NCBI GenBank assembly: GCA_963668175.1
Contig: OY764159.1
Location: 2,784,001-2,848,000 of the forward strand
DNA length: 64,000 nt
Source: Syntrophales bacterium
Lineage (GTDB): Bacteria > Desulfobacterota > Syntrophia > Syntrophales > PHBD01
Reading direction: 5' to 3'
Shown: piece after piece, positions 1 through 64,000 of the stretch
Position numbering within the stretch: position 1 is the stretch's first letter
Layout of the letters: each line of letters begins with the position of its first letter
Translations under genes and position numbers: made by a program
Notes under the pieces: model-generated
Database searches by the model: none
Told to the model about the DNA's origin: nothing
Seen by the model: only the letters and a program-made list of their open reading frames with translations

Positions 1-144
1 TGCGGTGTTTTGGGAACCGTTCCGCCGGCCGCTGTCTTCAACCTCTTTATTGTTGCAAGAGGGACGCTTTTTTTCTATAATGATACCGTATGTAAAACCT
101 TCGGATACGAAGGCTGACGAAAAACGACCCTGTGAGGAAATCCC

Positions 145-1824
145 TTGAAAAAACTTGCCGTTGTCCTGTCCGGTTTTCTCCTGGTTTTCCTGTGTGCGGT
201 CTTGTCGCCGGTCGAAGCGAAGGCCGCCGGACCTTCGGCGCGCGGTGACACGATTCAACTGACGGTCGGCGAAGGCGATTGCCTCTTCAATATCTGCAAG
301 AAATACATGGATGGCAGCAACCGCTGGCAGGAGATCGCCCGGATCAACCGCCTGGCCGATCCCCATATGATTCATCCCGGCACGAAACTGACTGTTCCCG
401 TCTCGTTCCTGAAAAGGACGCCCCTGAAGGGCCGGGTAACGTTCGTCCTGGGCGACGCGAAGGCGCAGGCCGAAGGCCGGGGCGACTGGGTTCCCCTGAA
501 ATCGGGCGACGAAGTCTCCCAGAACAGCAACATCAGGACCGGCGAAGACAGCGCCCTGGAGATCGCCTTCTCCGACGGCAGCATCTTCGTGCTCAAGGCC
601 GATACGGAGATCGGCATCAGGCAGGCGGAGCAGGCCCTGGGCTCCTATTTCTTCCGCGACCTGTATCTCAAGGTCGGTCGCGTCATATCACGCATCAAGG
701 AGGCGACGGGCGCCTCCTCGCGCTACAAGGTCCGCACGCCTTCGGCCATCGCCTCCGTGAGGGGTACGGAATTCCGGGTCGCCGTGGACGGGGAGGAAAA
801 GACGCTGACGGAGGTCGTGGAAAGGACCGTGACCGTCGAAGCCGCGCGCAAAAGCGTCGATGTGGCCCGGGGGGAGGGGACCGTTGTCGAGCAGGGCAAG
901 CCGCCGCTGCCGCCCCGGAAACTCCTGCCGCCGCCCGCACCTTCCGATTTGAAGCCCGTCTATAATACGGCGCCGGTCGTCCGTTTCGCGGCCGTGGACG
1001 GCGCGGGGGCATACCGGGTTGCCGTGGCCGCCGACAGGGACGGGAAGAATCCGCTCCGCGAGAAGATCGTCAAGGCGGGCGAGCCGTTCACAGCGGCCAA
1101 TCTCGCCGACGGCTCCTACTTCCTCTTTGTGCAGAGCATCGACGAAGCGGGCCTGGAAGGCCTGTCCTCCGAGGCCTATCCGTTCCGGGTCCGGCTGAAT
1201 CCGCTGCCGCCCATCACGCAGACGCCGCAGGACGGCGCGAAGACCAAGGGGGCCTCGCAGGAATTCCGGTGGCTCACCGTCGGCGACGCCGTCCGGTACC
1301 ATGTGCAGGTCGCTTCCGACCGAGGATTTTCAAACGTGGTCCTCGACAGGTCCGGTGTCTCCGGTACGGCCTTCCGCACTTCCGCCCTGGAGTACAGGGC
1401 CTACTATTTCCGCATCGCCTCCATCGCCGACGACGGCTATCAGGGGGCATGGTCCGATCCGCTGGGCTTCGCCCTGACGCCGCTCCCGCCGACGCCCTCC
1501 ATGGACCGGCCGGCCGTCGCGAAGGACGAAATCAATCTGCGGTCGCGAAGCATCGGCGAGGGGTTCGCCTACCGGTTCCAGGTGGCGAAGGATGCGGGGT
1601 TTAAGGAGATCGTCGAGGACCGCAGGACGGACAGGCCCGAGATGACCATGAAGCGGCCGAAGGAGACAGGGACGTACTACGTGAGGATCGCGGGCATCGA
1701 CCGCGACGGAGACGCGGGCGAATATTCGCCGCCGCAGAGCTTCGCCGTCGAGGATAGATTTCCCTACGAATGGCTCGGCGGTTCCGTCCTGGGTTCCGTC
1801 CTGCTCATTATTCTTCTGCATTAA
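145..1824 (+). CDS. LysM + FecR + fibronectin type III repeat exported protein with C-terminal membrane anchor
   Basis: Signal peptide; LysM-like GDCLFNIC…WQEIARINRLADPHMIHPGTKLTVP; FecR motif VRTPSAIASVRGTEFRV; FN3-like repeats (YYFRIASI, YYVRIAGID); hydrophobic C-terminus. TTG start. Confidence 0.85.
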   Translation: MKKLAVVLSGFLLVFLCAVLSPVEAKAAGPSARGDTIQLTVGEGDCLFNICKKYMDGSNRWQEIARINRLADPHMIHPGTKLTVPVSFLKRTPLKGRVTFVLGDAKAQAEGRGDWVPLKSGDEVSQNSNIRTGEDSALEIAFSDGSIFVLKADTEIGIRQAEQALGSYFFRDLYLKVGRVISRIKEATGASSRYKVRTPSAIASVRGTEFRVAVDGEEKTLTEVVERTVTVEAARKSVDVARGEGTVVEQGKPPLPPRKLLPPPAPSDLKPVYNTAPVVRFAAVDGAGAYRVAVAADRDGKNPLREKIVKAGEPFTAANLADGSYFLFVQSIDEAGLEGLSSEAYPFRVRLNPLPPITQTPQDGAKTKGASQEFRWLTVGDAVRYHVQVASDRGFSNVVLDRSGVSGTAFRTSALEYRAYYFRIASIADDGYQGAWSDPLGFALTPLPPTPSMDRPAVAKDEINLRSRSIGEGFAYRFQVAKDAGFKEIVEDRRTDRPEMTMKRPKETGTYYVRIAGIDRDGDAGEYSPPQSFAVEDRFPYEWLGGSVLGSVLLIILLH

Positions 1825-1938
1825 CGGGCTTCTGCATCAGCCGGCGGCGGACCGGCGAAAGCGCCGAACGCGTCCCGATGCGGGCCGTTCGACGTGCCGC
1901 CGGGAACGTGAATCCCGATTGACTGCGATAGGACCTCC

Positions 1939-4206
1939 ATGAAGAAGATCGTCATCCCCCTCGTCTCCCTCGCGGTCCTTTTCCTGATCGAATATCTCGG
2001 GTTCCTGAACGGCGTGAACGGCTATTTCTACGATCTCTCCTTCCGCCTCAGGGGGCCCCGGACGCCGCCCGCGGGCATCGTCGTCGTCGCCGTGGACGAG
2101 AAGACGATGGCGGAGCTGGGCCGCTGGCCCATCGCCAGGCGGCATTACACGACGCTTCTGGAAAGGACGAAAGACGCGGCGGCCGTGGGGTTCGACATCG
2201 TCATGGCCGAGCCCTCCCCGGACGACGCGGGCCTCGCCGCGGCCATCGCCGGGCACGGAAACGCCGTCCTTCCCATCGTCATCGAGGAGGACATGACCGC
2301 CGTCTACCCCTCCCGGGTCCTTGCCTCCGCCCGCACGGGCCACGTCCACATCGAGCGGGGCCTCGACGGCATCGCCCGGGAAGTATACCACACCCTCTAT
2401 TTCGGCGGAAAGACGCTGCCGTCCTTTTCGTCCGTCGTTCTCGAAACGGCTTCCAAATCGCCGTTTGCAAGGGAGAAACTTGCGACGGGAGGCGGCGCGC
2501 CCGCCGATATCGTCCAGGGCGATGCGATGACGATCCATTTCTACGGCGGCCCGGGAACGTTTGCGAGGGTTTCCTTCCTGGACGTCGTGAAAGGCGCGTA
2601 TCCGCCGGATTATTTCCGGAAGAAGATCGTTCTCGTCGGCATTACGGCCCTGGGACTCGTCGACAGCGTCATGACGCCCTTTTCGGAAACGAGGCTGGGG
2701 ACGGCGGGCGTGGAGGTCCAGGCGAATATCCTCGCGAATCTCCTTGAGGGGAACGCCGTCCGTATCGTTCCCCTGGCCGTACGCTTTCCGGCGGGCGCGC
2801 TCCTGGCCGTAATCCTCTATGTCTTCTTTTTCAGGACCACGGAAGGAAAGGGAGCCCTTGTCCTCGTCGCCGCCCTCGGCCTCGGTTCCCTGGCCGTCTT
2901 CCTCGTCTTTTCGCTCGGGCAGGCGTGGTTCGCCCCCGCCGGCTCCCTGGCGGCCGTGGTCGTCCTCTTTGCGTCGGCCTATGTCGTCAAGCTGAGCGAA
3001 GCGGCCGCAAGCCTCGGCGCGACTTACAAGGCCATCGGGCCGCACCTGCGCAACCGTCCGGCGGAAAGCGGCGGCAACCCCGTCGCCGGCGGACTCGCCG
3101 GCATCGTGACGCCCCGGGGCATCCAGGCGCAAGCGTCGCTTCTCGCCGACATCACCCACGAGCTCATCTTCGAGAAGGAGCTGTCGGACCGCATTCTTTT
3201 GAGCGACGTCTTCGGCGTGGCGGTCTTCGACGGGGAGGGGAGGGCGGTCATGGCAAGCACGGACGTCCGCCGGATCTGCGGCGAGAATGGCGTATCCCTC
3301 GAAAGCCGGGACCGGTTCGCCGCGGGGCTTTCGCCCTTCGTGCTGGAAAAGGCAGGCGAAGGGCCTCCCTTCGAACGGTGGCTCGCGATGCCGTCCGTCA
3401 CCGTCTCGCTGGAAAGGCCCGACAAGCGGTTTCTGAAACTCGACGTTTCGCGGCTGCCCATCGGAAAGACGGACTACGCCCTCTTCATCCTCTCCGACAT
3501 CACGAAGATCAAGGAAGTGGAAATCCTGAAGGGGCAGATCGTGTCGATCGTCTCCCACGAGATGAAGACGCCCATGTTCAATATCCTGGGATTCAGCGAG
3601 ATCATGGCCCGGGACCTCGACGGGGAGATGGGCCGGTACGCGGCCATCGTCAAGGAGGAATCGGAGCGGCTCACGAAGTTCGTCAACACGTTTCTCGACA
3701 TCAACAGGATCGAGGAAGGGCGGCAGCGGATCGTGCGGACCGACGCGGACCTCGCGGGCCTCGTCCGCGATGTGGCCGCCAAAATGGAGCCGCTGGCCCG
3801 AAAGCGGGACATCCGCATCGTCGTGGAGGCCCCCGCCGCCGTAAGGACCGTCCCGCTGGACCGCGACCTGACGGCGCAGGCCGTCCTGAATCTCGCGGAA
3901 AACGCCGTGAAGTACAGCCCGGCCGGAAGGGCCGTCGCGATCAGGGTTACGGAGGATGCGGAATCCGTCGCCTTGGAAATCGCCGACGAGGGATACGGCA
4001 TCAGGGAAAAGGACCTGGAGCGCATCTTCGAGAAGTTTTACCGGGCCGACCCCGGGGCGCCGGAGAACATCAAGGGATCGGGTTTGGGGCTCACGTTCGT
4101 GAAGGAGGCGACGGAAGCGCAGGGCGGCAGGGTCGAGGCGAAGAGCGTTTTCGGCCGGGGTTCGTCCTTTACGATCCGTTTCCCGGCAAAGAAAAGCGCC
4201 CCCTGA
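1939..4206 (+). CDS. CHASE2-domain sensor histidine kinase
   Basis: CHASE2 motifs (IVVVAVDEKTMAELGRWP, GVEVQAN), three TM helices, H-box VSHEMKTP, N-box NLAENAVKYS, G-boxes DEGYGI and GSGLGL. Confidence 0.92.
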   Translation: MKKIVIPLVSLAVLFLIEYLGFLNGVNGYFYDLSFRLRGPRTPPAGIVVVAVDEKTMAELGRWPIARRHYTTLLERTKDAAAVGFDIVMAEPSPDDAGLAAAIAGHGNAVLPIVIEEDMTAVYPSRVLASARTGHVHIERGLDGIAREVYHTLYFGGKTLPSFSSVVLETASKSPFAREKLATGGGAPADIVQGDAMTIHFYGGPGTFARVSFLDVVKGAYPPDYFRKKIVLVGITALGLVDSVMTPFSETRLGTAGVEVQANILANLLEGNAVRIVPLAVRFPAGALLAVILYVFFFRTTEGKGALVLVAALGLGSLAVFLVFSLGQAWFAPAGSLAAVVVLFASAYVVKLSEAAASLGATYKAIGPHLRNRPAESGGNPVAGGLAGIVTPRGIQAQASLLADITHELIFEKELSDRILLSDVFGVAVFDGEGRAVMASTDVRRICGENGVSLESRDRFAAGLSPFVLEKAGEGPPFERWLAMPSVTVSLERPDKRFLKLDVSRLPIGKTDYALFILSDITKIKEVEILKGQIVSIVSHEMKTPMFNILGFSEIMARDLDGEMGRYAAIVKEESERLTKFVNTFLDINRIEEGRQRIVRTDADLAGLVRDVAAKMEPLARKRDIRIVVEAPAAVRTVPLDRDLTAQAVLNLAENAVKYSPAGRAVAIRVTEDAESVALEIADEGYGIREKDLERIFEKFYRADPGAPENIKGSGLGLTFVKEATEAQGGRVEAKSVFGRGSSFTIRFPAKKSAP

Positions 4207-4276
4207 CGGCAGGCGAGAGAGCCTCCCGCCGGAAGACGCACGGCCGCGTGCGGGCCTGCGACGACGCGGGACGCGT

Positions 4277-6271
4277 TCAGTCCAGGGCCTTCCTGATGAC
4301 CCTGGCGAGGTCCTTCTTGTAGATGGGCTTCATGATGAACTGCCGGACGCCCAGGGCCTTCGCCTGATCCTCCGAGATCATGTCGCTGTATCCCGTGCAG
4401 AGAATGACGGGGATGTCCGAGCGTATTTTCAGCATCTCCTTCGCCAGGTTGTCCCCCCGGATATTGGGCATGGTCATGTCGGTGATGACGAGATCGAACT
4501 CGTCCGGCCGGGCCCTGAAGAGTTCCAGCGCTTCATCGCTGTTCTTTCTCGCCGTGACCCGGTAGCCAAGCGACGAGAGCCTCGCCGTCTCCACTTCCAG
4601 GATGAATTCCTCGTCGTCGATAAAGAGGATGTGCTCGTGGCCGCCGGGGATCGATTCCGGCGCCTCTTCCTTTGCGCGTTCCGCGGATTCGATGACGGGC
4701 AGCAGGACGTTGAATACCGTGCCCTTGCCGACGTCGCTCGCGACGTCGATGGCGCCGCCGTGATCCCTGACGATCCCGTACACGACGGAAAGCCCCAGTC
4801 CGGTGCCCTCGCGCGGCCCCTTCGTCGTGAAGAAGGGGTCGAAGATCCGGTCGATCGTGTCCGGCGCGATGCCGTGGCCCGTGTCGCCGACCGTCAGCCG
4901 GACATAGTCGCAGTCGGGGAGATCGGGCAGGCGGGGCCCGGCCGGCCCGCTCTTCTCCCGGGTCAGCCTGATCTCCAGCGTGCCCCCTTTATCCCTCATG
5001 GCATGGGCCGCATTCGTGCAGAGATTCATCAGGACCTGCTCGATCTGCGTGGGATCGGCCATGATCAGGGACGACTTGTCCGCCATGTCCTGGGCGATCC
5101 TGATCGTCGAGGGGAGGAACGTCTTGATCATCTTGACGGCATCCCTGACGACGGCCGCCGCGACGATCGGCTTGCGTCTGTTCTCCTTCTTGCGGCTGAA
5201 GACGAGGACCTGGCTGACGACGTCCTTGGCGCGCTGGCTCGCGTGCAGGGCCTGGTCGACGTAATACCTCAGGTCGTCGGGATGCGTTTCGAGCTGGGCG
5301 AGTTCCATGTACCCGATCATGGCCCCCAGGATGTTGTTGAACTCGTGGGCGATGCCTCCGGCCAGCGTGCCGATCGCCTCAAGTTTCTGGGCCTTCTGCA
5401 GCATCTCGTTGGCCTGCTTCAGGTCGGCGGTGCGCTCCCGGACCAGCTCTTCCAGGTTGTTCCGGTAGTCGAGAAGGGCTTTTTCCGTGCGGACCTTTTC
5501 GGTGATGTCGTTGATGAGAAGAATGACCGTGTCGGGGTCGCCCTGAAACGGCAGTTTCTTCATGGACAGGAGGCTTTCCGGGGCGTGTATCGTCTCGATC
5601 CGGTCGATGCCGGTTGTTCCGCCGGGGCCTGCGGCGATGAGCGATTCCACCCGGGACGCGCCCTCGCCTTCGAAAAGCTCCGCCAGCGGGAGGGTCAGAA
5701 GCTGGTCCTGCGTCCTGCCCAGTATGCGCGCGGCGGCGGCGTTGGCATAGACGATCCGGCCGCAGTACAGTTCGACAAGCCCTTCGAGCAGGCTCTCCAG
5801 CATGGCCTGCAGGTGGCTGTTCTTGCCGAGGAGTTCCTTGGTGATCTGCCGGGGAATGACCGTGTCGATGCCGATGATCTCCGGCTTCGTTTCATGAGGG
5901 CCGCGGTTGTTCACATCGTTCAGGAAGGAAAGGATATGACGTTCCGTATCCAGGAAGGAGCCCTTGGCGATGAACGCATCGGCGCCGACGGCGGCAGGAT
6001 CGAAACTGAGTTCGGATGCCGCGGCGGACATGAGCACGATGTGCGAATCCCTGAGATGACCCATCTTGCGGATGATCCGGCAGAGTTTGTCGCCGTTGAG
6101 ATTCGGGAGGAAGTAGTCGCAGAAGATGAAGTCGGGGGTGTAGTCGGCCAGCGTCTGGATGGCCGCCACGCCGTTTGCGCAGGAAACGATGTCATAGCCC
6201 GCGTCGCGCAGGCTCTTTGCCAGGAATGTGCTGAGATGGTCGTTGTCGTCGATAAGGAGTATTTTTTTCAT
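4277..6271 (-). CDS. Hybrid histidine kinase (REC-PAS-HisKA-HATPase-REC)
   Basis: N-terminal receiver MKKILLIDD (start taken at 6271), [13 protein letters not shown]-box, NLCTNA, DTGHG, FFTTK/GTGLGL, C-terminal receiver DMTMP. Confidence 0.92.
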
Positions 6272-6946
6272 AGTGGTCGGCCCTTTAGGGTGAACGGTCG
6301 ATATTGCAAATAAAAGAAGCGCAAGGGGCAAGATTGCGGGCAATCTGATTTACTATCCGAAATTACCATAAGCGGCTCTGAATTTCAGCTTCTTTTTATA
6401 CCGGGGGACGGGACCGGGCGGCGGTCCGTGCAACGCACTCTCTTCATGATGAAAAAATCCGGCCTCCGCGCGCCATAGGATAAACGCCTATGGTTGCCGC
6501 GCGTTCATTCTTACTAAAAATCCATCCTTTACCGCTGTTCAAAATCGGACGAACGACGATTGTTAAACACGGCCGCCTGAATTACATTAGAATCGAAAGA
6601 AGAAGAAAGGCGGCATGCGAAAAGATGTTGGCAGCAGAGATGGTCGGTGTCAGGACCGGAGAAAGAATCGAGTTCAATCCCCAGAAGAACGTCCTGGGGA
6701 AGGTCGTGGGCCGTCCGTGGTCGCCCCCCCGTCAGATAGGCGATAAATGCAGAACCGGAAGGGTCATAGGGACCATCTGAAGACCGGAAGGAGTGCCGAA
6801 ATGATTCACGGGAAAAAGACGGAAAAGAAGACGGAAAGAAAGGAAAGAGGAGAGAAGCTCGAACCCCGCAAACGCGGCGGGATATGGATCGACCCGATGT
6901 GCTTCCCGTACCTCTAAAAAAATAAAAGCCCGAAGGGAGAAGAGCC

Positions 6947-7045
6947 ATGAAAAAGACGACAGTGAAGAAGACCGAAAAGACCATCGAGAAAAAGAGGATT
7001 AACAAAGGCTGGATCGACCCCACCTGCACGCCGATGGAACTGTAA
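6947..7045 (+). CDS. Putative 32-aa small peptide MKKTTVKKTEKTIEKKRINKGWIDPTCTPMEL
   Basis: Below the ORF-track cutoff. Purine-rich RBS (gaagggagaag) precedes the ATG and a strong intrinsic terminator follows at 7101-7135. Confidence 0.5.
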   Translation: MKKTTVKKTEKTIEKKRINKGWIDPTCTPMEL

Positions 7046-7100
7046 CGGCAGGCGGAACCCGGCAGAGACGTTAACCCGTTTTTGAACCGTTTCACGGAGA

Positions 7101-7135
7101 AGGGGCGTTCGGAAGGTACCGAACGCCCCTTTTTT
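7101..7135 (+). terminator. Rho-independent terminator
   Basis: aggggcgttcgg-aaggta-ccgaacgcccct 12-bp stem followed by a T-run. Confidence 0.8.
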
Positions 7136-7282
7136 GTCTGTTGAGATCTTCCTCCAGCCCGACGGAACCGTCTCGTGCGGAATCGGGGAAGCAACGGAAC
7201 GGCGGGACATCCGTGGGGCGGATTCATGAAAAAAGACAGGCCGGAGGTATCCATAACAGGCGGCGCGGGAACGCCCGGCATG

Positions 7283-7310
7283 AAAAAAACCGGGGCTCGT
7301 CGCCCCGGTT
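7283..7310 (-). terminator. Rho-independent terminator of 7344..7643
   Basis: aaaaaaa-ccggggc-tcgtc-gccccggtt; the T-run reads on the minus strand just after the stop. Confidence 0.7.
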
Positions 7311-7343
7311 CGGTTAAGATTGATGTCGCAGGGATCGGGGGCA

Positions 7344-7643
7344 TCAGGCGAGGCCGATCAGTTTAAGCGCCTCTTTCGCTTCCAGCCACACGCGGACGGA
7401 GTACGTAAATCCCGGGACGCCGATATAATTCGACATCCGCGTAATGATATAATCCATCGCTTCCGCCGTCTTCGCCCGGTCGCATTCGAAGAGATTGATC
7501 GACCTGACGCCGGCGCCGACTTCGCTGTCCAGGAACGGACCCTTGATCGTCAAAAAAGGCGGGAGGGGCGGCAGCTCCAGCAGGCGCTTGCCGACTTCCT
7601 TCGCGCTTTCCAGGGGATATGACGATGCGGCGATAATGACCAT
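7344..7643 (-). CDS. Conserved-looking hypothetical protein (99 aa)
   Basis: RBS aaggagg upstream, protein-like composition, own terminator. Confidence 0.75.
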   Translation of the reverse strand: MVIIAASSYPLESAKEVGKRLLELPPLPPFLTIKGPFLDSEVGAGVRSINLFECDRAKTAEAMDYIITRMSNYIGVPGFTYSVRVWLEAKEALKLIGLA

Positions 7644-7886
7644 GTTGCGCCTCCTTTCTTAAAAGAGGTTACCGCAGGGCTGTTTCGCACGAAGCGATAT
7701 CCTTTAAGCCTCCGAAAAGGCGACACGCCGTCCCGGAGGCCCGGCGGCGGTAATTTCCATGGATGCGTCTTCATGAGGTTTGACCTCCTACGGCGGATGC
7801 GCCGCTTGCCTTTCCTGCACAGGCATGCCGGCGACGGGTTCCATTCCGGAAAACGGCGGCCGACATCCATCGCGGGAGACGCGCCG

Positions 7887-10817
7887 TCACGGTGTCCTGT
7901 CCAACTCTTTCCTGACGGCCAGTCCGATGCGCTCCTTGATGTAGGGTTTCCTGACGAACGTGCCCGCGCCCAGCGACTGCGCCATCTTGACCCGATCCGT
8001 CTCGGCGAATCCGCTGACGATGATGGCCCTCTGTCCGGGCCTGATTTCCGATATTTGCCTATAGGTCTCGAAGCCGTCGATCCCGCCGTCCATGATCATG
8101 TCCAGAACGATCAGATCGGCTTCTTTCGACTTCAGGTATTCCACGGCCTCTTCGCCGCTCGGCACCGTGTCGACGCTGTAACGGAGCCGGGTCAGGATGC
8201 TTTCGGCGAGTTCTCTCTGGGCCTTCATGTCGTCCACGACGAGAATCTTTTCGCCGCGTCCCGTATAGTCGGCTTCCGGCACGGCGATATCCTCCTCTTC
8301 GTCCGCTTCCTGGGTTACCGGGAAATAGAGGCGGAATGTCGTGCCTTTGTCCTTTACGCTTGCGACGTCGATGTAGCCGTCGTGGTCCTTCACGGTCCCC
8401 CAGACCACGGAGAGCCCCAGTCCCGTTCCGCTCCGGCCCATCGTCTTCTTCGTGTAGAACGGCTCGAAAATGTGTTTCATGTCGTCGTCCGCTATGCCTT
8501 CGCCGCTGTCGGAGACGGCGAGGACCACGTAATCCCCTTCCCGCATTTCTTCGTAGCCGTTGACCTGCCGGTCCAGATACCGGTTCTCCGTCCGGATGAG
8601 GACCTCGCCGCCCGACGTCATGGCCTCGGCCGCATTAAGGACAAGATTCATCAGGGTCTTCGCGATATGGACCTGCGAGCCCCTGATCCTCAGGAGTCCG
8701 TTTTCCTGTTCCGTTCTCACCCTCACGTTCGGATGCAGGGACATCATTTTGAAGTGCTCCGGCGAGGCGAGGTATTCCAGTATCGTCTTGTTGAGATTGA
8801 TCACCGTCGTCGTCTGCACGCCGCGGCGCGCCAGGGTGAGCAGGTCCTGGACGATGGTCGCGGCCCGCTCGCCGCCGGCCGTGATGTTACGGGCGTCCGT
8901 CCGCCGCGGATCGGATTCGTCCAGTTTGTCGTGGAGAAGCTCCGCGTATCCGACAAGAATCCCGAGGGCATTGTTCAGGTCGTGGGCGACGCCTCCGGCC
9001 AGGATCCCCAGGGCCTCCATCTTTTCCGCCCTTTGCAGTCGATCCTGCAGGGCGATGCGCTCTTCCTCGCCGCGCTTCCTTGCGGTAATGTCCGTGAGCA
9101 TGGCGAAAGACCCGGCAAAGCGCCCCCGATCGTCGTGAACGGCCTTCGCAGAGAGTTGCGTCCATAACGCGGAACCGTCCTTCCGGCGGAAACGGCGTTC
9201 GTAGACCTCATCCTTGCCCTCGTGACGCTCCTTCATAAGCCGTTCGTGAGAAGGCAGATCGTCGGGAAAGAAGAACTCCTCGACCGGCCTGCCGAGCATC
9301 TCTTCCTGTTCGTAACCCAGAATATCGGCCATGGCCCGATTGACGTACGTGGTCCGGTGACCGGCGTCTATCGCCCATATGCCTTCGGTTGCCGTGTCGA
9401 TCAGGAGCCGGTATTTCTCCTCGCTCTTCCGCAGGGCCTCCTCCGCCTCCCTGCGTTCGGTGATATTGCGGACGAAAATGAAGCACTGGTCGCCCGACGG
9501 CAGGTAATTGACCATGACTTCGGCGTCGATGATGCGGCCGCTCTTCGTGCGATGACGCGTCACGAAGGCGGCATGGCCTTCCTTGCGGATGTCCCGTATA
9601 ATGCATTTCATTTCTTCGGGAGAAATCTGCACCTCGACATCCCTGACGCTGAGGGTCAGCATTTCCTCGCGGGTATAGCCCAGCATGAGGCAGGCGGACT
9701 CGTTGACATCGACGAAACGTCCTGTTTCCGCGTCGACGATCCAGAAACCGTCCTGCGCCGTCTTCAGGATCAACGCCAGCCTGTCAAGCTCCAGATTGAG
9801 CCTCTTCTCGCTTTCCTTCAGGACCTCTTCCGTCGCCTGCCTCTGGAGCAGCTCCCTGCTCAGATCGTCGGTTTTTTCCCGGACCTTCCTCGCGAGGGAC
9901 CGGTTCCACGCATAAATGGCGATGGATAAGAGGATAATGGCAATCAGGAGAAGAACGATGACAGTCATGACGGCTTTGGTCGCGAAGGGAATGCTCCGGT
10001 CGACGCGGACCCAGCGGCGGTAGATTTCCTCGCGCTCGGCGGGGCTTACGGCGGACAATCCCTTCTCCAGTATCCCGTTGATCATCGGCCGGTCTTTGCG
10101 GGACGCGAAACTGAGGTCGTAGGCGAAGCCGCTCTCGCCCGCTATGCGGAGATTGGTGATCTTGTACCTGTCGATGATGTAAGAGGCGCTGGCAGTGTCG
10201 GCGACGATGGCGTCGACCTCGCTGAACGAGAGCATCTTGAGGCCGTCGACTTCGTCGTCCACGGGAACGAGATGAAGCCCCGGGTATTTTTCCCGGAGAT
10301 AGGCTTCTACGGCGTACCCCTTGCCCACGGCCACGCGGTATCCTGTGAGCTTTTCGGGCGAGAGCGTTTCCGAGATCTCCTTCTTGACGATGATGACGGC
10401 GGGCACGGAAATATACGGGGAAGTGAAGTTCAGGTATTTCGAACGGTCCTCGTTCTTCATGAGGGAGGTGACGACGTCGGCCTGTCCACGCTGCACTTTC
10501 TTGAGGGCCTCGGCCAGGTTCTCCCCCTTTTCCATGACGAACGTTATGCCGAGCTTCTTCTCGATAAGGCGGAGATAATTCACGGATATGCCTTGCGGCT
10601 TTCCGTCGTCGCCGACGAAGATGAAAGGGGCGTAGTTGCGTTCCGGTATCACCCGGATGACGGGGTGCTCAGTGAGCCACGCCCGTTCGCCGGCGTTCAG
10701 GATATCCGCGTCGCTTTGCGCGGCGGCGTACTGCGGCGTCAGCACAACGGCCGCCATCGCGGACAGGAGGAGCCATATCCGAACCAGTCTATGGATAGAA
10801 CTTGCGAATCCGTTCAT
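7887..10817 (-). CDS. Hybrid sensor kinase with periplasmic substrate-binding domain, 2 PAS, HisKA/HATPase and receiver
   Basis: PBPb/BvgS-like periplasmic domain (NYAPFIF…GISVNYL), TM helix, two PAS, AGGVAHDLNN, FYTKK/GTGLGL, receiver LDMIM. Start estimated at MNGF. Confidence 0.9.
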   Translation of the reverse strand: MNGFASSIHRLVRIWLLLSAMAAVVLTPQYAAAQSDADILNAGERAWLTEHPVIRVIPERNYAPFIFVGDDGKPQGISVNYLRLIEKKLGITFVMEKGENLAEALKKVQRGQADVVTSLMKNEDRSKYLNFTSPYISVPAVIIVKKEISETLSPEKLTGYRVAVGKGYAVEAYLREKYPGLHLVPVDDEVDGLKMLSFSEVDAIVADTASASYIIDRYKITNLRIAGESGFAYDLSFASRKDRPMINGILEKGLSAVSPAEREEIYRRWVRVDRSIPFATKAVMTVIVLLLIAIILLSIAIYAWNRSLARKVREKTDDLSRELLQRQATEEVLKESEKRLNLELDRLALILKTAQDGFWIVDAETGRFVDVNESACLMLGYTREEMLTLSVRDVEVQISPEEMKCIIRDIRKEGHAAFVTRHRTKSGRIIDAEVMVNYLPSGDQCFIFVRNITERREAEEALRKSEEKYRLLIDTATEGIWAIDAGHRTTYVNRAMADILGYEQEEMLGRPVEEFFFPDDLPSHERLMKERHEGKDEVYERRFRRKDGSALWTQLSAKAVHDDRGRFAGSFAMLTDITARKRGEEERIALQDRLQRAEKMEALGILAGGVAHDLNNALGILVGYAELLHDKLDESDPRRTDARNITAGGERAATIVQDLLTLARRGVQTTTVINLNKTILEYLASPEHFKMMSLHPNVRVRTEQENGLLRIRGSQVHIAKTLMNLVLNAAEAMTSGGEVLIRTENRYLDRQVNGYEEMREGDYVVLAVSDSGEGIADDDMKHIFEPFYTKKTMGRSGTGLGLSVVWGTVKDHDGYIDVASVKDKGTTFRLYFPVTQEADEEEDIAVPEADYTGRGEKILVVDDMKAQRELAESILTRLRYSVDTVPSGEEAVEYLKSKEADLIVLDMIMDGGIDGFETYRQISEIRPGQRAIIVSGFAETDRVKMAQSLGAGTFVRKPYIKERIGLAVRKELDRTP

Positions 10818-11517
10818 CGGTCGTTCAATGCCCGTTGCAGGTATGAGTGCCTTACCCGGAAAGGGGAATATCCGTGAGAATGTCCGGGGGGAACGCGAAG
10901 AGTGGCTGAGAAGACTGCAGGAGGAAGAGATGAGGCTTTCTTTCAATCCGGAGATGTTCTGTAACGTAATCCAACGGCGTGTCTCTTTCTGTATAGCCGT
11001 TCATACCGGTATTATCGCAGCGGCGGTGCCCGATTACATCTCTTGGACATCCCGCTTTCCTCATATTTTACCATAGAGGAATACTGGATTCTATATTTAT
11101 TTGAGAAGCTTATTGAATGACTGCCGAAAATGGGGGCCGCAACGAACGGTCGCCGGGTGTGGGCGGATGTCCGCGCCGGCCGCCGAACGGTCGCCAGACG
11201 CCGGGGCGGTTTCTGAGGGTGCTAATTACATTTGAATAATCAGGATATTAGACTGAACTCCCGTTTGCGCGACGCAAGGTAAAAGAAACCCCGGAATCCC
11301 CCATCCAATGCGGCTTTCCCGGCCTTGCCTCTCCGTTGCCATGCCTGTAAAGCGATTGGCCGGCCGCTTTCAAACAAATATTTAAACGCCTTTGAACGTT
11401 TTGTTTAAAAAACGGTGAAAAAAAGGGTGCGAAACGCAGATCGCGCCGGAGAGGCAATCGAATATACCATAATTAATACGGCATGTTGTATGCGTGCACT
11501 AGGCGCACGGATTACTT

Positions 11518-11533
11518 TGGCACGCCTTTTGAA
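11518..11533 (+). promoter_or_regulatory. Possible sigma-54 promoter
   Basis: TGGCAC-N5-TTGAA: perfect -24, imperfect -12, about 60 bp before 11597. Confidence 0.4.
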
Positions 11534-11596
11534 AGAGTAAAAGTCAAAAGAGAAAAAAAGCCCAAAGGGCTATAAACCTAAAGGAGGATACAGATC

Positions 11597-11872
11597 ATGA
11601 AAAAGAGAATTCAAACCTTGTTGGTTTCGGTGTTCGTCGTCCTGACAACGGCTACTTTCGGTTACGCGGAATTTTCCGCCACGGGCGCGGGGAGCTTCCC
11701 CTTCTTCCAGCTCGGATGCCTCATCGTCGGCGGCATGACGATCATCTCCCTCAAACACAAATATGAAAAAATGTACACCAACGAAGCGGTCGGCGCCTTC
11801 GCCCTGTACGCGGTCCTCGTCGCCCTCTTCACGAACCCCGTCATCGACGCCCTGAAGAACCTGGTTGGTTGA
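11597..11872 (+). CDS. Small membrane protein
   Basis: RBS aaggagg; signal-like N-terminus plus two hydrophobic segments. Confidence 0.75.
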   Translation: MKKRIQTLLVSVFVVLTTATFGYAEFSATGAGSFPFFQLGCLIVGGMTIISLKHKYEKMYTNEAVGAFALYAVLVALFTNPVIDALKNLVG

Positions 11873-11909
11873 TTGAAATCATCATACGGATGGAAAGGAG
11901 GATACGGCC

Positions 11910-12146
11910 ATGGCAGCAACGACTCTGAATCATAAAACGATAGGCGACCTGAAAAAAGTCCTGTCGGTCAGCGCGTGGGGATTCTCGATCGTGATCGTCT
12001 CCTTCCTGTTCCTCTACGTCGGCCTGAAGCTGGACGAATGGCTGGGGACGGCCCCGAACTTCATGTTCGGCCTCTTCTTCCTGGCCCTGGTCACAACGGT
12101 CGGCCGCCTCTACCAGGAGGCCTGGCACCACCGCAAGACGATGTAG
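11910..12146 (+). CDS. AtpZ/AtpI (ATPase gene 1)-family membrane protein
   Basis: Motif G-x-x-LD-x-WLGT-x-P-x-F between two TM helices; RBS aggagg. Confidence 0.75.
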   Translation: MAATTLNHKTIGDLKKVLSVSAWGFSIVIVSFLFLYVGLKLDEWLGTAPNFMFGLFFLALVTTVGRLYQEAWHHRKTM

Positions 12147-12191
12147 CAGGGATCATCCGGACGCGGATTAATAGAATCTGTGTTCCCCTTT

Positions 12192-12234
12192 AAAAGCCCC
12201 CTTAAACCCGCAACCGGGTGAGGGGGCTTTTTTT
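12192..12234 (+). terminator. Rho-independent terminator
   Basis: aaaagccccct…agggggctttt followed by a T-run after 12146. Confidence 0.75.
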
Positions 12235-12449
12235 ATCCTATAATCTTTCCTGCCCGCTGTTCCCGTCCGCTGCCGATTCATGACGAGCGCATGGTTCGGC
12301 CCCGGCGTCCGCATTGGAAGTTCCGAAAACCTCCGATCACAATCAAAACTTAAAAAACGAAAAGCGAGGGAAGAAAATCGTAATACATGGTCATTTAGTT
12401 ACGGTCCGAATATATAAGCAAGTAATTACCATATTATGCTATATAAAGA

Positions 12450-12478
12450 TTGACAATATAACTATTATCCTCTATAAT
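12450..12478 (+). promoter_or_regulatory. Consensus sigma-70 promoter of effector/immunity block 1
   Basis: TTGACA-17 bp-TATAAT, exact consensus, upstream of 12594. Confidence 0.8.
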
Positions 12479-12593
12479 ATCGGTACGATAAAACACCTGA
12501 GCAAAATAGCAGGAAAGGCGTTCGGAACGATTCGTGTGATGAAGAGAGACGCAAGTTGAGGGAAAGGGTTCGGTCAGCGAAAGGCGATAAACG

Positions 12594-13148
12594 ATGAATT
12601 CTAAATTGAAGCGGCTGTTTGCATGGAAAAATCGAATTCTTAAGGGTTTCACGCTCTGGCCGACCATTGTGGTGCTATTGTATTTTTTAGAGAGGTGGGT
12701 TTTTTATTATCACGACTATGATTTTTTATTATTTGTCATATTTCTGTTCATATTTCCGGCAGTCTGTTTTATTTGTGCGCTGGTGTTGCTCGTAGTGAGA
12801 AAACCAAAGTCATCTTTATCCTTTCTTACACCCGCGTTGCTTGTGGTCTTTATGTTTTCTTCGTGGGGCGATCCTGTCAGAGATAATTACTACGCTTCAC
12901 GCCACTATGTTGAATTCCAAATCCAGAAAAGATTCTATTTCCCGGAGATGAACGAACCCGATAAGCTGCCCCCTTACAAAGAATGGCCTCTTAACAAGGC
13001 ACGGAGAACTTCAGAGTATACCATCATCTATAATTTGAAAGACTCTGTCGACGAAATAGAAAGACATAAGAAGTACATCAAGAATGGCTGCGGCTACAAT
13101 GTGACTGGAGTCGGCAAACACTTTTATATGCTGGCAGAATGTAAATAG
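12594..13148 (+). CDS. Membrane protein, putative immunity protein (copy 1)
   Basis: Three hydrophobic segments plus a soluble C-terminal domain; paralog of 13285..13862; sits directly before an effector stub. Confidence 0.7.
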   Translation: MNSKLKRLFAWKNRILKGFTLWPTIVVLLYFLERWVFYYHDYDFLLFVIFLFIFPAVCFICALVLLVVRKPKSSLSFLTPALLVVFMFSSWGDPVRDNYYASRHYVEFQIQKRFYFPEMNEPDKLPPYKEWPLNKARRTSEYTIIYNLKDSVDEIERHKKYIKNGCGYNVTGVGKHFYMLAECK

Positions 13149-13176
13149 AATGACAGAATAAAAGGAGGGCTGGAAG

Positions 13177-13281
13177 ATGGGACGGTACGGAACAGATCAT
13201 TTCTTTGTTAAAGATGAAGACAAAAAGGAAGTTGCGGCAAAGTATCTTAAAGACGCAAATGCACTCTGCGAAAGGCGATAA
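13177..13281 (+). pseudogene. Truncated 5' stub of effector E1 (MGRYGTDHFFVKDEDKKEVAAKYLKDAN…)
   Basis: First 28 codons are nearly identical to 13894.., same RBS; it ends at the duplication junction. Confidence 0.8.
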
Positions 13282-13284
13282 ACG

Positions 13285-13862
13285 ATGACTTCTAAATTGA
13301 GGCGTCTGTTTGCATGGAAAAATCGAATTCTTAAGGGTTTCACGCTTTGGCCGACCATCGTGATGTTGTCGTTTCTCTTGGAAGAGTGGGTATTTTATTA
13401 TCGCGACATTTATGATATCGGAATTCCTTTAGTCGTTATATTGGTGTTAATATTCCCGGCAGTCTGTTTTATTTGGGCGCTGGTTTTGCTCGGAAGAAAA
13501 AAAAACCGAAGTCGTCTTTATCCTTTCTTACCCCGGCATTGCCTCTGGTCTTTTTTTTATTTTCTCCATGGAGTGATCCTGTCAGAGATATTTTCTCCGA
13601 TTCGCGCCACTATGTTGAATTCCAAATCCAGAAAAGCTTTTATTTCCCGGAAATGAACGAACCCGATAAGCTGCCTCCCTACAAAGAATGGCTTATCAAA
13701 GAGCGTCATAATGTCTCTACGTATTCAATCGTTTACGATTCAAATGACTCCCTGAATGAGAGAGAAAAGAAAAAAGCAGAATTGCATGGCCCTCAACAAT
13801 GGGGTTACAGCATAAAGAAAGTTGGCAAACACTTCTACATGCTGCATGAATTTTATTATTAA
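13285..13862 (+). pseudogene. Putative immunity protein copy 2, frameshifted in an A9 tract
   Basis: ORFs 13285..13656 and 13473..13862 together align with 12594..13148; the frame changes at the A-run 13497-13505. Confidence 0.8.
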
Positions 13863-13893
13863 AACTGTTTTAAATTAGAAGGAGGGCTGGAAG

Positions 13894-15174
13894 ATGGGTA
13901 GGTACGGAACAGATCATTTCTTTGTTAAAGATGCAAACAAAAAGGACGTTGCGGCAAAGTATCTTAAAGACGCAAATGGAGACTATATTATGAACCGTTC
14001 AACCGGGCGGCCGTATGTCGTCCCGGCCGATTTTAATTTGGACGCAGTGATTGCAAAATACGAAGTCGATCCTCGGACGCTTCCCGATCTGGAAACAAGT
14101 ATGCAAGCACGCGGGGCGTCTTATGCAAAATTGTATGAGAATTTTCAACGCGGGCGGCCGGACGACTTGCAGAGATCCTATAATGGGAAAGTTGACGCCA
14201 CTTGGGTCAAGGACTTTCAGCCGGCAGCCAGCTACGTGTTCGGCGCGGCATGCGCCGCAGCAGGCTTACCCTTGTGGCAATGCAAAGCGGGCGGGGGGGG
14301 CTATAATCTTGGAACGAAAATCTTTGGAGATGGCCCCAAGAATAAAACGTCCGGCGAATTTGGCAACAATCCGGACAATGTTCAACACATCGAACAGGGC
14401 TACCGCAGTCAAACGTCTCCAGATGCTCCAAAGACGACCGGGAAATATGTTCCGGTGGAGGGGGGCGGCATCGATGCGGCGGTCAAAGCCGGGATCTATG
14501 CAGTCGAACCGGGCAATGTCCTTGGCGATATCGCAGCCAAATTTCATACCACCGTTCAAAAAATCATGGAGGCGAATCCCGATATCAAGAATCCGGATTC
14601 GATCCGCCCCGGACAGCGAATCGTATTGCCGAAAGACGACCCCTCCGGCCCCGCCGACAACAAGAAGGACCCCGATCCCGACCGGCAGGGCGCGACAGAC
14701 AAGGGAACGATCAATTCGCAACATAGCCAAAGCATCATCCATGATGGCGGGTTCACACAGATCGCCTCAAGCGCCGGCCCGGATGTTAGCGATAACACCG
14801 CTGCTTCCGCTCCTGCCGATGATGCGCCGGCGGGCTTTCCCGATGCTCCGTTGCGGCATGCGCTGGATGCGCTGGGCGTGAAGCCCCGCGATGTGCAATT
14901 CACCCCGGCGGAGGCGGACGATGAGAAAGAGACGCCGGACTCTTTCGACATCAGAGATAACGACACAGCGGAAAAAATCGGCTCTTATGCGGGAACCCCC
15001 ACCGGCTGCGAAATGACCGTGGGCGACAGGAAGGTCGTAATGGACCGGATGAGCGGTAATGACATTCACCTGCAAACGTATGCCAAAAACGACGATGGAG
15101 ATTTTGAACTCGTTGGGACAACGCGAATCGGCGACAACGACGGGATTACCGTGAGAAGGCCTTTTGCCGCATAG
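13894..15174 (+). CDS. Putative effector E1: possible Ntox44-like N-terminal domain, LysM, conserved C-terminal domain
   Basis: No signal peptide; LysM YAVEPGNVLGDIAAKFHTTVQKIMEANPDIKNPDSIRPGQRIVLP; shared C-terminal domain at 14848-15174. Confidence 0.8.
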   Translation: MGRYGTDHFFVKDANKKDVAAKYLKDANGDYIMNRSTGRPYVVPADFNLDAVIAKYEVDPRTLPDLETSMQARGASYAKLYENFQRGRPDDLQRSYNGKVDATWVKDFQPAASYVFGAACAAAGLPLWQCKAGGGGYNLGTKIFGDGPKNKTSGEFGNNPDNVQHIEQGYRSQTSPDAPKTTGKYVPVEGGGIDAAVKAGIYAVEPGNVLGDIAAKFHTTVQKIMEANPDIKNPDSIRPGQRIVLPKDDPSGPADNKKDPDPDRQGATDKGTINSQHSQSIIHDGGFTQIASSAGPDVSDNTAASAPADDAPAGFPDAPLRHALDALGVKPRDVQFTPAEADDEKETPDSFDIRDNDTAEKIGSYAGTPTGCEMTVGDRKVVMDRMSGNDIHLQTYAKNDDGDFELVGTTRIGDNDGITVRRPFAA

Positions 15175-15333
15175 TGCCGCGTCGTCCGGCGGACGCCGCC
15201 GGGCGGCGCACGGCAACGCCATGGCCGGTTAGCGGTTTTCCCCATTTGGGATACCCGGACGGCGGATGAAAGGAACCCGGGCCGGAAAAAAAGTGACGAG
15301 AGCGTGCAGGATACTAACTTTCGGAGGTGGAAG

Positions 15334-16179
15334 ATGGGACGTTTGAGGATGCCGGCCATATGCGCAGTAGCGCTTTTCATGACGATGTTGTTGTATTCGA
15401 CGGCGTCGGCCGCAGGCACCGACGTCGTTTACGTTGCGAAAGACATCGAATACGTCGGGAAAAAGACGTTACCTCTGCAGGAGGTCTTCGGCACGCCGGA
15501 GCCGTGGCATGTTACGGTCCAGGAAGATAAGGATATCGACGAATGGGATTACTTCATGGATCCCAAGGCCACGGACAGACCGGCGCGAATATGTTTCTGG
15601 GCCGATCCGGATAAGAAAGATCGGAAATGCGAAATTGCTGCGTTGAAATTATGCTTTCGTACCCCAAAGGGTCTCTCGTGCGAACCCACCTATACGTTCC
15701 AGTTTTTTGAGGACATGAAAGTTATCGATCTGAAAAAGGCCGGAAAGCCCCGCCAGGGCATTCTCTTTACCATAGTAAATAGAGGATATCACCTTAGCTG
15801 GGCGAGGCATCGACATCTCACCCTTTTCTCCATATGGGTTTACGACGAGAAAAAAGAAGCTTTCAAGAGAGCCCTTGAAGTCGCGCTCACGGAGCAGGGA
15901 GAGTTTAAATACGAGTTTCCCCCCTCCGCCAAGCTGGATGGCATCGCCGTCGGCGCCGACTTCTTTTGGGACATGAGCGATCCTGATGAGCATCGTTATG
16001 GTAAGCATTGGTATATCATCGAAATTTACAGATTGATGGGGAAGGGAATCTACAAATGGATCGGCGCGTATAGGACAGACAAAAAATACCAGAGTATGGC
16101 CGATAGCGAAGACAGTGTTATTGAACAGGAACTTGGCATCATCAGGAAGGTTGTAAGGAAAAAAGCAAAACAGAAATAG
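15334..16179 (+). CDS. Exported protein, putative immunity for E2
   Basis: RBS ggagg, Sec signal ending …STASA; stop lies 9 bp before E2. Confidence 0.7.
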   Translation: MGRLRMPAICAVALFMTMLLYSTASAAGTDVVYVAKDIEYVGKKTLPLQEVFGTPEPWHVTVQEDKDIDEWDYFMDPKATDRPARICFWADPDKKDRKCEIAALKLCFRTPKGLSCEPTYTFQFFEDMKVIDLKKAGKPRQGILFTIVNRGYHLSWARHRHLTLFSIWVYDEKKEAFKRALEVALTEQGEFKYEFPPSAKLDGIAVGADFFWDMSDPDEHRYGKHWYIIEIYRLMGKGIYKWIGAYRTDKKYQSMADSEDSVIEQELGIIRKVVRKKAKQK

Positions 16180-16188
16180 GAGTGAGAA

Positions 16189-17355
16189 ATGACAAGCAGC
16201 GAGTTCAAGCCGAGCAAATTCAAGGCAGAGGGAATTGAGGGGAACAGTATTGCAACATACTATGACTATGAGAACGGAACGAAACTGGAGATAAAGGGCG
16301 CGGTTCCTGCGGTGCGCTTTAATAACCCGGGCAATATCGCCTGCAATGATCTCAACGATAAGACGGGAAGATGGGTTTCAAGTCAGGGAGCGATCGGTTG
16401 CGCGCAAGGCCGGGCCGTCTTCCCGGACGTCGAGACGGGTTCTCAAGCGATGAGGAACAACCTTGAACGTAAATTTGGGGATTATACGGTTCGCGACATG
16501 CTCTTCGGCGAATACGAATACAACTATGGTCCCGATAAAGTGACACCCGTCAGCATCAAGAAAACGATCAGAGCCGGATACTGCCCCGAGTGGTACCCGG
16601 ACAAGAAGGGAGTCCTTCGGCGTCAGGATACGGAGTCTTACGCGCGGCTTCTCGAAAAGGGTTCCGATGCCAAGGAGACCGACGACCTCAAATCGTAGCC
16701 TATCAACGAACTCGGCAGCAAAATATTCGAGAAGGTTATTCAGAAGATGAAGACGCACGAAGGCTTCTTCAGCCCGCGTAATCAGGGAACGAAAACGTTT
16801 TACGAAAAAGATGGAAAAGTCATCAAACTGAACGAACTGGATAAGAATCTTCGGGAGGGCATTACTCCGGAAAAACCGACCATGATAGCGTATGCCAACG
16901 GCGTGCATACCGATGCGCCCGACGCGGGGAAGACTCTTGAGAATGTTGAAGCAGGATTATCTGGAAAACTGTTGCCCGCAAATATCGACACGGATGGAAC
17001 GGCCGGTTTGCTCGACGCCCCGAATGCTCCGTTGCGGCACGCGATGGCTGCTCTGGGATTGAAGCCCGAAGAAGTGCATATAACCCCGGCGGAGGCGGAC
17101 GATGAGAAGGAGACATCGGAATCCCTCGAGATCAGAGATAACGACACAGCGGAAAAAATCGGCTCTTATGCGGGAACCCCCACCGGTTGCGAAATGACCG
17201 CAGGCGACAGGAAGGTCGTGATGGACCGGATAAGCGGCAGCGACGTCAGCCTGCAAACATACGCCAAAAACGACGAAGGAGAATATGAACTCCTGGGGAC
17301 GACACGAATCGGCGACAACGACGGGGTGACCCTGCGACGGCCGTTTCCGGGATAG
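16189..17355 (+). pseudogene. Putative effector E2 (NNPGNI lysozyme-like domain + conserved C-terminal domain) split by an in-frame TAG at 16696-16698
   Basis: 16189..16698 and 16747..17355 are in the same frame; motif RFNNPGNI…F…G…Y-x-P…SYA…KTHEG spans the stop. Confidence 0.75.
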
Positions 17356-17359
17356 TGTT

Positions 17360-17742
17360 GTGATACAGGCGAATGAAGAGGAGGAAAAAATGGGGCCTGA
17401 AGAGGGAGACAAGACTCAAGAACGCATGAATGGTGAACCAAGGGAAAAAGAAGTCCCCAAAAGGGTTCTTCTAATGTGGAGACTGCTGTTGTTTGCTATC
17501 CTTGCTCTATTGTCATTACTCATGATTCAGATCTTTTATCGGTTCTGGTGTGTATCGATGATACCAACGATAGAGCGACATGACGGGCGATATAGCGGCA
17601 ATCCATGTGAATATGCTAGAGACGTCGGATCACGGACATCGCTTGTATGAAAATTAAGGCACGTATCCAGACGGCTTTAAGGAGTGATCACTTTTATCGA
17701 CAAATCGATCTGCAGTGGTTCGCTATGATGTGCAAAGGATAA
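17360..17742 (+). pseudogene. Decayed paralog of immunity gene 18133..18789
   Basis: Contains MIPTIER (vs MIPKIER), HRLY, and caaatcgatctgcagtggttc identical to the 3' end of 18133..18789; has stops and an internal deletion. Confidence 0.65.
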
Positions 17743-17842
17743 TACATTTTTCGGGTCAAGCAACAATGGTGCATGGGCATGCGTAATCCCGGTCATTGAT
17801 ATTCAGTGTATTGAAGAGAAGATTTAGGAAAGAGTGTAGAAA

Positions 17843-18073
17843 ATGAGTGGAGAGAAACAGACTACCATATGGGAACCAAAAACCTTTGATTGCATCAGAC
17901 AGAACAGTTCTATTTTTAAATCCGTTGCAGAACGGATAGGAATCCCCCCGGAAGCCCTCGCCGGCGCCATGGCAAGAGAGAATAACGCCTATAACCATCA
18001 TAGAGGCCGGGAAATATTCATGGACATATGGGCCTTAAAGTGTGTTCCGAACGTGGCGGCGTCATTTATTTAG
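17843..18073 (+). pseudogene. Truncated stub paralog of effector E3
   Basis: WEPKTFDCIRQNSSIFKSVAERIGIPPEALAGAMARENN matches the E3 N-terminus; ends after 76 aa. Confidence 0.8.
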
Positions 18074-18132
18074 GTTGCGGCAAGGGAGATTCACGGTAGG
18101 AGAAATCATAAAATCTCAGGGATGCCGAAATA

Positions 18133-18789
18133 ATGAAAATGAAGAAATCGCTGAAAGTTGTTCTGCTTTCGATAATAGGGGTCCTTTGGCTGGTCATCGT
18201 GTTGCTGTTGGCGCTTGTGACCGCCGTGGCCGATCATGAGATTGATCTTTACGCATTGTTAAGACCGCTCCCCAGCGATGACGAGATGATCGCGAATTTC
18301 TATGACAATAAGGATGACTTTGAGAAACTTGTCCAAATTTACTACACAGATCCGTCGAATCGATTTTATGGGTCTAAGGCGATGTCTACGCCGGAAGTGA
18401 AAGCCGTCATGAGGCGCGCAAAGGTCTATGGCATAGCAGGCGATGGGGATTTTTGGGTGCCTCCCGACCCTTACAATGAAGAGGCGCGCGATCGGAGTTT
18501 TCGTTCAGGTGAATTAGAAAGGCATCGTGACGGTATCGACTTTCATTACAAACATAAGCGCGTAACAGTCGGAATTGAGAAGTTCGACGATCTGCATAAA
18601 TATTACTATTACGCACCGATGATACCAAAAATAGAGCGCTACCCCGGCGAGCCGTACGATGTATTATTGACGCCTACTCATCATCATCGATTGTATAAAA
18701 GCCTGGACAGGTGGCCTGCCGATCTCCTCCCGCCCGATTGCGTTTACCGGCAAATCGATCTGCAGTGGTTCATTATGGTGTGTCGATAA
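18133..18789 (+). CDS. Membrane-anchored protein, putative immunity for E3
   Basis: N-terminal TM anchor then a soluble domain; directly upstream of E3. Confidence 0.72.
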   Translation: MKMKKSLKVVLLSIIGVLWLVIVLLLALVTAVADHEIDLYALLRPLPSDDEMIANFYDNKDDFEKLVQIYYTDPSNRFYGSKAMSTPEVKAVMRRAKVYGIAGDGDFWVPPDPYNEEARDRSFRSGELERHRDGIDFHYKHKRVTVGIEKFDDLHKYYYYAPMIPKIERYPGEPYDVLLTPTHHHRLYKSLDRWPADLLPPDCVYRQIDLQWFIMVCR

Positions 18790-18876
18790 TAATATTTTCA
18801 GAGCGTGCAACAATGGTTCACGGACATTTGTAAGATAAATTATGACGAAGCGAATTGGATGAAGGAGTTTGGAAAA

Positions 18877-20454
18877 ATGGCCGAAAATGAGAAGTATACC
18901 AAATGGGAACCGAAAACCATGGATTGCATCAGACAAAACAGTTCCATCTTTAAATCCGTTGCCGCCCGGATGGGAATCTCCGCGGAAGCCCTCGCCGGCG
19001 CCATGGCGAAAGAGAACAACCAATACCAACTCAATACAGCGGTGGAAGTATTCAAGGACAGATGGGCTTTAGGAACGATATCCGGTGAAATAGTCGACCA
19101 TGCTCAATGGTCGGCCCAATATGACGCGGTGAAGAAGTCGAACTGGATAGATAACGCAGACAGATTAAGAAAGATAAGAAACCCCATATTGGTTGACCTC
19201 GGCCCTTTCAACCTTCAGGGTGCAACCGCCATCCGGGCCTTGATTAGATATATCCAAGCCAATCCCCATTCGGATCCTTTTGATCTGAAACAGTATCAGG
19301 GAGACTATGCAAAATTCCTGTCCACCATAGCAGGTCCCGATGCGGCGCCGTGGAATACTCTGAACGCCGAAGAGAGCGTAAGGGTGAATGCAATCGTCTG
19401 GGGCATGCAGATAAAACAAGCCCAGGACTGGTTCGAAAAGAAGAAACGGGGCGACGAGCGGTTCGCTAAACTTTGGGACGGGAAGCCGCAGAAGGAAAAA
19501 GACGCATTCTACGCGCAGTGGTGCTTTTTCGGACCTCGAAAAATGGAAGAGAGGTTCGTGGATAATATTAACGACAGCAAGCATCGTGGGACATACAAAC
19601 CGGAACTCGGTGAAGGCGGTTCGGACGTTCATAAGAATGCGGGGGCTATCGGGATCGCGATGGACAATTTCGGCTACGCGGCTGAAGGCCAGAATTCAGA
19701 CTCGGAAAAGACGGCATCCGCCGCCGGCGCTCCCGCCTCCCCATCCAACGCACGTATTACATATAACACCGACGGCACGGTCACCGTCAACAAGGGCGGC
19801 ACGCTCTGGGAAATCTGCGAAGAGCAGAGGAAAAAGGGCAATCCGATCACCCCCGACGATTTGAGGTTGAAAAACAAGAACATCGAGGATGTGGACGATA
19901 CGAGGATTCCCGTCGGCACGAAATTGGTCATTCCCAGACGCCAAGAAGCTGACTCCGCCATTAGCACTGGCGACAAATCTAACGCCGCTGACTATCAGGG
20001 CCATCGTGAAGATCGTAGAAATCTTTTCGGCGGCAGCGATTCAAGCCGCGGAGATATTTACAATACGATTGAAAATGAAGATGACAATCCCCGGGTCATC
20101 TCTAGTGACCCTTCCGTCAGTTCTCCATTGCAGCACGTAATGGATGCGCTGGGAGTGGCGTCCAAAGATGTGCATTTAATCCCGGACGGGGACAATGAAA
20201 ATCCAATGCCGGGGTCCTACAGCATTATGGATAAGAGTACATCGAAAGAAATCGGTTCTTGTTTGATGACTACGACCGGTTGCGAAATGACCGCAGGCGA
20301 CAGGAAGGTCGTGATGGATAAGATAAGCGGCAACGACGTCAGCCTGCAAACATACGCCAAAAACGACGAAGGAGAATATGAACTCCTGGGGACGACACGA
20401 ATCGGCGACAACGACGGGATTACCGTGAGAAGGCCTTTTGCAGGGCTAGCCTGA
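18877..20454 (+). CDS. Putative effector E3: lysozyme-like N-terminus, LysM-like domain, conserved C-terminal domain
   Basis: RBS aaggag; ALAGAMAKEN…DLGPFNLQ lysozyme-like spacing; GGTLWEIC…IPVGTKLVIP; shared C-terminal domain at 20125-20454. Confidence 0.8.
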   Translation: MAENEKYTKWEPKTMDCIRQNSSIFKSVAARMGISAEALAGAMAKENNQYQLNTAVEVFKDRWALGTISGEIVDHAQWSAQYDAVKKSNWIDNADRLRKIRNPILVDLGPFNLQGATAIRALIRYIQANPHSDPFDLKQYQGDYAKFLSTIAGPDAAPWNTLNAEESVRVNAIVWGMQIKQAQDWFEKKKRGDERFAKLWDGKPQKEKDAFYAQWCFFGPRKMEERFVDNINDSKHRGTYKPELGEGGSDVHKNAGAIGIAMDNFGYAAEGQNSDSEKTASAAGAPASPSNARITYNTDGTVTVNKGGTLWEICEEQRKKGNPITPDDLRLKNKNIEDVDDTRIPVGTKLVIPRRQEADSAISTGDKSNAADYQGHREDRRNLFGGSDSSRGDIYNTIENEDDNPRVISSDPSVSSPLQHVMDALGVASKDVHLIPDGDNENPMPGSYSIMDKSTSKEIGSCLMTTTGCEMTAGDRKVVMDKISGNDVSLQTYAKNDEGEYELLGTTRIGDNDGITVRRPFAGLA

Positions 20455-20764
20455 TGCCGGGACAGGCACAGGCCGTCTCAATATTCGCCGCGGCTCAGAA
20501 AGAATGCTCGGTTCAAAGGGATATGTGAAAATGAAAAGCAAGGTATCTCCGCATCGCATTCTTTTGTCTGTAAAGGGCAAATGACCTCATTGTTTTGGCC
20601 CCTGGGGGCTTACCAAAGTTTTTGGAACACCCGCGACGATGGTATTTTACCGAATCAATAATTTACCCCGATACGAGTCGAATTGATGGAAAAATGAATA
20701 TGGGAGGAGCAACGAGAGATTTTTTTATTCGTTGATCAAGCGGGAAGGCATAGGAGGGAAAAAA

Positions 20765-22258
20765 TTGAAAACGAAAGCGATCTTGATAGTGCTGATCTGT
20801 ATTGCCGCCTGCGCCGGCTATCAACAACCTGCCAGGGCATCCGGGGACGCCGCCGTTACATGCCGGAGCGCCAAGGAGTGCGTCGATCGGGGAATTCGCA
20901 AATTCAATGAACGGCAGTACGACTCGGCCATCGCCTATTATACGCGGGCCATCGCGCTTGATCCCGAATATGCCGCCGCGTACGATCGCCGCGCGAATGC
21001 CCATGCCCTCAAACAGGACTATCGCAGCGCCATTGCCGATTATACCGAGGCCATTAGAATCGATCCCGGGTTTGCCGAGGCCTACCATGGGCGCGGGCTT
21101 GCCTACGCGAAAACAGGGGATAGCGACCTCGCCATTGCCGATTACACGGCGGCCATCGACCGCAAGTGGCGGGATGTCGTTCAGTCCTACTATTATCGCG
21201 GCAATGCCTATTATAATGTGGGGAAGAACGATCTCGCCGTTCGCGATTACGATGAAGTCCTTCGCATCGATCCTAAAGCTGCCAACGCCTGCTTCAATCG
21301 CGGCCTTGCATACAAGAGGATGGGGGACGACGCCAGGGCCGCTGCGGATTTCGACAGGGTGATCGCCCTCGATCCGAAACACGCGGAGGCGTACTATTGG
21401 CGCGGCGCTATCTTTCAGAAAAGAAAGGATTACGACCGTGCCGTCGCCGATTTCAGCCAGGCCCTTGCCGTCAATCCGCAGCACGCCAAAGCCCGTCTCG
21501 TCCGGGGGAATGCCTATGCCGAAAAAGGAGACTATAACACCGCCATTGCCGATTATACCCAGGTCATTCTGATGAATCCCGCTTTTGCAGATGCAAGTCT
21601 TAACCGCGGACGCGTTTACATGGAAACCGGGGACGATGCCAGGGCCGTTGCCGATTTCACAAGGATGATCACCCTCGACCCGAAGCACGCGGAGGCGCAC
21701 TATTTGCGCGGACGTATCTATCAGAAAAGAAAGGATTACGACCGTGCCATCGCCGATTTCAGCCAGACCATCGCCTTCAATCCGCAGCACGCGAAAGCCC
21801 GGCTCGCCAGGGGGAATGCCTATGCCGAAAAAGGCGACTATAACAACGCTATCGCGGATTATACCGAGGTCATCCGGATGAATCTTCCGGATAAGTACAA
21901 GGTGGGGGTTATCGTTAATCGCGGCCTTGCATACGAGAAAATGGGGGACGATGCCGGGGCCATTGCCGAGTTCACGAGCGCCATCGCCCTCGATCCGGAA
22001 AATGCGGCCCCATACTATGCCCGCGGGCGCAGCTATCTTAAAATATGGGATTTCGACCGCGCCTTTACGGATTTCAATAAGGCCATTGCCGTCAATCCAC
22101 AGTATCGGGAAGCTTACATGGCCCGCGGCGCTTCCCTCCTGGGGAAGGGGAAATGTGCCGAGGCATGGCGGGACGTGAGGCACGCAGAAGGACTGGGCGA
22201 GATACCAAATCCAAACTTCTATAAGTTCCTCAACGAAAAATGCCCGCCGCAACAGTAG
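20765..22258 (+). CDS. Exported TPR-repeat protein
   Basis: About 13 34-aa TPR units (RG-x-AY…A-x-ADY/F…P); N-terminal signal or lipoprotein-like sequence; TTG start after ggaggg. Confidence 0.9.
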   Translation: MKTKAILIVLICIAACAGYQQPARASGDAAVTCRSAKECVDRGIRKFNERQYDSAIAYYTRAIALDPEYAAAYDRRANAHALKQDYRSAIADYTEAIRIDPGFAEAYHGRGLAYAKTGDSDLAIADYTAAIDRKWRDVVQSYYYRGNAYYNVGKNDLAVRDYDEVLRIDPKAANACFNRGLAYKRMGDDARAAADFDRVIALDPKHAEAYYWRGAIFQKRKDYDRAVADFSQALAVNPQHAKARLVRGNAYAEKGDYNTAIADYTQVILMNPAFADASLNRGRVYMETGDDARAVADFTRMITLDPKHAEAHYLRGRIYQKRKDYDRAIADFSQTIAFNPQHAKARLARGNAYAEKGDYNNAIADYTEVIRMNLPDKYKVGVIVNRGLAYEKMGDDAGAIAEFTSAIALDPENAAPYYARGRSYLKIWDFDRAFTDFNKAIAVNPQYREAYMARGASLLGKGKCAEAWRDVRHAEGLGEIPNPNFYKFLNEKCPPQQ

Positions 22259-22516
22259 CTCTTTTTAGGCGATGACGGAAAATCGGTTCAGAGGATCGTG
22301 AACGAAACCCGATTGCAACGATGGCAGAGAATGAAGAACGGGTACGATGAAATCGTCATCGGCAATCTCAAGCGGGGAGAAATCGGTACAGGGATTGCCA
22401 GTCAAGAAGCGTCTTGCGCGTTTGGGACAATGACGACGACCTGTCCATTGCCCAAAAGAATTTGAGAGAAAAAGCATTATCTTTCACGGAAGAACAGAGA
22501 CCGGAGGGTTCGAAGA

Positions 22517-23374
22517 ATGGCAGCAGAAAACAAGAAGAACGATAATGAAAAGACGTTAAAAAAGGGATTTGAAATATTTAATTTTGTGAAAGATATCGCA
22601 AGCAAGACCGGTGACATCCTTGCGACCGGAAATTCCACCGTAAAATTAATCAAAATGGGAGTGGACGGTTCAATGACGGTACTACAGAGTATTCCAAAGT
22701 CGCTACTGGAAGGAGAATTAGTTCCTATTGGCCTTGTAAAAGAACTTGGCACATGGGGTGCTTCCTCCGCAGTCGGCGAGACGATCATTGTAACGGCGGG
22801 CGGTTTGGCATCCGCCGGAGCAGCGACCATTTTAGGGGCGGCAACGCTGACCGCAGCGGCAGGCGCGCTATACGGTGCTTTATGGCAAAAGGTGTATGAG
22901 CATTCGAAGGAGAACCCTATATGGGAAGGCGCGCCCGAGATGAAATACGACGGTATGTATCTGCATGATCCCTCCAAATCCGGAAACGAGATACCAAATG
23001 AAGATGCCATTATGAAGAACTATTCCCTGAACGATCCCGGCAAGCCATTGAAGCATGCATTGACCGCGCTGGGATTGAAACCCGACGAGGTGCATCTAGC
23101 TCCGGCGGCGAGCAATGGGAATTCGACGTCGGAAGCCCTCGCTATAAGGGATAAGGACACATCGGAAAAAATAGGCTCCTGCGTGATGACGCCTGGCGGC
23201 TGCGAAATGACCGCGGGCGACAGGAAGGTCGTGATGGACCGGATAAGCGGCAGCGACATTCATCTGGAAACGTATGCCAAAAACGACGATGGAAAATATA
23301 AACTCCTGGGGCAGACAAGAATCGGCGACAACGACGGGATCACCGTGAGAAGGCCGTTTACGGGGCTCGCCTGA
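22517..23374 (+). CDS. Putative effector E4: Gly/Ala-rich hydrophobic N-terminal region + conserved C-terminal domain
   Basis: IIVTAGGLASAGAATILGAATLTAAAGALYGALW; shared C-terminal domain at 23045-23374; no signal peptide. Confidence 0.78.
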   Translation: MAAENKKNDNEKTLKKGFEIFNFVKDIASKTGDILATGNSTVKLIKMGVDGSMTVLQSIPKSLLEGELVPIGLVKELGTWGASSAVGETIIVTAGGLASAGAATILGAATLTAAAGALYGALWQKVYEHSKENPIWEGAPEMKYDGMYLHDPSKSGNEIPNEDAIMKNYSLNDPGKPLKHALTALGLKPDEVHLAPAASNGNSTSEALAIRDKDTSEKIGSCVMTPGGCEMTAGDRKVVMDRISGSDIHLETYAKNDDGKYKLLGQTRIGDNDGITVRRPFTGLA

Positions 23375-23604
23375 TGCCGGGACAGGCACAGGCCGTCTCA
23401 ATATTCGCCGCGACACTGCATGAAAATTCGGTTCATGGAGGATGAAACGTGAAGCAGCCGTTTCCCGAATTCGGGGTACCGCATCCCCTCGTACAGGATG
23501 CGGTACGTAATGATCTATTGTTTCTTCTCATAGTGTTGGGAATTCCGGGAATTCGCGCAGTCGGAATGCTATGCTGGCATTTCAGGATACGGGGAGGCAC
23601 GTCA

Positions 23605-24507
23605 ATGCCGGCTTTTAAACCGTTTACATGGATTGCGGTTCTCATCGTCATCGCGGTTATTCCCGCGCCTGGATTTGCCGCGCCGCATATCGTTCCGCTT
23701 GACTCCGTGTTCAAAGTGACAGAGGTGCCCTACGAAGGCGGCGAATTAATGATGCCCGGCAAGGATAGCAGCGGCAAAAAGAACGGCGATGGGGAGGAAT
23801 CCTTTTCTCCCGGCTGGAAGAAGCTCTTTCTTAGCGTACCGGGCAGCAAGCGATCATACTTGTTGGACGGAACATGCGTCCATTATGATCGGAACGCAAT
23901 CGACCTCGGCGACGGGCGCATCGTTATGGCGTGCCAATCGGGAGGCAACCATTGCTGCAGCACATACGTGAGCCTGCTGAAGGACAGTAAAAAAGGCACG
24001 CTGAAGGTCGCCGGTTCGAGAACGATCATTCATCCCGAGCTGGGCATAGACAAAGAAAGCATCGGGCCTGTCGATTCCCGGGGAAACCTGAGCATCGAAG
24101 TTCACGGATTTACCGATCGATACGACGACGATATCGAAAAAGCGAGCCACGAACCTTCTTTCATCTATTACATCAAGATCCTTAAGACCGGCCATGTGGC
24201 CGTCGACAGGGACGTTAAAGCGTACGAGAACATCATCGCGAAGCTCAAAACATCGTTGTCGAAATCGTACGATTTCGAGATGTATGTGCAGCTTGTCTTT
24301 TATAACCGTCTTCTCGATCTGAAACTTTCCGAAAACGCCTATCTGAGCAAAGCCTCGGCGTCCGAAAAAGGCGTTGCCGCCCGCGGCGTCAAGTGGATAT
24401 TTGAAGAAATGCCGTTTCTCAGGATTATCAACGACGATGATGGTTTTGCTCTGAAGCCGACCGCCCCGATCTCAGGCCATGACGCTGTTCAAAAAAAGAA
24501 ACGCTGA
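23605..24507 (+). CDS. Exported hypothetical protein (SGGNHCC motif), possible orphan immunity protein
   Basis: RBS ggagg, signal peptide ending …PGFA; follows E4 with no effector downstream. Confidence 0.65.
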   Translation: MPAFKPFTWIAVLIVIAVIPAPGFAAPHIVPLDSVFKVTEVPYEGGELMMPGKDSSGKKNGDGEESFSPGWKKLFLSVPGSKRSYLLDGTCVHYDRNAIDLGDGRIVMACQSGGNHCCSTYVSLLKDSKKGTLKVAGSRTIIHPELGIDKESIGPVDSRGNLSIEVHGFTDRYDDDIEKASHEPSFIYYIKILKTGHVAVDRDVKAYENIIAKLKTSLSKSYDFEMYVQLVFYNRLLDLKLSENAYLSKASASEKGVAARGVKWIFEEMPFLRIINDDDGFALKPTAPISGHDAVQKKKR

Positions 24508-24791
24508 ACAGTGAGGGCATTCGCCCTGCATGGACAATTTAGACCATTTGCGCGGACACGACGGCCCGGGAAAGGGCAGGGCTGGTAGCGTTCCAAGGCA
24601 AAGAGCAAACAACGCCGACTGCGCCCGCAATGCCTTTCTGACGGGCGTTACGATAGATTGAGGAATGCCGGCCGGGAGAGTCGGAAAATCCGCCGCCATT
24701 TAATCGGCCGGCCGATCCCTACCCAAAAGCCGGTGCAATTGACATGCTGAAATCGATCCTTACATTAAGGGTAAGGGGAAGGAGGTGCGTT

Positions 24792-25301
24792 ATGATCGAT
24801 TCAGCGAATGCCATCTCCACGAATCCGGTTTTAGCCGCGATCGCCGCAAACGCCCTGCAAATACGAGCGATTGCCGATCTCCCTCCAACTTACAGTGCGC
24901 AGTTTTCGGATACGGTGACTGTTTCCCGGGCGGCAACCGATTTGGCCGATGCCCTGAAGACTCAAAATACCGACGATTTTGCCCGGCAATTGGCGAACGC
25001 TGCCGATCAGGCGGCAGCGGGAACAACTGCGACGCAGGATCAGGTGCAGGCGAACGATCGACTTTCTCTGGACACGGCTGAGCAATTTCTGGATACGGTG
25101 GCGGCTGAAGACGTTTTGGCAAACGACCTCCAGGCGCAGAAAGACAGGGATTATGCCCAACTGTTGGCGGATATTGCGAATCTGACGGCAACGGAAACGG
25201 TCGCGACCCAAAATATGGAGATCGACAGCGCCGCTTATTCCATGGCGTCGGCGAACAGATACCGGCAGAGAAGGGTCTCTCTGAAGGACCTGAAAATCTA
25301 A
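24792..25301 (+). CDS. Ala/Asp/Gln-rich hypothetical protein
   Basis: RBS aaggagg; low-complexity helical sequence with SDTVTVS motif. Confidence 0.65.
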   Translation: MIDSANAISTNPVLAAIAANALQIRAIADLPPTYSAQFSDTVTVSRAATDLADALKTQNTDDFARQLANAADQAAAGTTATQDQVQANDRLSLDTAEQFLDTVAAEDVLANDLQAQKDRDYAQLLADIANLTATETVATQNMEIDSAAYSMASANRYRQRRVSLKDLKI

Positions 25302-25614
25302 AACGTGTGCCCCGCTTGTTAGGAAATTCGGGCAAAGGGGAGAACGCTGTGCCCGTTTCGTCTCATTCCGTATATCCTTCCCGTAGCTATTACTTCGATA
25401 TCTAACGGATATCCGCGACAACCGGTTCGTGAATCCGGATCTGCATGGGAAATCCGACGGCAGGAACGGCCGCGCAAGACGGCCGGAAATAGGACGGCAA
25501 CGATGATCGCGGCAAGGGACGGCAGACCGGCATTGCAAAGTGCGGCAGGAAGGGCAGGGCGACGGGGAATCGGTAAAACGGTGTTGCGTTCGGGGAAAGC
25601 CCGGCATGACGGGT

Positions 25615-25647
25615 AAAAAAAGAGGCCGGGGGTTTAGCCCCGGCCTC
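25615..25647 (-). terminator. Rho-independent terminator of the flavoprotein gene
   Basis: gaggccgggg/ccccggcctc stem with an A-run on the plus strand. Confidence 0.75.
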
Positions 25648-25673
25648 GATGCAGCATAAGTTAGGTTAAAGGA

Positions 25674-27230
25674 TCAGGCTTTCTCTTTGGCTGCGTTCGT
25701 TCCGGCGATGCGGCCGAAGACGATGGCATCCGGCGTTGCGTTGCTGCCCAGGCGGTTCGATCCGTGGACGCCGCCCACGACTTCGCCCGCCGCGTAGAAG
25801 CGCGGAATGGGCTTGCCCCAGATGTCGATGACCTGGGCCTGCTCGTTGATCCTCAGGCCGCCCATGCAGTGATGCACGGCGGGCCACTGGGGCAGCGCGT
25901 AGAACGGGCCTTCGACAATGGGTATCATCTTGTTCGTGATGGGCTTGTTGAAATCGGGGTCCTTGCCGTCGGCAAGGTACTGGTTGTGTTTCTTGATCGT
26001 CTCCTCGAACGCATCGGTGGGTATGCCGATCTTGCCCGCCAGCTCCTTCAGGGAATCGGCCTTGACGAAGCGGCCGTTATCCAGGCCCCTCTTCAGCTCT
26101 TCCGGCGTGCCGAGCAGCGGCGCGATTTTCTCGCAGAAGATGGAGTACGTCGGCTTCGAGCCCGTGGCGATGGCGGCGCGCGAGCAGACGTCGCGGCGCT
26201 CCAGCTCGCTCACATAGCGCTTCCCGTTCCTCGCGACATAGACGATCCCGGCGCCGGGGCCCCGGAAGGGGAACACGGCCGACGAATCGAGGATGCCGGT
26301 TTCCGGCTCCGCGAAGGGATAGAGCTGGATGAAGGCGAGCTGCAGGGAATCGGCGCCGATGGCCTGGGCGAAACGGATCGTCTCGCCGGTCGCGCCCTTG
26401 TGGTTCGTGCAGTTGACCGAAGGCGTGACGCTCGGGTTGAAATCCTGCCGCATTTTGATGTCCTGGCCGAATCCGCCCGATGCATAGACCAGGGCGTACT
26501 TGACCTTGATGTTGGATTTCCTGCTTCTCGTGGCCACTTCCACACCGAGGACCGGGCCTTCGACATCCTTTCGCCAGACCCAGTTCACCGTGGTTCCCAG
26601 CCTGATCTTCGTGCCGCTCGCCTCCGCCATTTTCTTCAGGGCTTCGGTGAAACCGCGGCCTACGCCGTCAACGCATGTCCGGGCGCGGTATGCCGTGTGC
26701 CCGCCCGCGCGGCTTGCGTTCTCACGCATCTTGAGGCCGCCCTGATCGATCATCCAGTTCAGGGTGTCGGGTGCGCCTTCGACCATGATCTTCACCAGGG
26801 CGGGGATGTTGTAGTAGTCGCCGCCCTTGAGGGTGTCTTCGAAATGCTGTTTCGTGCTGTCCTCGCCGAGGTTCAGCTTCTGGCGGATATGGAATTTGTC
26901 GTCGGACGACGCGTATTCGCCGCCGTTGATGATCGAGTTGCCGCCGTAGGTAGGCATCTTTTCGAGGATGACGACTTTCCGTCCCCGTGACGCCGCTTCC
27001 GCCGCGGCCGCGAGGCCCGCGAAACCGGAACCGATGACGAGCACGTCCACCTCTTCATCCCATTTCGCGGGGAGCTTCCTGATCGCGGCACCCGCCGTTC
27101 CCGGCATGGCCATGTTCAGGGCCAGGCCTCCGCCCGCCGCCATGGCGCCCAGGGCGACTGCCCCTTTCAGAATCGAACGGCGGTTTACGCCTTTTCCTTC
27201 GAGTATTTCTTTCTTTTCTTCCTTCTTCAT
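25674..27230 (-). CDS. Tat-exported flavocytochrome c flavin subunit (fumarate/urocanate reductase family)
   Basis: NRRSILK Tat motif, GSGFAGLAAA FAD fold, GGNS, VHHCMGG, GSNRLGSNA. Confidence 0.92.
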   Translation of the reverse strand: MKKEEKKEILEGKGVNRRSILKGAVALGAMAAGGGLALNMAMPGTAGAAIRKLPAKWDEEVDVLVIGSGFAGLAAAAEAASRGRKVVILEKMPTYGGNSIINGGEYASSDDKFHIRQKLNLGEDSTKQHFEDTLKGGDYYNIPALVKIMVEGAPDTLNWMIDQGGLKMRENASRAGGHTAYRARTCVDGVGRGFTEALKKMAEASGTKIRLGTTVNWVWRKDVEGPVLGVEVATRSRKSNIKVKYALVYASGGFGQDIKMRQDFNPSVTPSVNCTNHKGATGETIRFAQAIGADSLQLAFIQLYPFAEPETGILDSSAVFPFRGPGAGIVYVARNGKRYVSELERRDVCSRAAIATGSKPTYSIFCEKIAPLLGTPEELKRGLDNGRFVKADSLKELAGKIGIPTDAFEETIKKHNQYLADGKDPDFNKPITNKMIPIVEGPFYALPQWPAVHHCMGGLRINEQAQVIDIWGKPIPRFYAAGEVVGGVHGSNRLGSNATPDAIVFGRIAGTNAAKEKA

Positions 27231-27956
27231 GCAAACCTCCTGCCTTTCAATCGATGTTGGTGGTGAATGATCCCGCCTGCGCGGCGGTAAGTCTAATCCG
27301 TTGGTGAACCATTCTGATTGCCGGGGTATCTCCTTTCGTTGACGATGATTGCTTCAATGCTTGCGCGATTGATCCATCCGTCGCTCCGTCTGCGGTCCCC
27401 TCATGAAACAGCCACCCGCTATTCACCACCACCGCAAAGAGGTTCTTTGCTGCCGATGCCCCTTTGAAAACGTCCCCGCGCGGATGCCCCTAACATCCCC
27501 GCGGCCCTGAAATGATCTCACGGGTAAAAAAGCGGTCCCGGAAAACACAAAACCCCGCCTCTGGAAAGAGAGACGGGGTTTCGAATATTCCTGCATAACG
27601 CGCTTTCGTAAAGACGGTTCTGGAGCCGGTTAACGATGTCCACTTTAATGCCTTTTCTGACATATTAAAGCAAAATGCACAAAATTGCCAAGACAATTTT
27701 TCGCCCCCTGCCGGCGTGACCGGCGAAAAAGAGCGATCCATTTTCCGGCCGGTTCGTTACAATTGCCGATCATACGGGACTTTCGAAGGCGGGTACGGCC
27801 AAGGCCGGACGTAACCGGTTATCCGGGAAACCGCGAAAACGTCCGGTTCCATCTATCGCTTCAAAAACAGAAATGCTGGAATATTGTAATGCAAGATGAT
27901 TCTTCTGCAATTCCCTTAATATCAGTATGTTATGATTATATTATACCATATTCTTA

Positions 27957-27985
27957 TTGACATCTATAGGAAAATATATTATAAT
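27957..27985 (+). promoter_or_regulatory. Consensus sigma-70 promoter of WG-repeat/E5 operon
   Basis: TTGACA-17 bp-TATAAT, exact consensus. Confidence 0.8.
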
Positions 27986-28055
27986 TTCGGCATGATAACA
28001 CAGAGCGGCCGGACAGGACAGAAGGCGTTCGGACCGTTGGCTGTCTAAAAGGGGG

Positions 28056-29168
28056 ATGCACAAGATGAACGGAAGAAATACAGGGGCGAACAGGATTATA
28101 CCAATCATTTTGATCGTATGGGTATGCATCGCTGTGTCCGCAGGCGACGCAGGATCAACCGACAGCTATTTCCCTTGCCCCGTTTATGTCAACGCAGGTC
28201 TCAAGGGCAAGCTCCGTCACGTGAAAAAATGGGGTTATATGGACATCCATGAAAAGATCGTCATCAAGCCGCGTTTTAAGGAAGCGTGGAGTTTCAGCGA
28301 AGGGCTGGCCCATGCGATGAATGCCAGATATAAATACGGCTTCATCGATCTTAAGGGGAATTGGGCCGTCAAGCCGCAATTCGACAACGTGAGAAGTTTC
28401 CGTGAGGGCATGGCGGCGGTTTCAATCAAAAGGAAATATGGGTTTGTCGATAAAACGGGCCGGCTCGTCGTCCCGCTTGTCTATGATAACGCTATGGACT
28501 TCCGCGAAGGCCTGGCCCTAGTTGCGGACAACGACAAATGGGGTTTTGTAGATAAAACGGGCCGGGTGGTCGTCCCGCTCATATACGACGAACATGTCTC
28601 GTGCTTCCGCGAAGGTCTGGCCTGTTTTAAGGAAAACAAGAAATACGGTTTCATGGATAAAAAAGGGCAGGTTGTCATTCCGGCGCAGTTCGACAGGGTC
28701 TTGTATGGCTTCAGCGAAGGCCTGGCAGGCGTTCAGATTAACGGGAAATGGGGTTTCATCGACCGCTTCGGCCGGATCGTCATCGAGCCGAAATTCGACA
28801 GGGCCGGGAGGACGGTCATGTTCCGGGAAGGGCTTGCCGCCGTGAAAATCGACGGCAAGTGCGGCTTCATCGACAAGACGGGAGCTATCCGGATCAAGCC
28901 CGATTACAGTTATGCGTTCGACTTTTCCGAGGGGTTCGCGACGGTGACTTTTGATGATGGTACGGACGCTTATATCGACAAATCGGGAAACATCGTCATC
29001 AGGATTGAGGAAAATAAGGGGACTGCATATTGGGAAGGCGATTTCCGCAAAGAAGGCGTAGCGAAAATATGTTTTAACGATTCCAAATATTCGGCAGAGG
29101 ATTGCGGATTCATCAATCGTCAGGGGATATTTGTCATTCAACCTAAATACAATTCCATTCATAATTAA
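28056..29168 (+). CDS. WG-repeat exported protein, putative immunity for E5
   Basis: Repeated F(S/R)EGLA-x-V…K(W/Y)GF(I/V)DK-x-G units; signal peptide; ends 24 bp before E5. Confidence 0.9.
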   Translation: MHKMNGRNTGANRIIPIILIVWVCIAVSAGDAGSTDSYFPCPVYVNAGLKGKLRHVKKWGYMDIHEKIVIKPRFKEAWSFSEGLAHAMNARYKYGFIDLKGNWAVKPQFDNVRSFREGMAAVSIKRKYGFVDKTGRLVVPLVYDNAMDFREGLALVADNDKWGFVDKTGRVVVPLIYDEHVSCFREGLACFKENKKYGFMDKKGQVVIPAQFDRVLYGFSEGLAGVQINGKWGFIDRFGRIVIEPKFDRAGRTVMFREGLAAVKIDGKCGFIDKTGAIRIKPDYSYAFDFSEGFATVTFDDGTDAYIDKSGNIVIRIEENKGTAYWEGDFRKEGVAKICFNDSKYSAEDCGFINRQGIFVIQPKYNSIHN

Positions 29169-29192
29169 TTTCTTTGACCAAGGAGGAATAGA

Positions 29193-30419
29193 ATGGCGGG
29201 AACAATTTACAGCAATTTGCAGACCCAAAAACAGAAAGACTGGTACCGTGGCATTGCTCTATTCGGAGACAAGAAAGAAATACCGCTGGATGTGATCAAT
29301 GCCGTGCTCCTGCTCGGGAATCTCGAATCTCGCGGTTTTAGACCGGAGGCGGAGAGCGGTACCGGGGCTTCGGGACTGTTTCAGTATATGGAAGGAAGGT
29401 GGACGGACATCACAGACAAAAATAAAAAGAATAAATTGTATTACGATACTTACAACCAAATGATCGATTGGGGATACAATCCAGCGAGACGCGAGAGGGA
29501 GAATCCGGCCGATCAGGTAATCGTCGTATACGCGGAGGTAGCGAGTTATACGAAGGAATTCAATTCAGCGACTAAACCCCGTGGAAAACGCAACTCGGAT
29601 TATAAGAATGCGTGGAACGCTTACGATAAGGCATGTAAAGGATTGGGGAAGGACTGCCCCACCGATCCCTATGAGAGATACATCCTGTTTGTCCAGGCGG
29701 CTCACCACGGACCGAGCAATATTCAGGAAGTGATAACCGGCTGGAAAAAGCAAATACTACCCAATATCAAGGACAATTTAGAATTTCTGAAATCGAAACG
29801 CAAAGAATGGAACCTGAAGGTCTCCCAGGACGATACGGAGGCTGAAACCGACAAGGTTGCCGAGGCGGCAGAACGGGATTCCGGGCGGACAGCGTCGGCT
29901 GCGCAACCGGACGATGCGTATTCGACCGAAGACAGGAAGAGAAAAGACCTCGCTGCGGGAGACGACGCCGAAGCTGAAACGGCGAGAAGAGGCGACGATG
30001 CGGGCGACCGGGATACCGACGATTCCATGAACAGACAGGGCGGCGTTCCCGCGACGGCCGCGAACGGTTCGTCCGTGGGCATTCCCGATGCTCCATGGCG
30101 GCACGCGATGGACGCGCTCGGAGTAACGTCCAGTGAGATACATTTAACCCCAGCGGATAACAGGAATTTAACGTCGGACTCCTTCGAGATCAGAGATAAC
30201 GACTCATCGGAAAAGATCGGTTCTTGTATGATGACTCCCACCGGCTGCGAAATGACAGCGGGCGACAGGAAGGTCGTGATGGATAAGATAAGCGGCAACG
30301 ACGTCAGCGTGGAAACATACGCCCAAAACGACGATGGAGAATATGAACTCCTGGGGACGACAAGAATCGGCGACAACGACGGCATAACGGTGAGAAGGCT
30401 GTGGACGGGGTTTGCGTGA
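29193..30419 (+). CDS. Putative effector E5: SLT/lytic transglycosylase-like domain + conserved C-terminal domain
   Basis: LESRGFRPEAESGTGASGLFQY matches the SLT ES…GA-x-GLFQ motif; acidic linker; C-terminal domain at 30093-30419. Confidence 0.82.
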   Translation: MAGTIYSNLQTQKQKDWYRGIALFGDKKEIPLDVINAVLLLGNLESRGFRPEAESGTGASGLFQYMEGRWTDITDKNKKNKLYYDTYNQMIDWGYNPARRERENPADQVIVVYAEVASYTKEFNSATKPRGKRNSDYKNAWNAYDKACKGLGKDCPTDPYERYILFVQAAHHGPSNIQEVITGWKKQILPNIKDNLEFLKSKRKEWNLKVSQDDTEAETDKVAEAAERDSGRTASAAQPDDAYSTEDRKRKDLAAGDDAEAETARRGDDAGDRDTDDSMNRQGGVPATAANGSSVGIPDAPWRHAMDALGVTSSEIHLTPADNRNLTSDSFEIRDNDSSEKIGSCMMTPTGCEMTAGDRKVVMDKISGNDVSVETYAQNDDGEYELLGTTRIGDNDGITVRRLWTGFA

Positions 30420-30615
30420 TGCAGGGGAGGGCTGATTCTCCGGAGATTGCTTCTGAAAGGAAGAGCAGGAGTCCCTTCACTGGGATTCGATCATGGCCTG
30501 TTCCCGGGAATGACAGATGAGACCGGCACGCATTATTGCGACGCGGCTTCCGGGGCCTGAGGCAGGAAACGATTACGCAAGGATATTTCCATGACGCGGA
30601 GAATGCGGGACAGGG

Positions 30616-30909
30616 TTACGATTTTCGCACGAAATCCGAACAACTGTGTACCGGCAGGAGATACCGATCACGGTGCCTGCAGATGCCGCCGTCGCCGCGA
30701 CTGTCGCCCCTCACGGAACTGAGGCTGCCGATACCCGTGAAATACGCTTCCAGCATAACCGGATCGTTATTGAAATGAGCGCAGTTTCCGCAGCATTGCG
30801 AATCCGGCTTTTCCTTTGCACCATGAGTCGTACGGCGAAAAATGTTCATGAGTATCGTTGTCCGATAACTTTCCGGAAGGCGAAAATCACGCCTTTCTTC
30901 ATGATTCAT
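30616..30909 (-). CDS. Small Cys-rich protein (CCGNCAHF…GIC…C), possible metal or Fe-S binding
   Basis: 3' part of ORF 30616..31269; aagga RBS before MNHEE; CxxC plus two distal Cys. Confidence 0.5.
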   Translation of the reverse strand: MNHEERRDFRLPESYRTTILMNIFRRTTHGAKEKPDSQCCGNCAHFNNDPVMLEAYFTGIGSLSSVRGDSRGDGGICRHRDRYLLPVHSCSDFVRKS

Positions 30910-31281
30910 GTGCGTATCCTTGCCCGGCTCCGGCCGTTTGTGAGGCAAGGAAATAATCATGGAAGGACCTTGCCGGCGCGCACGGGCGGGACTTCCCGTA
31001 CCGCTGTCGTCCGCATCATCCCGTAATCGTTCGATGGCCGGAACGGACGAATGCCCGGCGGCGGCTTCCCCGCACCGATGCCGCTGGTGATGAGGCATCG
31101 ACGCCGATTCGCATTCACCCTGCATCCGACGCCGGAACGGGCCAAAGGATCGCCCCTCGCGGGAAGGCGGCGGATAGGCATGGCCGCCTTTTCCGCATTT
31201 CGGAATAGCAGGGCAGGGCCGTTTCGCCGGTCTCGCCCATCGTGCCCGTCCCGCGGCGGGAAAGGGCATTGCTTGCCCGAC

Positions 31282-34011
31282 TCATTGCGGCAAGGGCGCG
31301 ACGGATATGCGGGCGTCGGCCACGTAGCAGCCCTGGCCGGCTTCCATCACCATGATGGGATTCAGGTCCATCTCCCGTATTTCCTGGATGTCTTCGATCA
31401 GGGCCGAAATTCTGAGCAGCAGGTCCTTGACGGCGGCGATATCCGAAGGGGGGGCGCCTCTCCAGCCGTCCAGGATCTTACGCGCCTTGAAGGTATGGAT
31501 CATCTCCTCCGCATCGACGTCCGTCAGGGGATGTATCCTGAAATTGACGTCTTTAAAGAGTTCCGCATAGATGCCGCCGAGTCCGAACATCATGATGGGG
31601 CCCAGATTCCTGTCCTGCGTCACGCCGACGATCAGTTCCACGCCGCCCGACAGCATTTTCTGGACGGTGACGCCCTGCATTTCGTCGCTTCTGGATAGTT
31701 TAGCGACGTTCTCGCCGATCCGGCGATAGGCGTCCGCTACTTCGTCCGCCGATTTCAAATTCAGCATGACGCCGCCGACGTCGGTCTTATGGGTGATGGT
31801 GGGGGAGAAGAGCTTCACGGCCACAGGATAGCCGATGCGGTCGGCGGTTTCCGCGGCTTCTTCCGCCGTCCGGGCGATCCTGGAGGAAGCGGAACGGATG
31901 CCGTAGGCCGCGAAAAGATCGGATATGTCGTCGGAGTTCAGCCATACGGGCCCGTCGTGGCTTTTCGCCAGCGCCTTTTGAATAATGCCTGCGGCCGACT
32001 CCTTGTCGATGTCGTCGAACTTCGGTATTTCCCCCGTCGGCTGCTGGACATGTTCGTAATATTCATAGGCCCTCGCGAGGGCGAATGCGGTTGCTTCCGG
32101 AAACTTGTACAAGGGGACGTAGCCTTCCGCGGGCGATCCGATAAGCGCCTTTTCCCCTGTGGATTGCTCGACGCCCAGAAACGAAGCCAGGACAGGTATC
32201 CCTTTCTTGCGGTATTCAAGTGCGGACTGCCGGATAGCGAGGGCCATGAAATCCAGAAGTTCCGGCACGGGCGGGATGTAAATCACGACCACGGCGTCGA
32301 TATCTTCCTCCAAAAGGAGCTTCAAGGCCCTTTGATATTGCTCCGGCGAAACCGCCGCCGTCGTATCGATGGGATTCAGGTAGCTCGCCTTGGGCGGAAG
32401 GAAGGATTTCAGTTCGTTTCTCGTTTTCTCCGACAGGATGGGAAACTGGAAGCCTTCGGCGGACAGTGCGTCGACGGCCATGATGCCCGCGCCGCCCCCA
32501 TTGGTCAATACGGCCACTTTGTTGCCTTTCGGCAGGGGCTGGCTGGCGAGGAAAGTCGCAGCGTTGAACAATTCTTCCAGCGTGTTGCATCGGATCATGC
32601 CGACCTGCCGGAACAGCGCATCGCTGACGATATCGGCCGACATCATGGCCCCCGTATGCGATGCCGCCGCGCGGGCGCCCGCGGACGAACGTCCGCTTTT
32701 CACGACGAGGACCGGTTTCTTGGCCGTGGTTTCACGCGCGATGCGGGCGAATCTTCGGGGATCTCCAAAGGATTCGAGATAGAGCAGGATAATATCCGTA
32801 TCCTTGTCTTCCGACCAGTACTGTAAAAGCTCGTTGTCCGACACGTCCGAGCGGTTGCCGATGCTGACGAAATTGGACAATCCCAGGCCTATCGTCGAGC
32901 AATAGACCAGGATGGCTCCGCCCAGTGCGCCGCTTTGCGTGCCGAAGGCGACTTTGCCGTGGAGCGGGAAAAGGGGGGCGAACGACGCATTCATGCTGAT
33001 CGCGGGATTCATGTTGAGAATGCCGAGGCAGTTGGGGCCGATGACGCGCATGCCGTAGGCCCGGGCGGTATTGATCAGCTTCTTTTCCCGTTCGATGCCT
33101 TCCCCGCCCATCTCCGAATATCCGGCGGTGATGACCACGAGGCCCTTGACGCCCTTTCGCGCGCAGTCTTCGACCAGCGGCTGGGCTTTTTCGGCGGCGA
33201 CGACGATGACGGCAAGGTCCACCTCGCCCGGAACGTCCAGAATGGACGGATACGTTTTGATCGACGAAACGACCTCGACTTTGGGATTGATGGGATAGAC
33301 GATGCCCGTGTAACCGTAGGCGATCAGATTTTTGACGATCGCATTGCCGATGCCGGGCTTGTTGGATGCGCCAAGAACCGCTATGGACCGGGGTTTCATA
33401 AACCTGTCGATGGAGGCGACGGACGCCCGCAGCTCCCGCTCCGCATATTTGATGATAACGGAAGGGGTCGGAACGATGCTGTACGTCCCCCGCCAACTGG
33501 AGGCCCCCTCCGATTTGTCGACCAGCTCGAATCCGCTTTGCTGCATCATCTTGGTCACTTCGGTGTTCTCGTTCAGGATTTCCACTTCAAAGGTGTCGAT
33601 GTCGCGTTCCTTCGCTATGTAGACCAGCATCTCGAACAGACGCGACCCGATGCCTTTCTTTTGATGCGAATCTTCAACGACGAAGGCTATTCTCGCCGTA
33701 TGGGAAGCGGGCGGCCGCCAATAACGCCCGACCCCGATGATTTTTTCCTCCGTTCCCTCCCCGTGGACAGCCACGACGGCGGACCGGTCGTTGTAATCGA
33801 CGGCGGCATAACGGCGGATGTCCTCCTTCGACCAGGCGGACATATCGAAAAACCGCAGATATTTGCTGCGGTTGCTCAGCCGGTTGACAAAAGACAACAG
33901 CTTGTCTTCATCGTCGATCGTGATTGCTCTCAGATTAATCATGGAACCGTCTTGCAGGGCAAAGGCCCTGGTATATTTTTCAAGATTGGCATGATTTGTT
34001 TTATCGGTCAT
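31282..34011 (-). CDS. GNAT + NDP-forming acyl-CoA synthetase-like protein (Pat-type protein lysine acetyltransferase, GNAT N-terminal)
   Basis: N-terminal GNAT (HQKKGIGS), CoA-binding PRSIAVLGAS, GPNCLG, SHTGA, NPID, ATP-grasp THKTDVGGV. Confidence 0.88.
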   Translation of the reverse strand: MTDKTNHANLEKYTRAFALQDGSMINLRAITIDDEDKLLSFVNRLSNRSKYLRFFDMSAWSKEDIRRYAAVDYNDRSAVVAVHGEGTEEKIIGVGRYWRPPASHTARIAFVVEDSHQKKGIGSRLFEMLVYIAKERDIDTFEVEILNENTEVTKMMQQSGFELVDKSEGASSWRGTYSIVPTPSVIIKYAERELRASVASIDRFMKPRSIAVLGASNKPGIGNAIVKNLIAYGYTGIVYPINPKVEVVSSIKTYPSILDVPGEVDLAVIVVAAEKAQPLVEDCARKGVKGLVVITAGYSEMGGEGIEREKKLINTARAYGMRVIGPNCLGILNMNPAISMNASFAPLFPLHGKVAFGTQSGALGGAILVYCSTIGLGLSNFVSIGNRSDVSDNELLQYWSEDKDTDIILLYLESFGDPRRFARIARETTAKKPVLVVKSGRSSAGARAAASHTGAMMSADIVSDALFRQVGMIRCNTLEELFNAATFLASQPLPKGNKVAVLTNGGGAGIMAVDALSAEGFQFPILSEKTRNELKSFLPPKASYLNPIDTTAAVSPEQYQRALKLLLEEDIDAVVVIYIPPVPELLDFMALAIRQSALEYRKKGIPVLASFLGVEQSTGEKALIGSPAEGYVPLYKFPEATAFALARAYEYYEHVQQPTGEIPKFDDIDKESAAGIIQKALAKSHDGPVWLNSDDISDLFAAYGIRSASSRIARTAEEAAETADRIGYPVAVKLFSPTITHKTDVGGVMLNLKSADEVADAYRRIGENVAKLSRSDEMQGVTVQKMLSGGVELIVGVTQDRNLGPIMMFGLGGIYAELFKDVNFRIHPLTDVDAEEMIHTFKARKILDGWRGAPPSDIAAVKDLLLRISALIEDIQEIREMDLNPIMVMEAGQGCYVADARISVAPLPQ

Positions 34012-34445
34012 TCGGTGCCTCCTTCAGCTTGACATGATGCATCGCCGGCGGGATCGATCCGCGGTCTCGACGGCGCACGGCGACGGCAAAACCGGCCGTG
34101 CCGCAGTGCGTAACTCCTGGGGCGGTTACGCCGGCGACTTGCCGGCATGGTATCATATTAAGCCGATTTTGTAAGCTCCTTAAGCTGCCGGCACATGTCG
34201 CAGACGAGGGCTCCCGACCGGCAGGGCGGGAGCGCGTTGTTGCGCCGGAGGGGCTCTCCGCGCTTGTCCGGCTGACGGCGGGTACGGCCCATGCCGGCGG
34301 TAACCGGTTATCCGGATAACCGCGAAAACGTTCGGTTCCGCCTATCGCTTCCAAAACAGACATGCAGGCAATTTGTAATGCATGATGATTCTTTTGCAAT
34401 TCCCCTAATGTCGGTATGTTATAATTATATTATACCTTATTCTTA

Positions 34446-34474
34446 TTGACATTAATGGTAAAATATATTATGAT
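34446..34474 (+). promoter_or_regulatory. Sigma-70 promoter of WG-repeat/E6 operon
   Basis: TTGACA-17 bp-TATGAT inside a ~290-bp region paralogous to about 27810-28100. Confidence 0.75.
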
Positions 34475-34544
34475 ATCGATATGATAACATGGCAATGCCG
34501 GACAGGACAGAAGGCGTTCGGACCGTTGGCCGTTTATAAGGGAG

Positions 34545-35864
34545 GTGAACAAGATGAACGGAAGAAATAGATGGGCGAACAGGATTATACTCATTATTCT
34601 GATTACATGGGCATGCCTCTCTATCCCCGTGAGCGAAGCAGGAGCTGACGAGAGCTCTTTCCCTTGCCCCGTCTTCCTGAAAAGCGATGGCCGCAATATT
34701 CCCGGCATTGGGAGATACCGGTGGGGATACATCGATATCAAGGGGAACATCGTCATCAAGCCGCGTTTTGTTGATGCGGTGCATTTTCGCGAAGGCCTGG
34801 CGGCGGTGATCGTCAAGGGTAAAGGATATGGATATATAGATGTGAAAGGAAAGTTTGTCATCGATCCGGCTTTCGATCGGGCACAGGATTTCTGGAAGGG
34901 GATGGCCCGCGTCAAGATGAAGGGCAAATGGGGCATCATCGACAAGACCGGGCGGTTCGTCATTCCGCCCGCATACGATCATGTCAACGTTTTCAGGGAA
35001 GGCATGGCCGCGGTTATGGCCGGTGACAAGTGGGGCTTCGTCGACGAGACGGGACGGATTGTCGTTCCGCCCTTATACAAGCAAGTTGAATATTTCAACG
35101 AAGGCATGGCCGCGGTTATGGTCGGCGACAAGTGGGGCTTTGTAGACAAGACGGGGCGGACGGCGATTGAACCGGTGTTTTCATCGGCAGGAAGTTTCAG
35201 CGAAGGCTGCGCGGCCGTAATGATCGACAAAAAAGCAAAATTCATCAATCGTCTCGGGGAAAAAACGATTGCCCGGGAATATGAGGGTGCGGGAGGTTTC
35301 AACGAAGACATGGCCGCAGTCAAGGTTAACGGCAAATACGGCTTCATCAACAGAGCGGGCGACATGGTTATTCAACCGGAATTCGATGAGGTTCATTTTT
35401 TTCATAATGGCCTGGCGGCGGTCAGGGTTAACGGCAAATACGGCTTCATCAACAGAGCGGGCGACATGGTTATTAAACCCGAATTCGACGACTATGAATC
35501 GTTTCATGAGGGCCTGGCGGCGGTTGTTATAAAAGAAAAATGGGGCTTTGTTGACGTGACGGGCAGGCTGGTCGCCGCGCCGCAGTTCGATCGAGTACGG
35601 AGTTTCAGCGAGGGGCTGGCCGCGGTATACGACGGCAGCGATGAAATCCGTTATATCGACAAGTCCGGAAAAATCGTAATCCGCAATAAGCATAAAATCA
35701 CCGACGGCGGCTGGTTGGGAAATTTCGGAAAAGACGGTGTGGCCAAAGTCTGTACCGACTTTACCAGCAATGGTTATTTGGGATGCGGATTCATCGACAG
35801 ACAGGGAAACTTTGTCATCAAGCCGAAATTTACATCAACGAGTTATGGACGAGAAAAAATTTAA
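34545..35864 (+). CDS. WG-repeat exported protein, putative immunity for E6
   Basis: About ten WG repeats, signal peptide, paralog of 28056..29168. Confidence 0.9.
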   Translation: MNKMNGRNRWANRIILIILITWACLSIPVSEAGADESSFPCPVFLKSDGRNIPGIGRYRWGYIDIKGNIVIKPRFVDAVHFREGLAAVIVKGKGYGYIDVKGKFVIDPAFDRAQDFWKGMARVKMKGKWGIIDKTGRFVIPPAYDHVNVFREGMAAVMAGDKWGFVDETGRIVVPPLYKQVEYFNEGMAAVMVGDKWGFVDKTGRTAIEPVFSSAGSFSEGCAAVMIDKKAKFINRLGEKTIAREYEGAGGFNEDMAAVKVNGKYGFINRAGDMVIQPEFDEVHFFHNGLAAVRVNGKYGFINRAGDMVIKPEFDDYESFHEGLAAVVIKEKWGFVDVTGRLVAAPQFDRVRSFSEGLAAVYDGSDEIRYIDKSGKIVIRNKHKITDGGWLGNFGKDGVAKVCTDFTSNGYLGCGFIDRQGNFVIKPKFTSTSYGREKI

Positions 35865-35876
35865 GGGAGCAAGGAA

Positions 35877-37211
35877 ATGGCAGCATTATACGACAGGTTG
35901 GACGCGGAACAGAAGAAGGTTTACGACAAAATCGTTGCGTTCGGAAAATCGAAAGAGTTTTCAACGGAAGATATCAATATCGCCCTGCAGATCGCCTATG
36001 TGGAGTCCGAATTTGGAAAATTGAAGGACAAAGAAGGTGAAGATGCACCAAAAGGCCTCTATCAATATTCCGAAAGACACTGGAAGGACAGACAACGCCC
36101 CGGCTGGTCGCAAGTCGGCAAGGAAGTCAAAGATATTCTTTCCTCCTGGGGTTATACGAAAGATCCGAAACGTCCTGAAGGTAATACAGATCCTGAATAT
36201 GAAAAAGGCACCGTCAACATTTTTCAGGAAAAGCAGGACGATCAGATAGCGATGTTCTATGCAGAGCTGAAAATTTACACGGATAGATTCAAGAAAGGCG
36301 TATCCGATCCGGCTTATAATAAAGTCTGCCGGAATATGCAATGCCCGACGGATCCATACAGCCGGAAAGCCTTGTATATTGAGGCGACGCACCACAGTGC
36401 CGATAATATCGGGGAAGTTCTCAACGGCTGGAAAAAGAAAGTCCAGCCCAATTTGATGGATAATTTGAATTATTTAAAAAAGAACGCAGTCAAGTGGGAG
36501 AAGAAAATCTCCCAGGACGATACGGAAGCTGCAACAGACAAGGTCGCCGAGGCGACGGAGCGGGATTCCGGGCGGACAACCCCGGCCGGGCAACCGGTCG
36601 ACGCGTATTCAACCGAAGACGGGACGAGAAAAGACCTCGCTGCGGGAAACGAGGCCGAAGCCGAAACGGCGAGAAAAGGCGACGATGCTGGCGAAAGGGA
36701 TGCCGACGATTCCACGAACAAGCGAGGCGGCGCTTTCAAGTCTGCCTCGAACGGTTCGTCCGTGGGCATGCCCGAAGCTCCATGGCGTCATGCGATGGCG
36801 GCGTTGGGCGTGAAGCCCGGCGATGTGCAATTTACAGACTGTTGAAAAACGTCCATCTGTTGCGTTGCGCCGTAAGCCTCGTCATTCGACATACGTCTAT
36901 GTATACCTCATTCCTCGGCTTTTGCGCGCCTTACATCTGGACATTTTTGAACAGCCTGCGTGCCCCCTGCATAGTAGGGGGACGCGCCCCCCGAATGGGG
37001 AGTTCAAAATCGAGTTTTTCAACAAGCATTTTACGCAGACGGCTGCGAAATGACCGCAGGCGACAGGAAGATCGTGGTGGATAAGATAAACGACTCCGAC
37101 GTGTATGTGGAAACATATGCCAAGAACGACGAAGGGGATTTAAAGCTTCAGAAGACCGTGAGAATCGGCGACAACGACGGGATAACGTTGAGAAGGCCGT
37201 TTGCCGCTTAG
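35877..37211 (+). pseudogene. Putative effector E6 (SLT-like), C-terminal domain disrupted by an insertion
   Basis: VESEFG…KGLYQY motif; paralog of E5; ORF stops at 36845 inside the insertion; the domain resumes at 37041 (GCEMTAGDRK…RRPFAA*). Confidence 0.82.
36835..37027. mobile_element. MITE-like non-autonomous insertion
   Basis: Inverted repeats cagactgttgaaaaacgtcca (36835) and tggacatttttgaacagcctg (ends 36958), 18/21 match; second end-like tttttcaacaagc at 37015-37027; interrupts E6. Confidence 0.7.
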
Positions 37212-37256
37212 CGTCGGTATTCGCCTGACGGCTACGGCGGAGCGGGGATGGCTTTT

Positions 37257-38603
37257 TCACCCCGCCTTTGCCATCTCCTTCAATTCGCGGTACATCTCGT
37301 AGGTGAGAGTGTCCGACCGGCAGGGCAGGAGCGTGTTGTTGTGCCATAAGGGCTCGCCTGCGATGTCGTAGGGCGACGTCCGTACCGATTCGTCCCAGAG
37401 GGCCGTCCCCGGGATGGGCGAATATTCGGCGATGACGGGCTTCGCCCCGCACGCCTTGACGAAACGGATGCTCCCGGCGACCTCTTCCGCCGTCTGGCCC
37501 GGCAGACCGCAGATAAGGTAGATGCCGATCTCTTCCTGTTTGTAGCCTGCCTCGTGGAGATACCGGCAGGCGGCCTCCAGGTGTTCGTTCCTCACCTTCC
37601 CCCCCGTCTCCTTCTGCCTTTTCGCGTCCGACGTCTCGAAGCCGAACCGGATCGTCTCGAAGCCCGAACGGCGCATGAGAAGGGCCGTATTTTGATCGAT
37701 CCGGTTGAGGTGCAGGCCGTTGGGGCAGTGAAACCTAACGTCGAGTTTACGGCGGATTATTTCCTCTGTAAGGGGGATGAACATGCCCTCCGGATCGGCG
37801 AGGAGCGCATCGTCGTAGAACGAGTAGTGCCGGACGCCCAGGGTATTCCGCCAGTGTTCGATTTCGTCGGCCACCCGGACCGGGTCGCGCCGGCGGAAGC
37901 CGGGGTTCAACAGGTGCGACGCGCAGTAGGTGCAGTTGTATGGGCAGCCCCGCGTCGTGAGGATGGGTAACTGCTCCGGCCGGTTCAGAAGGTCGAAGGC
38001 GGGGTAGGGCAGGGAGTCGGGTCGATCCAGGTCCGGCTCGTATTCGATTCCGCCGCCCAATATCTCGACGATCAGCTTTCGCCATGCCGTTTCCGCCCTT
38101 TCGGCGAAGACAAAGTCCGCCCCGGAGCGTTTCGCGTGATCCGGGCACAGGGCCGGGTAATGCCCCCCGAGGACGACGGGGACACCCGGGAATATCTTCT
38201 TCGCCTCTTCGATTGCCTCCCATACTCCTGGATACCAGTACGTCATCATGGACGTCACGAGGATATGGCCCGGCTTTTTGATGCCTTCCAGGGCCTCCCG
38301 GAACACCTCCGGTCTTATCCCGTACCTGTTGTATTTTCTCGGGACCCCCGAAAGAGGGTAGGGCTTTTCGATGGCCTCCTTGTGGAACTGCCCCTGTCCG
38401 GCTCCTTTCCTCTTTGGAGATTTGACGCCTCCCCGATTTTGCATGAGCGGGTGGTTCGGGTCCAGGCAGTCCAGGTACGAGATACGGTATCCGTTTTTAC
38501 GCAGGTAAGAGGCGAGGTAGAGGAGCCCCAGCGGCTTGATCCAGAAATCGTACGCCGCAAAGTCGTGAATCCACGGGTTGACGAGTAGAATTTGATCCTT
38601 CAT
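37257..38603 (-). CDS. B12-binding-domain radical SAM protein
   Basis: PLGLLYLAS B12-binding N-terminus, TTRGCPYNCTYC CxxxCxxC, FGFET. Confidence 0.9.
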   Translation of the reverse strand: MKDQILLVNPWIHDFAAYDFWIKPLGLLYLASYLRKNGYRISYLDCLDPNHPLMQNRGGVKSPKRKGAGQGQFHKEAIEKPYPLSGVPRKYNRYGIRPEVFREALEGIKKPGHILVTSMMTYWYPGVWEAIEEAKKIFPGVPVVLGGHYPALCPDHAKRSGADFVFAERAETAWRKLIVEILGGGIEYEPDLDRPDSLPYPAFDLLNRPEQLPILTTRGCPYNCTYCASHLLNPGFRRRDPVRVADEIEHWRNTLGVRHYSFYDDALLADPEGMFIPLTEEIIRRKLDVRFHCPNGLHLNRIDQNTALLMRRSGFETIRFGFETSDAKRQKETGGKVRNEHLEAACRYLHEAGYKQEEIGIYLICGLPGQTAEEVAGSIRFVKACGAKPVIAEYSPIPGTALWDESVRTSPYDIAGEPLWHNNTLLPCRSDTLTYEMYRELKEMAKAG

Positions 38604-38639
38604 GTAAGTTCTAAAGAAATGCTAAAGCATACTTTAACT

Positions 38640-38766
38640 TGTACAGTATAAATACTTGTATTGCTTCTTGTAAACGTAACAATAAAAGATATCGTGTTGT
38701 ACAGTATATCCAATGGGGTCCTGGTGTGAAAATAGTATTGTCATCCGTGATCTTATACTGTATAAG
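38640..38766. promoter_or_regulatory. Three operator-like T(A/G)TACWGTATA sites in the divergent intergenic region
   Basis: tgtacagtata at 38640 and 38698; palindrome cttatactgtataag at 38752. Confidence 0.55.
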
Positions 38767-38804
38767 CTCTATTGGCAAATAAAGAATTCGACGGATGTGC
38801 CGCC

Positions 38805-39935
38805 ATGGAGAAAAACTGGATCAGCAGCCTCGAAATCATGGCCAAGACGGGCCTGTCCCGCCAGACGCTCAACAACTATATCAACTGGGGCATCCTGCCC
38901 AAGCCGGAAGTCCGCAAGCCCGACGACCCGTCCGTACGGGCCCGGCAGCTCGGCTACTTCGACCCCTCCGTACTGGAAACGATCGCCGCCGTCAAGAACT
39001 TCAAGGGCCACGGCATACCCATGGCCGAGATCAGAAGAAGGCTGACGGGAAGCAGCGCCCAGGAATCGCTTTTTCCGGAGACACCTTCCGCGCCTCCTTC
39101 AAATGCGGGAAATAAGGCCGCCAGGAGGAACGGACCGCAGCGGGTCCGCCAGGCGTCGCTGTTCGGTACGGGCGACGATGCCGGGGATGAAGCGCTGGAT
39201 GAGGAAAATCTCGCATCATCGGGATTTCATGAAGAAGATGAGGTGGAAAACGAAGCGCGTACCGCGATGTCGGCCGAGCCCCGCGACTTTTGCGTCCTTG
39301 CCGCCACGCTGAAGGATGCGGCGCAGGTAAGGGCGGAACTGCTGCCGGCAAAATACCTCGATCTGTGGCAGAAGCTCTGGACAGCCGCCGAAGCAGCGGT
39401 TCGGGAATGCGACGGCCGCTGGCTCGTCCGGGAAGAAAGCACGATCATCGCGTATTTCCTCAACAATGACCGGAACGAAGCACACGGCCGGGCGGTTGCC
39501 TGCAGCCTGCAATTCATGAAAGAGTCCGAAAAACTGGGGAGTTATCTGAAAAACCGCAACAAGTACATGAGCAATGTATCGGTAGGTATAGGCATTCACA
39601 ACGGATTCGACTATATCGACGCCATGGGAGAGGGACAAGCCGTCCAGGTGATCGACGCCGGGGATACGACGACGGCGGCGGTCAGGCTTTCGCAATATGC
39701 CCGGGGCGGGACCGTCTGGGCGTCGAAGGGCTTCATCAACCGCCTGCCGGAGGGCGTCCGGCGGCGAATCAGGTTCGGCGTCCGGTCCCAGGGGCAGCCG
39801 AACGGTGAATTCCTGGACAGCCGGTTCCTGCGGATCGGCGATTCCCCGTACAACGGCGCCGAGAACGGCCGCCGCGAATTCCCGGAGATCGAAGACATGC
39901 CCGTCACCGAAATCGTCGAACGTTCGCTGAGATAG
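38805..39935 (+). CDS. MerR-like HTH fused to a degenerate class III nucleotide cyclase-like domain
   Basis: IMAKTGLSRQTLNNYINWGILPKP HTH; VGIGIHNG…AGDTTTAAVRLS cyclase-like segments. Confidence 0.7.
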   Translation: MEKNWISSLEIMAKTGLSRQTLNNYINWGILPKPEVRKPDDPSVRARQLGYFDPSVLETIAAVKNFKGHGIPMAEIRRRLTGSSAQESLFPETPSAPPSNAGNKAARRNGPQRVRQASLFGTGDDAGDEALDEENLASSGFHEEDEVENEARTAMSAEPRDFCVLAATLKDAAQVRAELLPAKYLDLWQKLWTAAEAAVRECDGRWLVREESTIIAYFLNNDRNEAHGRAVACSLQFMKESEKLGSYLKNRNKYMSNVSVGIGIHNGFDYIDAMGEGQAVQVIDAGDTTTAAVRLSQYARGGTVWASKGFINRLPEGVRRRIRFGVRSQGQPNGEFLDSRFLRIGDSPYNGAENGRREFPEIEDMPVTEIVERSLR

Positions 39936-40020
39936 ACCCCTTCGGATAAATCCGGCCGGAGAAAATACTTGCTGACTGCGGGAATTGTTGCTAGCATGCT
40001 CCACTTTAAAGGGGCGGGGC

Positions 40021-40470
40021 ATGAAGGCAGTTCTCCAGCGTGTCGACCGGGCGGGCGTCCAGGTAGAAGGCCGTTCCGTTTCGGAGATCGGCAGGGGCCT
40101 CCTGGTTCTTCTGGGGGTCGAAGCCGGCGACGGCGCGGCGGATGCAGATTATCTATGCGAAAAGATTATCAATCTGCGTATCTTTGAAGACGACCAGGGC
40201 AAGATGAACCTCTCCCTTCTGGATATCAAGGGGGAGATGCTGGTCGTTTCGCAGTTCACCCTTCTCGCCGATTGCCGCAAGGGCCGGCGGCCCTCGTTTG
40301 CGCATGCCGAGGCCCCGGAGGCCGCCCGGAATCTCTACGAATATTTCATGAAGAAGGGCAAGGAAACGCTTCCCGGCGTCGCAGGCGGCATCTTCCAGGC
40401 CATGATGAAGATCGAACTTGTCAACGACGGCCCCGTGACCATCATACTCGATACGAAAAGGGATTCATGA
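40021..40470 (+). CDS. dtd: D-aminoacyl-tRNA deacylase
   Basis: [27 protein letters not shown]. Confidence 0.96.
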
Positions 40471-40961
40471 CCGACGCGAAGACCGACCACACCCCTCCGT
40501 GCGACATCAGGATCGACAAGGAAGGCATCTGGTATTTCCGGGGAGCGGAGATGTTCCGGAGGGAGATCGTCAACCTTTTCTACGAACACATGTACCGCGA
40601 CGAGGCGGGACGGTACGTCATCGAACTCCCCGACGACCGCTGCTTTCTCGAAGTGGAGGACGCGCCCTTCGTCGTGAAAAGCGTGAGCAAGTGCAACAAC
40701 GGCAACGGCGGCGAGGATGTGCTCGTCGTGGAGCTTTCGGACGATAAGACGGAAGAGCTGGACCCCGCGCGCGTCTGGATCGGCGACGACAACGTCCCCT
40801 ACTGCCGCGTCAAGGAAGACCGGTTCCACGCGCGTTTCACCCGCAACGGCTATTATCAGCTCGCCCGGTTCATCGAATACGACGAAGACCGGCAGGCGTT
40901 TTGTATAAGGCTTAACGACCGCAGGCACTACCTGGGGGAAACGCCTCCGGAAAGGCCGTAG
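40467..40961 (+). CDS. DUF1285-family protein
   Basis: [11 protein letters not shown]…EVEDAPF…PY…[15 protein letters not shown] overlap with dtd. Confidence 0.8.
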
Positions 40962-41007
40962 CGGCCCGTTATAAAAGAAAAACAAACGGCCCCCTGCAAT
41001 GCCCCTT

Positions 41008-41096
41008 CCGAAGGGCTATGACGAAAGGCCCCGAAGGGCTACGACAAAGGCCCCCGAAGGGCTATGATAAAGGCCCCCGAAGGGCTATGATAAAGG
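41008..41096 (+). repeat. About four copies of a 23-bp tandem repeat (ccgaagggctaYgaYaaaggccc)
   Basis: Units start at 41008, 41031, 41054 and 41077; no spacers. Confidence 0.9.
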
Positions 41097-41116
41097 AATG
41101 ACGAAAGGATAATCGC

Positions 41117-42577
41117 ATGTTAGAAGACAACGTCAAGGAAGCCCTCACGTTCGACGACCTCCTCCTGGTGCCGGCCGAATCGTCCGTCATGCCGGGAAGC
41201 GTCGATACGAAAACGCTTTTGACCAACAATATCCCCCTTGCCATGCCGCTCGTCAGCGCCGCCATGGATTCCGTGACCGAGTCGAACACGGCCATCTGCA
41301 TGGCCCAGGAAGGGGGCATCGGCATCATCCACCGCAACATGAGTATCGAAAAACAGTCCCTGGAGGTCGACAAGGTCAAGAAGTCGGAAAGCGGCATGAT
41401 CGTCGATCCGATCACGATCGGGCCCGACGAGAAAGTCCAGGCCGCCATGGACCTGATGAACAAGTACCGGATCTCCGGCGTTCCCGTCACCAGGAACCGA
41501 CGGCTCGTCGGCATCCTGACGAACCGGGACCTGCGCTTCGAAACGGACATGGACCAGCCGATCTCCAGCGTCATGACCAAGGAGAACCTGGTCACCGTGA
41601 CGTCGAGCATTTCCCTCGACGATTCGAAAAAACTCCTGCATAAACACAGGATTGAAAAGCTTCTCGTCGTCGACGACGATTACAACCTGAAGGGCCTGAT
41701 CACCATCAAGGACATCGAGAAGATCAGGCGCTACCCGAATGCGAGCAAGGATGCCCTGGGGAGGCTCCGCGTCGGCGCCGCCGTCGGCATCCTGGACCGT
41801 GAAGAAAGAATAGAGGCCCTGATCGCCGCCGGGGCGGACGTCATCTGCATCGATACGTCCCACGGCCACTCGAAGGGCGTCCTCGACGCCGTCCGGTCCA
41901 CGAAGGCCAACTTCCCGAATTGCGAGCTGATTGCCGGCAACGTCGCCACGGCGGAAGGCGCGAAAGCCCTGATCGAGGCGGGCGTCGATGCGGTCAAGGT
42001 CGGCGTCGGTCCCGGATCGATCTGCACGACCAGGGTTGTCGCCGGTGTAGGCATTCCCCAGATGACGGCCATCCGCGAGGCCTGCAAGGCGGCCGCGGCA
42101 AAAGGCATTCCCGTCGTCGCCGACGGGGGCATCAAGTTCTCGGGCGACATCGTCAAGGCCCTGGCCGCCGGAGCCCATACGGTCATGATCGGCGGACTCT
42201 TTGCCGGGACGGAGGAAAGCCCGGGCGAGACGATCCTCTACCAGGGACGGAGCTACAAGGTCTACCGCGGGATGGGGTCGCTGGAAGCCATGAAGATGGG
42301 GAGCCGCGACCGCTACTACCAGGACGACATCGAAAGCAACCTCAAGATGGTGCCGGAGGGCATCGAGGGCAGGGTGCCCTTCCGCGGGTCCCTGTCGGCC
42401 AGCATCTATCAGCTTATAGGCGGGCTTAAGGCCGGCATGGGGTACGTCGGCTGCAAGACGATTCAGGAACTCCACGAAAAGGCGCGCTTCGTCCGGATCA
42501 CGTCGGCGGGGCTCAGGGAGAGCCACGTCCACGACGTCATCATCACGAAGGAAGCGCCGAACTACCGTCTGGATTAA
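41117..42577 (+). CDS. guaB: IMP dehydrogenase
   Basis: [13 protein letters not shown] pair, [22 protein letters not shown]. Confidence 0.98.
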
Positions 42578-42686
42578 AAATGTTTTCAATGGGTTAGTCT
42601 TCACGGGGCCTCCGTCCGGCAGACGGCCGGGCGCTCCCGGCGGGGAATGGTCCGTCCGGAATAACGATCAGGCAGGGAAAGGCACT

Positions 42687-45600
42687 ATGGCATCCGATTT
42701 CGTACATCTCCACCTCCACACGCAGTACAGCCTTCTCGACGGAACGATCCGTCTCGACGACCTCTTTCAGAAAGCGAAGGAATTCCGGATGGATACCGTC
42801 GCCATGACGGACCACGGCAACATCTTCGGCGCCATCGACTTCTTCCAGAAAGCGAAGAAAAACGGCATCAAGCCGATCATCGGCTGCGAATTGTATATCG
42901 CCCCGGCGAGCCGTTTCGATAAGACGGACCATGCCGGAGAGGCCGCCCGCCATCTCGTCGTCCTGGCGGCGTCGATGGAGGGCTACAGGAACCTCATGAT
43001 CCTCGCGTCCGCCGGGTACCTGGAAGGGCACCATTACCGGCCCCGCGTGGACCGCGACCTCCTCCGGGCCCATCACGGAGGGCTCATCGCCCTCTCCGGG
43101 TGCCTCAAAGGCGTCGTCGCGGACCATATCCTGAAGGGTAACAACGTCGGAGCCGCCCGGGCGGCGGCGGAAGAGTACCGGGATATCTTCGGCAGGGACC
43201 ATTTCTTCCTGGAGGTCATGGATTCAGGGCTCCCCGAACAGAAGATCGTCAACAAGGAACTCCTCGAATTGAGTAAGGAAATGTCCATCCCGCTTGTGGC
43301 CACGAACGACTGCCACTATCTCTCCCGGGACGACGTCGAGGCCCACGAGGTCCTCATCTGCATACAGACGGGCAAGACCCTCGACGACACGAAGCGCCTG
43401 AAATTCTCGACGGACCAGCTCTACTTCCGCAGCGGCGACGAGATGAAGGAACTCTTCAAATGGTGCCCGGAAGCGATCGAAAATACGGTAAAAATCGCCG
43501 AACGGTGTAACGTCGCCTTCAAGTTCGGCGAATTCTTCCTGCCCAAGGTCGAGCGCGTCCCCGGCGAGAACCTCGACGACCGCCTCCGGATCGAAGCGGA
43601 GGAAGGGTTCGCGAAGCGCCTCCAGCAGGCGGCGGACGCCGGGAAGCCCCTGGACGAGCCCGTCTACCGGAAGCGTTTAACCGAGGAACTCGCGATGATC
43701 AGCGACATGGGTTTCTCCGGCTATTTCCTGATCGTCTCCGACTTTATCCGCTACGCCAGGGAGCACGACATCCCCGTCGGGCCCGGCCGCGGTTCGGCCG
43801 CCGGGAGCCTCGTCGCCTTCGCCACGGAAATCACGAATATCGACCCGATCCGCTACCGCCTCTTCTTCGAGCGGTTCCTGAACCCGAGCCGCATCAGCAT
43901 GCCCGATATCGACACCGATTTCTGCCAGGAAAAGCGCGACGAAATCATCAAGTACGTCACGGACAAATATTCCAAGGAGAAGGTCGCCCAGATCATCACC
44001 TTCGGAAAAATGCAGGCCAAGGGGGCCATCCGGGACGTGGGCCGGGTCCTGAGCATCCCTTACGGCGAGGTGGACGCCATTGCCAAGCTGATCCCCAATA
44101 TCCTCAACATCACGATCAACGAGGCCGTCAAGATGGAGCCGCGCCTCCAGGAGGAGGAGAAGAAGAACGAGCGTGTCCGGAAGCTCCTCGCCCTGTCGCG
44201 GGCGGTCGAAGGCCTCAACCGTCACGCCTCCATCCATGCCGCGGGCGTCGTCATCTCCGACGTGCCCCTCGTGGAGCGCGTGCCCCTTTACAAGAGCCCC
44301 AAGGACGATATCATCGTCACCCAGTTCACCATGAACGACCTCCAGACGGTGGGCCTCACGAAATTCGACTTCCTCGGCCTCAAGACCCTGACGGTCATCA
44401 AGAACGCCCTGCAGTTCATCGAGAAGGGAAGGGGGGTCGTCCTGGACCTCGACAACCTCCCCCTCGACGACGGCGACACGTACCGGCTCCTCATGCGGGG
44501 CGACACGGACGGCGTCTTCCAGCTGGAAAGCACCGGAATGAAAGATATTCTCACCGGCATGAAGCCCGACTGCATCGAGGACATCATCGCCCTCATCGCC
44601 CTCTACCGGCCGGGTCCCATGAACATGGTCCCCGACTTCATCAAGCGGAAGCTGGGCAAGACCAAGATCACCTACGAAGTCCCGGAACTCAAGGAAGTCC
44701 TTAAGGAAACGTACGGCGTCATCCTCTACCAGGAGCAGGTCATGCAGATCGCCAGCGTCATCGGCAACTACACCATGGCCGAGGCCGACACCCTCCGGAA
44801 GGTGATGAGCAAGAAGAAGACCGACGAGATGGACAAGGAAAAGCCCAAGTTCCTCGAAGGCTCGAAAACCAAAAAGATTTCCGCGGAGAAGGCCAAGAAG
44901 ATCTGGGAGCAGATGGAGACCTTCGCCCAGTACGGCTTCAACAAGTCCCACAGCACCGCCTACGCGATGATCTCCTACCAGACGGCGTACCTCAAGGCCC
45001 ATTACCCCGTCGAATTCATGGCCGCCCTGCTCACGTCGGAAAAGGACAACCGGGACAAAATCATCAAATATATCAACAGTTGCAAGGAAGTCGGCATCCA
45101 GGTCCTGCCCCCGGACGTCAACGAATCCCAGAGCGACTTCTCCGTCGCCGGGAGCCATATCCGCTTCGGCCTTTCGGCCGTGAAGAACGTCGGCGTCTCC
45201 GCCGTCGAGGCCATCACGGAGGAGCGGGACAAGAACGGCAAGTTCGCGAGTTTCTACGACTTCTGCTATCGCGTGGACATCAGGCGGATCAACAAGCGCA
45301 TGATCGAGAGCCTCATCAAGTGCGGCGCCTTCGACTCGACGGGCCACAAGCGCCGCCAACTCATGGAGCATTACGAGGAGATCATGGACGCGGCCCAGAG
45401 GCGGCTCCGGGAGAAATCGAGCGGCCAGGCGAGCCTCTTCGAGGACCTGGAAGGCGGCGAGGAAGGGGACGAAACCCTAAACCATAACTTCATTGTTCCC
45501 GAGACAGACGAATGGAATTACAAGGAATTGCTCGCGAACGAAAAGGAGATGATCGGCTTCTACATCACGGGCCATCCCCTGTCGGCCTTCGTCGACCGCC

Positions 45601-46148
45601 TGAGCCTCGTCGCCAACGCCGATTCGGCCTCCATCGCCGGGAAGAACGATAAAGATCAGGTGACGTTCGGCGGTATCGTGAGCAATATCAGGGAATTGAA
45701 AACAAAGAAGCTCGATACGATGGCCTATGTGACCATCGAGGACCTGAAGGGCTCCGTCGAGATCATCTGCTTCGGCGACGTATACCGGTTTGCCTCGCCC
45801 TTTCTTCACGGCGACGAGCCTGTTCTCGTGAAGGGCGTCCTTGATGTAAACGATGAGAGTGTGAAGGTAAAGGCCCTGGAAATAAGCCTTCTTTCCGAGG
45901 TGATCGCCCAGCCGTTCAGCGCGGTGCACTTCCGGGTGGACGTCGACAGGTATGCCCCCCGCGACATCGAGGCCCTCCACCACATCATCCGCCACTACAA
46001 GGGCAAGCACGACGGCTACCTCCATCTCGTGAACGGAAAAAGCGAGACGGTCGTCTATCTCGGGCGCGACATCAAGCTCGATATCAACATGCACCTGAAG
46101 AAGGAAGCCGACCAATTATTCGGCGACGGAACGACGTATTTCGTTTAA
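42687..46148 (+). CDS. dnaE: DNA polymerase III alpha subunit
   Basis: PHP HLHLHTQYSLLDG, GPGRGSAAGS, MPDIDTDF, YGFNKSHS. Confidence 0.98.
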   Translation: MASDFVHLHLHTQYSLLDGTIRLDDLFQKAKEFRMDTVAMTDHGNIFGAIDFFQKAKKNGIKPIIGCELYIAPASRFDKTDHAGEAARHLVVLAASMEGYRNLMILASAGYLEGHHYRPRVDRDLLRAHHGGLIALSGCLKGVVADHILKGNNVGAARAAAEEYRDIFGRDHFFLEVMDSGLPEQKIVNKELLELSKEMSIPLVATNDCHYLSRDDVEAHEVLICIQTGKTLDDTKRLKFSTDQLYFRSGDEMKELFKWCPEAIENTVKIAERCNVAFKFGEFFLPKVERVPGENLDDRLRIEAEEGFAKRLQQAADAGKPLDEPVYRKRLTEELAMISDMGFSGYFLIVSDFIRYAREHDIPVGPGRGSAAGSLVAFATEITNIDPIRYRLFFERFLNPSRISMPDIDTDFCQEKRDEIIKYVTDKYSKEKVAQIITFGKMQAKGAIRDVGRVLSIPYGEVDAIAKLIPNILNITINEAVKMEPRLQEEEKKNERVRKLLALSRAVEGLNRHASIHAAGVVISDVPLVERVPLYKSPKDDIIVTQFTMNDLQTVGLTKFDFLGLKTLTVIKNALQFIEKGRGVVLDLDNLPLDDGDTYRLLMRGDTDGVFQLESTGMKDILTGMKPDCIEDIIALIALYRPGPMNMVPDFIKRKLGKTKITYEVPELKEVLKETYGVILYQEQVMQIASVIGNYTMAEADTLRKVMSKKKTDEMDKEKPKFLEGSKTKKISAEKAKKIWEQMETFAQYGFNKSHSTAYAMISYQTAYLKAHYPVEFMAALLTSEKDNRDKIIKYINSCKEVGIQVLPPDVNESQSDFSVAGSHIRFGLSAVKNVGVSAVEAITEERDKNGKFASFYDFCYRVDIRRINKRMIESLIKCGAFDSTGHKRRQLMEHYEEIMDAAQRRLREKSSGQASLFEDLEGGEEGDETLNHNFIVPETDEWNYKELLANEKEMIGFYITGHPLSAFVDRLSLVANADSASIAGKNDKDQVTFGGIVSNIRELKTKKLDTMAYVTIEDLKGSVEIICFGDVYRFASPFLHGDEPVLVKGVLDVNDESVKVKALEISLLSEVIAQPFSAVHFRVDVDRYAPRDIEALHHIIRHYKGKHDGYLHLVNGKSETVVYLGRDIKLDINMHLKKEADQLFGDGTTYFV

Positions 46149-46349
46149 ACCATCATGAAGTACATGAAGATACGCTTCCCGGGGCAGGGCGGTTGGTTAT
46201 CTTAAGACACAACATGAAGGATCGTAGGTTAACCATATATAAATAAAGAATATTCGGCCATAGAAGATTGCAAACACGGACGGCAACAGGCATGCCGTAC
46301 GGATAAATCATAATTTCACTATGTAAATCAATGGTATTTCTTGTCATCT

Positions 46350-47072
46350 ATGAAGGAATACATCAAAAGAACGTACCGCAACCGAATCTTAAGCCAAGAC
46401 CTTAATAAATATCATATAAACGTACGAGAAACGGACCTATTTATTACTTCCGACCAGGACATCGAGGCGGAGACAGCGAAGATCGTCCACCGGCTAAGAA
46501 GTCATCTTGAAGTCTACATCGACATCCATCCTGAATTCCTTACGTCATTACAGCCGCTTCCAGAGGATCATTTCGCCCCGAACATTGTCCGCGGGATGCT
46601 TAAAGCAGGTTCTGCCGCAAATGTCGGTCCCATGGCCGCCGTGGCGGGCGCCGTGGCGGAATTTGTCGGCCGCGAGCTCATGGACCGCTGCGCCACCCTC
46701 ATCGTCGAAAACGGCGGCGACTGCTTCCTGAAATCGGACAAAGAGCGAACCGTTGCCATCTTCGCCGGCGAATCGCCTTTGAGCTACAAGGTGCGCCTCC
46801 GGATCGCCCCGGAAAAGACGCCCATCGGGATTTGCACGTCGTCGGGGACGGTCGGGCCGTCTTTGAGCCTGGGGAAGGCGGACGCCGTTTGCGTCCTGGC
46901 AAAAACGGCGACACTCGCCGACGCCGCGGCGTCATCCATCGGAAATCTCGTGCAATCCGGACGGGACATCACAAGGGGGATCGAGAGATCGCAGCAAATA
47001 GAGGGCATTTTAGGCGTCGTCATTATAAGCGGCGACCGCATGGGCGCCTGGGGCGACGTCGAACTCGTCTAA
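46350..47072 (+). CDS. UPF0280 / ApbE-like protein
   Basis: GPMAAVAGAVA, ENGGD, CTSSGTVGPSLSLG, LADAAA. Confidence 0.88.
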   Translation: MKEYIKRTYRNRILSQDLNKYHINVRETDLFITSDQDIEAETAKIVHRLRSHLEVYIDIHPEFLTSLQPLPEDHFAPNIVRGMLKAGSAANVGPMAAVAGAVAEFVGRELMDRCATLIVENGGDCFLKSDKERTVAIFAGESPLSYKVRLRIAPEKTPIGICTSSGTVGPSLSLGKADAVCVLAKTATLADAAASSIGNLVQSGRDITRGIERSQQIEGILGVVIISGDRMGAWGDVELV

Positions 47073-47677
47073 GCATCCGTTATCACATCTGATGATATGA
47101 GACGATCGCATGGAAGGCGGGACGCTTCGGGGGCTCCTGATCCATTAAAGTCAGCGGTAAGGTCATCAAGCGCCTGGCGGACAGGATTAGAAGCGGTCCG
47201 TCATCAGGTCATTAATAAAAAGATCTTCGTCAAGAGACCAGTCAAACCGAAAGGGCGTCCAAATTCCGTAGGGCGTTTCGGAGCGGTAAAATCGGCCGCA
47301 ATAATTTCCGTCACAAAAATTCCGGGGAGGAGGACCGTCCAGGACACAAAGGGCTATTTAGAGCATCGGTAAGTTTACATAACATATCTTATAGGACATA
47401 TATGCCGTTTCGGCGGCGGGGGGCATGAACTCCATGCTTCCGTTTCTCAAGACGGCGTGAAAAAAAAGTCGGAAGACGATCCGTGACCCTATTCAGGCTT
47501 CAAATTTCCCTGTCGGCTATTATTTTCCTTCCATTCGCTGCCATGTGTCTTTCGGCGGCCATTCCTTCCCGCACGATCCCGTAAACATCACTGAAAATGA
47601 TGTCCATCATAAATACAATTCATTTGAATGATGGACGGATCGGGTGTTCAATGAGCGAAAAATCGAGGAGGTTGCAT

Positions 47678-48043
47678 ATGGAAGCGGCCGATGTGGAAAA
47701 GATCGAAAAGATCATCCGGGACAGGAAATATTCGGGCAAATTCTTCATGGAGCGGTCCAAGACTTTCAACGCCTTTGCGAACCTGGCGAGAGTCGCATTC
47801 GAAGACGGCGAGTTGGACAGGAGAACCAAGGAACTGATCGCCACGTCCATTTCCGTCGTGATCAATTGCGAAGCCTGCATGGAATGGCATATCGGCGAGG
47901 CCATGCGGCGGGGCGCGACGGAGCGGCAGATCATCGAGAGCATCGACGTGGCGACGGATATGGGCGGCGGCCCGGCGACCGTCTCGGCCAGGTTCGCCCT
48001 GAAGGTCCTCGAATACTATACGGAAAAGAACAAGGGCAAATAA
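47678..48043 (+). CDS. Carboxymuconolactone decarboxylase / AhpD-like protein
   Basis: LDRRTKELIA…CEACMEWH; RBS gaggagg. Confidence 0.85.
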   Translation: MEAADVEKIEKIIRDRKYSGKFFMERSKTFNAFANLARVAFEDGELDRRTKELIATSISVVINCEACMEWHIGEAMRRGATERQIIESIDVATDMGGGPATVSARFALKVLEYYTEKNKGK

Positions 48044-48156
48044 CCGGAAGCGTGCCGCAGGGCGATCCCGGCGGAATGTTTCCTGGCGGCACGGGATACT
48101 GCGCCATACGTTCCGCGATAGCAGCGGAAGCATGCAGCCCCCTGCCCTTTCCTTCC

Positions 48157-48810
48157 TTAGCGCGAATGCGCGGGTCTCTTGTCGGCGCCGAATCTCTCCC
48201 TGATGATCGGGACGATCCAGTCGAAGGCGAGGTCCGCCGTCGCGGGATACTTCTCCAGGTATTCGATGTAGGGGCCGCCCTCCAGGGTCTTTTCCGGCAG
48301 GATTGCGTCCGTCAGGCCGTCGAATTCCACGGCCGGAAGTCCGTTCTTGGCGCACAGGTCCGCGTCGAAGGCGGCGGTGGCGCTCAGCCATTTCCCGCCG
48401 CAGTAGAACTGGTTGTAGCCGTGACGGGGAAAGACGTTCGTGCCGATCATCTTCACGATATGCTCCGGGACGCGGTGGTTCCGGATCTTGGCATACGCTA
48501 GCCGGCAGGGAACGCCGACGGCGCGGGACAGGGCCGCAAAGAGGACGGCCTTCTGGACGCAATATCCCCTCCCCCATTCCAAAATCATCGATGCCCGGAA
48601 ATCCTCTTCGCAGGCGGAAATCATGAACAGGTTGTACTTGATCGCATCCCGGACAAAGTAGAACAGCTTGACGATCTTGTCTTTATCGCTTCCGCAGCCG
48701 GCGGTGACGCGCTCCGCGCAGGCGACGACGGCCGGGTGGTCCGACTCGATCACCTTCGTCGGCTGCAGAAACGCGGCCATCTCTGCGGTTTCTTCCGGGT
48801 TTATTGACAT
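48157..48810 (-). CDS. Transglutaminase-like protein
   Basis: FYFVRDAI, GYCVQKA, GVPCRL, HGY, KW; start at MSINP. Confidence 0.85.
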   Translation of the reverse strand: MSINPEETAEMAAFLQPTKVIESDHPAVVACAERVTAGCGSDKDKIVKLFYFVRDAIKYNLFMISACEEDFRASMILEWGRGYCVQKAVLFAALSRAVGVPCRLAYAKIRNHRVPEHIVKMIGTNVFPRHGYNQFYCGGKWLSATAAFDADLCAKNGLPAVEFDGLTDAILPEKTLEGGPYIEYLEKYPATADLAFDWIVPIIRERFGADKRPAHSR

Positions 48811-48961
48811 AAAGAACCTTCCTTGATGTAAATTGAACTGCCCCATTCTCTCTCGAAAACGGCGTAAGGTCAAGTTGTGGAAGCATGTTCTTTTACTTGA
48901 TTTATGATCGAATAAGGCACAACATGGCGGCAGGATTCGCAGTAAAGGAGCGTGGGAAGAC

Positions 48962-49153
48962 ATGATCAGACGCGTTATATGCGCCAAGCATCGGCCGGGC
49001 ATGTCGCGGGCGGAGTTTCAGGACTACTGGCTGAATCACCACGGACCGCTGTTCGGGAGATTCGTCGTTCCCCCGGCCTTTCAGTCTTCGCACCGGAAGG
49101 CGGAGGCGGCGGCGTTCATGGCCTCCGGCTGTAAAGGAGGGCCGTCGCTTTGA
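48962..49153 (+). pseudogene. EthD-family N-terminal fragment
   Basis: RPGMSRAEFQDYWLNHHGPL motif, then apparently unrelated sequence. Confidence 0.55.
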
Positions 49154-49785
49154 TCCGGCGTCAGGAGGCGGTATCCTGTTATTCGCATCTGGTCGGGGCT
49201 CTTCTGGCCGTGGCCGGTACGGTCTGGCTGGTTGTCGCGGCGCGGGCGTCTGCGGCCCATGTCGTTGTAGCCGCCGTTTACGGGTGTTCGGCGATTCTTC
49301 TCTTTTCGGCCAGCGCTTTCTATCATGCCCGCAAGCAGGCGGAGAATGAAATCTCGCTCTGGCGGAAGCTAGACCATTCCGCCATATTCTTCATGATTGC
49401 CGGCACCTATACGCCTGTCTGCTATGTCTACCTCTCCGGCAACTGGAAATGGTCGGTCATCGCCGTCCAATGGGCGCTCGTCGCCGCCGGCCTGATCCTG
49501 AAAATCCTGTATATCAAGGCCCCCCGCTATTTTTCGACGGTCGTTTACCTGCTCATGGGATGGATCGGCGTTGCGGCCGTCGGCGCCCTGCTTAAAACGA
49601 TGCCGCCCGGCGCCCTGTTTTCCCTCCTGGCCGGAGGGATATCGTTCACGGTCGGGGCGGTGTTCTACATGATCAAGAAACCCGTTTGCCATGCAGGGTT
49701 CGGCTTTCACGAAATCTTCCACCTGTTCGTGTTGCTCGGTTCGGCGTTTCATTACCATCTCGTCTACACGGCCGTGACGGGATGA
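49150..49785 (+). CDS. Hemolysin III / PAQR-family membrane protein
   Basis: SH…SAFYH…LDHSAIFFMIAGTYTP…FHEIFHLFV. Confidence 0.93.
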   Translation: MIRRQEAVSCYSHLVGALLAVAGTVWLVVAARASAAHVVVAAVYGCSAILLFSASAFYHARKQAENEISLWRKLDHSAIFFMIAGTYTPVCYVYLSGNWKWSVIAVQWALVAAGLILKILYIKAPRYFSTVVYLLMGWIGVAAVGALLKTMPPGALFSLLAGGISFTVGAVFYMIKKPVCHAGFGFHEIFHLFVLLGSAFHYHLVYTAVTG

Positions 49786-49812
49786 CTTCGAACCCCGGCG
49801 GTCAAAAAGCCC

Positions 49813-50613
49813 TTACTTGAAATAGTCGCCCGGCGTCTTCCCCAGGGTCCGGCGGAACATGGAGATGAAGGCGCTTGGGCTGTTGTAGCCCGTCCGGATG
49901 GCGGCGGACGTGACGGACTCCCCCTGCGCCATGCCCTTCAGCGCCTCCAGGATGCGAAGCTGCTGCCGCCACACGTGAAAGTTCATCCCCGTCTCGCTCA
50001 TGAACAGGCGCGCCAGGGTGCGTCCGGCGGCGCCGACCGTCCTGCCCCATGCCTCCAGCGTCCGGCTGTCGTCCGGTTCCGCAGATAACATGAGAAAAAT
50101 CCTTTTCAGACGGCTGTCCCTGGGAATGGGAAGCGCCAGGGGGTCCTCCTTGAGTTCGTTATTCAGAAAGTCCATGATGACCCGGACGATCCGGGCCTCG
50201 GGGCCCCGGGGAGGATAGAGGGCGGGCATGGCCACGGCATAAAGGATCAGTTCCCGGAGGAGCGGCGGCACCGACACGGCGCAGCATTTCTCCGGCAGGC
50301 CCGACGCCGCAGAAGGGTCGAGATAGAGGGTCCTCATCTTGAGCTCGCCAGTTGCGGCTACGCGGTGTTGGAGCCCCGCCGGGACCCAGACGCCCCTGCC
50401 CGGAGGGATGACCCACAGCCCCTCTTCCGTCGTCACGGTCATGACGCCCGCTATGGCCTGGATGAGCTGCGAACGCCGGTGCCGATGGAGCGGCGTCCGC
50501 CGTCCGGCGCGATAGTTGAAGGCCAGGGCCACGAGCGGCCGGGGAATGCCGAGGCGGTCATCGAGGCCGTCGTCGTCGTCCTTTGTCCGTTTTGCGATAT
50601 ATATTGTCTTCAT
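49813..50613 (-). CDS. AraC-family regulator with cupin domain
   Basis: HRHRRSQL cupin; RTLARLF…WRQQLR…GYNSPSAFISMFRR. Confidence 0.92.
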   Translation of the reverse strand: MKTIYIAKRTKDDDDGLDDRLGIPRPLVALAFNYRAGRRTPLHRHRRSQLIQAIAGVMTVTTEEGLWVIPPGRGVWVPAGLQHRVAATGELKMRTLYLDPSAASGLPEKCCAVSVPPLLRELILYAVAMPALYPPRGPEARIVRVIMDFLNNELKEDPLALPIPRDSRLKRIFLMLSAEPDDSRTLEAWGRTVGAAGRTLARLFMSETGMNFHVWRQQLRILEALKGMAQGESVTSAAIRTGYNSPSAFISMFRRTLGKTPGDYFK

Positions 50614-50691
50614 ATCGCAAGATTCTAAACGATCCGTTTGTTATAAGCAAGACGAAGTTCCCGCTCCGCCGGGATATTGAAAGGAACACAC

Positions 50692-51843
50692 ATGTCGAAT
50701 CCAAGGGTTTACCTGCTGTCGCTGGGCCACATGGCCTCGGATATCAACCAGGGGGCGCTGCCGGCGCTCCTGCCCTTTCTGATCCAGGAACACGGCCTGA
50801 CGTATGCCGCCGCGGCCGCTCTCGTCTTCGTGGCGAATGCCGCTTCGTCCGTCATCCAGCCGATCTTCGGCCATTTCGCCGACCGGTTCACGAAGCCGTT
50901 CCTCATGCCCGTCGGCATATGCCTCGCCGGGGCGGGGCTGGCCTTTACGGGCTGGGTGGGAGAGTATTCCGCCCTGGTCGTGCTCGTCGGCGTCAGCGGC
51001 CTCGGCATCGCCGCTTTCCACCCGGAAGCGGCTCGCCTGATGAACCGGGTGTCCGGCGATTCGAAAGCCACCGCCATGAGCATCTTCGCCCTGGGCGGCA
51101 ACCTGGGCTTCGCCCTTGGACCGACCGTCGTCACGGCGGTCATGCTGTCGGTGGGCATGAAAGGCACATGGCTGCTGATCCTGCCGGTTGCCCTCGTTTC
51201 GCTGCTCCTGATCTCACAGTTCCCCGCTTTCATGCAGGCGGAAAATGCGGCGAAAAAGGCGGCGCCGACGGAAGGCCTAAAGGACGACTGGGGTGCATTC
51301 GGCCGTCTCACGGCGGCGATCACGTGCCGGTCGGTCATGTTCCACGGCCTCAATACGTTCCTGCCCCTCTACTGGATCGGCGTCCTGGGAGAGACCAAGG
51401 CGTCGGGGGCGATGGCCCTGACCGTCATGTTCACAGCGGGCGTTGTCGGGACGCTCCTGGGTGGGCGGCTGGCGGACCGGTACGGCTCACGCCGCGTGGT
51501 CGTCGCCGGCCTGTGCTCGCTCATCTTCACCCTGCCCCTGCTCCTGGCGACGAATAACGTCATGCTGCTCACGGCCCTCCTCATCCCCGTCGGACTCGGC
51601 CTCTTTGCGTCGTTCAGCCCCATGATCGTCCTCGGCCAGAAGTACCTGCCCAACAGGGTCGGCCTCGCCTCCGGCGTCACCCTGGGGCTCGCCGTTTCCA
51701 TCGGCGGCGTCGCCGCGCCGATCCTCGGATACGTCGCCGACCACTACGGCCTTTTCTGGGCCCTGGCCATCATAGCCGCTGTGCCGCTCCCCTCGGCGGC
51801 GCTGGGATGGTCCCTGCCCAGGGAGGCGAAGAAGACCGCCTGA
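50692..51843 (+). CDS. MFS transporter, Fsr (fosmidomycin resistance)-like
   Basis: QPIFGHFADR, AAFHPEA, GGNLGFALGP, GGRLADRYG; divergent from the AraC gene. Confidence 0.88.
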   Translation: MSNPRVYLLSLGHMASDINQGALPALLPFLIQEHGLTYAAAAALVFVANAASSVIQPIFGHFADRFTKPFLMPVGICLAGAGLAFTGWVGEYSALVVLVGVSGLGIAAFHPEAARLMNRVSGDSKATAMSIFALGGNLGFALGPTVVTAVMLSVGMKGTWLLILPVALVSLLLISQFPAFMQAENAAKKAAPTEGLKDDWGAFGRLTAAITCRSVMFHGLNTFLPLYWIGVLGETKASGAMALTVMFTAGVVGTLLGGRLADRYGSRRVVVAGLCSLIFTLPLLLATNNVMLLTALLIPVGLGLFASFSPMIVLGQKYLPNRVGLASGVTLGLAVSIGGVAAPILGYVADHYGLFWALAIIAAVPLPSAALGWSLPREAKKTA

Positions 51844-51918
51844 ACGTCCCTCCCGCGGGAAACAAAAAAGGCAGAGCCCGCAGGCCCTGCCATTTATCGA
51901 CCATTCTCAGGATGAGAT

Positions 51919-52509
51919 TTATTTACGGAACATCTTTCTTGCAACTGCCGCACCGGCCAGCCCGAGGCCGAGGAGAATCATGGTTGCCGGTTCGGGAACG
52001 GCGTTCGCCGGGTTCAGGTCATGCGTCGTAAAGGTGTAATTGTCCCCGTTGTTCAGGGGGGAACCGTGGGTGCTGGCGCCGTGTGTGCCGCCGTCGTACG
52101 TGACCGTCGTCCAGTCGATCAACACGTCGTTATTGTAGGCGTAGAACTCAAAGCTGAACGGCGTGCCGGCGTAACTCGGATCGATCCATAACCACCATGC
52201 CATGATATCCGTCGTGCTGCCCGTGGCGGTTACGATTTTACCCGAGGCATCCATGTTGACGCTCCAGGTTGGAAATACAGTGGCAAGGTTGTACGCCGTG
52301 CCGTAGATATCGATCGCGCTCTGGGTATAATCGGATCGAAGCTCCATACCCGGGCTGACAAATAATGCAACCGACGAAGTCTGGACCATTTTATTGAAGG
52401 GTCCCATGCCCCATTCGGCCATCAAAATGCCTTCCGCGAACGCACTGGAAGCCGTCATCAGGAAGAGAAACGCAAAAACAGCTGTTAACATCTTGAATTT
52501 CTTAATCAT
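51919..52509 (-). CDS. PEP-CTERM sorting domain protein
   Basis: Signal peptide; C-terminal VPEPATMILLGLGLAGAAVARKMFRK. Confidence 0.93.
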   Translation of the reverse strand: MIKKFKMLTAVFAFLFLMTASSAFAEGILMAEWGMGPFNKMVQTSSVALFVSPGMELRSDYTQSAIDIYGTAYNLATVFPTWSVNMDASGKIVTATGSTTDIMAWWLWIDPSYAGTPFSFEFYAYNNDVLIDWTTVTYDGGTHGASTHGSPLNNGDNYTFTTHDLNPANAVPEPATMILLGLGLAGAAVARKMFRK

Positions 52510-52548
52510 AGTTCACCCTAGCCTCCGAAAGAAATTTCCCGTGAATTT

Positions 52549-52564
52549 TGCAAGTTTCGCGCCA
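52549..52564 (-). promoter_or_regulatory. Sigma-54 promoter of PEP-CTERM gene 1
   Basis: Minus strand TGGCGC-N5-TTGCA, 40 bp upstream of the start. Confidence 0.8.
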
Positions 52565-52628
52565 TGATAGTAACTTGCTCATATTGTTTCAGTTCACTGG
52601 TTAAACGGAATTCGTCTTATATCGCGGA

Positions 52629-52727
52629 TGTAAAATAATCAGACATGTATATTCCTATACATTATTGCGTAACCATATATTATTGCAAGCTTTAAAGAGA
52701 TACGAATAGATGTAATATCTATTTACA
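52629..52727. promoter_or_regulatory. Two TGT-N11-ACA enhancer-like boxes
   Basis: TGTAAAATAATCAGACA (52629) and TGTAATATCTATTTACA (52711) upstream of the sigma-54 site. Confidence 0.65.
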
Positions 52728-53410
52728 GCCTTATATTATTTACAGGTGCCTGCCGGCACATGCGATAAATCGACTGCGGCGCGAATTCGCTTATATTCTC
52801 CTTCCGGACGTCCCGTAATAAGCGCCAACAGCGCATTTTATTCCAGGTAATCACTCATGCGTAATACGATGCTAGACAATATAATAGAATCAGACGCTAC
52901 GTATTTTACATACAATTATAGGCGGTCCGTACAAGATCGATCCATATTATTAATTAATGTTATTAAGCGATAAAATCTCTTTCTTTTTTCAGAGCAGCCG
53001 TTTACAATAACAAATTCACCGGCTGTATCCCACGATTTCCGGTGCAGCTATGACCCGTATAACATATGGAACGTATTACAAAAACGTTGTAATCGGATGG
53101 TTTGTTTGACATAAAATATTGTGTGCCTCATTATAAATCCCGTATAGCGCTCAGTCCTATTCGTATTTCCTTCCATATCTCCAAGCTGGCAGCAAGACGT
53201 TAACGATGTCGGTCAAGGGCAGGCAGCTTCTTCACGGAATATCCGCCTTGGAGTGTGCGGTTAAGCCCGTGGAAGCCGAGGGATGAAGAATCGACGGACG
53301 CAAGCGTCGATATCCGGACGGTTGAGGCAACGAGGACGGAAGAGGCGGCGTTTCGTCATCCGTCTGAAAAAATATCTATGCATTTCGCATGAAGACTTGA
53401 TCGTCGGTTT

Positions 53411-55189
53411 TTGGAGGTCTTTCCGTCAGTGGAAGATGAAACGGTTTTGAGAAATCTGGAAAAGAGAATCGGGGAGTTGGATGAGGCCCTGGCAAAAGCT
53501 AAACAGGCCGAAGAAGCCTTGCGGGAAAGGGTCAAGGCGTTGGATTGCCTCTATGATATCTCCGATATCGTCGATGCGTCGGAATCCATTGAAGACATGC
53601 TGGAGAAGATTGTCGAGAGACTGCCGCATGGCTGGTCCTGCCCAGCCCGCGCCTGTGCGAAAATCAGGTTCGAAGATCGGGAATTCTCGACGGCAAATTA
53701 CGGAGAGACGCCTTGGCGTCTGTCGGAGGACATCCTTGTTCACGGCAGGAAGCTCGGAGAGATCGCCGTGTCCTATCTCGTCCGGAGGCCCGAAAGGGAC
53801 GAGGGGCCCTTCCTGAACGAGGAGCGGAAGCTGATCCGTGTCGTCGCCGCCCGTCTCGGGAGGGTCATCGAGCGCAGGCAGGCGGCGGGGGCGCTTCTGG
53901 AAAGCGAAGAAAGGAATCGCCGCCTGTACGAGAACGAGATGATGGCGATCTGCATTTTCGATGCCGAGACCCTGCGTTTTCTCGATGCCAACGAGACCTT
54001 CGTCAGGCTGTACGGATACGAAAAGGCGGAGCTGCTGAGGGGCATGGGCGCTCCCGACATCTCCGCCGAGAAGGAAGAAACATGGCGATTCATCGAAAGG
54101 ATGTTGTCGTCGGCAAGATCGCATTACGTATCCAAAAGGATGCACCGCAAGAAGAACGGCGACCTCTTCCCCGTGGAAGCCATCGTCATGCCGTCGTTTT
54201 TAAAGGGCAGAAGCATATTCTATGTCATGGCCCGGGACATCACCGAACGCATCGACGCGGAGAAAACGTTGGCCGCCTATCGCGACAATCTGGAAAGAAC
54301 GGTCCGCGAGAGGACGCAGAGGCTTGAAGAGATCAATCGATCCCTGGAAGAAGAAATCATGAAAAGAAACGGGATCGAATCGAAATGGGAAAGGGCGGAG
54401 TTCATCACGAACAGCTCCCGGGAATTGATGACGCTTGTCAGCAGGCGGTACGTTTTCAAAGCCGTCAACGACGCCTTTTGCGCCGCCATAGGCAAAACGC
54501 GCGAACAGATCATCGAGACGAACCTGGCGAAGATTTCGGGCAGGAACAGGTTTTACAGGGTCATGAAGCCGAAGATCGACGGATGTCTGAAAGGCCGGGC
54601 CATCGACGAGGAGGAATGGATCGATTACCCCGTTCTCGGCAGGAGGTATTTCAAGGTCAGCTACGCCCCTTATTGCGGACCGGACGGCGAGGTGACGCAT
54701 GTCTCGATTATCTTCCACGATATGACGGAACGGAAAAAGGCGGAGGACGACCTGCGGGCGAGGTCGCGGGAGCTTGAGGAGACCAATACGGCCTTGCATG
54801 TCGTTATCAGGAAGATTTCCGAGAAAGAAGATATCACGGAGGAGAAGATCAGGTACAACGTCAACGAGATGGTCATACCCTACATCGAGAAGCTGAAACA
54901 GCAACTGACGGGAAAGAGAATGTTTCCCGTCGTGGAGACGCTGGAGAAGAATCTTTATAATATCGTTTCGCCCCTCATGAGAAATCTTTCCGTCAACCGA
55001 AGCCGGCTGACGCCCCAGGAGATGCATATCGCGGAATTGATCAAGCAGGGCAAAACTTCCCAGGAAATCGCGATGCTGCTGAACATTTCCGTCCGCACGG
55101 TGGGAACGCACCGCAACAACATAAGAAAGAAACTGAAACTCACAAACCAGAAAGATTCCCTGAAATCTTCCCTCCTTTCCCTGTCGTGA
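53411..55189 (+). CDS. GAF-like/PAS/PAS LuxR-family transcriptional regulator
   Basis: Two PAS domains; C-terminal LTPQEMHIAELIKQGKTSQEIA…TVGTHRNNIRKKL. Start may be the GTG at 53429. Confidence 0.88.
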   Translation: MEVFPSVEDETVLRNLEKRIGELDEALAKAKQAEEALRERVKALDCLYDISDIVDASESIEDMLEKIVERLPHGWSCPARACAKIRFEDREFSTANYGETPWRLSEDILVHGRKLGEIAVSYLVRRPERDEGPFLNEERKLIRVVAARLGRVIERRQAAGALLESEERNRRLYENEMMAICIFDAETLRFLDANETFVRLYGYEKAELLRGMGAPDISAEKEETWRFIERMLSSARSHYVSKRMHRKKNGDLFPVEAIVMPSFLKGRSIFYVMARDITERIDAEKTLAAYRDNLERTVRERTQRLEEINRSLEEEIMKRNGIESKWERAEFITNSSRELMTLVSRRYVFKAVNDAFCAAIGKTREQIIETNLAKISGRNRFYRVMKPKIDGCLKGRAIDEEEWIDYPVLGRRYFKVSYAPYCGPDGEVTHVSIIFHDMTERKKAEDDLRARSRELEETNTALHVVIRKISEKEDITEEKIRYNVNEMVIPYIEKLKQQLTGKRMFPVVETLEKNLYNIVSPLMRNLSVNRSRLTPQEMHIAELIKQGKTSQEIAMLLNISVRTVGTHRNNIRKKLKLTNQKDSLKSSLLSLS

Positions 55190-55976
55190 CCCATCCCCTG
55201 AGTAAGCAGTGCGTACGCACTATTTAAGTATTGACGACAAATCGTTTCTCCTTGAAAATAATAAACAATTCAAAACGCTATATAGAAGTTTGGTAGAAGT
55301 TGTACCGTCCGCCTCACATTCGTCAAGGCGGAGGGATGCCGGCCGCAGCGGAAGTTCCGCGGCGGAAGATATGTTAAGCGCATAAAGCAATAATATTTCG
55401 CAGAAATCGAGTCAAGTCAAAGCGACGCACTGATCGGCTGTTTCATGCTCTGTCCTCCCGGATTCGGAGGTGCAGCACCACAGGCCAATCGGAAAGGGGA
55501 ATCTTAAGGGGCCGGGCAAAGCGAATCGATCAGTTGCAGCATCAGCGAACACATTCATAAAGGGCAGTTCCTGTTTTCACTTCCTTCCTGAAAGCATTCC
55601 GTCACCGAAGCGAGGATAGCCGTGAAAACGCGATCCGCAAGGACGACGGTCCGCGCCGGCGTCCCCGGATCGGGAGTTTTATCGCCGTGCCGCGAATTTC
55701 CGCAGCAACCCCCTATCGATATCCGTAAGCCGGAGCGGACCCCGAAAGGAAACGAGGTCGCGCCTGACAGCCGGCCCCGGAGACAGGCCCGCCGCATTAT
55801 GAAACCCGGGGAGCGGGACGCCCCGGACATGACGGTGACGAACGATCCGTGACCTGCGTAACGGCAAAGCGGGAATTCGGGAATGGAGGAGCATTCCCTG
55901 AAAAACACGGCCGCGTCTTGCGACCGGTTCAATAAGTATCGGAGTATATTCCGAATCATGAAAGGAGAAACGAGGG

Positions 55977-57545
55977 ATGAGACAACTGAAACTGAGCGTG
56001 AAATTGTGGGGCGGGTTTGCAATCGTTTTGGTCCTGCTTTGCGCAGTCGGGTATGTCGGGGTCAGCAGACTCGGACATCTGAGCGAGGAAGTGAACGACG
56101 TGGCCAACATAAGAGTCCCGGAACTTATAGTACTTTACGATATCATGGAAGATTTCGATATGATGGCCCGGACGGTGCGTTCCCTGCCGCTCACGTCGGA
56201 CCCGGAGATGAATAAGAGCCTGAAGGAGGCCTACTACAAGGCGAAGGAAGAGTTGCTCCAACAGGATATTCCGACGCTCGAAAAAATGCTGGTGACGGCC
56301 AAGGGCAAGGAGCAGGTTGTGCTCATCAAGGCGAGCGTTGCAGATGTTATCGTCCTGAACGACAAAGCCGTGGAAGCAGGCGCCGCCAACAGGAACGAGG
56401 AAGCGGCGGATATCGTCATCAAGCAGATCGTGCCCGTCCAGGCGAAGTTCTTGAAATGCCTAAAAGATTTCCAGGAGAACCTGGCGAAGACGTCGAAGCA
56501 GGACGCCGCCGATGCCGTGAACGCGGCCACGACAGGACGGATCACCATGATCGTTATCGCCCTTGTCGCCCTGGCGGTCGGCATAGTGATCGCGTTCTTT
56601 CTCGTGCGCGGCATCACCCGCCCCCTGAACAGGGTCATCGCCGGGTTGAGCGACGGGGCCGATCAGGTTGCGGCGGCGGCCTCCCAGGTATCCACGGCGG
56701 GACAGTCTCTTGCCGAGGGGACCGCGGAGCAGGCGTCGGCGCTGGAAGAGACGTCGTCCTCCATGGAAGAGATGTCGTCCATGACCAAACGGAACGCCGA
56801 TAACGCCGCCGAGGCCAAGGCCCTGACGCATGAATCGAAAGAGGTTGTGGAGAAGGTCGACGGCCAGATGAAAGGCATGGTGGACGCCGTGCAGGCCATC
56901 AACAAGTCGAGCGAGGAAACGGGAAAGATCATCAAGACCATCGACGAAATCGCCTTCCAGACGAATCTGCTCGCGCTGAACGCGGCCGTCGAGGCGGCCC
57001 GCGCGGGAGAGGCGGGCGCAGGCTTCGCCGTCGTGGCGGACGAAGTCAGGAATCTCGCCATGAGGGCGGCGGAGGCCGCCAAGAACACGAGCAGCCTGAT
57101 CGAGGATACGATCAAGGCCGTGCAGAAGGGCAACGAATTGACGACGGCCACCCAGGAGGCCTTCAAGGAGAATGCGGAGCTCGCCATGAAGGTCGGCCAG
57201 CTGGTGGACGAAATCGCATCCGCCTCGGAGGAACAGTCGCGGGGCATTTCGCAGGTCAGCACCGCCGTCTTGGAGATGGACAAAGTGACGCAGGCGACGG
57301 CGGCCAACGCCGAGGAGTCCGCTGCCGCCGCCGAGGAACTCAACGCCCAGGCGGAGCAGATGAAGGTGTATGTCGGCGATCTGATAACCCTAGTCGGCGG
57401 AAGCGGCGCGAGCAAGGCGACATTGTCTTCCGCCCCGAAGGTATCCTCCGGACTCAGGAAAACGTTGGCCAAACGGGTTTCCCGGAAATCTGTCGACGCG
57501 GAAAAGATTATCCCCTTGAAAGACGACGGCTTCAGCGATTTCTAA
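55977..57545 (+). CDS. Methyl-accepting chemotaxis protein
   Basis: TM-4[38 protein letters not shown]. Confidence 0.96.
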
Positions 57546-57907
57546 TCATAGATCCCGCCGCCGGACAGCAAAAATGCCGCGTCGTCAGTTTTCGAATCGG
57601 ACATTAACGATACCGGCCCGGGGCGGGGATTGAGACATGTTATTCCCGGACGGCCTCCGAGCGGGCCGGACCGGTAGGACATCCAGGATGTGGAACGAAA
57701 GGGCGGTATCGGCGCGGCCGATGCTGCCTTTTTGTTTGACTGTATTTATGATCTGTCGGTGTTATCAGATGCGGAGCGCGGGCAGGAAGACGGTCCGCCC
57801 CTCAGTCCTCGAACAAGCCGGGGAAGGCAGCGTGTCCGGCCCGCTGGAAACGAAAAAGGCAGAGCCCGAAGACACTGCCTTTCTTTTCGTTGTTCTCGGA
57901 ATGAGAT

Positions 57908-58495
57908 TTATTTGCGGAACTTCTTTCGTACGACCGCAATACCGGCCAGCCCGAGGCCGAGGAGCATCATGGTCGCCGGTTCGGGAACGGCGTTGGCCTG
58001 CGGCGTGAGCGAGAAATCGACAGAACCAACGTACAATTGGGTATATTGCCCATCTATAGTATCCCAGCCGTTCCAAAGGTACATGCCGTATTTCCCCTCG
58101 CTGTACCAGAAATTCAAGTAGATATCGCCGGTGTTAAACATCAGTCCCCAGTTATCGAGATACGGCTGGGAGCCGTAAAACAGATTATTGTAGTCCATGA
58201 CAAGGTTTCCTCCGCCGGGGGGAACAACTTCCCAATGGGTAGCCGGAACCGAGCCGTCCGCCAATCTGATTGCAAGCGTTCCCAGCCCATTGATCGTGGC
58301 GGAACCGGATGTGATCAGGAAGGTCCCGCCGCCCTGGTCGGTGCCATTTATCGTTCCACTGCCGCTGGCGATTAACGTTCCGATGTCGCCGGTGTGGCCC
58401 GCGTTGGAAAACGTAAAGCTGAACTGTTCCGCTCCCGCCTGACCTACGCACATGAACAAAAGAGCCAATACGAAAAATATTTTAATGCTTTTCAA
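57908..58495 (-). CDS. PEP-CTERM sorting domain protein
   Basis: TTG start after gaggagg, signal peptide; VPEPATMMLLGLGLAGIAVVRKKFRK. Confidence 0.92.
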   Translation of the reverse strand: MKSIKIFFVLALLFMCVGQAGAEQFSFTFSNAGHTGDIGTLIASGSGTINGTDQGGGTFLITSGSATINGLGTLAIRLADGSVPATHWEVVPPGGGNLVMDYNNLFYGSQPYLDNWGLMFNTGDIYLNFWYSEGKYGMYLWNGWDTIDGQYTQLYVGSVDFSLTPQANAVPEPATMMLLGLGLAGIAVVRKKFRK

Positions 58496-58560
58496 AATCG
58501 TCCCCTCCTCGGTCGAATGATTTCTGCCCCTCACCGGCAGGTTTTATATGATTTCTTCTC

Positions 58561-58835
58561 TACACTTTTCATGCCAGACCCGGTCGTGTTACTTATATTA
58601 TCCTCACATAAGAAGTAACGGCCTGATTTGGCAATATATATATTATAGAGCCGGATCGACTTCGGGCGTTTACGGTAGTTTTATGGGAGTATTCCGGGAC
58701 TGGACATGTAAACAATCCCGACAGGTCGATGCCTCTCCAACCGTGCATTTCGGCTCCGGATTTCAAAATAAATCGATGATACTCATAAGTTATAGTCGCC
58801 GGCCGGGGATGAGGCAACTGTAAAATATCCCGACA
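58561..58835 (-). promoter_or_regulatory. Sigma-54-like promoter (58561-58576) and two TGT-N11-ACA boxes (58707, 58819)
   Basis: Minus strand TGGCAT-N5-GTGTA; TGTAAACAATCCCGACA and TGTAAAATATCCCGACA. Confidence 0.6.
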
Positions 58836-59077
58836 CAGGAGTGACACTTTCGAAGGAAACGGCAGCCGGTCATTCCGGGGCCGTCATACTGAATTGCCGG
58901 ATACAACAGGATCGAAGCGAGATAAAATGTAATATCATGATGATATTTTAAAACAATAGGCCTCGTTTCGGCCGGCCGGCGCTGTCGATCGGGAGTAAAA
59001 AAGAGATTTTAGGCCGATCGATGCGTCATAAATGTCATGACTGACGCAAAGCGAGGCTTAGGACATCGCCCTGCCCC

Positions 59078-59518
59078 TCAATCATCGAGAAGCCCGGAGA
59101 AGTAGGGCTTGGATGTCCCCTTCTCGAAGGCTGTGTGGGAGACGGTGCCGTCGGGGTTGACGAAGAAGATGAGGGAGTCGTACTGGAGGAGGTTGCCGTA
59201 GGCGGAGAGGCTCGCGGAGACGCCGCTCACGTTGCTGAAGGGGATGCCGAAGGATATCTGGTTCGCCCGGTAGTGGGCCCTGTGATACAGGAGGGCCGTC
59301 CGGCCTTCCAGGTCCACGACGTCGGCGGGGGCGCCGTACTTGGCGAGGACCTCGTCCAGCGTCGCCTTGCCGGACATGAATTCCTCCGCCGCGGGCGACA
59401 TGGCCTTGCCGTCGTTCACGCGGATGACGCGGAACGTCACGCAGCCCGCCACAAGCGGCAGGACGACGAGCGCCAGCAGCAGAAAGGCGAAGGGACCCTT
59501 TTTAGAAAGGCAGGCCAT
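59078..59518 (-). CDS. Lipoprotein, SmpA/BamE-like fold likely
   Basis: Lipobox VAGC; GKATLDEVLAKYGAP. Confidence 0.7.
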   Translation of the reverse strand: MACLSKKGPFAFLLLALVVLPLVAGCVTFRVIRVNDGKAMSPAAEEFMSGKATLDEVLAKYGAPADVVDLEGRTALLYHRAHYRANQISFGIPFSNVSGVSASLSAYGNLLQYDSLIFFVNPDGTVSHTAFEKGTSKPYFSGLLDD

Positions 59519-59882
59519 AGGCGGCATCGGCGGCTTCCAGGGACCGCCCGTAGTTTGTTACGACGTCGTTGTTGTTGAGGAAAAAGACGAGCCGGTCGTG
59601 CTGGGTGTCCATGTCGATGAAGGTGACGAGGACGAGCCACAGCCCCAGGCTCTTGCTTACGTTGCGGTTGTAAAGGTATGCGTTGCCGTTGGAGAGCTTG
59701 ACGACGGCATTGGGGGCGCCGAAGAGCTTGGTCAGCTCCTGGGCCGTCGTCTTGCCCGGCGTCACCTGGGTCAGGAGCTGCTGGTCGAAGGCTTTGAAAT
59801 CCTTGCTCCTTCCGAAAATGGCGCACCCGCTCAGCAGGGCGGCCGCAACCATCACCGCAATCAGCCTTCTGCCTGTCTTCAT
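59502..59882 (-). CDS. SmpA/OmlA (BamE-like) lipoprotein
   Basis: Lipobox LSGC; PGKTTAQELTKLFGAP…YLY. Confidence 0.75.
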   Translation of the reverse strand: MKTGRRLIAVMVAAALLSGCAIFGRSKDFKAFDQQLLTQVTPGKTTAQELTKLFGAPNAVVKLSNGNAYLYNRNVSKSLGLWLVLVTFIDMDTQHDRLVFFLNNNDVVTNYGRSLEAADAAYGLPF

Positions 59883-59991
59883 CCGTCCTCCCCCTTTCAA
59901 GCCGGCCTCGGTTGCGCCGGACGTTTCAGTATATCCCTTTTCCCGGAAAAAGTCACGCTATCGTCAGGGCGGCCGCAGTCCAAACGGGAGG

Positions 59992-60939
59992 CTAGAGGTC
60001 CTCCTCCGCCAGCTTCTTGATCAGCTGCGCTTGTTTGTCGTTCAGCTTGCGCGGAACGTTGATGCTGATCTTGACGTACTGGTCCCCCTTGGTTGCGCCC
60101 TTGAGGCCGGGGACGCCCAGGCCCTTCAGCCTGACCTTCGTGTTGTTCTGCGTCCCGGGCGGTATCTTCACGCGCTTGATCGAGCCGTCCAGGGTCGGGA
60201 CCTCGATGGACGTTCCCAGGACCGCCTGGCTGAAATTGATGGACTTTTCTATATACAGGTCGTTGCCGTCCCGGGAAAAGAGCGGGTGCGGCTGCACGGT
60301 GATGTTGAGGTATAAGTCGCCCGCGGGGCCTCCCACGGAACCCGGCGAGCCCTTCTCCGCGAGGCGGAGCTTTTTCCCCGTCGCTATGCCCGGCGGGACC
60401 TTGATGTTGATCTCCTCGACGCGGTCTTCCTTCTGGAGGGCGAGCTTCTTCTCCGCCCCAAAGACGGATTCTTCCAGGGATATGGACAGGTTGTAGTGGA
60501 GGTCCTGCCCTTTCTGGGGCTGTCGCCGGTACGGCTGCTGGCCGCCCAGGAAATCGCTGAACGGGTCCTCTTCCGTGTGCTGCTGGAACCCGCCGCCTGG
60601 CCGCCTTCGTCCTCCGGTGCTGTAGCGGAAGGTCCCTCCCCCGCCGCCGAACCCGAATTCGCGCAGGATTTCGGAAAAATCGAAATTCCGGAAGATGTCT
60701 TCCTGCGAGTATCGCTGGCTGAACTGATCGGAGCCGAAATTGTCGTATTGTTTACGTTTATCCGCGTCGGAAAGGACGGCGTAGGCCTCGCTGATCCTCT
60801 TGAACTTCTCTTCCGCCTCCTTGTTGTTGGGGTTGCGGTCGGGATGGAACTTCAGGGCCAGCTTCCTGTAGGCCTTCTTGATGTCGTCCGCCGTTGCGGT
60901 CTTTTCGACGCCCAGTGTCTTGTAATAGTCTTCCGCCAT
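59992..60939 (-). CDS. DnaJ-class co-chaperone without zinc finger (CbpA-like)
   Basis: J domain with HPD, G/F-rich region, DnaJ C-terminal domain, no CxxCxGxG. Confidence 0.93.
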
Positions 60940-61031
60940 AGTCTCCGTTTGAATATTGCCTTTTTTCAGTAATTTTGTATTACTCTAACAATATTCATTA
61001 ACCCGCGAATGTCAAGGTTTGCGCCCGAGGA

Positions 61032-61610
61032 TCAGGCCTTTTTACCCAGGTGGAACGCCCGGATGTTCGCCTCCACGAGCTTGGGAGGGAACGACGACTT
61101 CAGCGCCTTTTCCCATAACGCATCCTCAAAAGTCAGGTGCGAAGCGAGCGCTCCGAGCACGACCGTGTTTGCGGTCCGGGGATTTCCCGCCTGCTCCGCC
61201 AGTTCCGTGGCCTTGATGTAATGGACGGTCTTGAAGAGCTTCTTCACCTTCTCCAGGATATCGCCGGGGTAAGACGCGTCGCCCAGGTTGACGACCGGGG
61301 GATTGAAACGCTCTTCGCTGACGATCACGATCCCGTCGGGCCTCAGGTAGTCGAGGTAGCGGAGCGCCTCCAGCGTTTCGAAGGCCACGAGCATTTCCAC
61401 GTCGCCCTTGCGGGCCAGGGGCGAATAGACCTTCTCGCCGAAGCAGACGTGGCTCGTCACACAGCCGCCCCTCTGGGCCATGCCGTGGACCTCGCTCTTT
61501 TTGGCGTCGAATCCCGCCTCCATCATGACTTCGCAGCAGATATCGCTCGCGCGCAGTATTCCCTGCCCTCCCACGCCGGCCAGCAGTATGTTTCTGACTT
61601 CATTCTTCAT
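61032..61610 (-). CDS. iorB: Indolepyruvate ferredoxin oxidoreductase beta subunit
   Basis: GVGGQG, SEVHGMAQRGG. Confidence 0.94.
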   Translation of the reverse strand: MKNEVRNILLAGVGGQGILRASDICCEVMMEAGFDAKKSEVHGMAQRGGCVTSHVCFGEKVYSPLARKGDVEMLVAFETLEALRYLDYLRPDGIVIVSEERFNPPVVNLGDASYPGDILEKVKKLFKTVHYIKATELAEQAGNPRTANTVVLGALASHLTFEDALWEKALKSSFPPKLVEANIRAFHLGKKA

Positions 61611-61614
61611 CGGA

Positions 61615-63402
61615 TTAATCCTCCTTCACTATGGCGCCGACTTTGCAGAGCTGCTGGCAAACGGTGCAGCCGTTGCACAGGGCCGCATCGATGACGGACA
61701 GGCCTTCCTGTTTCTTGGCGTTCTTTTTGACGTCCTTGGGGTCCATGCCGTCGAACTTCTTCCACGCGATGGCCGGGCAGCCGATGCCGAGGCATGTCTT
61801 GCAGCCGACGCATTTGTCCGGGTCGACCCTGAGGGCCTTCTCGGCGGGCGCCGCCGCTCTCTTGAAGAGGACGCAGGACCTTCTCGAGATGACGACGGAG
61901 GGCCCGGGGTTCGCCAGTTCCTGGTCGAGGGCGGCCTTCATGGCCTTGAGGTCGTACGGATCGACGACCTGGACGTTGTCCACGCCGAGGGACCGGCACA
62001 GGGCCTCGATGTCGAGGGCCTTGGTCTTCTCGCCCTGGATGGTGAAGCCGGTGGCCGGATGCTCCTGCATGCCGGTCATGGCCGTAGTCCGGTTGTCGCA
62101 GATGACGACGACGGCGTTGCTCTTGTTGTAGACCATGTTGAGGAGCGGCGTGATCCCCGAATGGATGAACGTCGAATCGCCGATGACCGCCACGATCTTG
62201 CCCTTCCCCTTTTCCTTCAGGGCCTTGCTCATCCCGTGGGCCATGCCGATGCTGGCGCCCATACAGATGCAGGAATGGAGCCCCTCCAGCGGTTTCAGGA
62301 AGGAGAGCGTGTAGCAGCCGATGTCGCCCGTGACGAAGGCCTTGGTCTTCTTGAGGACGGCAAAGAGCGCCCGGTGCGGGCAGCCGGGACATAGGTTCGG
62401 CGGCCGGGCCGGAATCGCCTCCACGGGGGCCGTCGCCGGTTTGTTGCCCGTCATGGCCGCTTCGATGACGCCGGGGTCGAATTCGTTCGTGAACGGGAAG
62501 ATCGCCTTGCCCGTGACCTCGATGCCCATGGCCCGGATCTGGTCCTCGATGAAGGGGTCCATCTCCTCGATGACGTAGAGTTTTTTCACCTTCGACGCGA
62601 ATTCCCGTATCATTTTCTCGGGCAGGGGATTGACCATGCCGAGCTTGAGGTACGAATAGCCGGGGAAGACCGCCTTGGCGTAATTGTAGGGGAGCCCCGC
62701 CGTGACGATGCCCACCTCGGGGTCGCCCATTTCGATCTTGTTGATCGGTAAAGTCTCGGCGAACGTTTTCAGGGCCGCCGATCTCTTCTCGACTTCCAGG
62801 CGGCGCAGACGGGCGAGGGCGGGGACCATGACGTACTTCATGGCGTTGAAGGTAATGGCCGTCTTGTCCTCGGCGGGTTTCGGCTTGTCGATCTTCACGA
62901 CGGACTTGGAGTGCGAAAGGCGCGTCGTCGTCCGGAGGAAGACGGGCGTGTCGAACTGTTCGCTGATATCGAAGGCCAGCTTTATGAAGTCCTTGCCCTC
63001 CTGGGAGTCGGACGGTTCCAGCATGGGAATCCTGGCGAATTTCGCGTAATTCCGGTTGTCCTGTTCGTTCTGGGAGCTGTGGAGGGAGGGGTCGTCGGCG
63101 CTGATGATGACGAGGGCCCCGTTGGTCCCGGTATAGCTGACGGTGAATAAGGGGTCGGCGGCCACGTTCACCCCGACGTGCTTCATGGTCACCAGGGCCT
63201 TGGCCCCGGCCATGGCGGCCCCGATGCCGACTTCCAGGGCGACCTTCTCGTTGGGGGACCATTCGGCGTACACGCCTTCGTTCTTTGCGAACTCCTCCAT
63301 GATCTCCGTGCTGGGAGTACCCGGATAGCCCGAGGCGAACGTTACGCCGTGCTCGTAGGCTCCTCTCGCAATGGCCTCATTTCCCGACATGAGCTTCTTC
63401 AT
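61615..63402 (-). CDS. iorA: Indolepyruvate ferredoxin oxidoreductase alpha subunit
   Basis: GNEAIARG, YPGTPSTE, MKHVG, CPGCPH, GDIGCY, GDSTF, C-terminal 2x[4Fe-4S] motifs. Confidence 0.95.
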   Translation of the reverse strand: MKKLMSGNEAIARGAYEHGVTFASGYPGTPSTEIMEEFAKNEGVYAEWSPNEKVALEVGIGAAMAGAKALVTMKHVGVNVAADPLFTVSYTGTNGALVIISADDPSLHSSQNEQDNRNYAKFARIPMLEPSDSQEGKDFIKLAFDISEQFDTPVFLRTTTRLSHSKSVVKIDKPKPAEDKTAITFNAMKYVMVPALARLRRLEVEKRSAALKTFAETLPINKIEMGDPEVGIVTAGLPYNYAKAVFPGYSYLKLGMVNPLPEKMIREFASKVKKLYVIEEMDPFIEDQIRAMGIEVTGKAIFPFTNEFDPGVIEAAMTGNKPATAPVEAIPARPPNLCPGCPHRALFAVLKKTKAFVTGDIGCYTLSFLKPLEGLHSCICMGASIGMAHGMSKALKEKGKGKIVAVIGDSTFIHSGITPLLNMVYNKSNAVVVICDNRTTAMTGMQEHPATGFTIQGEKTKALDIEALCRSLGVDNVQVVDPYDLKAMKAALDQELANPGPSVVISRRSCVLFKRAAAPAEKALRVDPDKCVGCKTCLGIGCPAIAWKKFDGMDPKDVKKNAKKQEGLSVIDAALCNGCTVCQQLCKVGAIVKED

Positions 63403-63560
63403 AAAATCTCCTTGCAGTGTTGTAATAAGGAAAACCCGGCGGCGGGCGACTAGGCAAAGGAAAGGAGGGACCTGTTATTTCGATAACCGTTTGCCGCTGT
63501 CCCCTGTATCAGACCCGGCCGCATGATTCATGCCCGCCGTCTTTCGCGGCGGGCACCGGG

Positions 63561-64000
63561 TTAACCCAGTGTAGCGATCTTTCGCTTGATAAAACGTTCG
63601 ACCAGGGGGTCCTTCGTCTTGCCCAGGGCCTTCTGGTAGTATTCGAGGGCTTTCGCCTTGTCGTTCAGGGATTCGTAAATCCTCCCCAGGTTCCTGAAAT
63701 TCATGGACTCGAAATCCGCACCCGCCTTCGATTTCTCCGCTTTTTCGTAATACGAAAGAGCGGTCTTGAAATCGCCCTTGTTCTCGTAACAGTAGCCGAG
63801 GCCCGTGTAGGTGAGGGCCGTCAGGTCGTTGTCCTCCGGCCCCTGCTTGAGGTACGCCAGGTAGGCGGCCGTCGCCCCGTCGATGTCGTTCATACGGTAC
63901 AGGATGTTGCCCAGGCGGTACTGGGCCATGAGGCCGGCCGCGCTGTCCGGGTATTTCTTGGCGATATCCCTGTATTGGTTGAGGATGTCCTGCACATTCT
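63561..64000 (-). CDS. TPR protein (5' end outside the window)
   Basis: Three TPR-like units; the frame is open at the window edge. Confidence 0.75.
   Translation of the reverse strand, partial: NVQDILNQYRDIAKKYPDSAAGLMAQYRLGNILYRMNDIDGATAAYLAYLKQGPEDNDLTALTYTGLGYCYENKGDFKTALSYYEKAEKSKAGADFESMNFRNLGRIYESLNDKAKALEYYQKALGKTKDPLVERFIKRKIATLG

Follow-up and report, generated by a model that had tools for sequence, protein, structure and literature searches.

The gene array and its export signals

The window (the whole stretch of DNA analysed, 64 kb) contains six copies of a C-terminal domain of about 110 aa (CTD), which lie between 13.9 and 37.2 kb. The genes carrying them, E1 to E6, are here called effectors and the neighbouring genes for exported or membrane proteins their partners. 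The features of the region are as follows.

12450..12478, + strand: sigma-70-type promoter, perfect consensus (12/12 matches), upstream of partner A
12594..13148, + strand: partner A, membrane protein of 184 aa, hydrophobic segments within residues 36-75
13177..13263, + strand: E1-like gene remnant, first 29 codons (tblastn, DNA repeat)
13285..13862, + strand: second copy of partner A (A'), frameshifted (tblastn, partner A as query)
13894..15174, + strand: E1, 426 aa, intact; putative Ntox44-like N-terminal domain, LysM, linker, CTD
15304..16179, + strand: partner B, 291 aa, signal-peptide-like N-terminus (hydrophobic 14-36), no known family
16189..17355, + strand: E2, split; N-terminal domain 16189-16695, middle part and CTD 16747-17355
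17360..18046, + strand: degenerate module with partner-C-like and E3-like remnants (tblastn; DNA repeats D10, D19)
18133..18789, + strand: partner C, 218 aa, N-terminal membrane anchor (hydrophobic 9-27, KD 3.2)
18877..20454, + strand: E3, 525 aa, intact; N-terminal domain without known family, LysM, linker, CTD
20732..22258, + strand: TPR lipoprotein-like protein, 508 aa (TPR_1, E 2e-82), upstream of E4
22517..23374, + strand: E4, 285 aa, intact; Gly/Ala-rich hydrophobic (glycine-zipper-like) N-terminal part and CTD
23449..24507, + strand: exported protein (hydrophobic 23-41 and 59-77) encoded downstream of E4, no known family
27957..27985, + strand: sigma-70-type promoter, perfect consensus, upstream of the WG/E5 module
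28056..29168, + strand: WG-repeat exported protein, 370 aa (WG_beta_rep, E 1e-91; hydrophobic 14-32)
29193..30419, + strand: E5, 408 aa, intact; helical N-terminal domain, acidic disordered linker, CTD
34161..34268, - strand: radical SAM gene remnant, last 36 codons (tblastn, 53% identity, E 1e-6; D16)
34446..34474, + strand: promoter one mismatch from consensus, upstream of the WG/E6 module
34545..35864, + strand: WG-repeat exported protein, 439 aa (WG_beta_rep, E 1e-115), paralog of 28056
35877..37211, + strand: E6, disrupted E5 paralog; ORF 35877-36845, C-terminal half of the CTD 37041-37211

Export signals were called by a Kyte-Doolittle hydrophobicity scan. A hydrophobic segment within the first 70 aa was found in none of the seven effector pieces, consistent with the absence of signal peptides stated in the first-pass annotation. 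Likewise as stated there, each effector gene is preceded by one that encodes an exported protein or a membrane protein, and all seven partners (12594, 15304, 18133, 20732, 23449, 28056, and 34545) carry an N-terminal hydrophobic segment, that of partner B (14-36) being followed by ASAAG. This architecture and the export signals are direct observations. Partner and effector are separated by 9–87 nt in five modules, among them 9 nt between partner B and E2 and 24 nt between the WG gene at 28056 and E5. The gap of 258 nt between the TPR gene and E4 points to a weaker coupling; the TPR protein, whose N-terminus reads ...LICIAAC, and the exported protein downstream (23449), a possible alternative, therefore leave the partner of E4 ambiguous. 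Promoter sites with at most one mismatch occur three times in the whole window, compared to 0.08 expected by chance, and all three lie upstream of modules.

Of the six CTD genes, only four (E1, E3, E4, and E5) are intact, as E2 is interrupted by an in-frame TAG and the CTD of E6 by an insert. The TAG at 16696-16698 divides E2 into 16189-16698 and 16747-17355, and its position is occupied by K or T in the intact relatives P0006, P0018, P0019, and P0021 (397–426 aa). The ORF of E6 stops at 36845; a foreign insert at about 36835-37040, unrelated to E5, interrupts the CTD, and an 11-nt perfect inverted repeat is present at 36840-36850 and 37014-37024. A Pat-like protein shares 76–87% identity with counterparts from MAGs of Desulfomonilaceae, Syntrophales, and Smithella, which indicates a Desulfobacterota-like host, an anaerobe resembling sulfate reducers, in line with the deltaproteobacterium-like origin assigned earlier.

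The C-terminal domain belongs to no known family

A tblastn search of the window with the CTD of E3 yielded five full-length copies ending at 15171, 17352, 20451, 23371, and 30416 (E 3e-45 to 8e-75); the CTDs of E1, E3, E4, and E5 correspond to nt 14836-15171, 20116-20451, 23036-23371, and 30081-30416. In E6, the same search recovered about half of the domain at 37041-37208 (E 1e-23), together with a short stretch of its N-terminal side at 36777-36833 (E 0.05). Identity of the full-length copies to the CTD of E3 is 64–69% in this search and 63–68% in the alignment of the five, which has 47 invariant columns. The dN/dS values between the copies of the window, 0.26–0.65, demonstrate that the CTD is under purifying selection. 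The predicted model is compact and beta-rich, with one helix and eight strands (mean pLDDT 81), and the domain contains 1-2 Gln per 112 residues.

No match to the CTD was obtained in Pfam, NCBIfam, PADLOC, PHROGs, or the PDB sequences, and Foldseek returned nothing at E≤0.001 among PDB folds. The earlier description of the CTD as an unrecognised domain is thus confirmed: it is a domain of no known family. Its top fold matches were weak, the beta-sheet domain of the wall teichoic acid glycosyltransferase TarM reaching a non-significant E of 0.025. Carriers of the CTD occur in only 14 clusters of 1.84 billion representatives, all of them close relatives, and a pattern scan of 185,579 species genomes detected no member of the family.

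N-terminal types, shuffling, and duplication of modules

The N-terminal parts had been described as mutually unrelated, and 19 of 21 class pairs indeed gave hhalign probabilities of ≤23%; the remaining two were strong yet aligned only via shared LysM or linker regions. The assignment to toxin-type or cell-wall-type domains also stood, with Ntox44-like, PAAR-associated, Imm11-associated, SLT, and NlpC/P60 cases. Residues 18-138 of E1 match P0038 (BLASTP, E 2e-13), which is named a polymorphic toxin type 44 protein in one source and whose Ntox44 domain scores 30.4 bits against a Pfam cut-off of 24, supporting an Ntox44-like N-terminal domain in E1. A LysM domain follows at residues 202-246 (E 1.8e-12). 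For the N-terminal domain of E2, hhalign found a relative (94.8%, E 5e-8) at the N-terminus of a PAAR-like protein, a Pseudoalteromonas piscicida ORF that carries Tox-PAAR-like (E 5e-37). The E1 and E2 types are only distantly linked to other bacteria, with identities of about 30%. E3, which has a LysM domain (E 3.6e-4) and one close relative (P0034), is related in its N-terminal domain to Microbulbifer P0041 (hhalign 96.5%, E 8e-10). The latter is plasmid-borne; two genes upstream of it an Imm11 immunity protein is encoded, and an HNH polymorphic-toxin fragment lies nearby.

E4, with an internal hydrophobic segment at 90-108 and the relatives P0008 and P0012, had no Pfam match. In E5, the N-terminal domain displays ES...GLFQ motifs and the linker at 207-300 has a pLDDT below 50; the overall model is poor (pLDDT 55.5), with no significant fold match, and family hits were to Pfam SLT (E 0.01) and a PHROG endolysin (E 0.0017). 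The earlier label 'SLT-like' for E5 and E6 is therefore kept as a tentative one, Pfam SLT being matched at E 0.01–0.035, below threshold, in two of seven members. Elsewhere in the CTD family, SLT precedes the CTD in P0002, P0009, and P0026, and NlpC/P60 does so in P0003. By sequence comparison, three N-terminal types are kin to toxins, and the effectors are probably antibacterial toxins.

Mapped on a CTD tree with 30 rows, N-terminal class shows 20 changes, compared to a mean of 20.8 (range 17–24) for shuffled labels. This random scatter of N-terminal classes indicates domain shuffling, and linkers are common to different classes. As noticed before, partner type tracks N-terminal type, which is borne out by three duplications. 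One comprises WG/E5 and WG/E6, whose WG proteins (28056 and 34545) are 50% identical and where the radical SAM remnant, part of DNA repeat D16, bounds the WG/E6 module on the left. In another, partner A with the start of an E1-like gene (13177..13263; 86% identical to E1 residues 1-29, tblastn E 8e-11; DNA repeat D15, 94%) corresponds to the frameshifted A' with E1; the matches of A' to partner A (61–69% identity) are spread over two frames, 13285-13518 and 13524-13850. The third pairs C/E3 with the degenerate module upstream, which retains partner-C-like C-terminal pieces (17610-17736) and an E3-like gene start of 68 codons (17843-18046). Partners are hence inherited together with their effectors, and duplication occurs module by module. 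With two of six effector genes broken and one partner copy frameshifted, the array may be decaying.

Relation to known systems and possible function

The layout is similar to that of the X-Tfe/X-Tfi pairs of the bacteria-killing T4SS of Xanthomonadales, in which the immunity gene lies upstream of the effector gene. On the reading favoured below, the two share an antibacterial N-terminal domain that differs between effectors (in many cases a peptidoglycan hydrolase with additional domains for wall binding), a neighbouring immunity gene that encodes an export signal, and the occurrence of several pairs in one genome. However, the window contains no virB/virD4, the CTD lacks a Pfam match of any kind, and the host is Desulfobacterota-like rather than a member of the Xanthomonadales, Burkholderiales, or Neisseriales. 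X-Tfe proteins also share a conserved C-terminal domain of about 110–120 aa and the lack of a Sec signal, as described in PMC8740702; there, this domain (XVIPCD) is given a two-helix, three-strand fold and an unstructured Gln-rich tail. Both predicted fold and Gln content of the CTD differ, which rules out XVIPCD identity and reduces the resemblance drawn in the first-pass annotation to one of layout.

Rhs, CdiA, LXG, and MafB systems likewise combine, by recombination, one constant trafficking module with many unrelated toxin domains. Further parallels, on the same reading, are immunity genes next to the toxin genes, modules that are orphaned or left as remnants, and Ntox44-type toxin domains; Ntox44 is listed with T2SS, T6SS, and T7SS trafficking modes by Zhang et al. 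2012 (PMC3482391). In contrast, the polarity is reversed here, with the toxin N-terminal, the constant module a small C-terminal domain of no known family, and the partner upstream instead of downstream. PAAR-like and cargo effectors of T6SS lack signal peptides, act in the periplasm, and have periplasmic immunity proteins, as proposed for the array, and the P. piscicida protein has the same order, an E2-type domain N-terminal to Tox-PAAR-like and thus the toxin type before the delivery module. However, the CTD aligned with that PAAR-like protein at only 0.3% probability (hhalign) and had no PAAR match in Pfam, and no vgrG, hcp, PAAR, or adaptor gene is present in the window. C-terminal elements also export otherwise unrelated proteins in T9SS (sorting domains) and T1SS (signals). 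T9SS substrates carry N-terminal Sec signals, whereas the effectors lack N-terminal hydrophobic segments; the CTD matches neither Por_Secre_tail nor RTX (HemolysinCabind) models of Pfam, and no ABC/MFP genes lie near the effectors in the window.

The proteins might instead be bacteriocin-like toxins that leave the producer through lysis, vesicles, or an unspecific route and dock on targets through the CTD as a receptor-, surface-, or cell wall-binding module. Many binding modules are as compact and beta-rich as the CTD, LysM in E1 and E3 makes wall binding part of the design, the weak TarM match points the same way, and no machine is encoded nearby in the window. We nevertheless regard this as unlikely: receptor-binding parts of bacteriocins usually diversify while the CTD is the most conserved part, it matches no carbohydrate- or wall-binding family and would be redundant beside LysM, and partners located in the periplasm or membrane are better explained if toxins are injected into kin cell envelopes than if they are freely released.

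LysM, SLT, and NlpC/P60 are also typical of autolysins, and proteins with WG repeats or TPR serve generally as interaction scaffolds, as expected if the array served housekeeping or developmental wall remodelling by the host, with the CTD in localisation or regulation and the upstream proteins as regulators or scaffolds rather than immunity proteins. Yet an autolysin has to reach the periplasm, and the effectors have no signal peptides; Ntox44-like, PAAR-associated, and Imm11-associated types point to conflict systems, and random shuffling on the CTD tree, pseudogenes, remnants, and a patchy, tiny distribution are unlike housekeeping genes, making such a role improbable. That the genes are what remains of prophage genes for lysis or for virion-associated lysins, with the CTD as a phage structural or wall-binding domain, appears very improbable. 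PHROG 'endolysin', 'transglycosylase', and tail-lysin families were matched by E1, E3, E5, P0002, P0003, and P0005; however, these matches are confined to LysM, SLT, or NlpC stretches, and the CTD matched no PHROG family, no phage record (tblastn), and no viral fold at E≤0.001. Nor does the window contain phage structural, integrase, or terminase genes, and its six paralogous modules each have their own exported partner.

On balance we lean towards a lineage-restricted polymorphic effector-immunity arsenal of reversed polarity. The region would consist of six partner–effector modules and remnants of others, each effector comprising a variable N-terminal toxin domain, often LysM and a disordered acidic linker, and the constant beta-rich CTD. 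The N-terminal types would be Ntox44-like, Gly-rich and membrane-active, possibly lytic-transglycosylase-like, and two without assigned activity. Against this proposal, no secretion-system gene is present in the 64-kb window and no machine is linked to the CTD family, which is tiny with its 14 representative clusters; no known immunity family is matched by partners A, B, and C, of which A and C, like 23449, have no match in Pfam or NCBIfam. We infer secretion, toxicity, immunity, and the role of the CTD; as the latter has no detectable relative of known function, its role is deduced from position and analogy. Effectors made in the cytoplasm without Sec signals would be recognised or loaded via the CTD, their constant handle, by a dedicated delivery machine encoded outside the window, and would exert their activity in neighbouring cells, within the envelope. 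The exported or membrane protein upstream in each module would be the cognate immunity protein guarding sister cells, partner A being a candidate for the E1 type and the WG-repeat protein 28056 for E5. By analogy with the systems above, the CTD may represent a new delivery tag.

Integrity and distribution of the common C-terminal domain

ORF listing and translation revealed a common C-terminal stretch of about 110 aa (the CTD) in the products of six plus-strand genes starting at 13894, 16189, 18877, 22517, 29193 and 35877, the candidate effector genes E1 to E6. Using the last 112 residues of E3 as query in a tblastn search of the window, we obtained five full-length CTD copies ending at 15171, 17352, 20451, 23371 and 30416 (E 3e-45 to 8e-75), a half copy at 37041-37208 (E 1e-23) and a short N-terminal CTD piece at 36777-36833 (E 0.05). 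In an alignment, the five complete copies show 63-68% identity to the first sequence, and 47 columns are invariant. Pairwise dN/dS among the CTD copies was 0.26-0.65 which, together with the aligned copies, indicates that the repeat is a protein domain under purifying selection, more than repeated DNA. The first-pass annotation had counted six genes with this domain; five whole copies and one half were recovered, but E2 is split and E6 is broken.

E2 is divided by an in-frame TAG at 16696-16698, and its CTD sits on the second ORF (16747-17355). Four relatives of E2 (P0006, P0018, P0019 and P0021; 397-426 aa) are unbroken and have either K (two) or T (two) at this position, and the TAG is most simply explained as a nonsense mutation. 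An ATG at 16747, 3' of the TAG, could still yield a 202-aa protein with the CTD. Pyrrolysine at the TAG is less likely, given the residues of the relatives and the lack of a pyl gene among the scanned window ORFs. The E6 ORF ends at 36845 and the C-terminal half of its CTD restarts at 37041, the CTD middle being replaced by about 200 nt unrelated to E5 (about 36835-37040). This foreign stretch occurs only once in the window, has an 11-nt perfect inverted repeat near both ends (36840-36850 and 37014-37024) and is immediately flanked by short similar words, TTTACAGAC / TTTACGCAGAC; in appearance, it resembles a miniature mobile element. With E2 split and the CTD of E6 disrupted, four of the six effector genes are intact.

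No match to the CTD was found in Pfam (E up to 5), NCBIfam, PADLOC or PHROGs, among PDB sequences (profile search, E up to 10), or in plasmids and phages (tblastn), and a protein atlas search gave no usable match. Among 1.84 billion representative proteins, the CTD profile had 14 matches at E ≤1e-10, all close relatives, including the window's own E5 and two short fragments. The two weakest profile matches (P0015 and P0016; PA14 and cadherin repeat proteins) were treated as spurious. Clustering at 90% resulted in 25 CTD proteins of 156-499 aa, mostly from short metagenome contigs, while none of 46 pattern matches in 185,579 species genomes was confirmed. P0020, an E1-like CTD protein of 456 aa with LysM, is not encoded in the window, and the genome probably has at least a seventh CTD member in this protein. 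AlphaFold2 modeling from 30 sequences predicted one helix followed by eight strands (mean pLDDT 81). Foldseek searches with this model returned nothing at E ≤0.001 from PDB or BFVD; the best sub-threshold matches were TarM (E 0.025, PDB) and an unnamed viral protein (E 0.1, BFVD). Thus, the C-terminal tag, which the first-pass annotation did not recognize, remained without a match in any sequence or fold library searched. Text searches found no paper that deals with such a domain or with antibacterial effectors of Syntrophales, Smithella or their relatives, which is weak evidence since unnamed families escape a word search. In a comparative genomics study of Smithellaceae (PMC13685792), a term search found no mention of 'toxin', 'conjugati', 'secretion system', 'T4SS' or 'T6SS'.

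Partner genes and organization of the modules

The following genes for exported or membrane proteins, the candidate immunity partners, accompany the effector genes; a partner and its effector form a module.

12594-13148, partner A, membrane protein; frameshifted second copy (A') at 13285-13862
15304-16179, partner B, with a signal-peptide-like N-terminus
18133-18789, partner C, with an N-terminal anchor
20732-22258, TPR lipoprotein-like protein, upstream of E4
23449-24507, seventh exported protein, downstream of E4
28056-29168 and 34545-35864, two WG-repeat proteins, upstream of E5 and E6

All seven partners have an N-terminal hydrophobic segment, compared to none of the seven effector pieces within the first 70 residues. 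This agrees with the earlier proposals that the effectors lack signal peptides and that a gene for an exported or membrane protein precedes each of them. The gap between the TPR gene and E4 is 258 nt versus 9-87 nt for the other five partner-effector gaps, and the exported protein encoded at 23449-24507 could be the real partner of E4. The TPR gene has internal tandem repeats of about 306 nt at 21235-22102 (75-82% identity).

Three duplications were identified, and each takes in a partner together with the effector start. Partner A and E1 codons 1-29 (13177-13263) lie beside A' and the complete E1, a partner-C remnant (17610-17736) and E3 codons 1-68 (17843-18046) lie beside C and E3, and the whole WG/E5 unit (27785-30419) is paired with WG/E6 (34274-37211). 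This co-duplication in the A/E1, C/E3 and WG/E5-E6 cases supports the view that partner type tracks N-terminal type. Remnant cassettes occur at 13177-13263, 13285-13862 and 17360-18046. The sequence TTGACA-N17-TATAAT with at most one mismatch occurs at only three sites in the 64-kb window (12450, 27957 and 34446; chance expectation 0.08 sites), and all three of these near-consensus sigma-70 promoter sites are located just upstream of partner-effector modules.

The genes between the modules are ordinary, encoding an FAD oxidoreductase, a Pat-like GNAT/acyl-CoA synthetase and a radical SAM enzyme. No secretion-system gene occurs anywhere in the 64-kb window, and Rfam and tRNA scans of the window gave no match. 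Diverged direct repeats (73% identity) at 34163-34259 and 37262-37358 flank the WG/E6 module; one repeat is the radical SAM gene's own 3' end and the other a remnant copy of that end, a pattern that an insertion of the module at the end of this gene would leave. The G+C content of 12001-14000 is 0.43 compared to 0.49-0.65 in the rest of the window, a drop by which the first module cluster stands out as compositionally foreign at its left end. A FecR and LysM protein (145-1824) and two small PEP-CTERM proteins (51919-52509 and 57908-58534, minus strand) are unrelated to the effector modules. Proteins of Desulfomonilaceae, Syntrophales and Smithella MAGs share 76-87% identity with the Pat-like protein, which makes the suggested anaerobic deltaproteobacterium-like host reasonable. 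Three relatives with the Pat-like gene displayed no synteny beyond the gene itself, and therefore the borders of the island could not be set by comparison.

N-terminal parts and shuffling of domains

In a profile-profile comparison of seven N-terminal classes, 19 of 21 pairs scored a probability of ≤23%, and the two strong pairs align solely via a common LysM-containing middle region or an acidic linker. The N-terminal types are thus mutually unrelated, as had been noted before. E1 has a LysM domain (E 1.8e-12), and its residues 18-138 align with P0038 (E 2e-13), a homolog named polymorphic toxin type 44 protein in its source, which matches Ntox44 (PF15607) with 30.4 bits at a cut-off of 24. 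E1 itself has no Pfam match to Ntox44, and its paralog P0020 scores 17.3 bits, below the cut-off. According to PMC3482391, Ntox44 is a polymorphic toxin domain with T2SS, T6SS and T7SS as trafficking modes and no known immunity family. On Ralstonia megaplasmids, E1-like domains are N-terminal in a hypothetical protein of 1,947 aa.

The N-terminal domain of E2 is related to the N-terminus of an unannotated 374-aa ORF of Pseudoalteromonas piscicida (locus L005, 7935-9059; hhalign 94.8%, E 5e-8, 86 columns) which has a Tox-PAAR-like domain at residues 204-306. A 1,075-aa ORF without Pfam match comes after it. The N-terminal domain of E3 has a relative encoded on a Microbulbifer plasmid (hhalign 96.5%, E 8e-10). 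The gene order at this locus (L004, 6441-8885) is HlyC-type acyltransferase, Imm11 protein, 108-aa protein and E3-type protein, placing an Imm11 immunity gene two genes upstream of the E3-type gene; nearby are a DUF4304 gene and a fragment annotated as HNH polymorphic toxin. The 3' end of the E3-type gene overlaps an IS6 transposase gene. No match to the partner proteins was found at the distant loci L004-L006 (E ≤0.1). Profiles of the E2 and E3 families had no match among PDB sequences, that of the E5 family two irrelevant ribosomal ones, and the N-terminal parts of E4 and E5 had none in plasmids. Those of E2 and E3 had no match in phages. E4 contains a Gly/Ala-rich hydrophobic stretch (segment 90-108); by analogy only, its N-terminal part may be membrane-active.

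E5 and E6 had been regarded as SLT-like paralogs. The paralogy stands, as the whole WG/E5 unit is duplicated, but the SLT assignment is sub-threshold: Pfam SLT (PF01464) matches two of seven members of this class with E 0.01-0.035, below the cut-off. ES...GL(F/Y)Q motifs are visible in both sequences, and the class has one PHROG endolysin match (E 0.0017). The model of full-length E5 is of poor quality (pLDDT 55.5), with MltE at rank 48 (E 0.56) as the best lytic-transglycosylase fold match. Given these scores and the poor model, 'SLT-like' remains a lead.

The 30 family members fall into eight N-terminal classes. When 30 CTDs are placed on a maximum-likelihood tree (leaving out the P0010 fragment, E6 and two short fragments), the N-terminal class changes 20 times, compared to a mean of 20.8 (range 17-24) in 200 label shuffles. 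Thus, one CTD subtype bears different toxin types, and vice versa. Linkers are also common to different N-terminal classes. As read from these sequences, such shuffling is the signature of a putative polymorphic system with its constant module at the C-terminus.

Relation to known systems and possible role of the domain

Like the polymorphic toxin systems described by Zhang et al. (2012), the array combines one constant module with several unrelated toxin domains, and it has recombining modules and orphan or remnant cassettes. In those systems, however, the toxin is C-terminal and the immunity gene downstream, whereas here the toxin types lie at the N-terminus and the partner gene precedes the effector gene. 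The layout resembles that of the Xanthomonadales T4SS effectors and their immunity proteins (X-Tfe/X-Tfi) suggested as analogue in the first-pass annotation, including an adjoining candidate immunity gene with export signal (7/7 partners). The likeness does not extend to kinship with XVIPCD, the C-terminal domain of X-Tfe. Pfam includes an XVIPCD model; the CTD lacks XVIPCD sequence motifs and matched no family of Pfam (E up to 5) or NCBIfam. Its modeled single helix and eight strands, with 1-2 Gln in 112 residues, differ from the two-helix, three-strand fold and unstructured glutamine-rich tail of XVIPCD, as given in PMC8740702. X-Tfe effectors are further characterized by binding to the VirD4 all-alpha domain and by a killing T4SS in the genome; neither virB nor virD4 occurs in the 64-kb window. 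In contrast to T6SS effectors, no fusion to PAAR, VgrG or Hcp and no vgrG, hcp or adaptor gene was found in the window. A PAAR-like nature of the CTD was rejected upon hhalign comparison to the Pseudoalteromonas PAAR-like protein (probability 0.3%). The effectors also differ from T9SS substrates, which have a Por_Secre_tail and an N-terminal signal peptide (no Pfam match and no hydrophobic segment here), and from T1SS substrates, which have RTX repeats and neighboring ABC/MFP genes (no Pfam match and no transporter genes nearby).

Elsewhere, the toxin domains are joined to a PAAR-like domain or lie in polymorphic-toxin neighborhoods; by the usual domain-architecture logic, the CTD would stand where a module for trafficking or recognition is expected. 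The exported partners and signal-less effectors fit a one-step delivery into the envelope, in which the effectors would enter the envelope of neighboring cells and the partners would confer candidate immunity in the periplasm or membrane. One-step envelope delivery with periplasmic immunity is established for periplasm-acting T6SS and X-T4SS effector-immunity pairs. The best-supported reading of the array is a lineage-restricted polymorphic effector-immunity arsenal of reversed polarity with an X-Tfe/X-Tfi-like layout. The interbacterial toxin arsenal proposed earlier is thus partly supported by toxin-type N-termini, shuffling and exported partners; the suggested analogue XVIPCD does not fit as a relative of the CTD, and two of the genes are broken.

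A more far-reaching possibility, less likely than not, is that the CTD is a substrate-recognition domain of an undescribed route of interbacterial-toxin delivery in syntrophic Desulfobacterota; the machine would be new, or it would be a known one with unprecedented recognition. It is rather unlikely that the CTD is instead a module by which released bacteriocin-like proteins bind their targets or the cell wall. CTD family members from elsewhere have a clear SLT (P0002, P0009 and P0026) or NlpC/P60 domain (P0003) ahead of the CTD, and the proteins might be housekeeping wall-remodeling enzymes with regulators, an improbable explanation when placed next to the shuffled toxin types. That the genes are prophage lysin remnants is very improbable. 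If the substrate-recognition reading is true, the window would contain the first effector-immunity arsenal known for that route, and a search for the machine could start from the constant tag.

The marker domains XVIPCD, MIX, LXG and PAAR have repeatedly revealed the effector repertoires and substrate choice of secretion machines. A polymorphic effector-immunity system is of an already known kind; what is new here is the constant C-terminal domain, which has no sequence or fold relative and is joined to N-terminal modules of at least eight kinds. To our knowledge, antagonism of slow-growing syntrophic anaerobes has hardly been studied. The reach of the finding is limited by a very narrow distribution (14 clusters), and the functional steps are all predictions; the CTD family, narrowly distributed and linked to no machine, offers a clean lead, open to testing, towards what may be a new delivery signal. 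As a delivery tag, should it prove to be one, the CTD would serve as bait for the machine and as a search key for more toxins and immunity proteins. Polymorphic effectors of reversed polarity would then be represented by a second, independent case besides that of the Xanthomonadales T4SS.

Follow-up and report, generated by a model that had tools for sequence, protein, structure and literature searches.

Between positions 12450 and 37211 of the window, the whole 64,000-nucleotide stretch of DNA analysed, six genes (13894, 16189, 18877, 22517, 29193 and 35877; E1 to E6) end in the same C-terminal domain (CTD), with the starts that an earlier note on this DNA had given them. As that note had also described, an exported or membrane protein is encoded directly ahead of each effector gene (gap 9-258 bp), and none of the six effectors has an N-terminal hydrophobic segment, i.e., they lack signal peptides. 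The picture of six tagged effectors holds for four, which are intact, but E2 contains an internal TAG and the CTD of E6 is cut by a repeat element. All genes and promoter boxes of the window described below lie on the forward strand.

The first operon starts with a near-consensus sigma70-type promoter (TTGACA-17-TATAAT; 12450..12478), followed by a motif common to all five partner-effector operons. I1a (12594..13148) encodes an intact membrane protein, the candidate E1 immunity protein, and is 62% identical to the gene before E7, a CTD gene elsewhere in the genome. Behind it are a 29-aa stump of an E1-type N-terminus (13177..13263; 86% identical), I1b (13285..13862), a duplicate of I1a with a frameshift in an A-run near 13500, and intact E1 (13894..15174), which comprises a weak Ntox44-like N-terminal domain, LysM (aa 202-246), a linker and the CTD (14848-15174). 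The partner directly ahead of E1 is therefore a frameshifted duplicate, but an intact one lies one gene further upstream. A similar stump stands ahead of the partner gene in the second CTD cluster of the genome. I2 (15304..16179; probable start 15334) encodes a signal-peptide-bearing protein of no known family and precedes E2 (16189..17355; CTD coded at 17029-17355). A decayed duplicate (17677..18046), made up of the end of an I3-type gene and the first 68 codons of an E3-type gene, separates E2 from I3 (18133..18789), which is membrane-anchored at its N-terminus and is the candidate E3 immunity protein. E3 (18877..20454) is intact, with an N-terminal domain whose SLT-likeness is a lead, LysM and the CTD (20125-20454).

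Further along, I4 (20732..22258) encodes an exported TPR-repeat protein with 12 repeats and is the partner most loosely linked to its effector (gap 258 bp). The N-terminal domain of intact E4 (22517..23374; CTD 23045-23374) has one long hydrophobic segment and is a candidate membrane-active toxin. The next gene (23605..24507), for an exported protein of no known family, has no effector behind it and is possibly an orphan immunity gene. Promoter-like boxes with the shared motif precede both I5 (box 27957..27985; gene 28056..29168) and I6 (box 34446..34474; gene 34545..35864), paralogues encoding exported WG-repeat proteins with 8 and 10 repeats, respectively. E5 (29193..30419) is intact and combines a lysozyme/SLT-like N-terminal domain, of a type with invariant E45-S46 and a GL-Q motif, with an acidic linker and the CTD (30093-30419). 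In its paralogue E6 (35877..37211), the reading frame stops at 36845, only 21 aa into the CTD; a MITE-like 188-bp element with terminal inverted repeats (36839..37026) interrupts the CTD and has taken the place of part of it, the last 56 CTD codons being found at 37041-37211. This element has 28 blastn matches in the genome.

The open reading frame at 16189 ends before the CTD because of the in-frame TAG at 16696-16698, whereas the E2 homologues P0006, P0019, P0020 and P0024 have no such interruption. Runs X1 and X3, which come from a single sample that is possibly the source, gave contigs identical to the window over 15138-17160. Amber read-through of E2 was rejected, since ARAGORN listed no pyrrolysine tRNA among 50 genes. 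Three further CTD genes (E7, E8 and E9) lie outside the window, and seven of the nine in the genome are intact. Duplicated partners, effector stumps and one orphan partner-like gene are found among the loci. The second cluster has an IS inside it.

The CTD is 108-109 aa long from first helix to stop, and the E1 copy is 63-74% identical to each of the window's remaining four complete copies; the alignment ends in a ...GDNDGITVRRPF-type motif. In 33 of 33 database proteins it lies at most 2 residues from the C-terminus. Two of these are fragments and 31 fall into 10 N-terminal reference types (8 once related pairs are merged), so that at least eight types stand ahead of the CTD, among them lytic transglycosylases, NlpC/P60, Ntox44-like with LysM and hydrophobic domains. 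In an all-against-all test of C-termini, the CTD family was one of 10 with at least three unrelated N-termini, the other nine looking by inspection like signalling domains; its C-terminal sharing is more than chance. The domain is under purifying selection (mean dN 0.113 vs dS 0.482, 36 pairs). As described earlier, the linkers are of low complexity, being rich in acidic and small residues in the four checked.

The tag indeed resembles nothing recognised: no sequence family fitted it, and fold searches gave no clear match. Pfam profile searches with the CTD proteins and a PHROGs search gave no family for it, an ESM Atlas search gave no relative, and NCBIfam gave two chance matches only (E 0.08 and 0.12). 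The model (pLDDT 77) is an open beta-meander of one helix and eight strands; none of 48,161 chains compared with it reached Z>=8 (best Z 6.9), and Foldseek against the PDB and viral libraries returned nothing at E<=0.001, although the absence of a family from these fold lists does not exclude that family for the CTD. Look-ups by sequence and by words found no earlier report of the domain.

The pairing extends beyond the window. Genome-wide, nine of nine effectors lack a signal-like segment and each stands behind a gene with a signal-like or membrane segment, a property of 834 of 3419 genes (calls by a hydropathy heuristic, not SignalP). The proposed rule that SLT effectors follow WG-repeat genes applies to E5 and E6 only; E8 and E9, in which Pfam SLT is above cut-off, are behind non-WG partners. 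Since CTD genes are missing behind two further WG-repeat genes of the genome, WG repeats alone are no immunity marker.

Among the six N-terminal parts only those of E5 and E6 are related (32%, E 2e-31), in agreement with the earlier description. NlpC/P60 (Pfam) was found on the CTD protein P0003; the Ntox44 match is below cut-off and is absent for E1 itself, and no family matched the N-terminal parts of E2 and E4, although E2 has an NNPGNI motif that we take to be lysozyme-like. The E5 N-terminal domain resembles, as modelled, lysozyme-fold enzymes: enzymes of the lysozyme superfamily or that degrade the wall make up 18 of its top 20 fold rows, at a Z of only 4.4-5.6 and with four of the labels presumptive. 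Foldseek with this model gave nothing at E<=0.001, and sequence searches of solved structures with E1, E3 and E5 alignments gave nothing significant. E1-type domains head RTX proteins elsewhere (P0043; a Ralstonia protein with RTX and HCBP matches, L041; a Rhizobium protein, L042, with the gene order hlyD, small anchored protein, toxin), and both non-CTD homologues of E3, P0045 and P0046, have RTX repeats. As these domains head RTX/type I-secreted proteins elsewhere, the CTD occupies the usual position of an export signal. Another protein, P0040, joins an E1-type domain to a tail that is presumably like T4SS C-terminal signals. An exchange of this kind, linking X-T4SS effectors with the N-termini of RTX proteins, is described, in the accessible part of the source, for the tested toxin Smlt3024 (PMC6759196).

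The CTD is confined to one narrow lineage. Of 339 class genomes one has it, and no other genome was seen to carry it. Among the 72 and 89 candidates from two pattern scans of GTDB no locus was confirmed, and 313 metagenome candidates yielded two short CTD loci; two weak long matches, P0015 and P0016, were dropped as matched by repeats. The E3-type domain is likewise in 1 of 339 class genomes, and the E1-type domain, among 401 phylum genomes, is in the source genome, with a single weak match besides that contains a stop. Plasmids gave no match to E2 or I3.

The earlier note took the delivery machine to be encoded elsewhere and compared the loci with Xanthomonas-type T4SS substrates. The layout bears out that comparison, but the closed genome (one contig, 100% complete) has no VirB4, VirD4/TrwB, VirB10 or TraG-type ATPase: PF03135, PF02534, PF03743, PF10412 and PF19044 had 0 matches, and no trace of these genes appeared even with stops read through. 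TIGR01843 (HlyD) gave 14 matches, none above cut-off and with neighbourhoods that by inspection are of Emr/Mac/RND type, and pattern searches found neither an HlyB-sized exporter in the genome nor a called gene with >=2 RTX repeats. The eCIS sheath PF17482 had 0 matches and VipB only one. Flagellar export (one FlhA) and T2SS/pilus export (one secretin, four ATPases) were set aside, since they use N-terminal signals.

One injector was found, a Francisella-like T6SS (G000:C1:160174-183562) with VipA, VipB, TssE/F/G/K, DotU, IglE and ClpV-like genes by Pfam, a short 173-aa VgrG-like gene adjoining a 541-aa hub-like gene, and a PAAR-like gene detected by tblastn with a relative's gene. The evidence for it as the delivery machine is mixed and does not pin that machine down. 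The Francisella T6SS secretes effectors coded outside its own island, according to the accessible part of PMC5924787. Here, the CTD clusters lie ~2.0 and ~2.6 Mb from the T6SS, with no CTD gene near it and no VgrG, PAAR, Hcp or adaptor fused to or near CTD genes; 14 of the 339 class genomes carry its hub gene, and the CTD is absent from the 13 other T6SS-bearing genomes. Profile comparison gave no sign that the CTD derives from a spike component of the T6SS (hhalign probability <=0.4% against all 10 T6SS-locus proteins tried). Nor did the promoter motif point to co-regulation of the operons with a machine, the next-best matches being >=10 bits lower and the top matches not including one upstream of the T6SS cluster.

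We propose that these loci may form a lineage-specific arsenal of antibacterial polymorphic toxins, in which the first product of each operon would be an immunity protein, exported or anchored in the membrane, and the second a cytoplasmic effector. Attack on the envelope of a neighbour would fall to the variable N-terminal domain, mostly as a peptidoglycan hydrolase and in some types probably as a membrane-active toxin. The acidic, constant CTD would be the handle by which one export machine recognises all effectors, the toxin domains having perhaps been recruited from the RTX/type I pool with the RTX tail swapped for a compact tag; as the one injector found, the T6SS would be the most likely machine. 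The polymorphic effector-immunity reading made earlier draws independent support from the SLT and NlpC/P60 domains, the lysozyme-like E5 model, the homologues that head RTX proteins, and the duplications and stumps. That the effectors are toxic and neutralised by their partners is likely, and that the CTD is an export tag is reasonably probable; taken together, and irrespective of the machine, toxin-immunity pairs whose effectors end in an export tag are the reading toward which we lean slightly. The T6SS as carrier can be put forward only tentatively, and it is somewhat doubtful that a Francisella-type T6SS uses the CTD as its C-terminal tag for loading, with RTX/type I toxin domains re-routed onto a contractile injector.

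The arsenal might instead be orphaned: the CTD would then have served a T4SS or T1SS which was lost or is on a mobile element outside the assembly, with the operons decaying. The layout matches X-T4SS and RTX/T1SS substrates, and P0040 has its presumably T4SS-like tail behind an E1-type domain; decay shows in two of nine effectors and in a frameshifted partner copy, an IS lies within cluster 2, this cluster stands behind an XRE-type HTH gene and an ORF that is presumably replication-initiator-like, and the loci have 50-51% GC vs 55.8% for the genome. We nevertheless regard this as unlikely given a complete one-contig genome with no T4SS trace, seven intact effectors, many diversified copies in metagenome relatives, and searches of plasmids, phages and viral contigs that gave no match to the CTD. 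A bacteriocin-like exit by lysis, vesicles or another non-classical route, with the CTD binding or entering the target cell, is rather improbable. The loci have no machine linked to them, a lack of signal peptides and an envelope-located immunity are also features of colicin-type toxins and pesticin, and the weak fold rows for the CTD meander include phage fibre tips (Z ~5, within background). Yet no lysis gene was seen beside any operon, the CTD sits where homologues have RTX export tails, and a receptor-binding domain would be expected to diversify, whereas the CTD is conserved across unrelated cargo. SLT, NlpC/P60 and LysM domains occur in housekeeping autolysins too. That the proteins are no weapons but serve the cell itself, in wall remodelling or at its surface, with regulators or anchors upstream (compare FrpD, which binds FrpC, an RTX protein, at its N-terminal domain and is called adhesion-related in the accessible part of PMC5233953), is very improbable given the missing signal peptides, the absence from 338 of 338 other class genomes, the frequent duplication, stumps and loss, and the non-hydrolase types.

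Antibacterial toxins with C-terminal recognition tags have precedents in X-T4SS and type I systems, neither of which the closed genome has. The binding partner of the CTD would reveal either a new mode of T6SS loading or an unrecognised export route. A T6SS loading tag would reverse the polarity of the described covalent T6SS trafficking domains, which are N-terminal in the accessible part of the source (bioRxiv 10.1101/2021.10.07.463556), and would give the T6SSii-like machine of a syntrophic anaerobe an antibacterial arsenal with immunity genes; a literature search found no paper on Syntrophales with type VI secretion and a toxin. If the T6SS is not the carrier, the genome would need an export route beyond those searched. 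The loci are a source of eight putative toxin types and of candidate immunity families that are new (WG-repeat, TPR and several unnamed), their breadth being limited by the narrow lineage, and a portable 110-aa tag would be readily testable on reporters.

Among known systems, the X-Tfe/X-Tfi pairs of the Xanthomonadales bactericidal T4SS (XVIPCD, PF20410; PMC8740702, PMC6759196) share with the CTD loci, in their proposed reading, the upstream immunity gene, an N-terminal toxin that is often a wall hydrolase, a common C-terminal domain of comparable length (~110-120 aa) and toxin domains in common with RTX proteins; an exported or membrane partner upstream and a toxin-like N-terminal domain are features of all nine effectors of the genome. 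However, XVIPCD has two helices, three strands and a glutamine-rich tail, whereas the CTD model has one helix and eight predicted strands and the CTD no such tail; X-Tfe need VirB/VirD4, for which this genome has no genes; and PF20410 matched none of 28 CTD proteins at E<=1 and, in the genome, nothing above cut-off (a single weak match elsewhere, E 0.036). Judged on sequence, the CTD is not XVIPCD. RTX/T1SS proteins (FrpC/FrpD type; Smlt3024 homologues) have N-termini homologous to the E1- and E3-type domains and, like the CTD effectors, an anchored partner upstream and no signal peptide, with C-terminal export information as proposed for the CTD, but they carry RTX repeats or HCBP, whereas CTD effectors match neither PF00353 nor PF06594, and their HlyB-type transporter, HlyD and RTX protein were not found here (HlyD none above cut-off).

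The Francisella-type T6SS (T6SSii; OpiA, OpiB) has a gene set like that of this genome and unlinked effectors of similar size; the accessible part of its description gives these no common C-terminal tag or immunity pairing, unlike the CTD effectors (PMC5924787). RHS, CDI, MafB and evolved VgrG/PAAR systems (PMC3482391) have, as proposed here, variable toxins with cognate immunity, duplicated and orphan immunity genes and recombination stumps, but place trafficking N-terminally and the toxin C-terminally, a polarity opposite to that of the CTD proteins. The hallmarks of polymorphic toxins are nonetheless present: a constant module, many unrelated toxin-like domains, matching partners, and orphan and duplicated partners.

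The six effector genes described in the earlier note (E1-E6) are present where it placed them, and their shared C-terminal domain (CTD), put there at about 108 residues, measures 108-109 aa. All six carry CTD coding, but only four are intact. The reading frame of E2 is interrupted by a TAG (16696-16698) that is also found in contigs of one sample, possibly the source sample; E2-type homologues without the interruption exist. In E6, part of the CTD is replaced by a 188-bp inverted-repeat element that is multicopy in the genome. This element (window 36839-37026) is MITE-like, with terminal inverted repeats and 28 blastn matches genome-wide, a few of them near full length. A profile search of the closed 4.57-Mb genome (G000) found nine CTD copies: the window's six, and three more that form a second cluster (E7-E9; G000:C1:2143522-2153093). 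The domain is acidic in composition, and the eight whole copies show 63-85% identity to that of E1. A hydropathy heuristic gave for all nine effectors what had been claimed for the window genes: they lack a signal-like segment, and each is preceded by a gene with signal-like or membrane segments. The background is 834 of 3419 genes under a comparable filter.

The CTD is modular and conserved, and it is rare. It is present in 33 longer proteins among 8000 scored candidates (five from G000's own contig), ending at most two residues from the C-terminus in every one. Ten N-terminal reference types, or eight once E5/E6 and E8/E9 are merged, account for 31 of these proteins, the remaining two being fragments. 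When 1.84 billion representatives were searched with HMMER without filtering, there were 16 matches, of which 14 were real and close and two were repeat artefacts; one of 339 genomes of the class (G000) has the domain, and the GTDB, viral, plasmid and phage collections yielded no confirmed case. The 51-codon CTD core has mean values of 0.113 for dN and 0.482 for dS (36 pairs), which may be distorted by sequence exchange among copies; such exchange is suggested by identical stretches of up to 85 nt. The tag had been called unrecognised, and indeed Pfam, NCBIfam, PHROGs and the ESM Atlas contained no fitting family. An AlphaFold2 model (pLDDT 77, eight sequences) has one helix and an eight-strand meander, and fold searches with it gave no clear match.

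As far as sequence can tell, the cargo of the CTD proteins looks like envelope toxins. Pfam SLT scores above cut-off in E8 and E9, and P0003, a database protein, has an NlpC/P60 domain. E5 and E6 retain a GL-Q motif and an invariant Glu-Ser pair, of which the Glu is E45 in E5; a fold search with the E5 model returned lysozyme-superfamily or wall-degrading enzymes in 18 of the first 20 rows, four of them with presumptive labels, and Z was only 4.4-5.6, no higher than the background range of the tool. For the N-terminal domain of E3, language-model features (0.93, 140/256 shared) point to an SLT-like type, which is a lead. LysM is found in E1, E7 and E3. Ntox44, annotated as a predicted RNase, has matches below threshold in five of six E1-type CTD proteins, E1 itself having none; at odds with that annotation, the membrane partner and LysM point to the envelope as the probable E1-type target. 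PMC3482391 counts Ntox44 among the all-alpha toxin domains. E4 has one long hydrophobic segment. The sole clue to E2 is a motif that we take to be one known from lysozyme-like proteins.

Partner type had been proposed to track N-terminal type, and it does so for I1 and I7, the 62% identical genes upstream of E1 and E7, and for the WG-repeat genes upstream of E5 and E6. The SLT effectors E8 and E9 have other partners. In a metagenome locus (L019), a shortened WG gene lies ahead of an E6-type start. The genome has another two WG genes (G000:C1:1652855-1655200 and 1693075-1698088), neither of them upstream of a CTD gene; one or two genes downstream of each, an exported protein is encoded, and these proteins bear a similar 'ARTMEFG' motif, which we take to be hydrolase-like. 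Directly upstream of E1 lies a copy of I1a that carries a frameshift, I1a itself being intact. Other partners are duplicated too, stumps of effectors occur, one I3/E3 copy has decayed, and some partner-like genes have no effector. Comparable turnover is typical of polymorphic toxin loci, which these duplications, stumps and orphan partners appear to match, and the second cluster looks like a decayed mobile element. Five homologous promoter-like regions share a motif common to all five operon heads (window 12450, 27957 and 34446; G000:C1:2142611 and 2151104), three of them with near-perfect sigma70 -35/-10 boxes, of 33 such near-consensus boxes in the genome.

The CTD apparently occupies the position where other proteins bear an export signal. 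It is missing from five of the 11 E1-type homologues, namely an RTX protein, a protein with a glucosaminidase at its end, one with an unassigned end and two with signal-like tails, presumably one like type I signals and one like T4SS signals. In Ralstonia, the E1-type domain forms the N-terminus of a protein of 1947 aa that also has RTX and HCBP domains, and the gene order in Rhizobium is hlyD, a small anchored protein and the E1-type toxin domain; on an unannotated Rhizobium etli plasmid (L042 3852-12519) this locus is apparently split by a transposase-like ORF. Upstream of a Microbulbifer E3-type gene are hlyC and a gene for a small membrane protein, and both E3 homologues without the CTD are RTX proteins. 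Smlt3024, a tested X-T4SS toxin, likewise shares a domain with RTX N-termini (PMC6759196, as far as consulted). The CTD profile had no match in the tails of the CTD-less homologues.

Several features surround the two clusters. A terminator-like hairpin (window about 12190-12235) and two short membrane-protein ORFs (11597-12148), which we take to resemble ATP-synthase accessory genes, lie just upstream of the first cluster; the first of these ORFs has no Pfam match. Between that cluster and a TAT-exported flavoprotein gene is a 185-aa alanine/glutamine-rich ORF of no family (24744-25301). Besides its three partner-effector pairs, the second cluster region (G000:C1:2140691-2155789; L001, L002) has a duplicated partner, a partner-like gene that is an orphan, a gene interrupted by an IS and one with an FRG domain; it adjoins a replication-initiator-like ORF and a gene for an XRE-type HTH protein. 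Exported proteins at G000:C1:2133320, 2157742, 2159863, 2164189 and elsewhere end in what we assume to be a PEP-CTERM-like motif, a second C-terminal sorting signal in G000.

Among secretion machines, the closed genome yielded no VirB4, VirD4/TrwB, VirB10 or TraG-type ATPase, no HlyB-sized exporter, RTX protein or HlyD above cut-off, and no phage-type sheath. It has a T6SS, one secretin, four pilus-type ATPases and one FlhA. The T6SS is placed first as carrier by exclusion, a tentative choice. Its locus (G000:C1:160174-183562) includes IglE, a short gene of VgrG-like type at 175490, an Hcp-like gene at 171319 and, as a gene of its own, a hub-like one at 173833; the names hub, VgrG and Hcp are based on position and inspection, with no clear Pfam match. 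The arrangement resembles that of Francisella, whose T6SS is described in the consulted part of PMC5924787 as secreting effectors encoded outside its island. A PAAR-like (about 156460-156840), methyltransferase and radical-SAM set adjoins the locus (together G000:C1:155369-183562; L004-L006). Among the 339 class genomes VipB is in 53 and the hub in 14, the CTD being in G000 only. No linkage, common promoter motif or profile similarity joins the CTD genes to the T6SS, and covalent T6SS trafficking domains are N-terminal in the portion of bioRxiv 10.1101/2021.10.07.463556 consulted. Genes of T6SS loci in two other genomes (G209, G192) have scattered homologues in G000 (G000:C1:2134522-2135964, 2300124-2302136, 2409518-2411176, 2553464-2554297 and 181655-183562) with neither a CTD nor an obvious immunity gene, one with a Scabin-like ADP-ribosyltransferase match; these may be the real T6SS substrates, perhaps against eukaryotes.

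The CTD has a narrow range, and literature searches found no description of this system. It is not of the RTX/T1SS substrate class. The likeness to X-T4SS drawn in the earlier note survives in that the system would work like X-Tfe/X-Tfi pairs, but the CTD is not an XVIPCD and the closed genome has no VirD4/VirB genes. The XVIPCD, as described in the consulted part of PMC8740702, is a VirD4-binding domain of two helices and three strands with a tail rich in glutamine. The CTD has no such tail, and VirD4 is missing from the genome; the CTD model (pLDDT 77), for which no clear fold match was found, shows one helix and eight strands. From its sequences, the system would be best filed among polymorphic toxin systems, as one whose C-terminal domain is undescribed.

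What the first reader, a model, noticed from the sequence alone, without database searches (positions are those of the whole stretch)
14848..15174. The conserved ~108-aa C-terminal domain itself
Seen: copies at 14848-15174, 17029-17355, 20125-20454, 23045-23374, 30093-30419, and split at 36779-36834 plus 37041-37211. Consensus P(L/W)xHAxxALG(V/L)xxx(D/E)V…I(R)DxxxxEKIGS…GCEMTAGDRKVVMD(R/K)ISGxD(V/I)xxxTYAKND(D/E)GxYELLGTTRIGDNDG(I/V)T(V/L)RRPF, always at the extreme C-terminus. Inference: a helix followed by beta strands and a basic RR tail recalls the alpha-beta core of XVIPCD and the basic tails of T4SS signals, but the XVIPCD motifs are not evident. It is a candidate new translocation or coupling-protein-binding domain.
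Basis: partly seen in the sequence, partly recalled or inferred. Interest (0 to 1): 0.85.

Follow-up and report, generated by a model that had tools for sequence, protein, structure and literature searches.

The report
New C-terminal tag on bacterial toxins
Six neighbouring genes for cell-wall-attacking toxins all end in the same unclassified 110-residue domain, which probably tells the cell's export machinery to deliver them, though that machinery was not identified.

Summary
The window holds five intact copies and one broken copy of a ~110-aa domain (CTD), each at the very end of an ORF. A seventh paralog probably lies elsewhere in the genome.

- **Unclassified.** It matched nothing in Pfam, NCBIfam, PHROGs, PDB sequences, the ESM Atlas, or Foldseek against PDB and BFVD.
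- **Rare.** Only 14 clusters reach E<=1e-10 among 1.84 billion representatives.
- **Under purifying selection.** dN/dS is 0.25-0.65.
- **Position.** It ends 0-2 residues from the C-terminus in 34 of 34 members, and none has a Sec-like N-terminus.
- **Variable cargo.** Upstream parts include SLT-like, NlpC/P60, Ntox44-like plus LysM, and a Gly/Ala-rich hydrophobic segment. They have recombined freely with the CTD.
- **Neighbours.** Adjacent genes encode signal-peptide or membrane proteins, which are candidate immunity proteins.

My reading is a "reverse" polymorphic antibacterial toxin family in which the CTD is the shared delivery tag. The closest analogue is XVIPCD of bacteria-killing type IV systems. 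The resemblance is in gene architecture and the basic tail only. Sequence, fold and the Gln-rich tail do not match. The export machine is unknown. No secretion genes lie in the window, and the rest of the genome could not be read.

The parts
14842..15174 (+). CTD copy 1, the flagged feature. It forms the last 110 codons plus stop of toxin gene 1.
   Evidence: E 6e-63
13894..15174 (+). Toxin gene 1 (P0001, 426 aa): Ntox44-like N-terminal domain, LysM (residues 202-246), Asp/Pro-rich linker, CTD.
   Evidence: LysM 1.8e-12; 35% identity, E 2e-13, to P0168, whose overlapping region matches Pfam Ntox44 at 30.4 bits against a cut-off of 24
16189..17355 (+). Toxin gene 2, interrupted by an in-frame TAG at 16696-16698. 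Its CTD lies at 17023-17355.
   Evidence: continuous homologues P0009, P0011, P0016, P0020
18805..20454 (+). Toxin gene 3 (P0003, 549 aa, or 525 aa from a later start): unknown N-terminal domain, LysM (327-377), linker, CTD at 20119-20454.
22517..23374 (+). Toxin gene 4 (P0004, 285 aa): N-terminal part with a Gly/Ala-rich hydrophobic segment, possibly membrane-inserting. CTD at 23039-23374.
   Evidence: the membrane-inserting role is inferred from composition only
29193..30419 (+). Toxin gene 5 (P0005, 408 aa): SLT/lysozyme-like N-terminal domain with weak matches only, acidic linker, CTD at 30087-30419.
   Evidence: SLT E 0.011; Phage_lysozyme2 E 0.062, both below cut-off; PHROG endolysin E 5.5e-4
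35877..36845 (+). Toxin gene 6 (P0006, paralogue of gene 5), truncated. It ends 21 residues into the CTD (CTD part 36774-36836).
37032..37211 (+). Orphaned distal part of CTD copy 6 (profile positions 51-109), in the same frame as gene 6.
   Evidence: E 4.2e-28
36837..37031 (.). Unrelated DNA replacing CTD positions 22-50 of copy 6. It holds a perfect 11-nt inverted repeat at 36840-36850 and 37014-37024.
28056..29168 (+). WG-repeat protein with an N-terminal signal peptide (P0043), 24 nt upstream of toxin gene 5. Candidate periplasmic immunity protein.
   Evidence: (WG_beta_rep 1e-91); signal peptide by inspection; immunity role inferred
34545..35864 (+). WG-repeat protein with a signal peptide (P0044, 50% identical to P0043), 12 nt upstream of toxin gene 6. 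Candidate immunity protein.
12594..13148 (+). Multi-pass membrane protein upstream of toxin gene 1, with a frameshifted second copy at 13285-13862. Candidate immunity protein.
   Evidence: repeat families D18 and D19, 85-87% nt identity
15304..16179 (+). 291-aa protein with a signal peptide, between toxin genes 1 and 2 and 9 nt upstream of gene 2. Candidate immunity protein.
   Evidence: no family
18133..18789 (+). 218-aa protein with an N-terminal membrane anchor or signal, 15 nt upstream of toxin gene 3. Candidate immunity protein.
20732..22258 (+). TPR protein with a lipoprotein-like N-terminus, between toxin genes 3 and 4. Possible immunity protein.
23449..24507 (+). 352-aa protein with hydrophobic segments, downstream of toxin gene 4. 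Possible immunity protein.
27957..27985 (+). Perfect sigma-70 consensus (12 of 12) ahead of the WG1-toxin 5 pair. A second 12 of 12 site lies at 12450-12478 ahead of the gene 1 module, and an 11 of 12 site at the paralogous position 34446-34474.
   Evidence: overall counts were not above the shuffles

Best explanation
The CTD is the constant C-terminal module of a family of "reverse" polymorphic antibacterial toxins.

**Architecture.** Each protein has three parts:
- a variable N-terminal toxin domain that acts on the cell envelope. Examples are lytic-transglycosylase-like, NlpC/P60, Ntox44-like plus LysM, and a Gly/Ala-rich hydrophobic type;
- a mostly acidic linker that is poor in hydrophobic residues;
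- the ~110-aa CTD, made of one helix and an eight-strand antiparallel beta structure. It ends in a free tail of the form (R/K/T)R-P-(F/W)-small/hydrophobic.

**Proposed mechanism.** The proteins have no Sec-type signal, yet their targets (peptidoglycan, membrane) lie outside the cytoplasm. I therefore propose that the CTD is what a dedicated export or injection machine recognises. One machine could then deliver many different cargoes. The adjacent signal-peptide or membrane proteins would protect the producer.

**Shown:**
- the domain, its position and its rarity;
- purifying selection on it;
- the nature of the cargo domains;
- shuffling between cargo and CTD;
- the absence of an N-terminal hydrophobic signal;
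- the envelope location signals on the neighbouring proteins.

**Inferred:**
- toxicity of the cargo;
- the immunity role of the neighbours;
- that the CTD is a delivery tag.

**Open.** The machine is not identified. Recognition by a type IV coupling protein is the best analogy, and loading onto a type VI or other contractile system is about as likely.
For: 1. **Real, selected domain.** Five full copies score E 2.5e-64 to 6e-63. dN/dS is 0.17-0.65.
2. **Strictly terminal.** The match ends 0-2 residues from the C-terminus in 34 of 34 distinct members. The same holds for all 14 clusters with E<=1e-10 in the 1.84-billion-protein library.
3. **Conserved tail.** 34 of 34 members have R or K and no D or E in the last 8 residues.
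4. **No Sec-like N-terminus.** The highest 12-residue Kyte-Doolittle mean in the first 40 residues is 1.68 or less in all members (heuristic).
5. **Cargo is toxin-like and envelope-directed.** Of 31 proteins found, precomputed Pfam gives LysM in 9, SLT in 5, NlpC/P60 in 1 and none in 16. The P0001 N-terminus links to Ntox44.
6. **Modular shuffling.** On a CTD tree of 33 members, the 10 cargo classes need 23 changes. The minimum is 9 and the shuffled mean is 22.9. Starred clades join different cargo classes.
7. **Neighbouring genes.** Immediately upstream genes encode signal-peptide or membrane proteins. Strong promoter-like sites lie ahead of the pairs.
8. **Island character.** GC is 0.43-0.56, against 0.56-0.65 in the 12 kb upstream. 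Two of six copies are inactivated, as is common in toxin arsenals.
9. **Parallel with X-Tfe effectors, as described in PMC8740702.** I read only passages of that paper. The shared features are diverse N-terminal catalytic domains, a ~120-aa C-terminal domain, upstream immunity genes, several truncated paralogues per genome, and last residues with Arg, no acidic residue, and hydrophobic or small residues.
Against: - No secretion-system gene lies in the 64-kb window. The Pfam scan covered 53 of its ORFs.
- No experiment or co-occurrence analysis links the CTD to any machine.
- Two of the six N-terminal types in the window have no recognisable toxin family.
- The SLT match of P0005 is below Pfam's cut-off (E 0.011-0.035).
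- Signal peptides, and their absence, were judged by eye and by a hydrophobicity heuristic only.
- The immunity roles are untested.
- The CTD is a well-folded, acidic beta domain (pI 4.4-4.6 in 4 of 5 copies). That would also suit a binding module.
- Type VI cargo markers described so far are N-terminal. This is my recollection, not a call.
- XVIPCD-type systems are reported from Xanthomonadales, Burkholderiales and Neisseriales. This genome looks Desulfobacterota-like (weak evidence).
Confidence: 0.5

Rival explanations
1. The CTD is the target-recognition or import domain of a released, diffusible bacteriocin, with colicin- or pesticin-like logic in reverse order. The toxins leave the producer by lysis or a generic exporter. 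The folded beta domain then binds a surface receptor on related cells, and the disordered acidic linker helps passage across the outer membrane.
For: - The CTD is a compact folded beta domain, not a short unstructured signal.
- A long linker poor in hydrophobic residues precedes it. Only 7-11 of 80 residues are hydrophobic in P0001 and P0005.
- The cargoes act in the periplasm and must cross a target outer membrane.
- The family is narrowly distributed, as expected for receptor-specific bacteriocins.
Against: - No lysis or release gene is recognisable beside the toxin genes.
- One homologue (P0028) lacks the linker altogether.
- A strictly conserved free C-terminal basic tail (34 of 34) is not an expected feature of a receptor-binding domain.
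- A single receptor domain conserved across all cargoes would be an easy target for resistance.
Confidence: 0.15
2. The CTD is a C-terminal type I (ABC transporter, MFP, TolC) secretion domain. The toxins would be exported unfolded in one step, and the Asp-rich beta hairpins would fold outside the cell, perhaps with calcium.
For: - The domain is at the extreme C-terminus and there is no N-terminal signal.
- The domain is acidic, with pI 4.4-4.6 in 4 of 5 copies.
- Three Asp/Asn-rich turn motifs are visible in the alignment: DNDT, NDDG and DNDG.
Against: - Pfam finds no RTX or HemolysinCabind repeats.
- No ABC, MFP or TolC genes lie in the window.
- Type I signals are, to my knowledge, poorly conserved in sequence. 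This domain has 47 invariant columns among five paralogues.
- A diffusible product would still need a way into target periplasm.
Confidence: 0.1
3. The CTD is not a delivery element. It would instead be an anchoring, oligomerisation or autoinhibitory module, for example holding the hydrolases on the producer's envelope or in a particle, or keeping them inactive until release.
For: - The best, non-significant structural neighbour is the beta-sheet hub domain of TarM. TM-score is 0.46-0.50 normalised to the query, with E 0.09-0.25.
- Many cell-wall hydrolases carry C-terminal binding modules. This is general knowledge, not a call.
Against: - There is no significant similarity to any known wall-binding or other module.
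- Two window proteins already carry LysM for wall binding.
- The proteins lack a route to the envelope, having no Sec-like N-terminus.
- Housekeeping autolysins would not be expected to sit in low-GC islands with shuffled cargoes and paired signal-peptide proteins.
Confidence: 0.12
4. The CTD is itself the toxic or enzymatic part, and the N-terminal regions are variable targeting domains.
For: In classical polymorphic toxins the toxin domain is C-terminal (abstract of PMC3482391 in the search listing).
Against: - In those systems the C-terminal toxin is the variable part. Here it is the constant part.
- The recognisable enzymatic or toxin families (SLT, NlpC/P60, Ntox44-like) are all N-terminal.
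- The neighbouring candidate immunity genes differ from module to module, whereas a single toxin would call for one shared type.
- No catalytic family or fold was detected for the CTD.
Confidence: 0.03

Closest known systems
XVIPCD, the C-terminal domain of X-Tfe effectors of bacteria-killing type IV secretion systems (Xanthomonas citri, Stenotrophomonas, Lysobacter). Source: passages of PMC8740702.
   Same: - Constant C-terminal domain of ~110-120 residues on effectors with diverse N-terminal cell-wall-degrading domains.
- Several paralogues per genome, some truncated.
- Partner (immunity) genes immediately upstream that encode exported proteins.
- Last residues carry Arg, lack acidic residues, and are hydrophobic or small.
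   Different: - No sequence similarity. The CTD profile found 0 PDB sequences at E<=10. XVIPCD is in the PDB as 7MU9, according to the paper.
- Different predicted fold: one helix plus eight strands, against an alpha-alpha-beta-beta-beta core with an unstructured tail.
- No glutamine-rich tail. There is 1 Gln in the last 40 residues.
- The CTD is folded almost to its end.
- The host is not one of the three reported orders.
- No VirD4 or T4SS is seen.
Classical polymorphic toxin systems (Rhs, CDI, LXG and others; Zhang et al. 2012, PMC3482391, passages read).
   Same: - One constant trafficking module combined by recombination with many toxin domains.
- Adjacent immunity genes, plus orphan and degraded copies.
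- An Ntox44-like cargo is shared with those systems.
   Different: - Orientation is reversed. Here the toxin is N-terminal and the constant module C-terminal.
- The candidate immunity genes mostly lie upstream, not downstream.
- The constant module belongs to none of the listed trafficking domains.
TslA and TslM, type VII lipase toxins with reverse domain arrangement (PMC10730906, PMC13560087; search listing and abstract openings only).
   Same: N-terminal toxin and C-terminal targeting domain.
   Different: Those targeting domains are helical and LXG-like, and belong to Gram-positive type VII secretion. The CTD is beta-rich and sits in a Gram-negative-type genome.
Type IX secretion C-terminal domains (recalled from general knowledge, not from a call).
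   Same: A beta-rich C-terminal sorting domain of about 80-100 aa on diverse cargoes.
   Different: Type IX cargoes need an N-terminal Sec signal and occur in Bacteroidota. Here there is no Sec-like N-terminus, and no Pfam or NCBIfam sorting-domain model matched.

Membership tests
XVIPCD / X-Tfe effectors | A C-terminal domain of ~120 residues on effectors with diverse N-terminal toxin domains. | tested here: met
   a ~110-aa domain ending 0-2 residues from the C-terminus in 34 of 34 members. Cargo is LysM, SLT, NlpC/P60 or Ntox44-like.
XVIPCD / X-Tfe effectors | The conserved XVIPCD sequence motifs, meaning detectable homology. | tested here: not met
   The CTD profile against all PDB chain sequences gave 0 hits at E<=10. 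The XVIPCD structure 7MU9 is deposited according to PMC8740702. I could not confirm independently that the local copy holds it, and I had no XVIPCD alignment for a profile-profile test.
XVIPCD / X-Tfe effectors | A folded alpha-alpha-beta-beta-beta core followed by an unstructured tail. | tested here: not met
   AlphaFold2 gives one helix plus eight strands reaching residue ~105 of 110. 7MU9 is not among the 50 best Foldseek matches listed in either PDB search.
XVIPCD / X-Tfe effectors | A glutamine-rich C-terminal tail. | tested here: not met
   There is 1 Gln in the last 40 residues in each of the 5 window copies.
XVIPCD / X-Tfe effectors | An extreme C-terminus with Arg and no acidic residues, enriched in hydrophobic or small residues. 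| tested here: met
   34 of 34 members have R or K and no D or E in the last 8 residues. Tails include RRPFAA, RRPFAGLA and TRPWTGLA.
XVIPCD / X-Tfe effectors | Binds the VirD4 all-alpha domain, and translocation depends on the T4SS. | not testable with these tools
XVIPCD / X-Tfe effectors | A cognate immunity gene upstream in the same operon. | tested here: inconclusive
   Signal-peptide or membrane proteins lie 9-24 nt upstream of genes 2, 3, 5 and 6, with promoter-like sites ahead of the pairs. Their immunity function is not shown.
Polymorphic toxin systems (general) | A constant trafficking module recombined with many alternative toxin domains. | tested here: met
   There are 10 cargo classes on one CTD. 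The CTD tree is incongruent with cargo: 23 changes, against a minimum of 9 and a shuffled mean of 22.9.
Polymorphic toxin systems (general) | The toxin domain at the C-terminus and the trafficking domain at the N-terminus. | tested here: not met
   The order is reversed in all members.
Type IX secretion CTD | An N-terminal Sec signal plus a recognisable T9SS sorting domain. | tested here: not met
   No hydrophobic N-terminal segment. No Pfam or NCBIfam match for the CTD.
Type I / RTX substrates | Gly/Asp-rich nonapeptide repeats upstream of a C-terminal signal, with an ABC/MFP/TolC locus. | tested here: not met
   No HemolysinCabind or other repeat family matched. No such transporter genes lie in the window. 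An acidic pI is the only shared trait.
Type VI cargo effectors | A known marker or loading element (MIX, FIX, PAAR, Rhs or an adaptor gene), or vgrG/hcp nearby. | tested here: not met
   None appeared in the Pfam scans of the toxins or of 53 window ORFs. This does not exclude a T6SS elsewhere in the genome.
Cell-wall-binding modules (LysM, SH3b, PG_binding, CW_binding and similar) | Sequence or fold similarity of the CTD to such a module. | tested here: not met
   Pfam at E<=0.1 gave none for the CTD. Foldseek against PDB gave no hit at E<=0.001, with best values of 0.087 and 0.23.

The most novel reading that the evidence does not exclude
The CTD is a new class of secretion or translocation tag. 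It would define a family of antibacterial effectors in Desulfobacterota-like anaerobes. It would also mark either a bacteria-killing type IV-like system far outside the three orders where these are known, or a delivery route not yet described. The tag could then be used to mine the whole effector and immunity repertoire of such organisms and to identify the machine by co-occurrence.
Probability: 0.4. Interest if true: 0.8.

Novelty: new variant of a known kind. Interest (0 to 1): 0.62.

Why it matters
Shared delivery domains are how whole effector arsenals have been discovered. XVIPCD, MIX, LXG and the T9SS C-terminal domains are examples.

A new tag of this kind would:
- extend interbacterial-warfare biology to anaerobes from a poorly studied lineage;
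- give a simple sequence handle for finding new cell-wall toxins and their inhibitors;
- point to the machine that reads it.

The reversed order, with the toxin first and the tag last, is rare. It constrains how the cargo is recognised and threaded. The family is small, at 14 clusters in 1.84 billion representatives, so its direct reach is limited unless more distant relatives exist.

Tried and rejected
- **Chance or recent duplication.** Rejected. E-values are 2.5e-64 to 6e-63, DNA identity to the reference copy is 65-82%, and dN/dS is below 1.
- **Known families for the CTD.** All of these were empty or non-significant:
  - Pfam at E<=0.1;
  - NCBIfam;
  - PHROGs;
  - PDB sequences at E<=10;
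  - ESM Atlas;
  - Foldseek against PDB, run twice;
  - Foldseek against BFVD.
- **Plasmid or phage origin.** tblastn found no match in 72,556 plasmid records or 50,697 phage records.
- **Relatives in species-representative genomes.** There are none. 46 pattern hits were found and none was confirmed.
- **Taxon and synteny.** I scanned with the Pat-like protein encoded between two modules. This returned three MAG loci with 76-87% identity to that protein only, and no shared neighbours. The taxon therefore stays "Desulfobacterota-like, unresolved".
- **WG-repeat homologue search.** This returned 7962 generic repeat proteins and said nothing about immunity.
- **Toxin-immunity co-fold.** I requested a co-fold of the SLT-like domain with the WG-repeat protein.
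- **Cluster accessions and names.** The database was switched off, so this stayed unchecked.
- **Rfam on the whole window.** No match.
- **Weak library hits.** The three weak hits P0040-P0042 (E 1.8e-5 to 1.9e-4) are long repeat proteins matched by 6-11 (6-18 in my own search) short stretches. I set them aside as not family members.
- **Literature.**
  - Searches for XVIPCD (21 papers), reverse domain arrangement (30), WG repeat plus immunity protein (1) and Ntox44 (18) turned up nothing describing this domain.
  - The search for "polymorphic toxin" plus "N-terminal toxin domain" plus "C-terminal" returned 0 papers.
  - A sequence motif cannot be searched in that library, so this is weak evidence that the domain is unpublished.
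  - The neighbourhoods of the roughly 27 metagenomic relatives were therefore not seen.
Full report
**1. Observation**

ORF listing and translation show six plus-strand ORFs that end in the same sequence:
- 13894-15174
- 16747-17355
- 18805-20454
- 22517-23374
- 29193-30419
- 35877-36845, with a remnant at 37041-37211

An alignment of the five intact copies has 47 invariant columns out of about 110, and identity to copy 1 is 63-77%.

A profile built from that alignment was run with all heuristic filters off over the six-frame translation of the window. It finds exactly these five copies, with domain E-values of 2.5e-64 to 6e-63. It also finds one split copy, with profile positions 1-21 at 36774-36836 and positions 51-109 at 37032-37208, both in the same frame. 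Nothing else of significance appears.

DNA identity to the reference copy of each repeat family is 65-82%. Nei-Gojobori dN/dS is 0.25-0.65 over the whole domain and 0.17-0.33 over the C-terminal half, with dS up to 0.8. The copies are therefore old paralogues held together by selection on the protein.

**2. Corrections to the gene models**

- ORF 16189-16698 and ORF 16747-17355 are in one frame, separated by a TAG at 16696-16698.
- Four homologues of 397-426 aa (P0009, P0011, P0016, P0020) are collinear with the read-through and continuous at that point.

Gene 6 stops 21 residues into its CTD.
- The next 29 profile positions are replaced by about 195 nt of unrelated DNA.
- That DNA contains a perfect 11-nt inverted repeat at 36840-36850 and 37014-37024.

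So four copies sit on apparently intact genes and two on inactivated ones. A further paralogue, P0014, is listed on a contig of the same 4,567,304-bp length as the window's own proteins. It is not encoded in the window.

**3. What the domain is not**

Every library search for the CTD was empty or non-significant:

| Search | Result |
|---|---|
| Pfam, E<=0.1 | no family |
| NCBIfam | no family |
| PHROGs | no family |
| CTD profile vs 177,635 distinct PDB sequences, E<=10 | 0 hits |
| ESM Atlas | no usable hit |
| tblastn vs plasmids | no match |
| tblastn vs phages | no match |
| 185,579 species-representative genomes | 46 pattern hits, none confirmed |

**4. Distribution**

The word-indexed search of 5.8 billion clusters, restricted to longer proteins, returned 31 proteins. 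Four of them are the window's own.

The exhaustive HMMER search of 1.84 billion representatives returned 17 proteins at E<=0.001, 14 at E<=1e-10 and 11 at E<=1e-30. In all 14 strong hits the match ends within one residue of the C-terminus. Three of the 14 are CTD-only pieces of 53-104 aa and are probably fragments. The three weak hits are long repeat proteins matched by many short stretches, and I do not count them as members.

My own hmmsearch over all stored proteins gives the same picture. The CTD ends 0-2 residues from the C-terminus in 34 of 34 distinct members, five from the window and 29 fetched.

**5. Structure**

AlphaFold2 predicts one N-terminal helix, a variable acidic loop of low confidence, and then eight antiparallel strands reaching residue ~105 of 110.
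- From the five paralogues, mean pLDDT is 77.7 and pTM 0.69.
- From 34 sequences, mean pLDDT is 80.7 and pTM 0.70.

Foldseek finds nothing at E<=0.001 in the PDB or in BFVD. The best PDB neighbour is the beta-sheet hub domain of TarM, with E 0.087-0.25 and a TM-score of 0.46-0.50 normalised to the query. That is below what I would accept as shared fold.

**6. Cargo**

The N-terminal parts fall into 10 classes by BLAST clustering of 33 members. Among the 31 proteins, the precomputed Pfam domains are LysM in 9, SLT in 5, NlpC/P60 in 1 and none in 16.

In the window:
- **P0001 and P0003** carry LysM, at E 1.8e-12 and 3.6e-4.
- **P0005** has sub-threshold SLT, phage-lysozyme and endolysin matches. 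Its family conserves an E-S ... G-L-F-Q-Y pattern. From memory, this recalls family-1 lytic transglycosylases.
- **P0001's first 140 residues** are 35% identical (E 2e-13) to the N-terminus of P0168. The overlapping region of P0168 passes Pfam's Ntox44 cut-off, at 30.4 bits against 24. Ntox44 is listed among polymorphic-toxin domains in PMC3482391 (passage read).
- **P0004** has a Gly/Ala-rich hydrophobic stretch. I read it as possibly membrane-inserting, from composition only.
- **The domains of gene 2 and P0003** remain unknown. For gene 2 the Atlas pointed only to unnamed, mostly viral clusters.

**7. No classical export signal**

In the first 40 residues of every member, the highest 12-residue Kyte-Doolittle mean is 1.68 or less. 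No n-region plus h-region pattern is visible. This is a heuristic, and no signal-peptide predictor was available.

**8. Modularity**

A maximum-likelihood tree of 33 CTDs was built, leaving out P0008 (a start-codon variant of P0003) and the CTD-only P0036.
- The cargo classes need 23 changes, against a minimum of 9 and a shuffled mean of 22.9. 133 of 200 shuffles were as low.
- Strongly supported CTD clades join different cargo classes. One joins cargo classes 1, 4 and 7 at 100/100, and another joins 2, 6 and 8 at 99/92.
- Linkers travel with the CTD across cargoes. P0010 and P0005 share a near-identical linker but have different N-terminal domains.
- One homologue, P0028, lacks the linker entirely.

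Constant and variable parts have therefore been recombined repeatedly. This is the hallmark of polymorphic toxin systems, here in reversed order.

**9. Neighbourhood**

The toxin genes lie in segments of lower GC, at 0.43-0.56 against 0.56-0.65 in the 12 kb upstream. They are interleaved with ordinary metabolic genes: an FAD oxidoreductase, a Pat-like acyl-CoA synthetase/GNAT and a radical-SAM enzyme.

Directly upstream of the toxin genes lie genes for exported or membrane proteins:
- WG-repeat proteins with signal peptides lie ahead of genes 5 and 6.
- A membrane-anchored 218-aa protein lies ahead of gene 3.
- A 291-aa signal-peptide protein lies ahead of gene 2.
- A multi-pass membrane protein, with a frameshifted duplicate, lies ahead of gene 1.
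- A TPR lipoprotein-like protein lies ahead of gene 4.

Consensus sigma-70 sites lie ahead of three modules. Two match 12 of 12, at 12450-12478 and 27957-27985. One matches 11 of 12, at the paralogous 34446-34474. Total counts did not exceed the shuffles.

I infer immunity-then-toxin operons, but this is not tested. No secretion-system component was found among the 53 window ORFs scanned.

**10. Host**

The only handle is the Pat-like protein.
- It is 87% identical to proteins in a Desulfomonilaceae MAG and a Syntrophales MAG, and 76% identical to one in a Smithella MAG.
- There is no shared synteny.

Together with the indolepyruvate-ferredoxin-oxidoreductase-like and radical-SAM genes, this suggests a Desulfobacterota-like anaerobe. 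The placement is weak.

**11. Mechanism**

The cargoes act on peptidoglycan or membranes. The proteins lack Sec signals. One invariant module sits at the free C-terminus, and 34 of 34 members have a tail with R or K and no acidic residue. The simplest reading is that the CTD is what a dedicated export or injection machine recognises.

The closest described case is XVIPCD. I read passages of PMC8740702. The shared features are:
- a ~120-aa C-terminal domain on effectors with diverse N-terminal catalytic domains;
- immunity genes always upstream;
- 13 paralogues in X. citri, some truncated;
- the last six residues with Arg, no acidic residues, and hydrophobic or small residues.

The CTD shares that architecture and tail. 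It fails the family's other defining features:
- no sequence similarity;
- a different predicted fold;
- no Gln-rich tail.

So it may work like an XVIPCD, but it is not one.

A type VI or other contractile system is about equally plausible as the machine, because the cargo spectrum (amidase, glycoside hydrolase, membrane toxin) matches what I recall of type VI effectors. The rivals that remain open are:
- a released bacteriocin with a C-terminal receptor domain;
- a type I signal;
- a non-delivery binding or oligomerisation module.

**12. Verdict**

The feature is a new domain family in a known kind of system, with an unusual orientation.

Noticed in passing
window 16696-16698: An in-frame TAG splits toxin gene 2 (16189-17355) into two ORFs. 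Four metagenomic homologues are continuous at this position.
   Followed up: yes
window 36837-37031: About 195 nt of unrelated DNA replaces the middle of CTD copy 6. It contains a perfect 11-nt inverted repeat (36840-36850 and 37014-37024) enclosing 163 nt, so it may be a small mobile element. Its first 30 nt occur only once in the window.
   Followed up: partly
window 17843-18073: A short ORF that duplicates the N-terminal ~70 residues of toxin 3, with 77% nt identity to 18874-19071 (family D14). It is an orphan toxin fragment just upstream of the candidate immunity gene 18133-18789.
   Followed up: partly
window 12594-13148 and 13285-13862: A tandem duplicate of a multi-pass membrane protein gene, 85-87% nt identical. 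The second copy is split over two frames (ORFs 13285-13656 and 13473-13862). It lies in the lowest-GC stretch of the window (0.43).
   Followed up: partly
window 27785-30419 and 34274-37211: Two paralogous modules, each made of a promoter, a WG-repeat gene and an SLT-like toxin gene, about 6.5 kb apart and up to 85% nt identical in places. They flank a core Pat-like gene on the opposite strand.
   Followed up: partly
window 20732-22258: A TPR protein gene built of 102-nt (34-codon) repeats, with 11 copies detected. Its N-terminus is lipoprotein-like. It lies between toxin genes 3 and 4.
   Followed up: no
window 51919-52509 and 57908-58534 (minus strand): Two small proteins with PEP-CTERM sorting motifs, which implies an exosortase system in this genome.
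   Followed up: no
window 145-1824 and 1939-4206: A FecR-LysM-Ig-like protein lies next to a CHASE2 histidine kinase. It is another LysM protein but has no CTD.
   Followed up: no
proteins P0167 and P0168 (fetched): These have an Ntox44-like domain at the N-terminus, followed by a long low-complexity C-terminal region without the CTD. They may be another 'toxin-first' family with a different C-terminal part.
   Followed up: no
table: Three pairs of CTD proteins have identical longest-contig lengths: 12719 (P0025, P0026), 12722 (P0029, P0031) and 7752 (P0024, P0028). CTD genes therefore probably cluster in other genomes too. The contigs could not be fetched.
   Followed up: no
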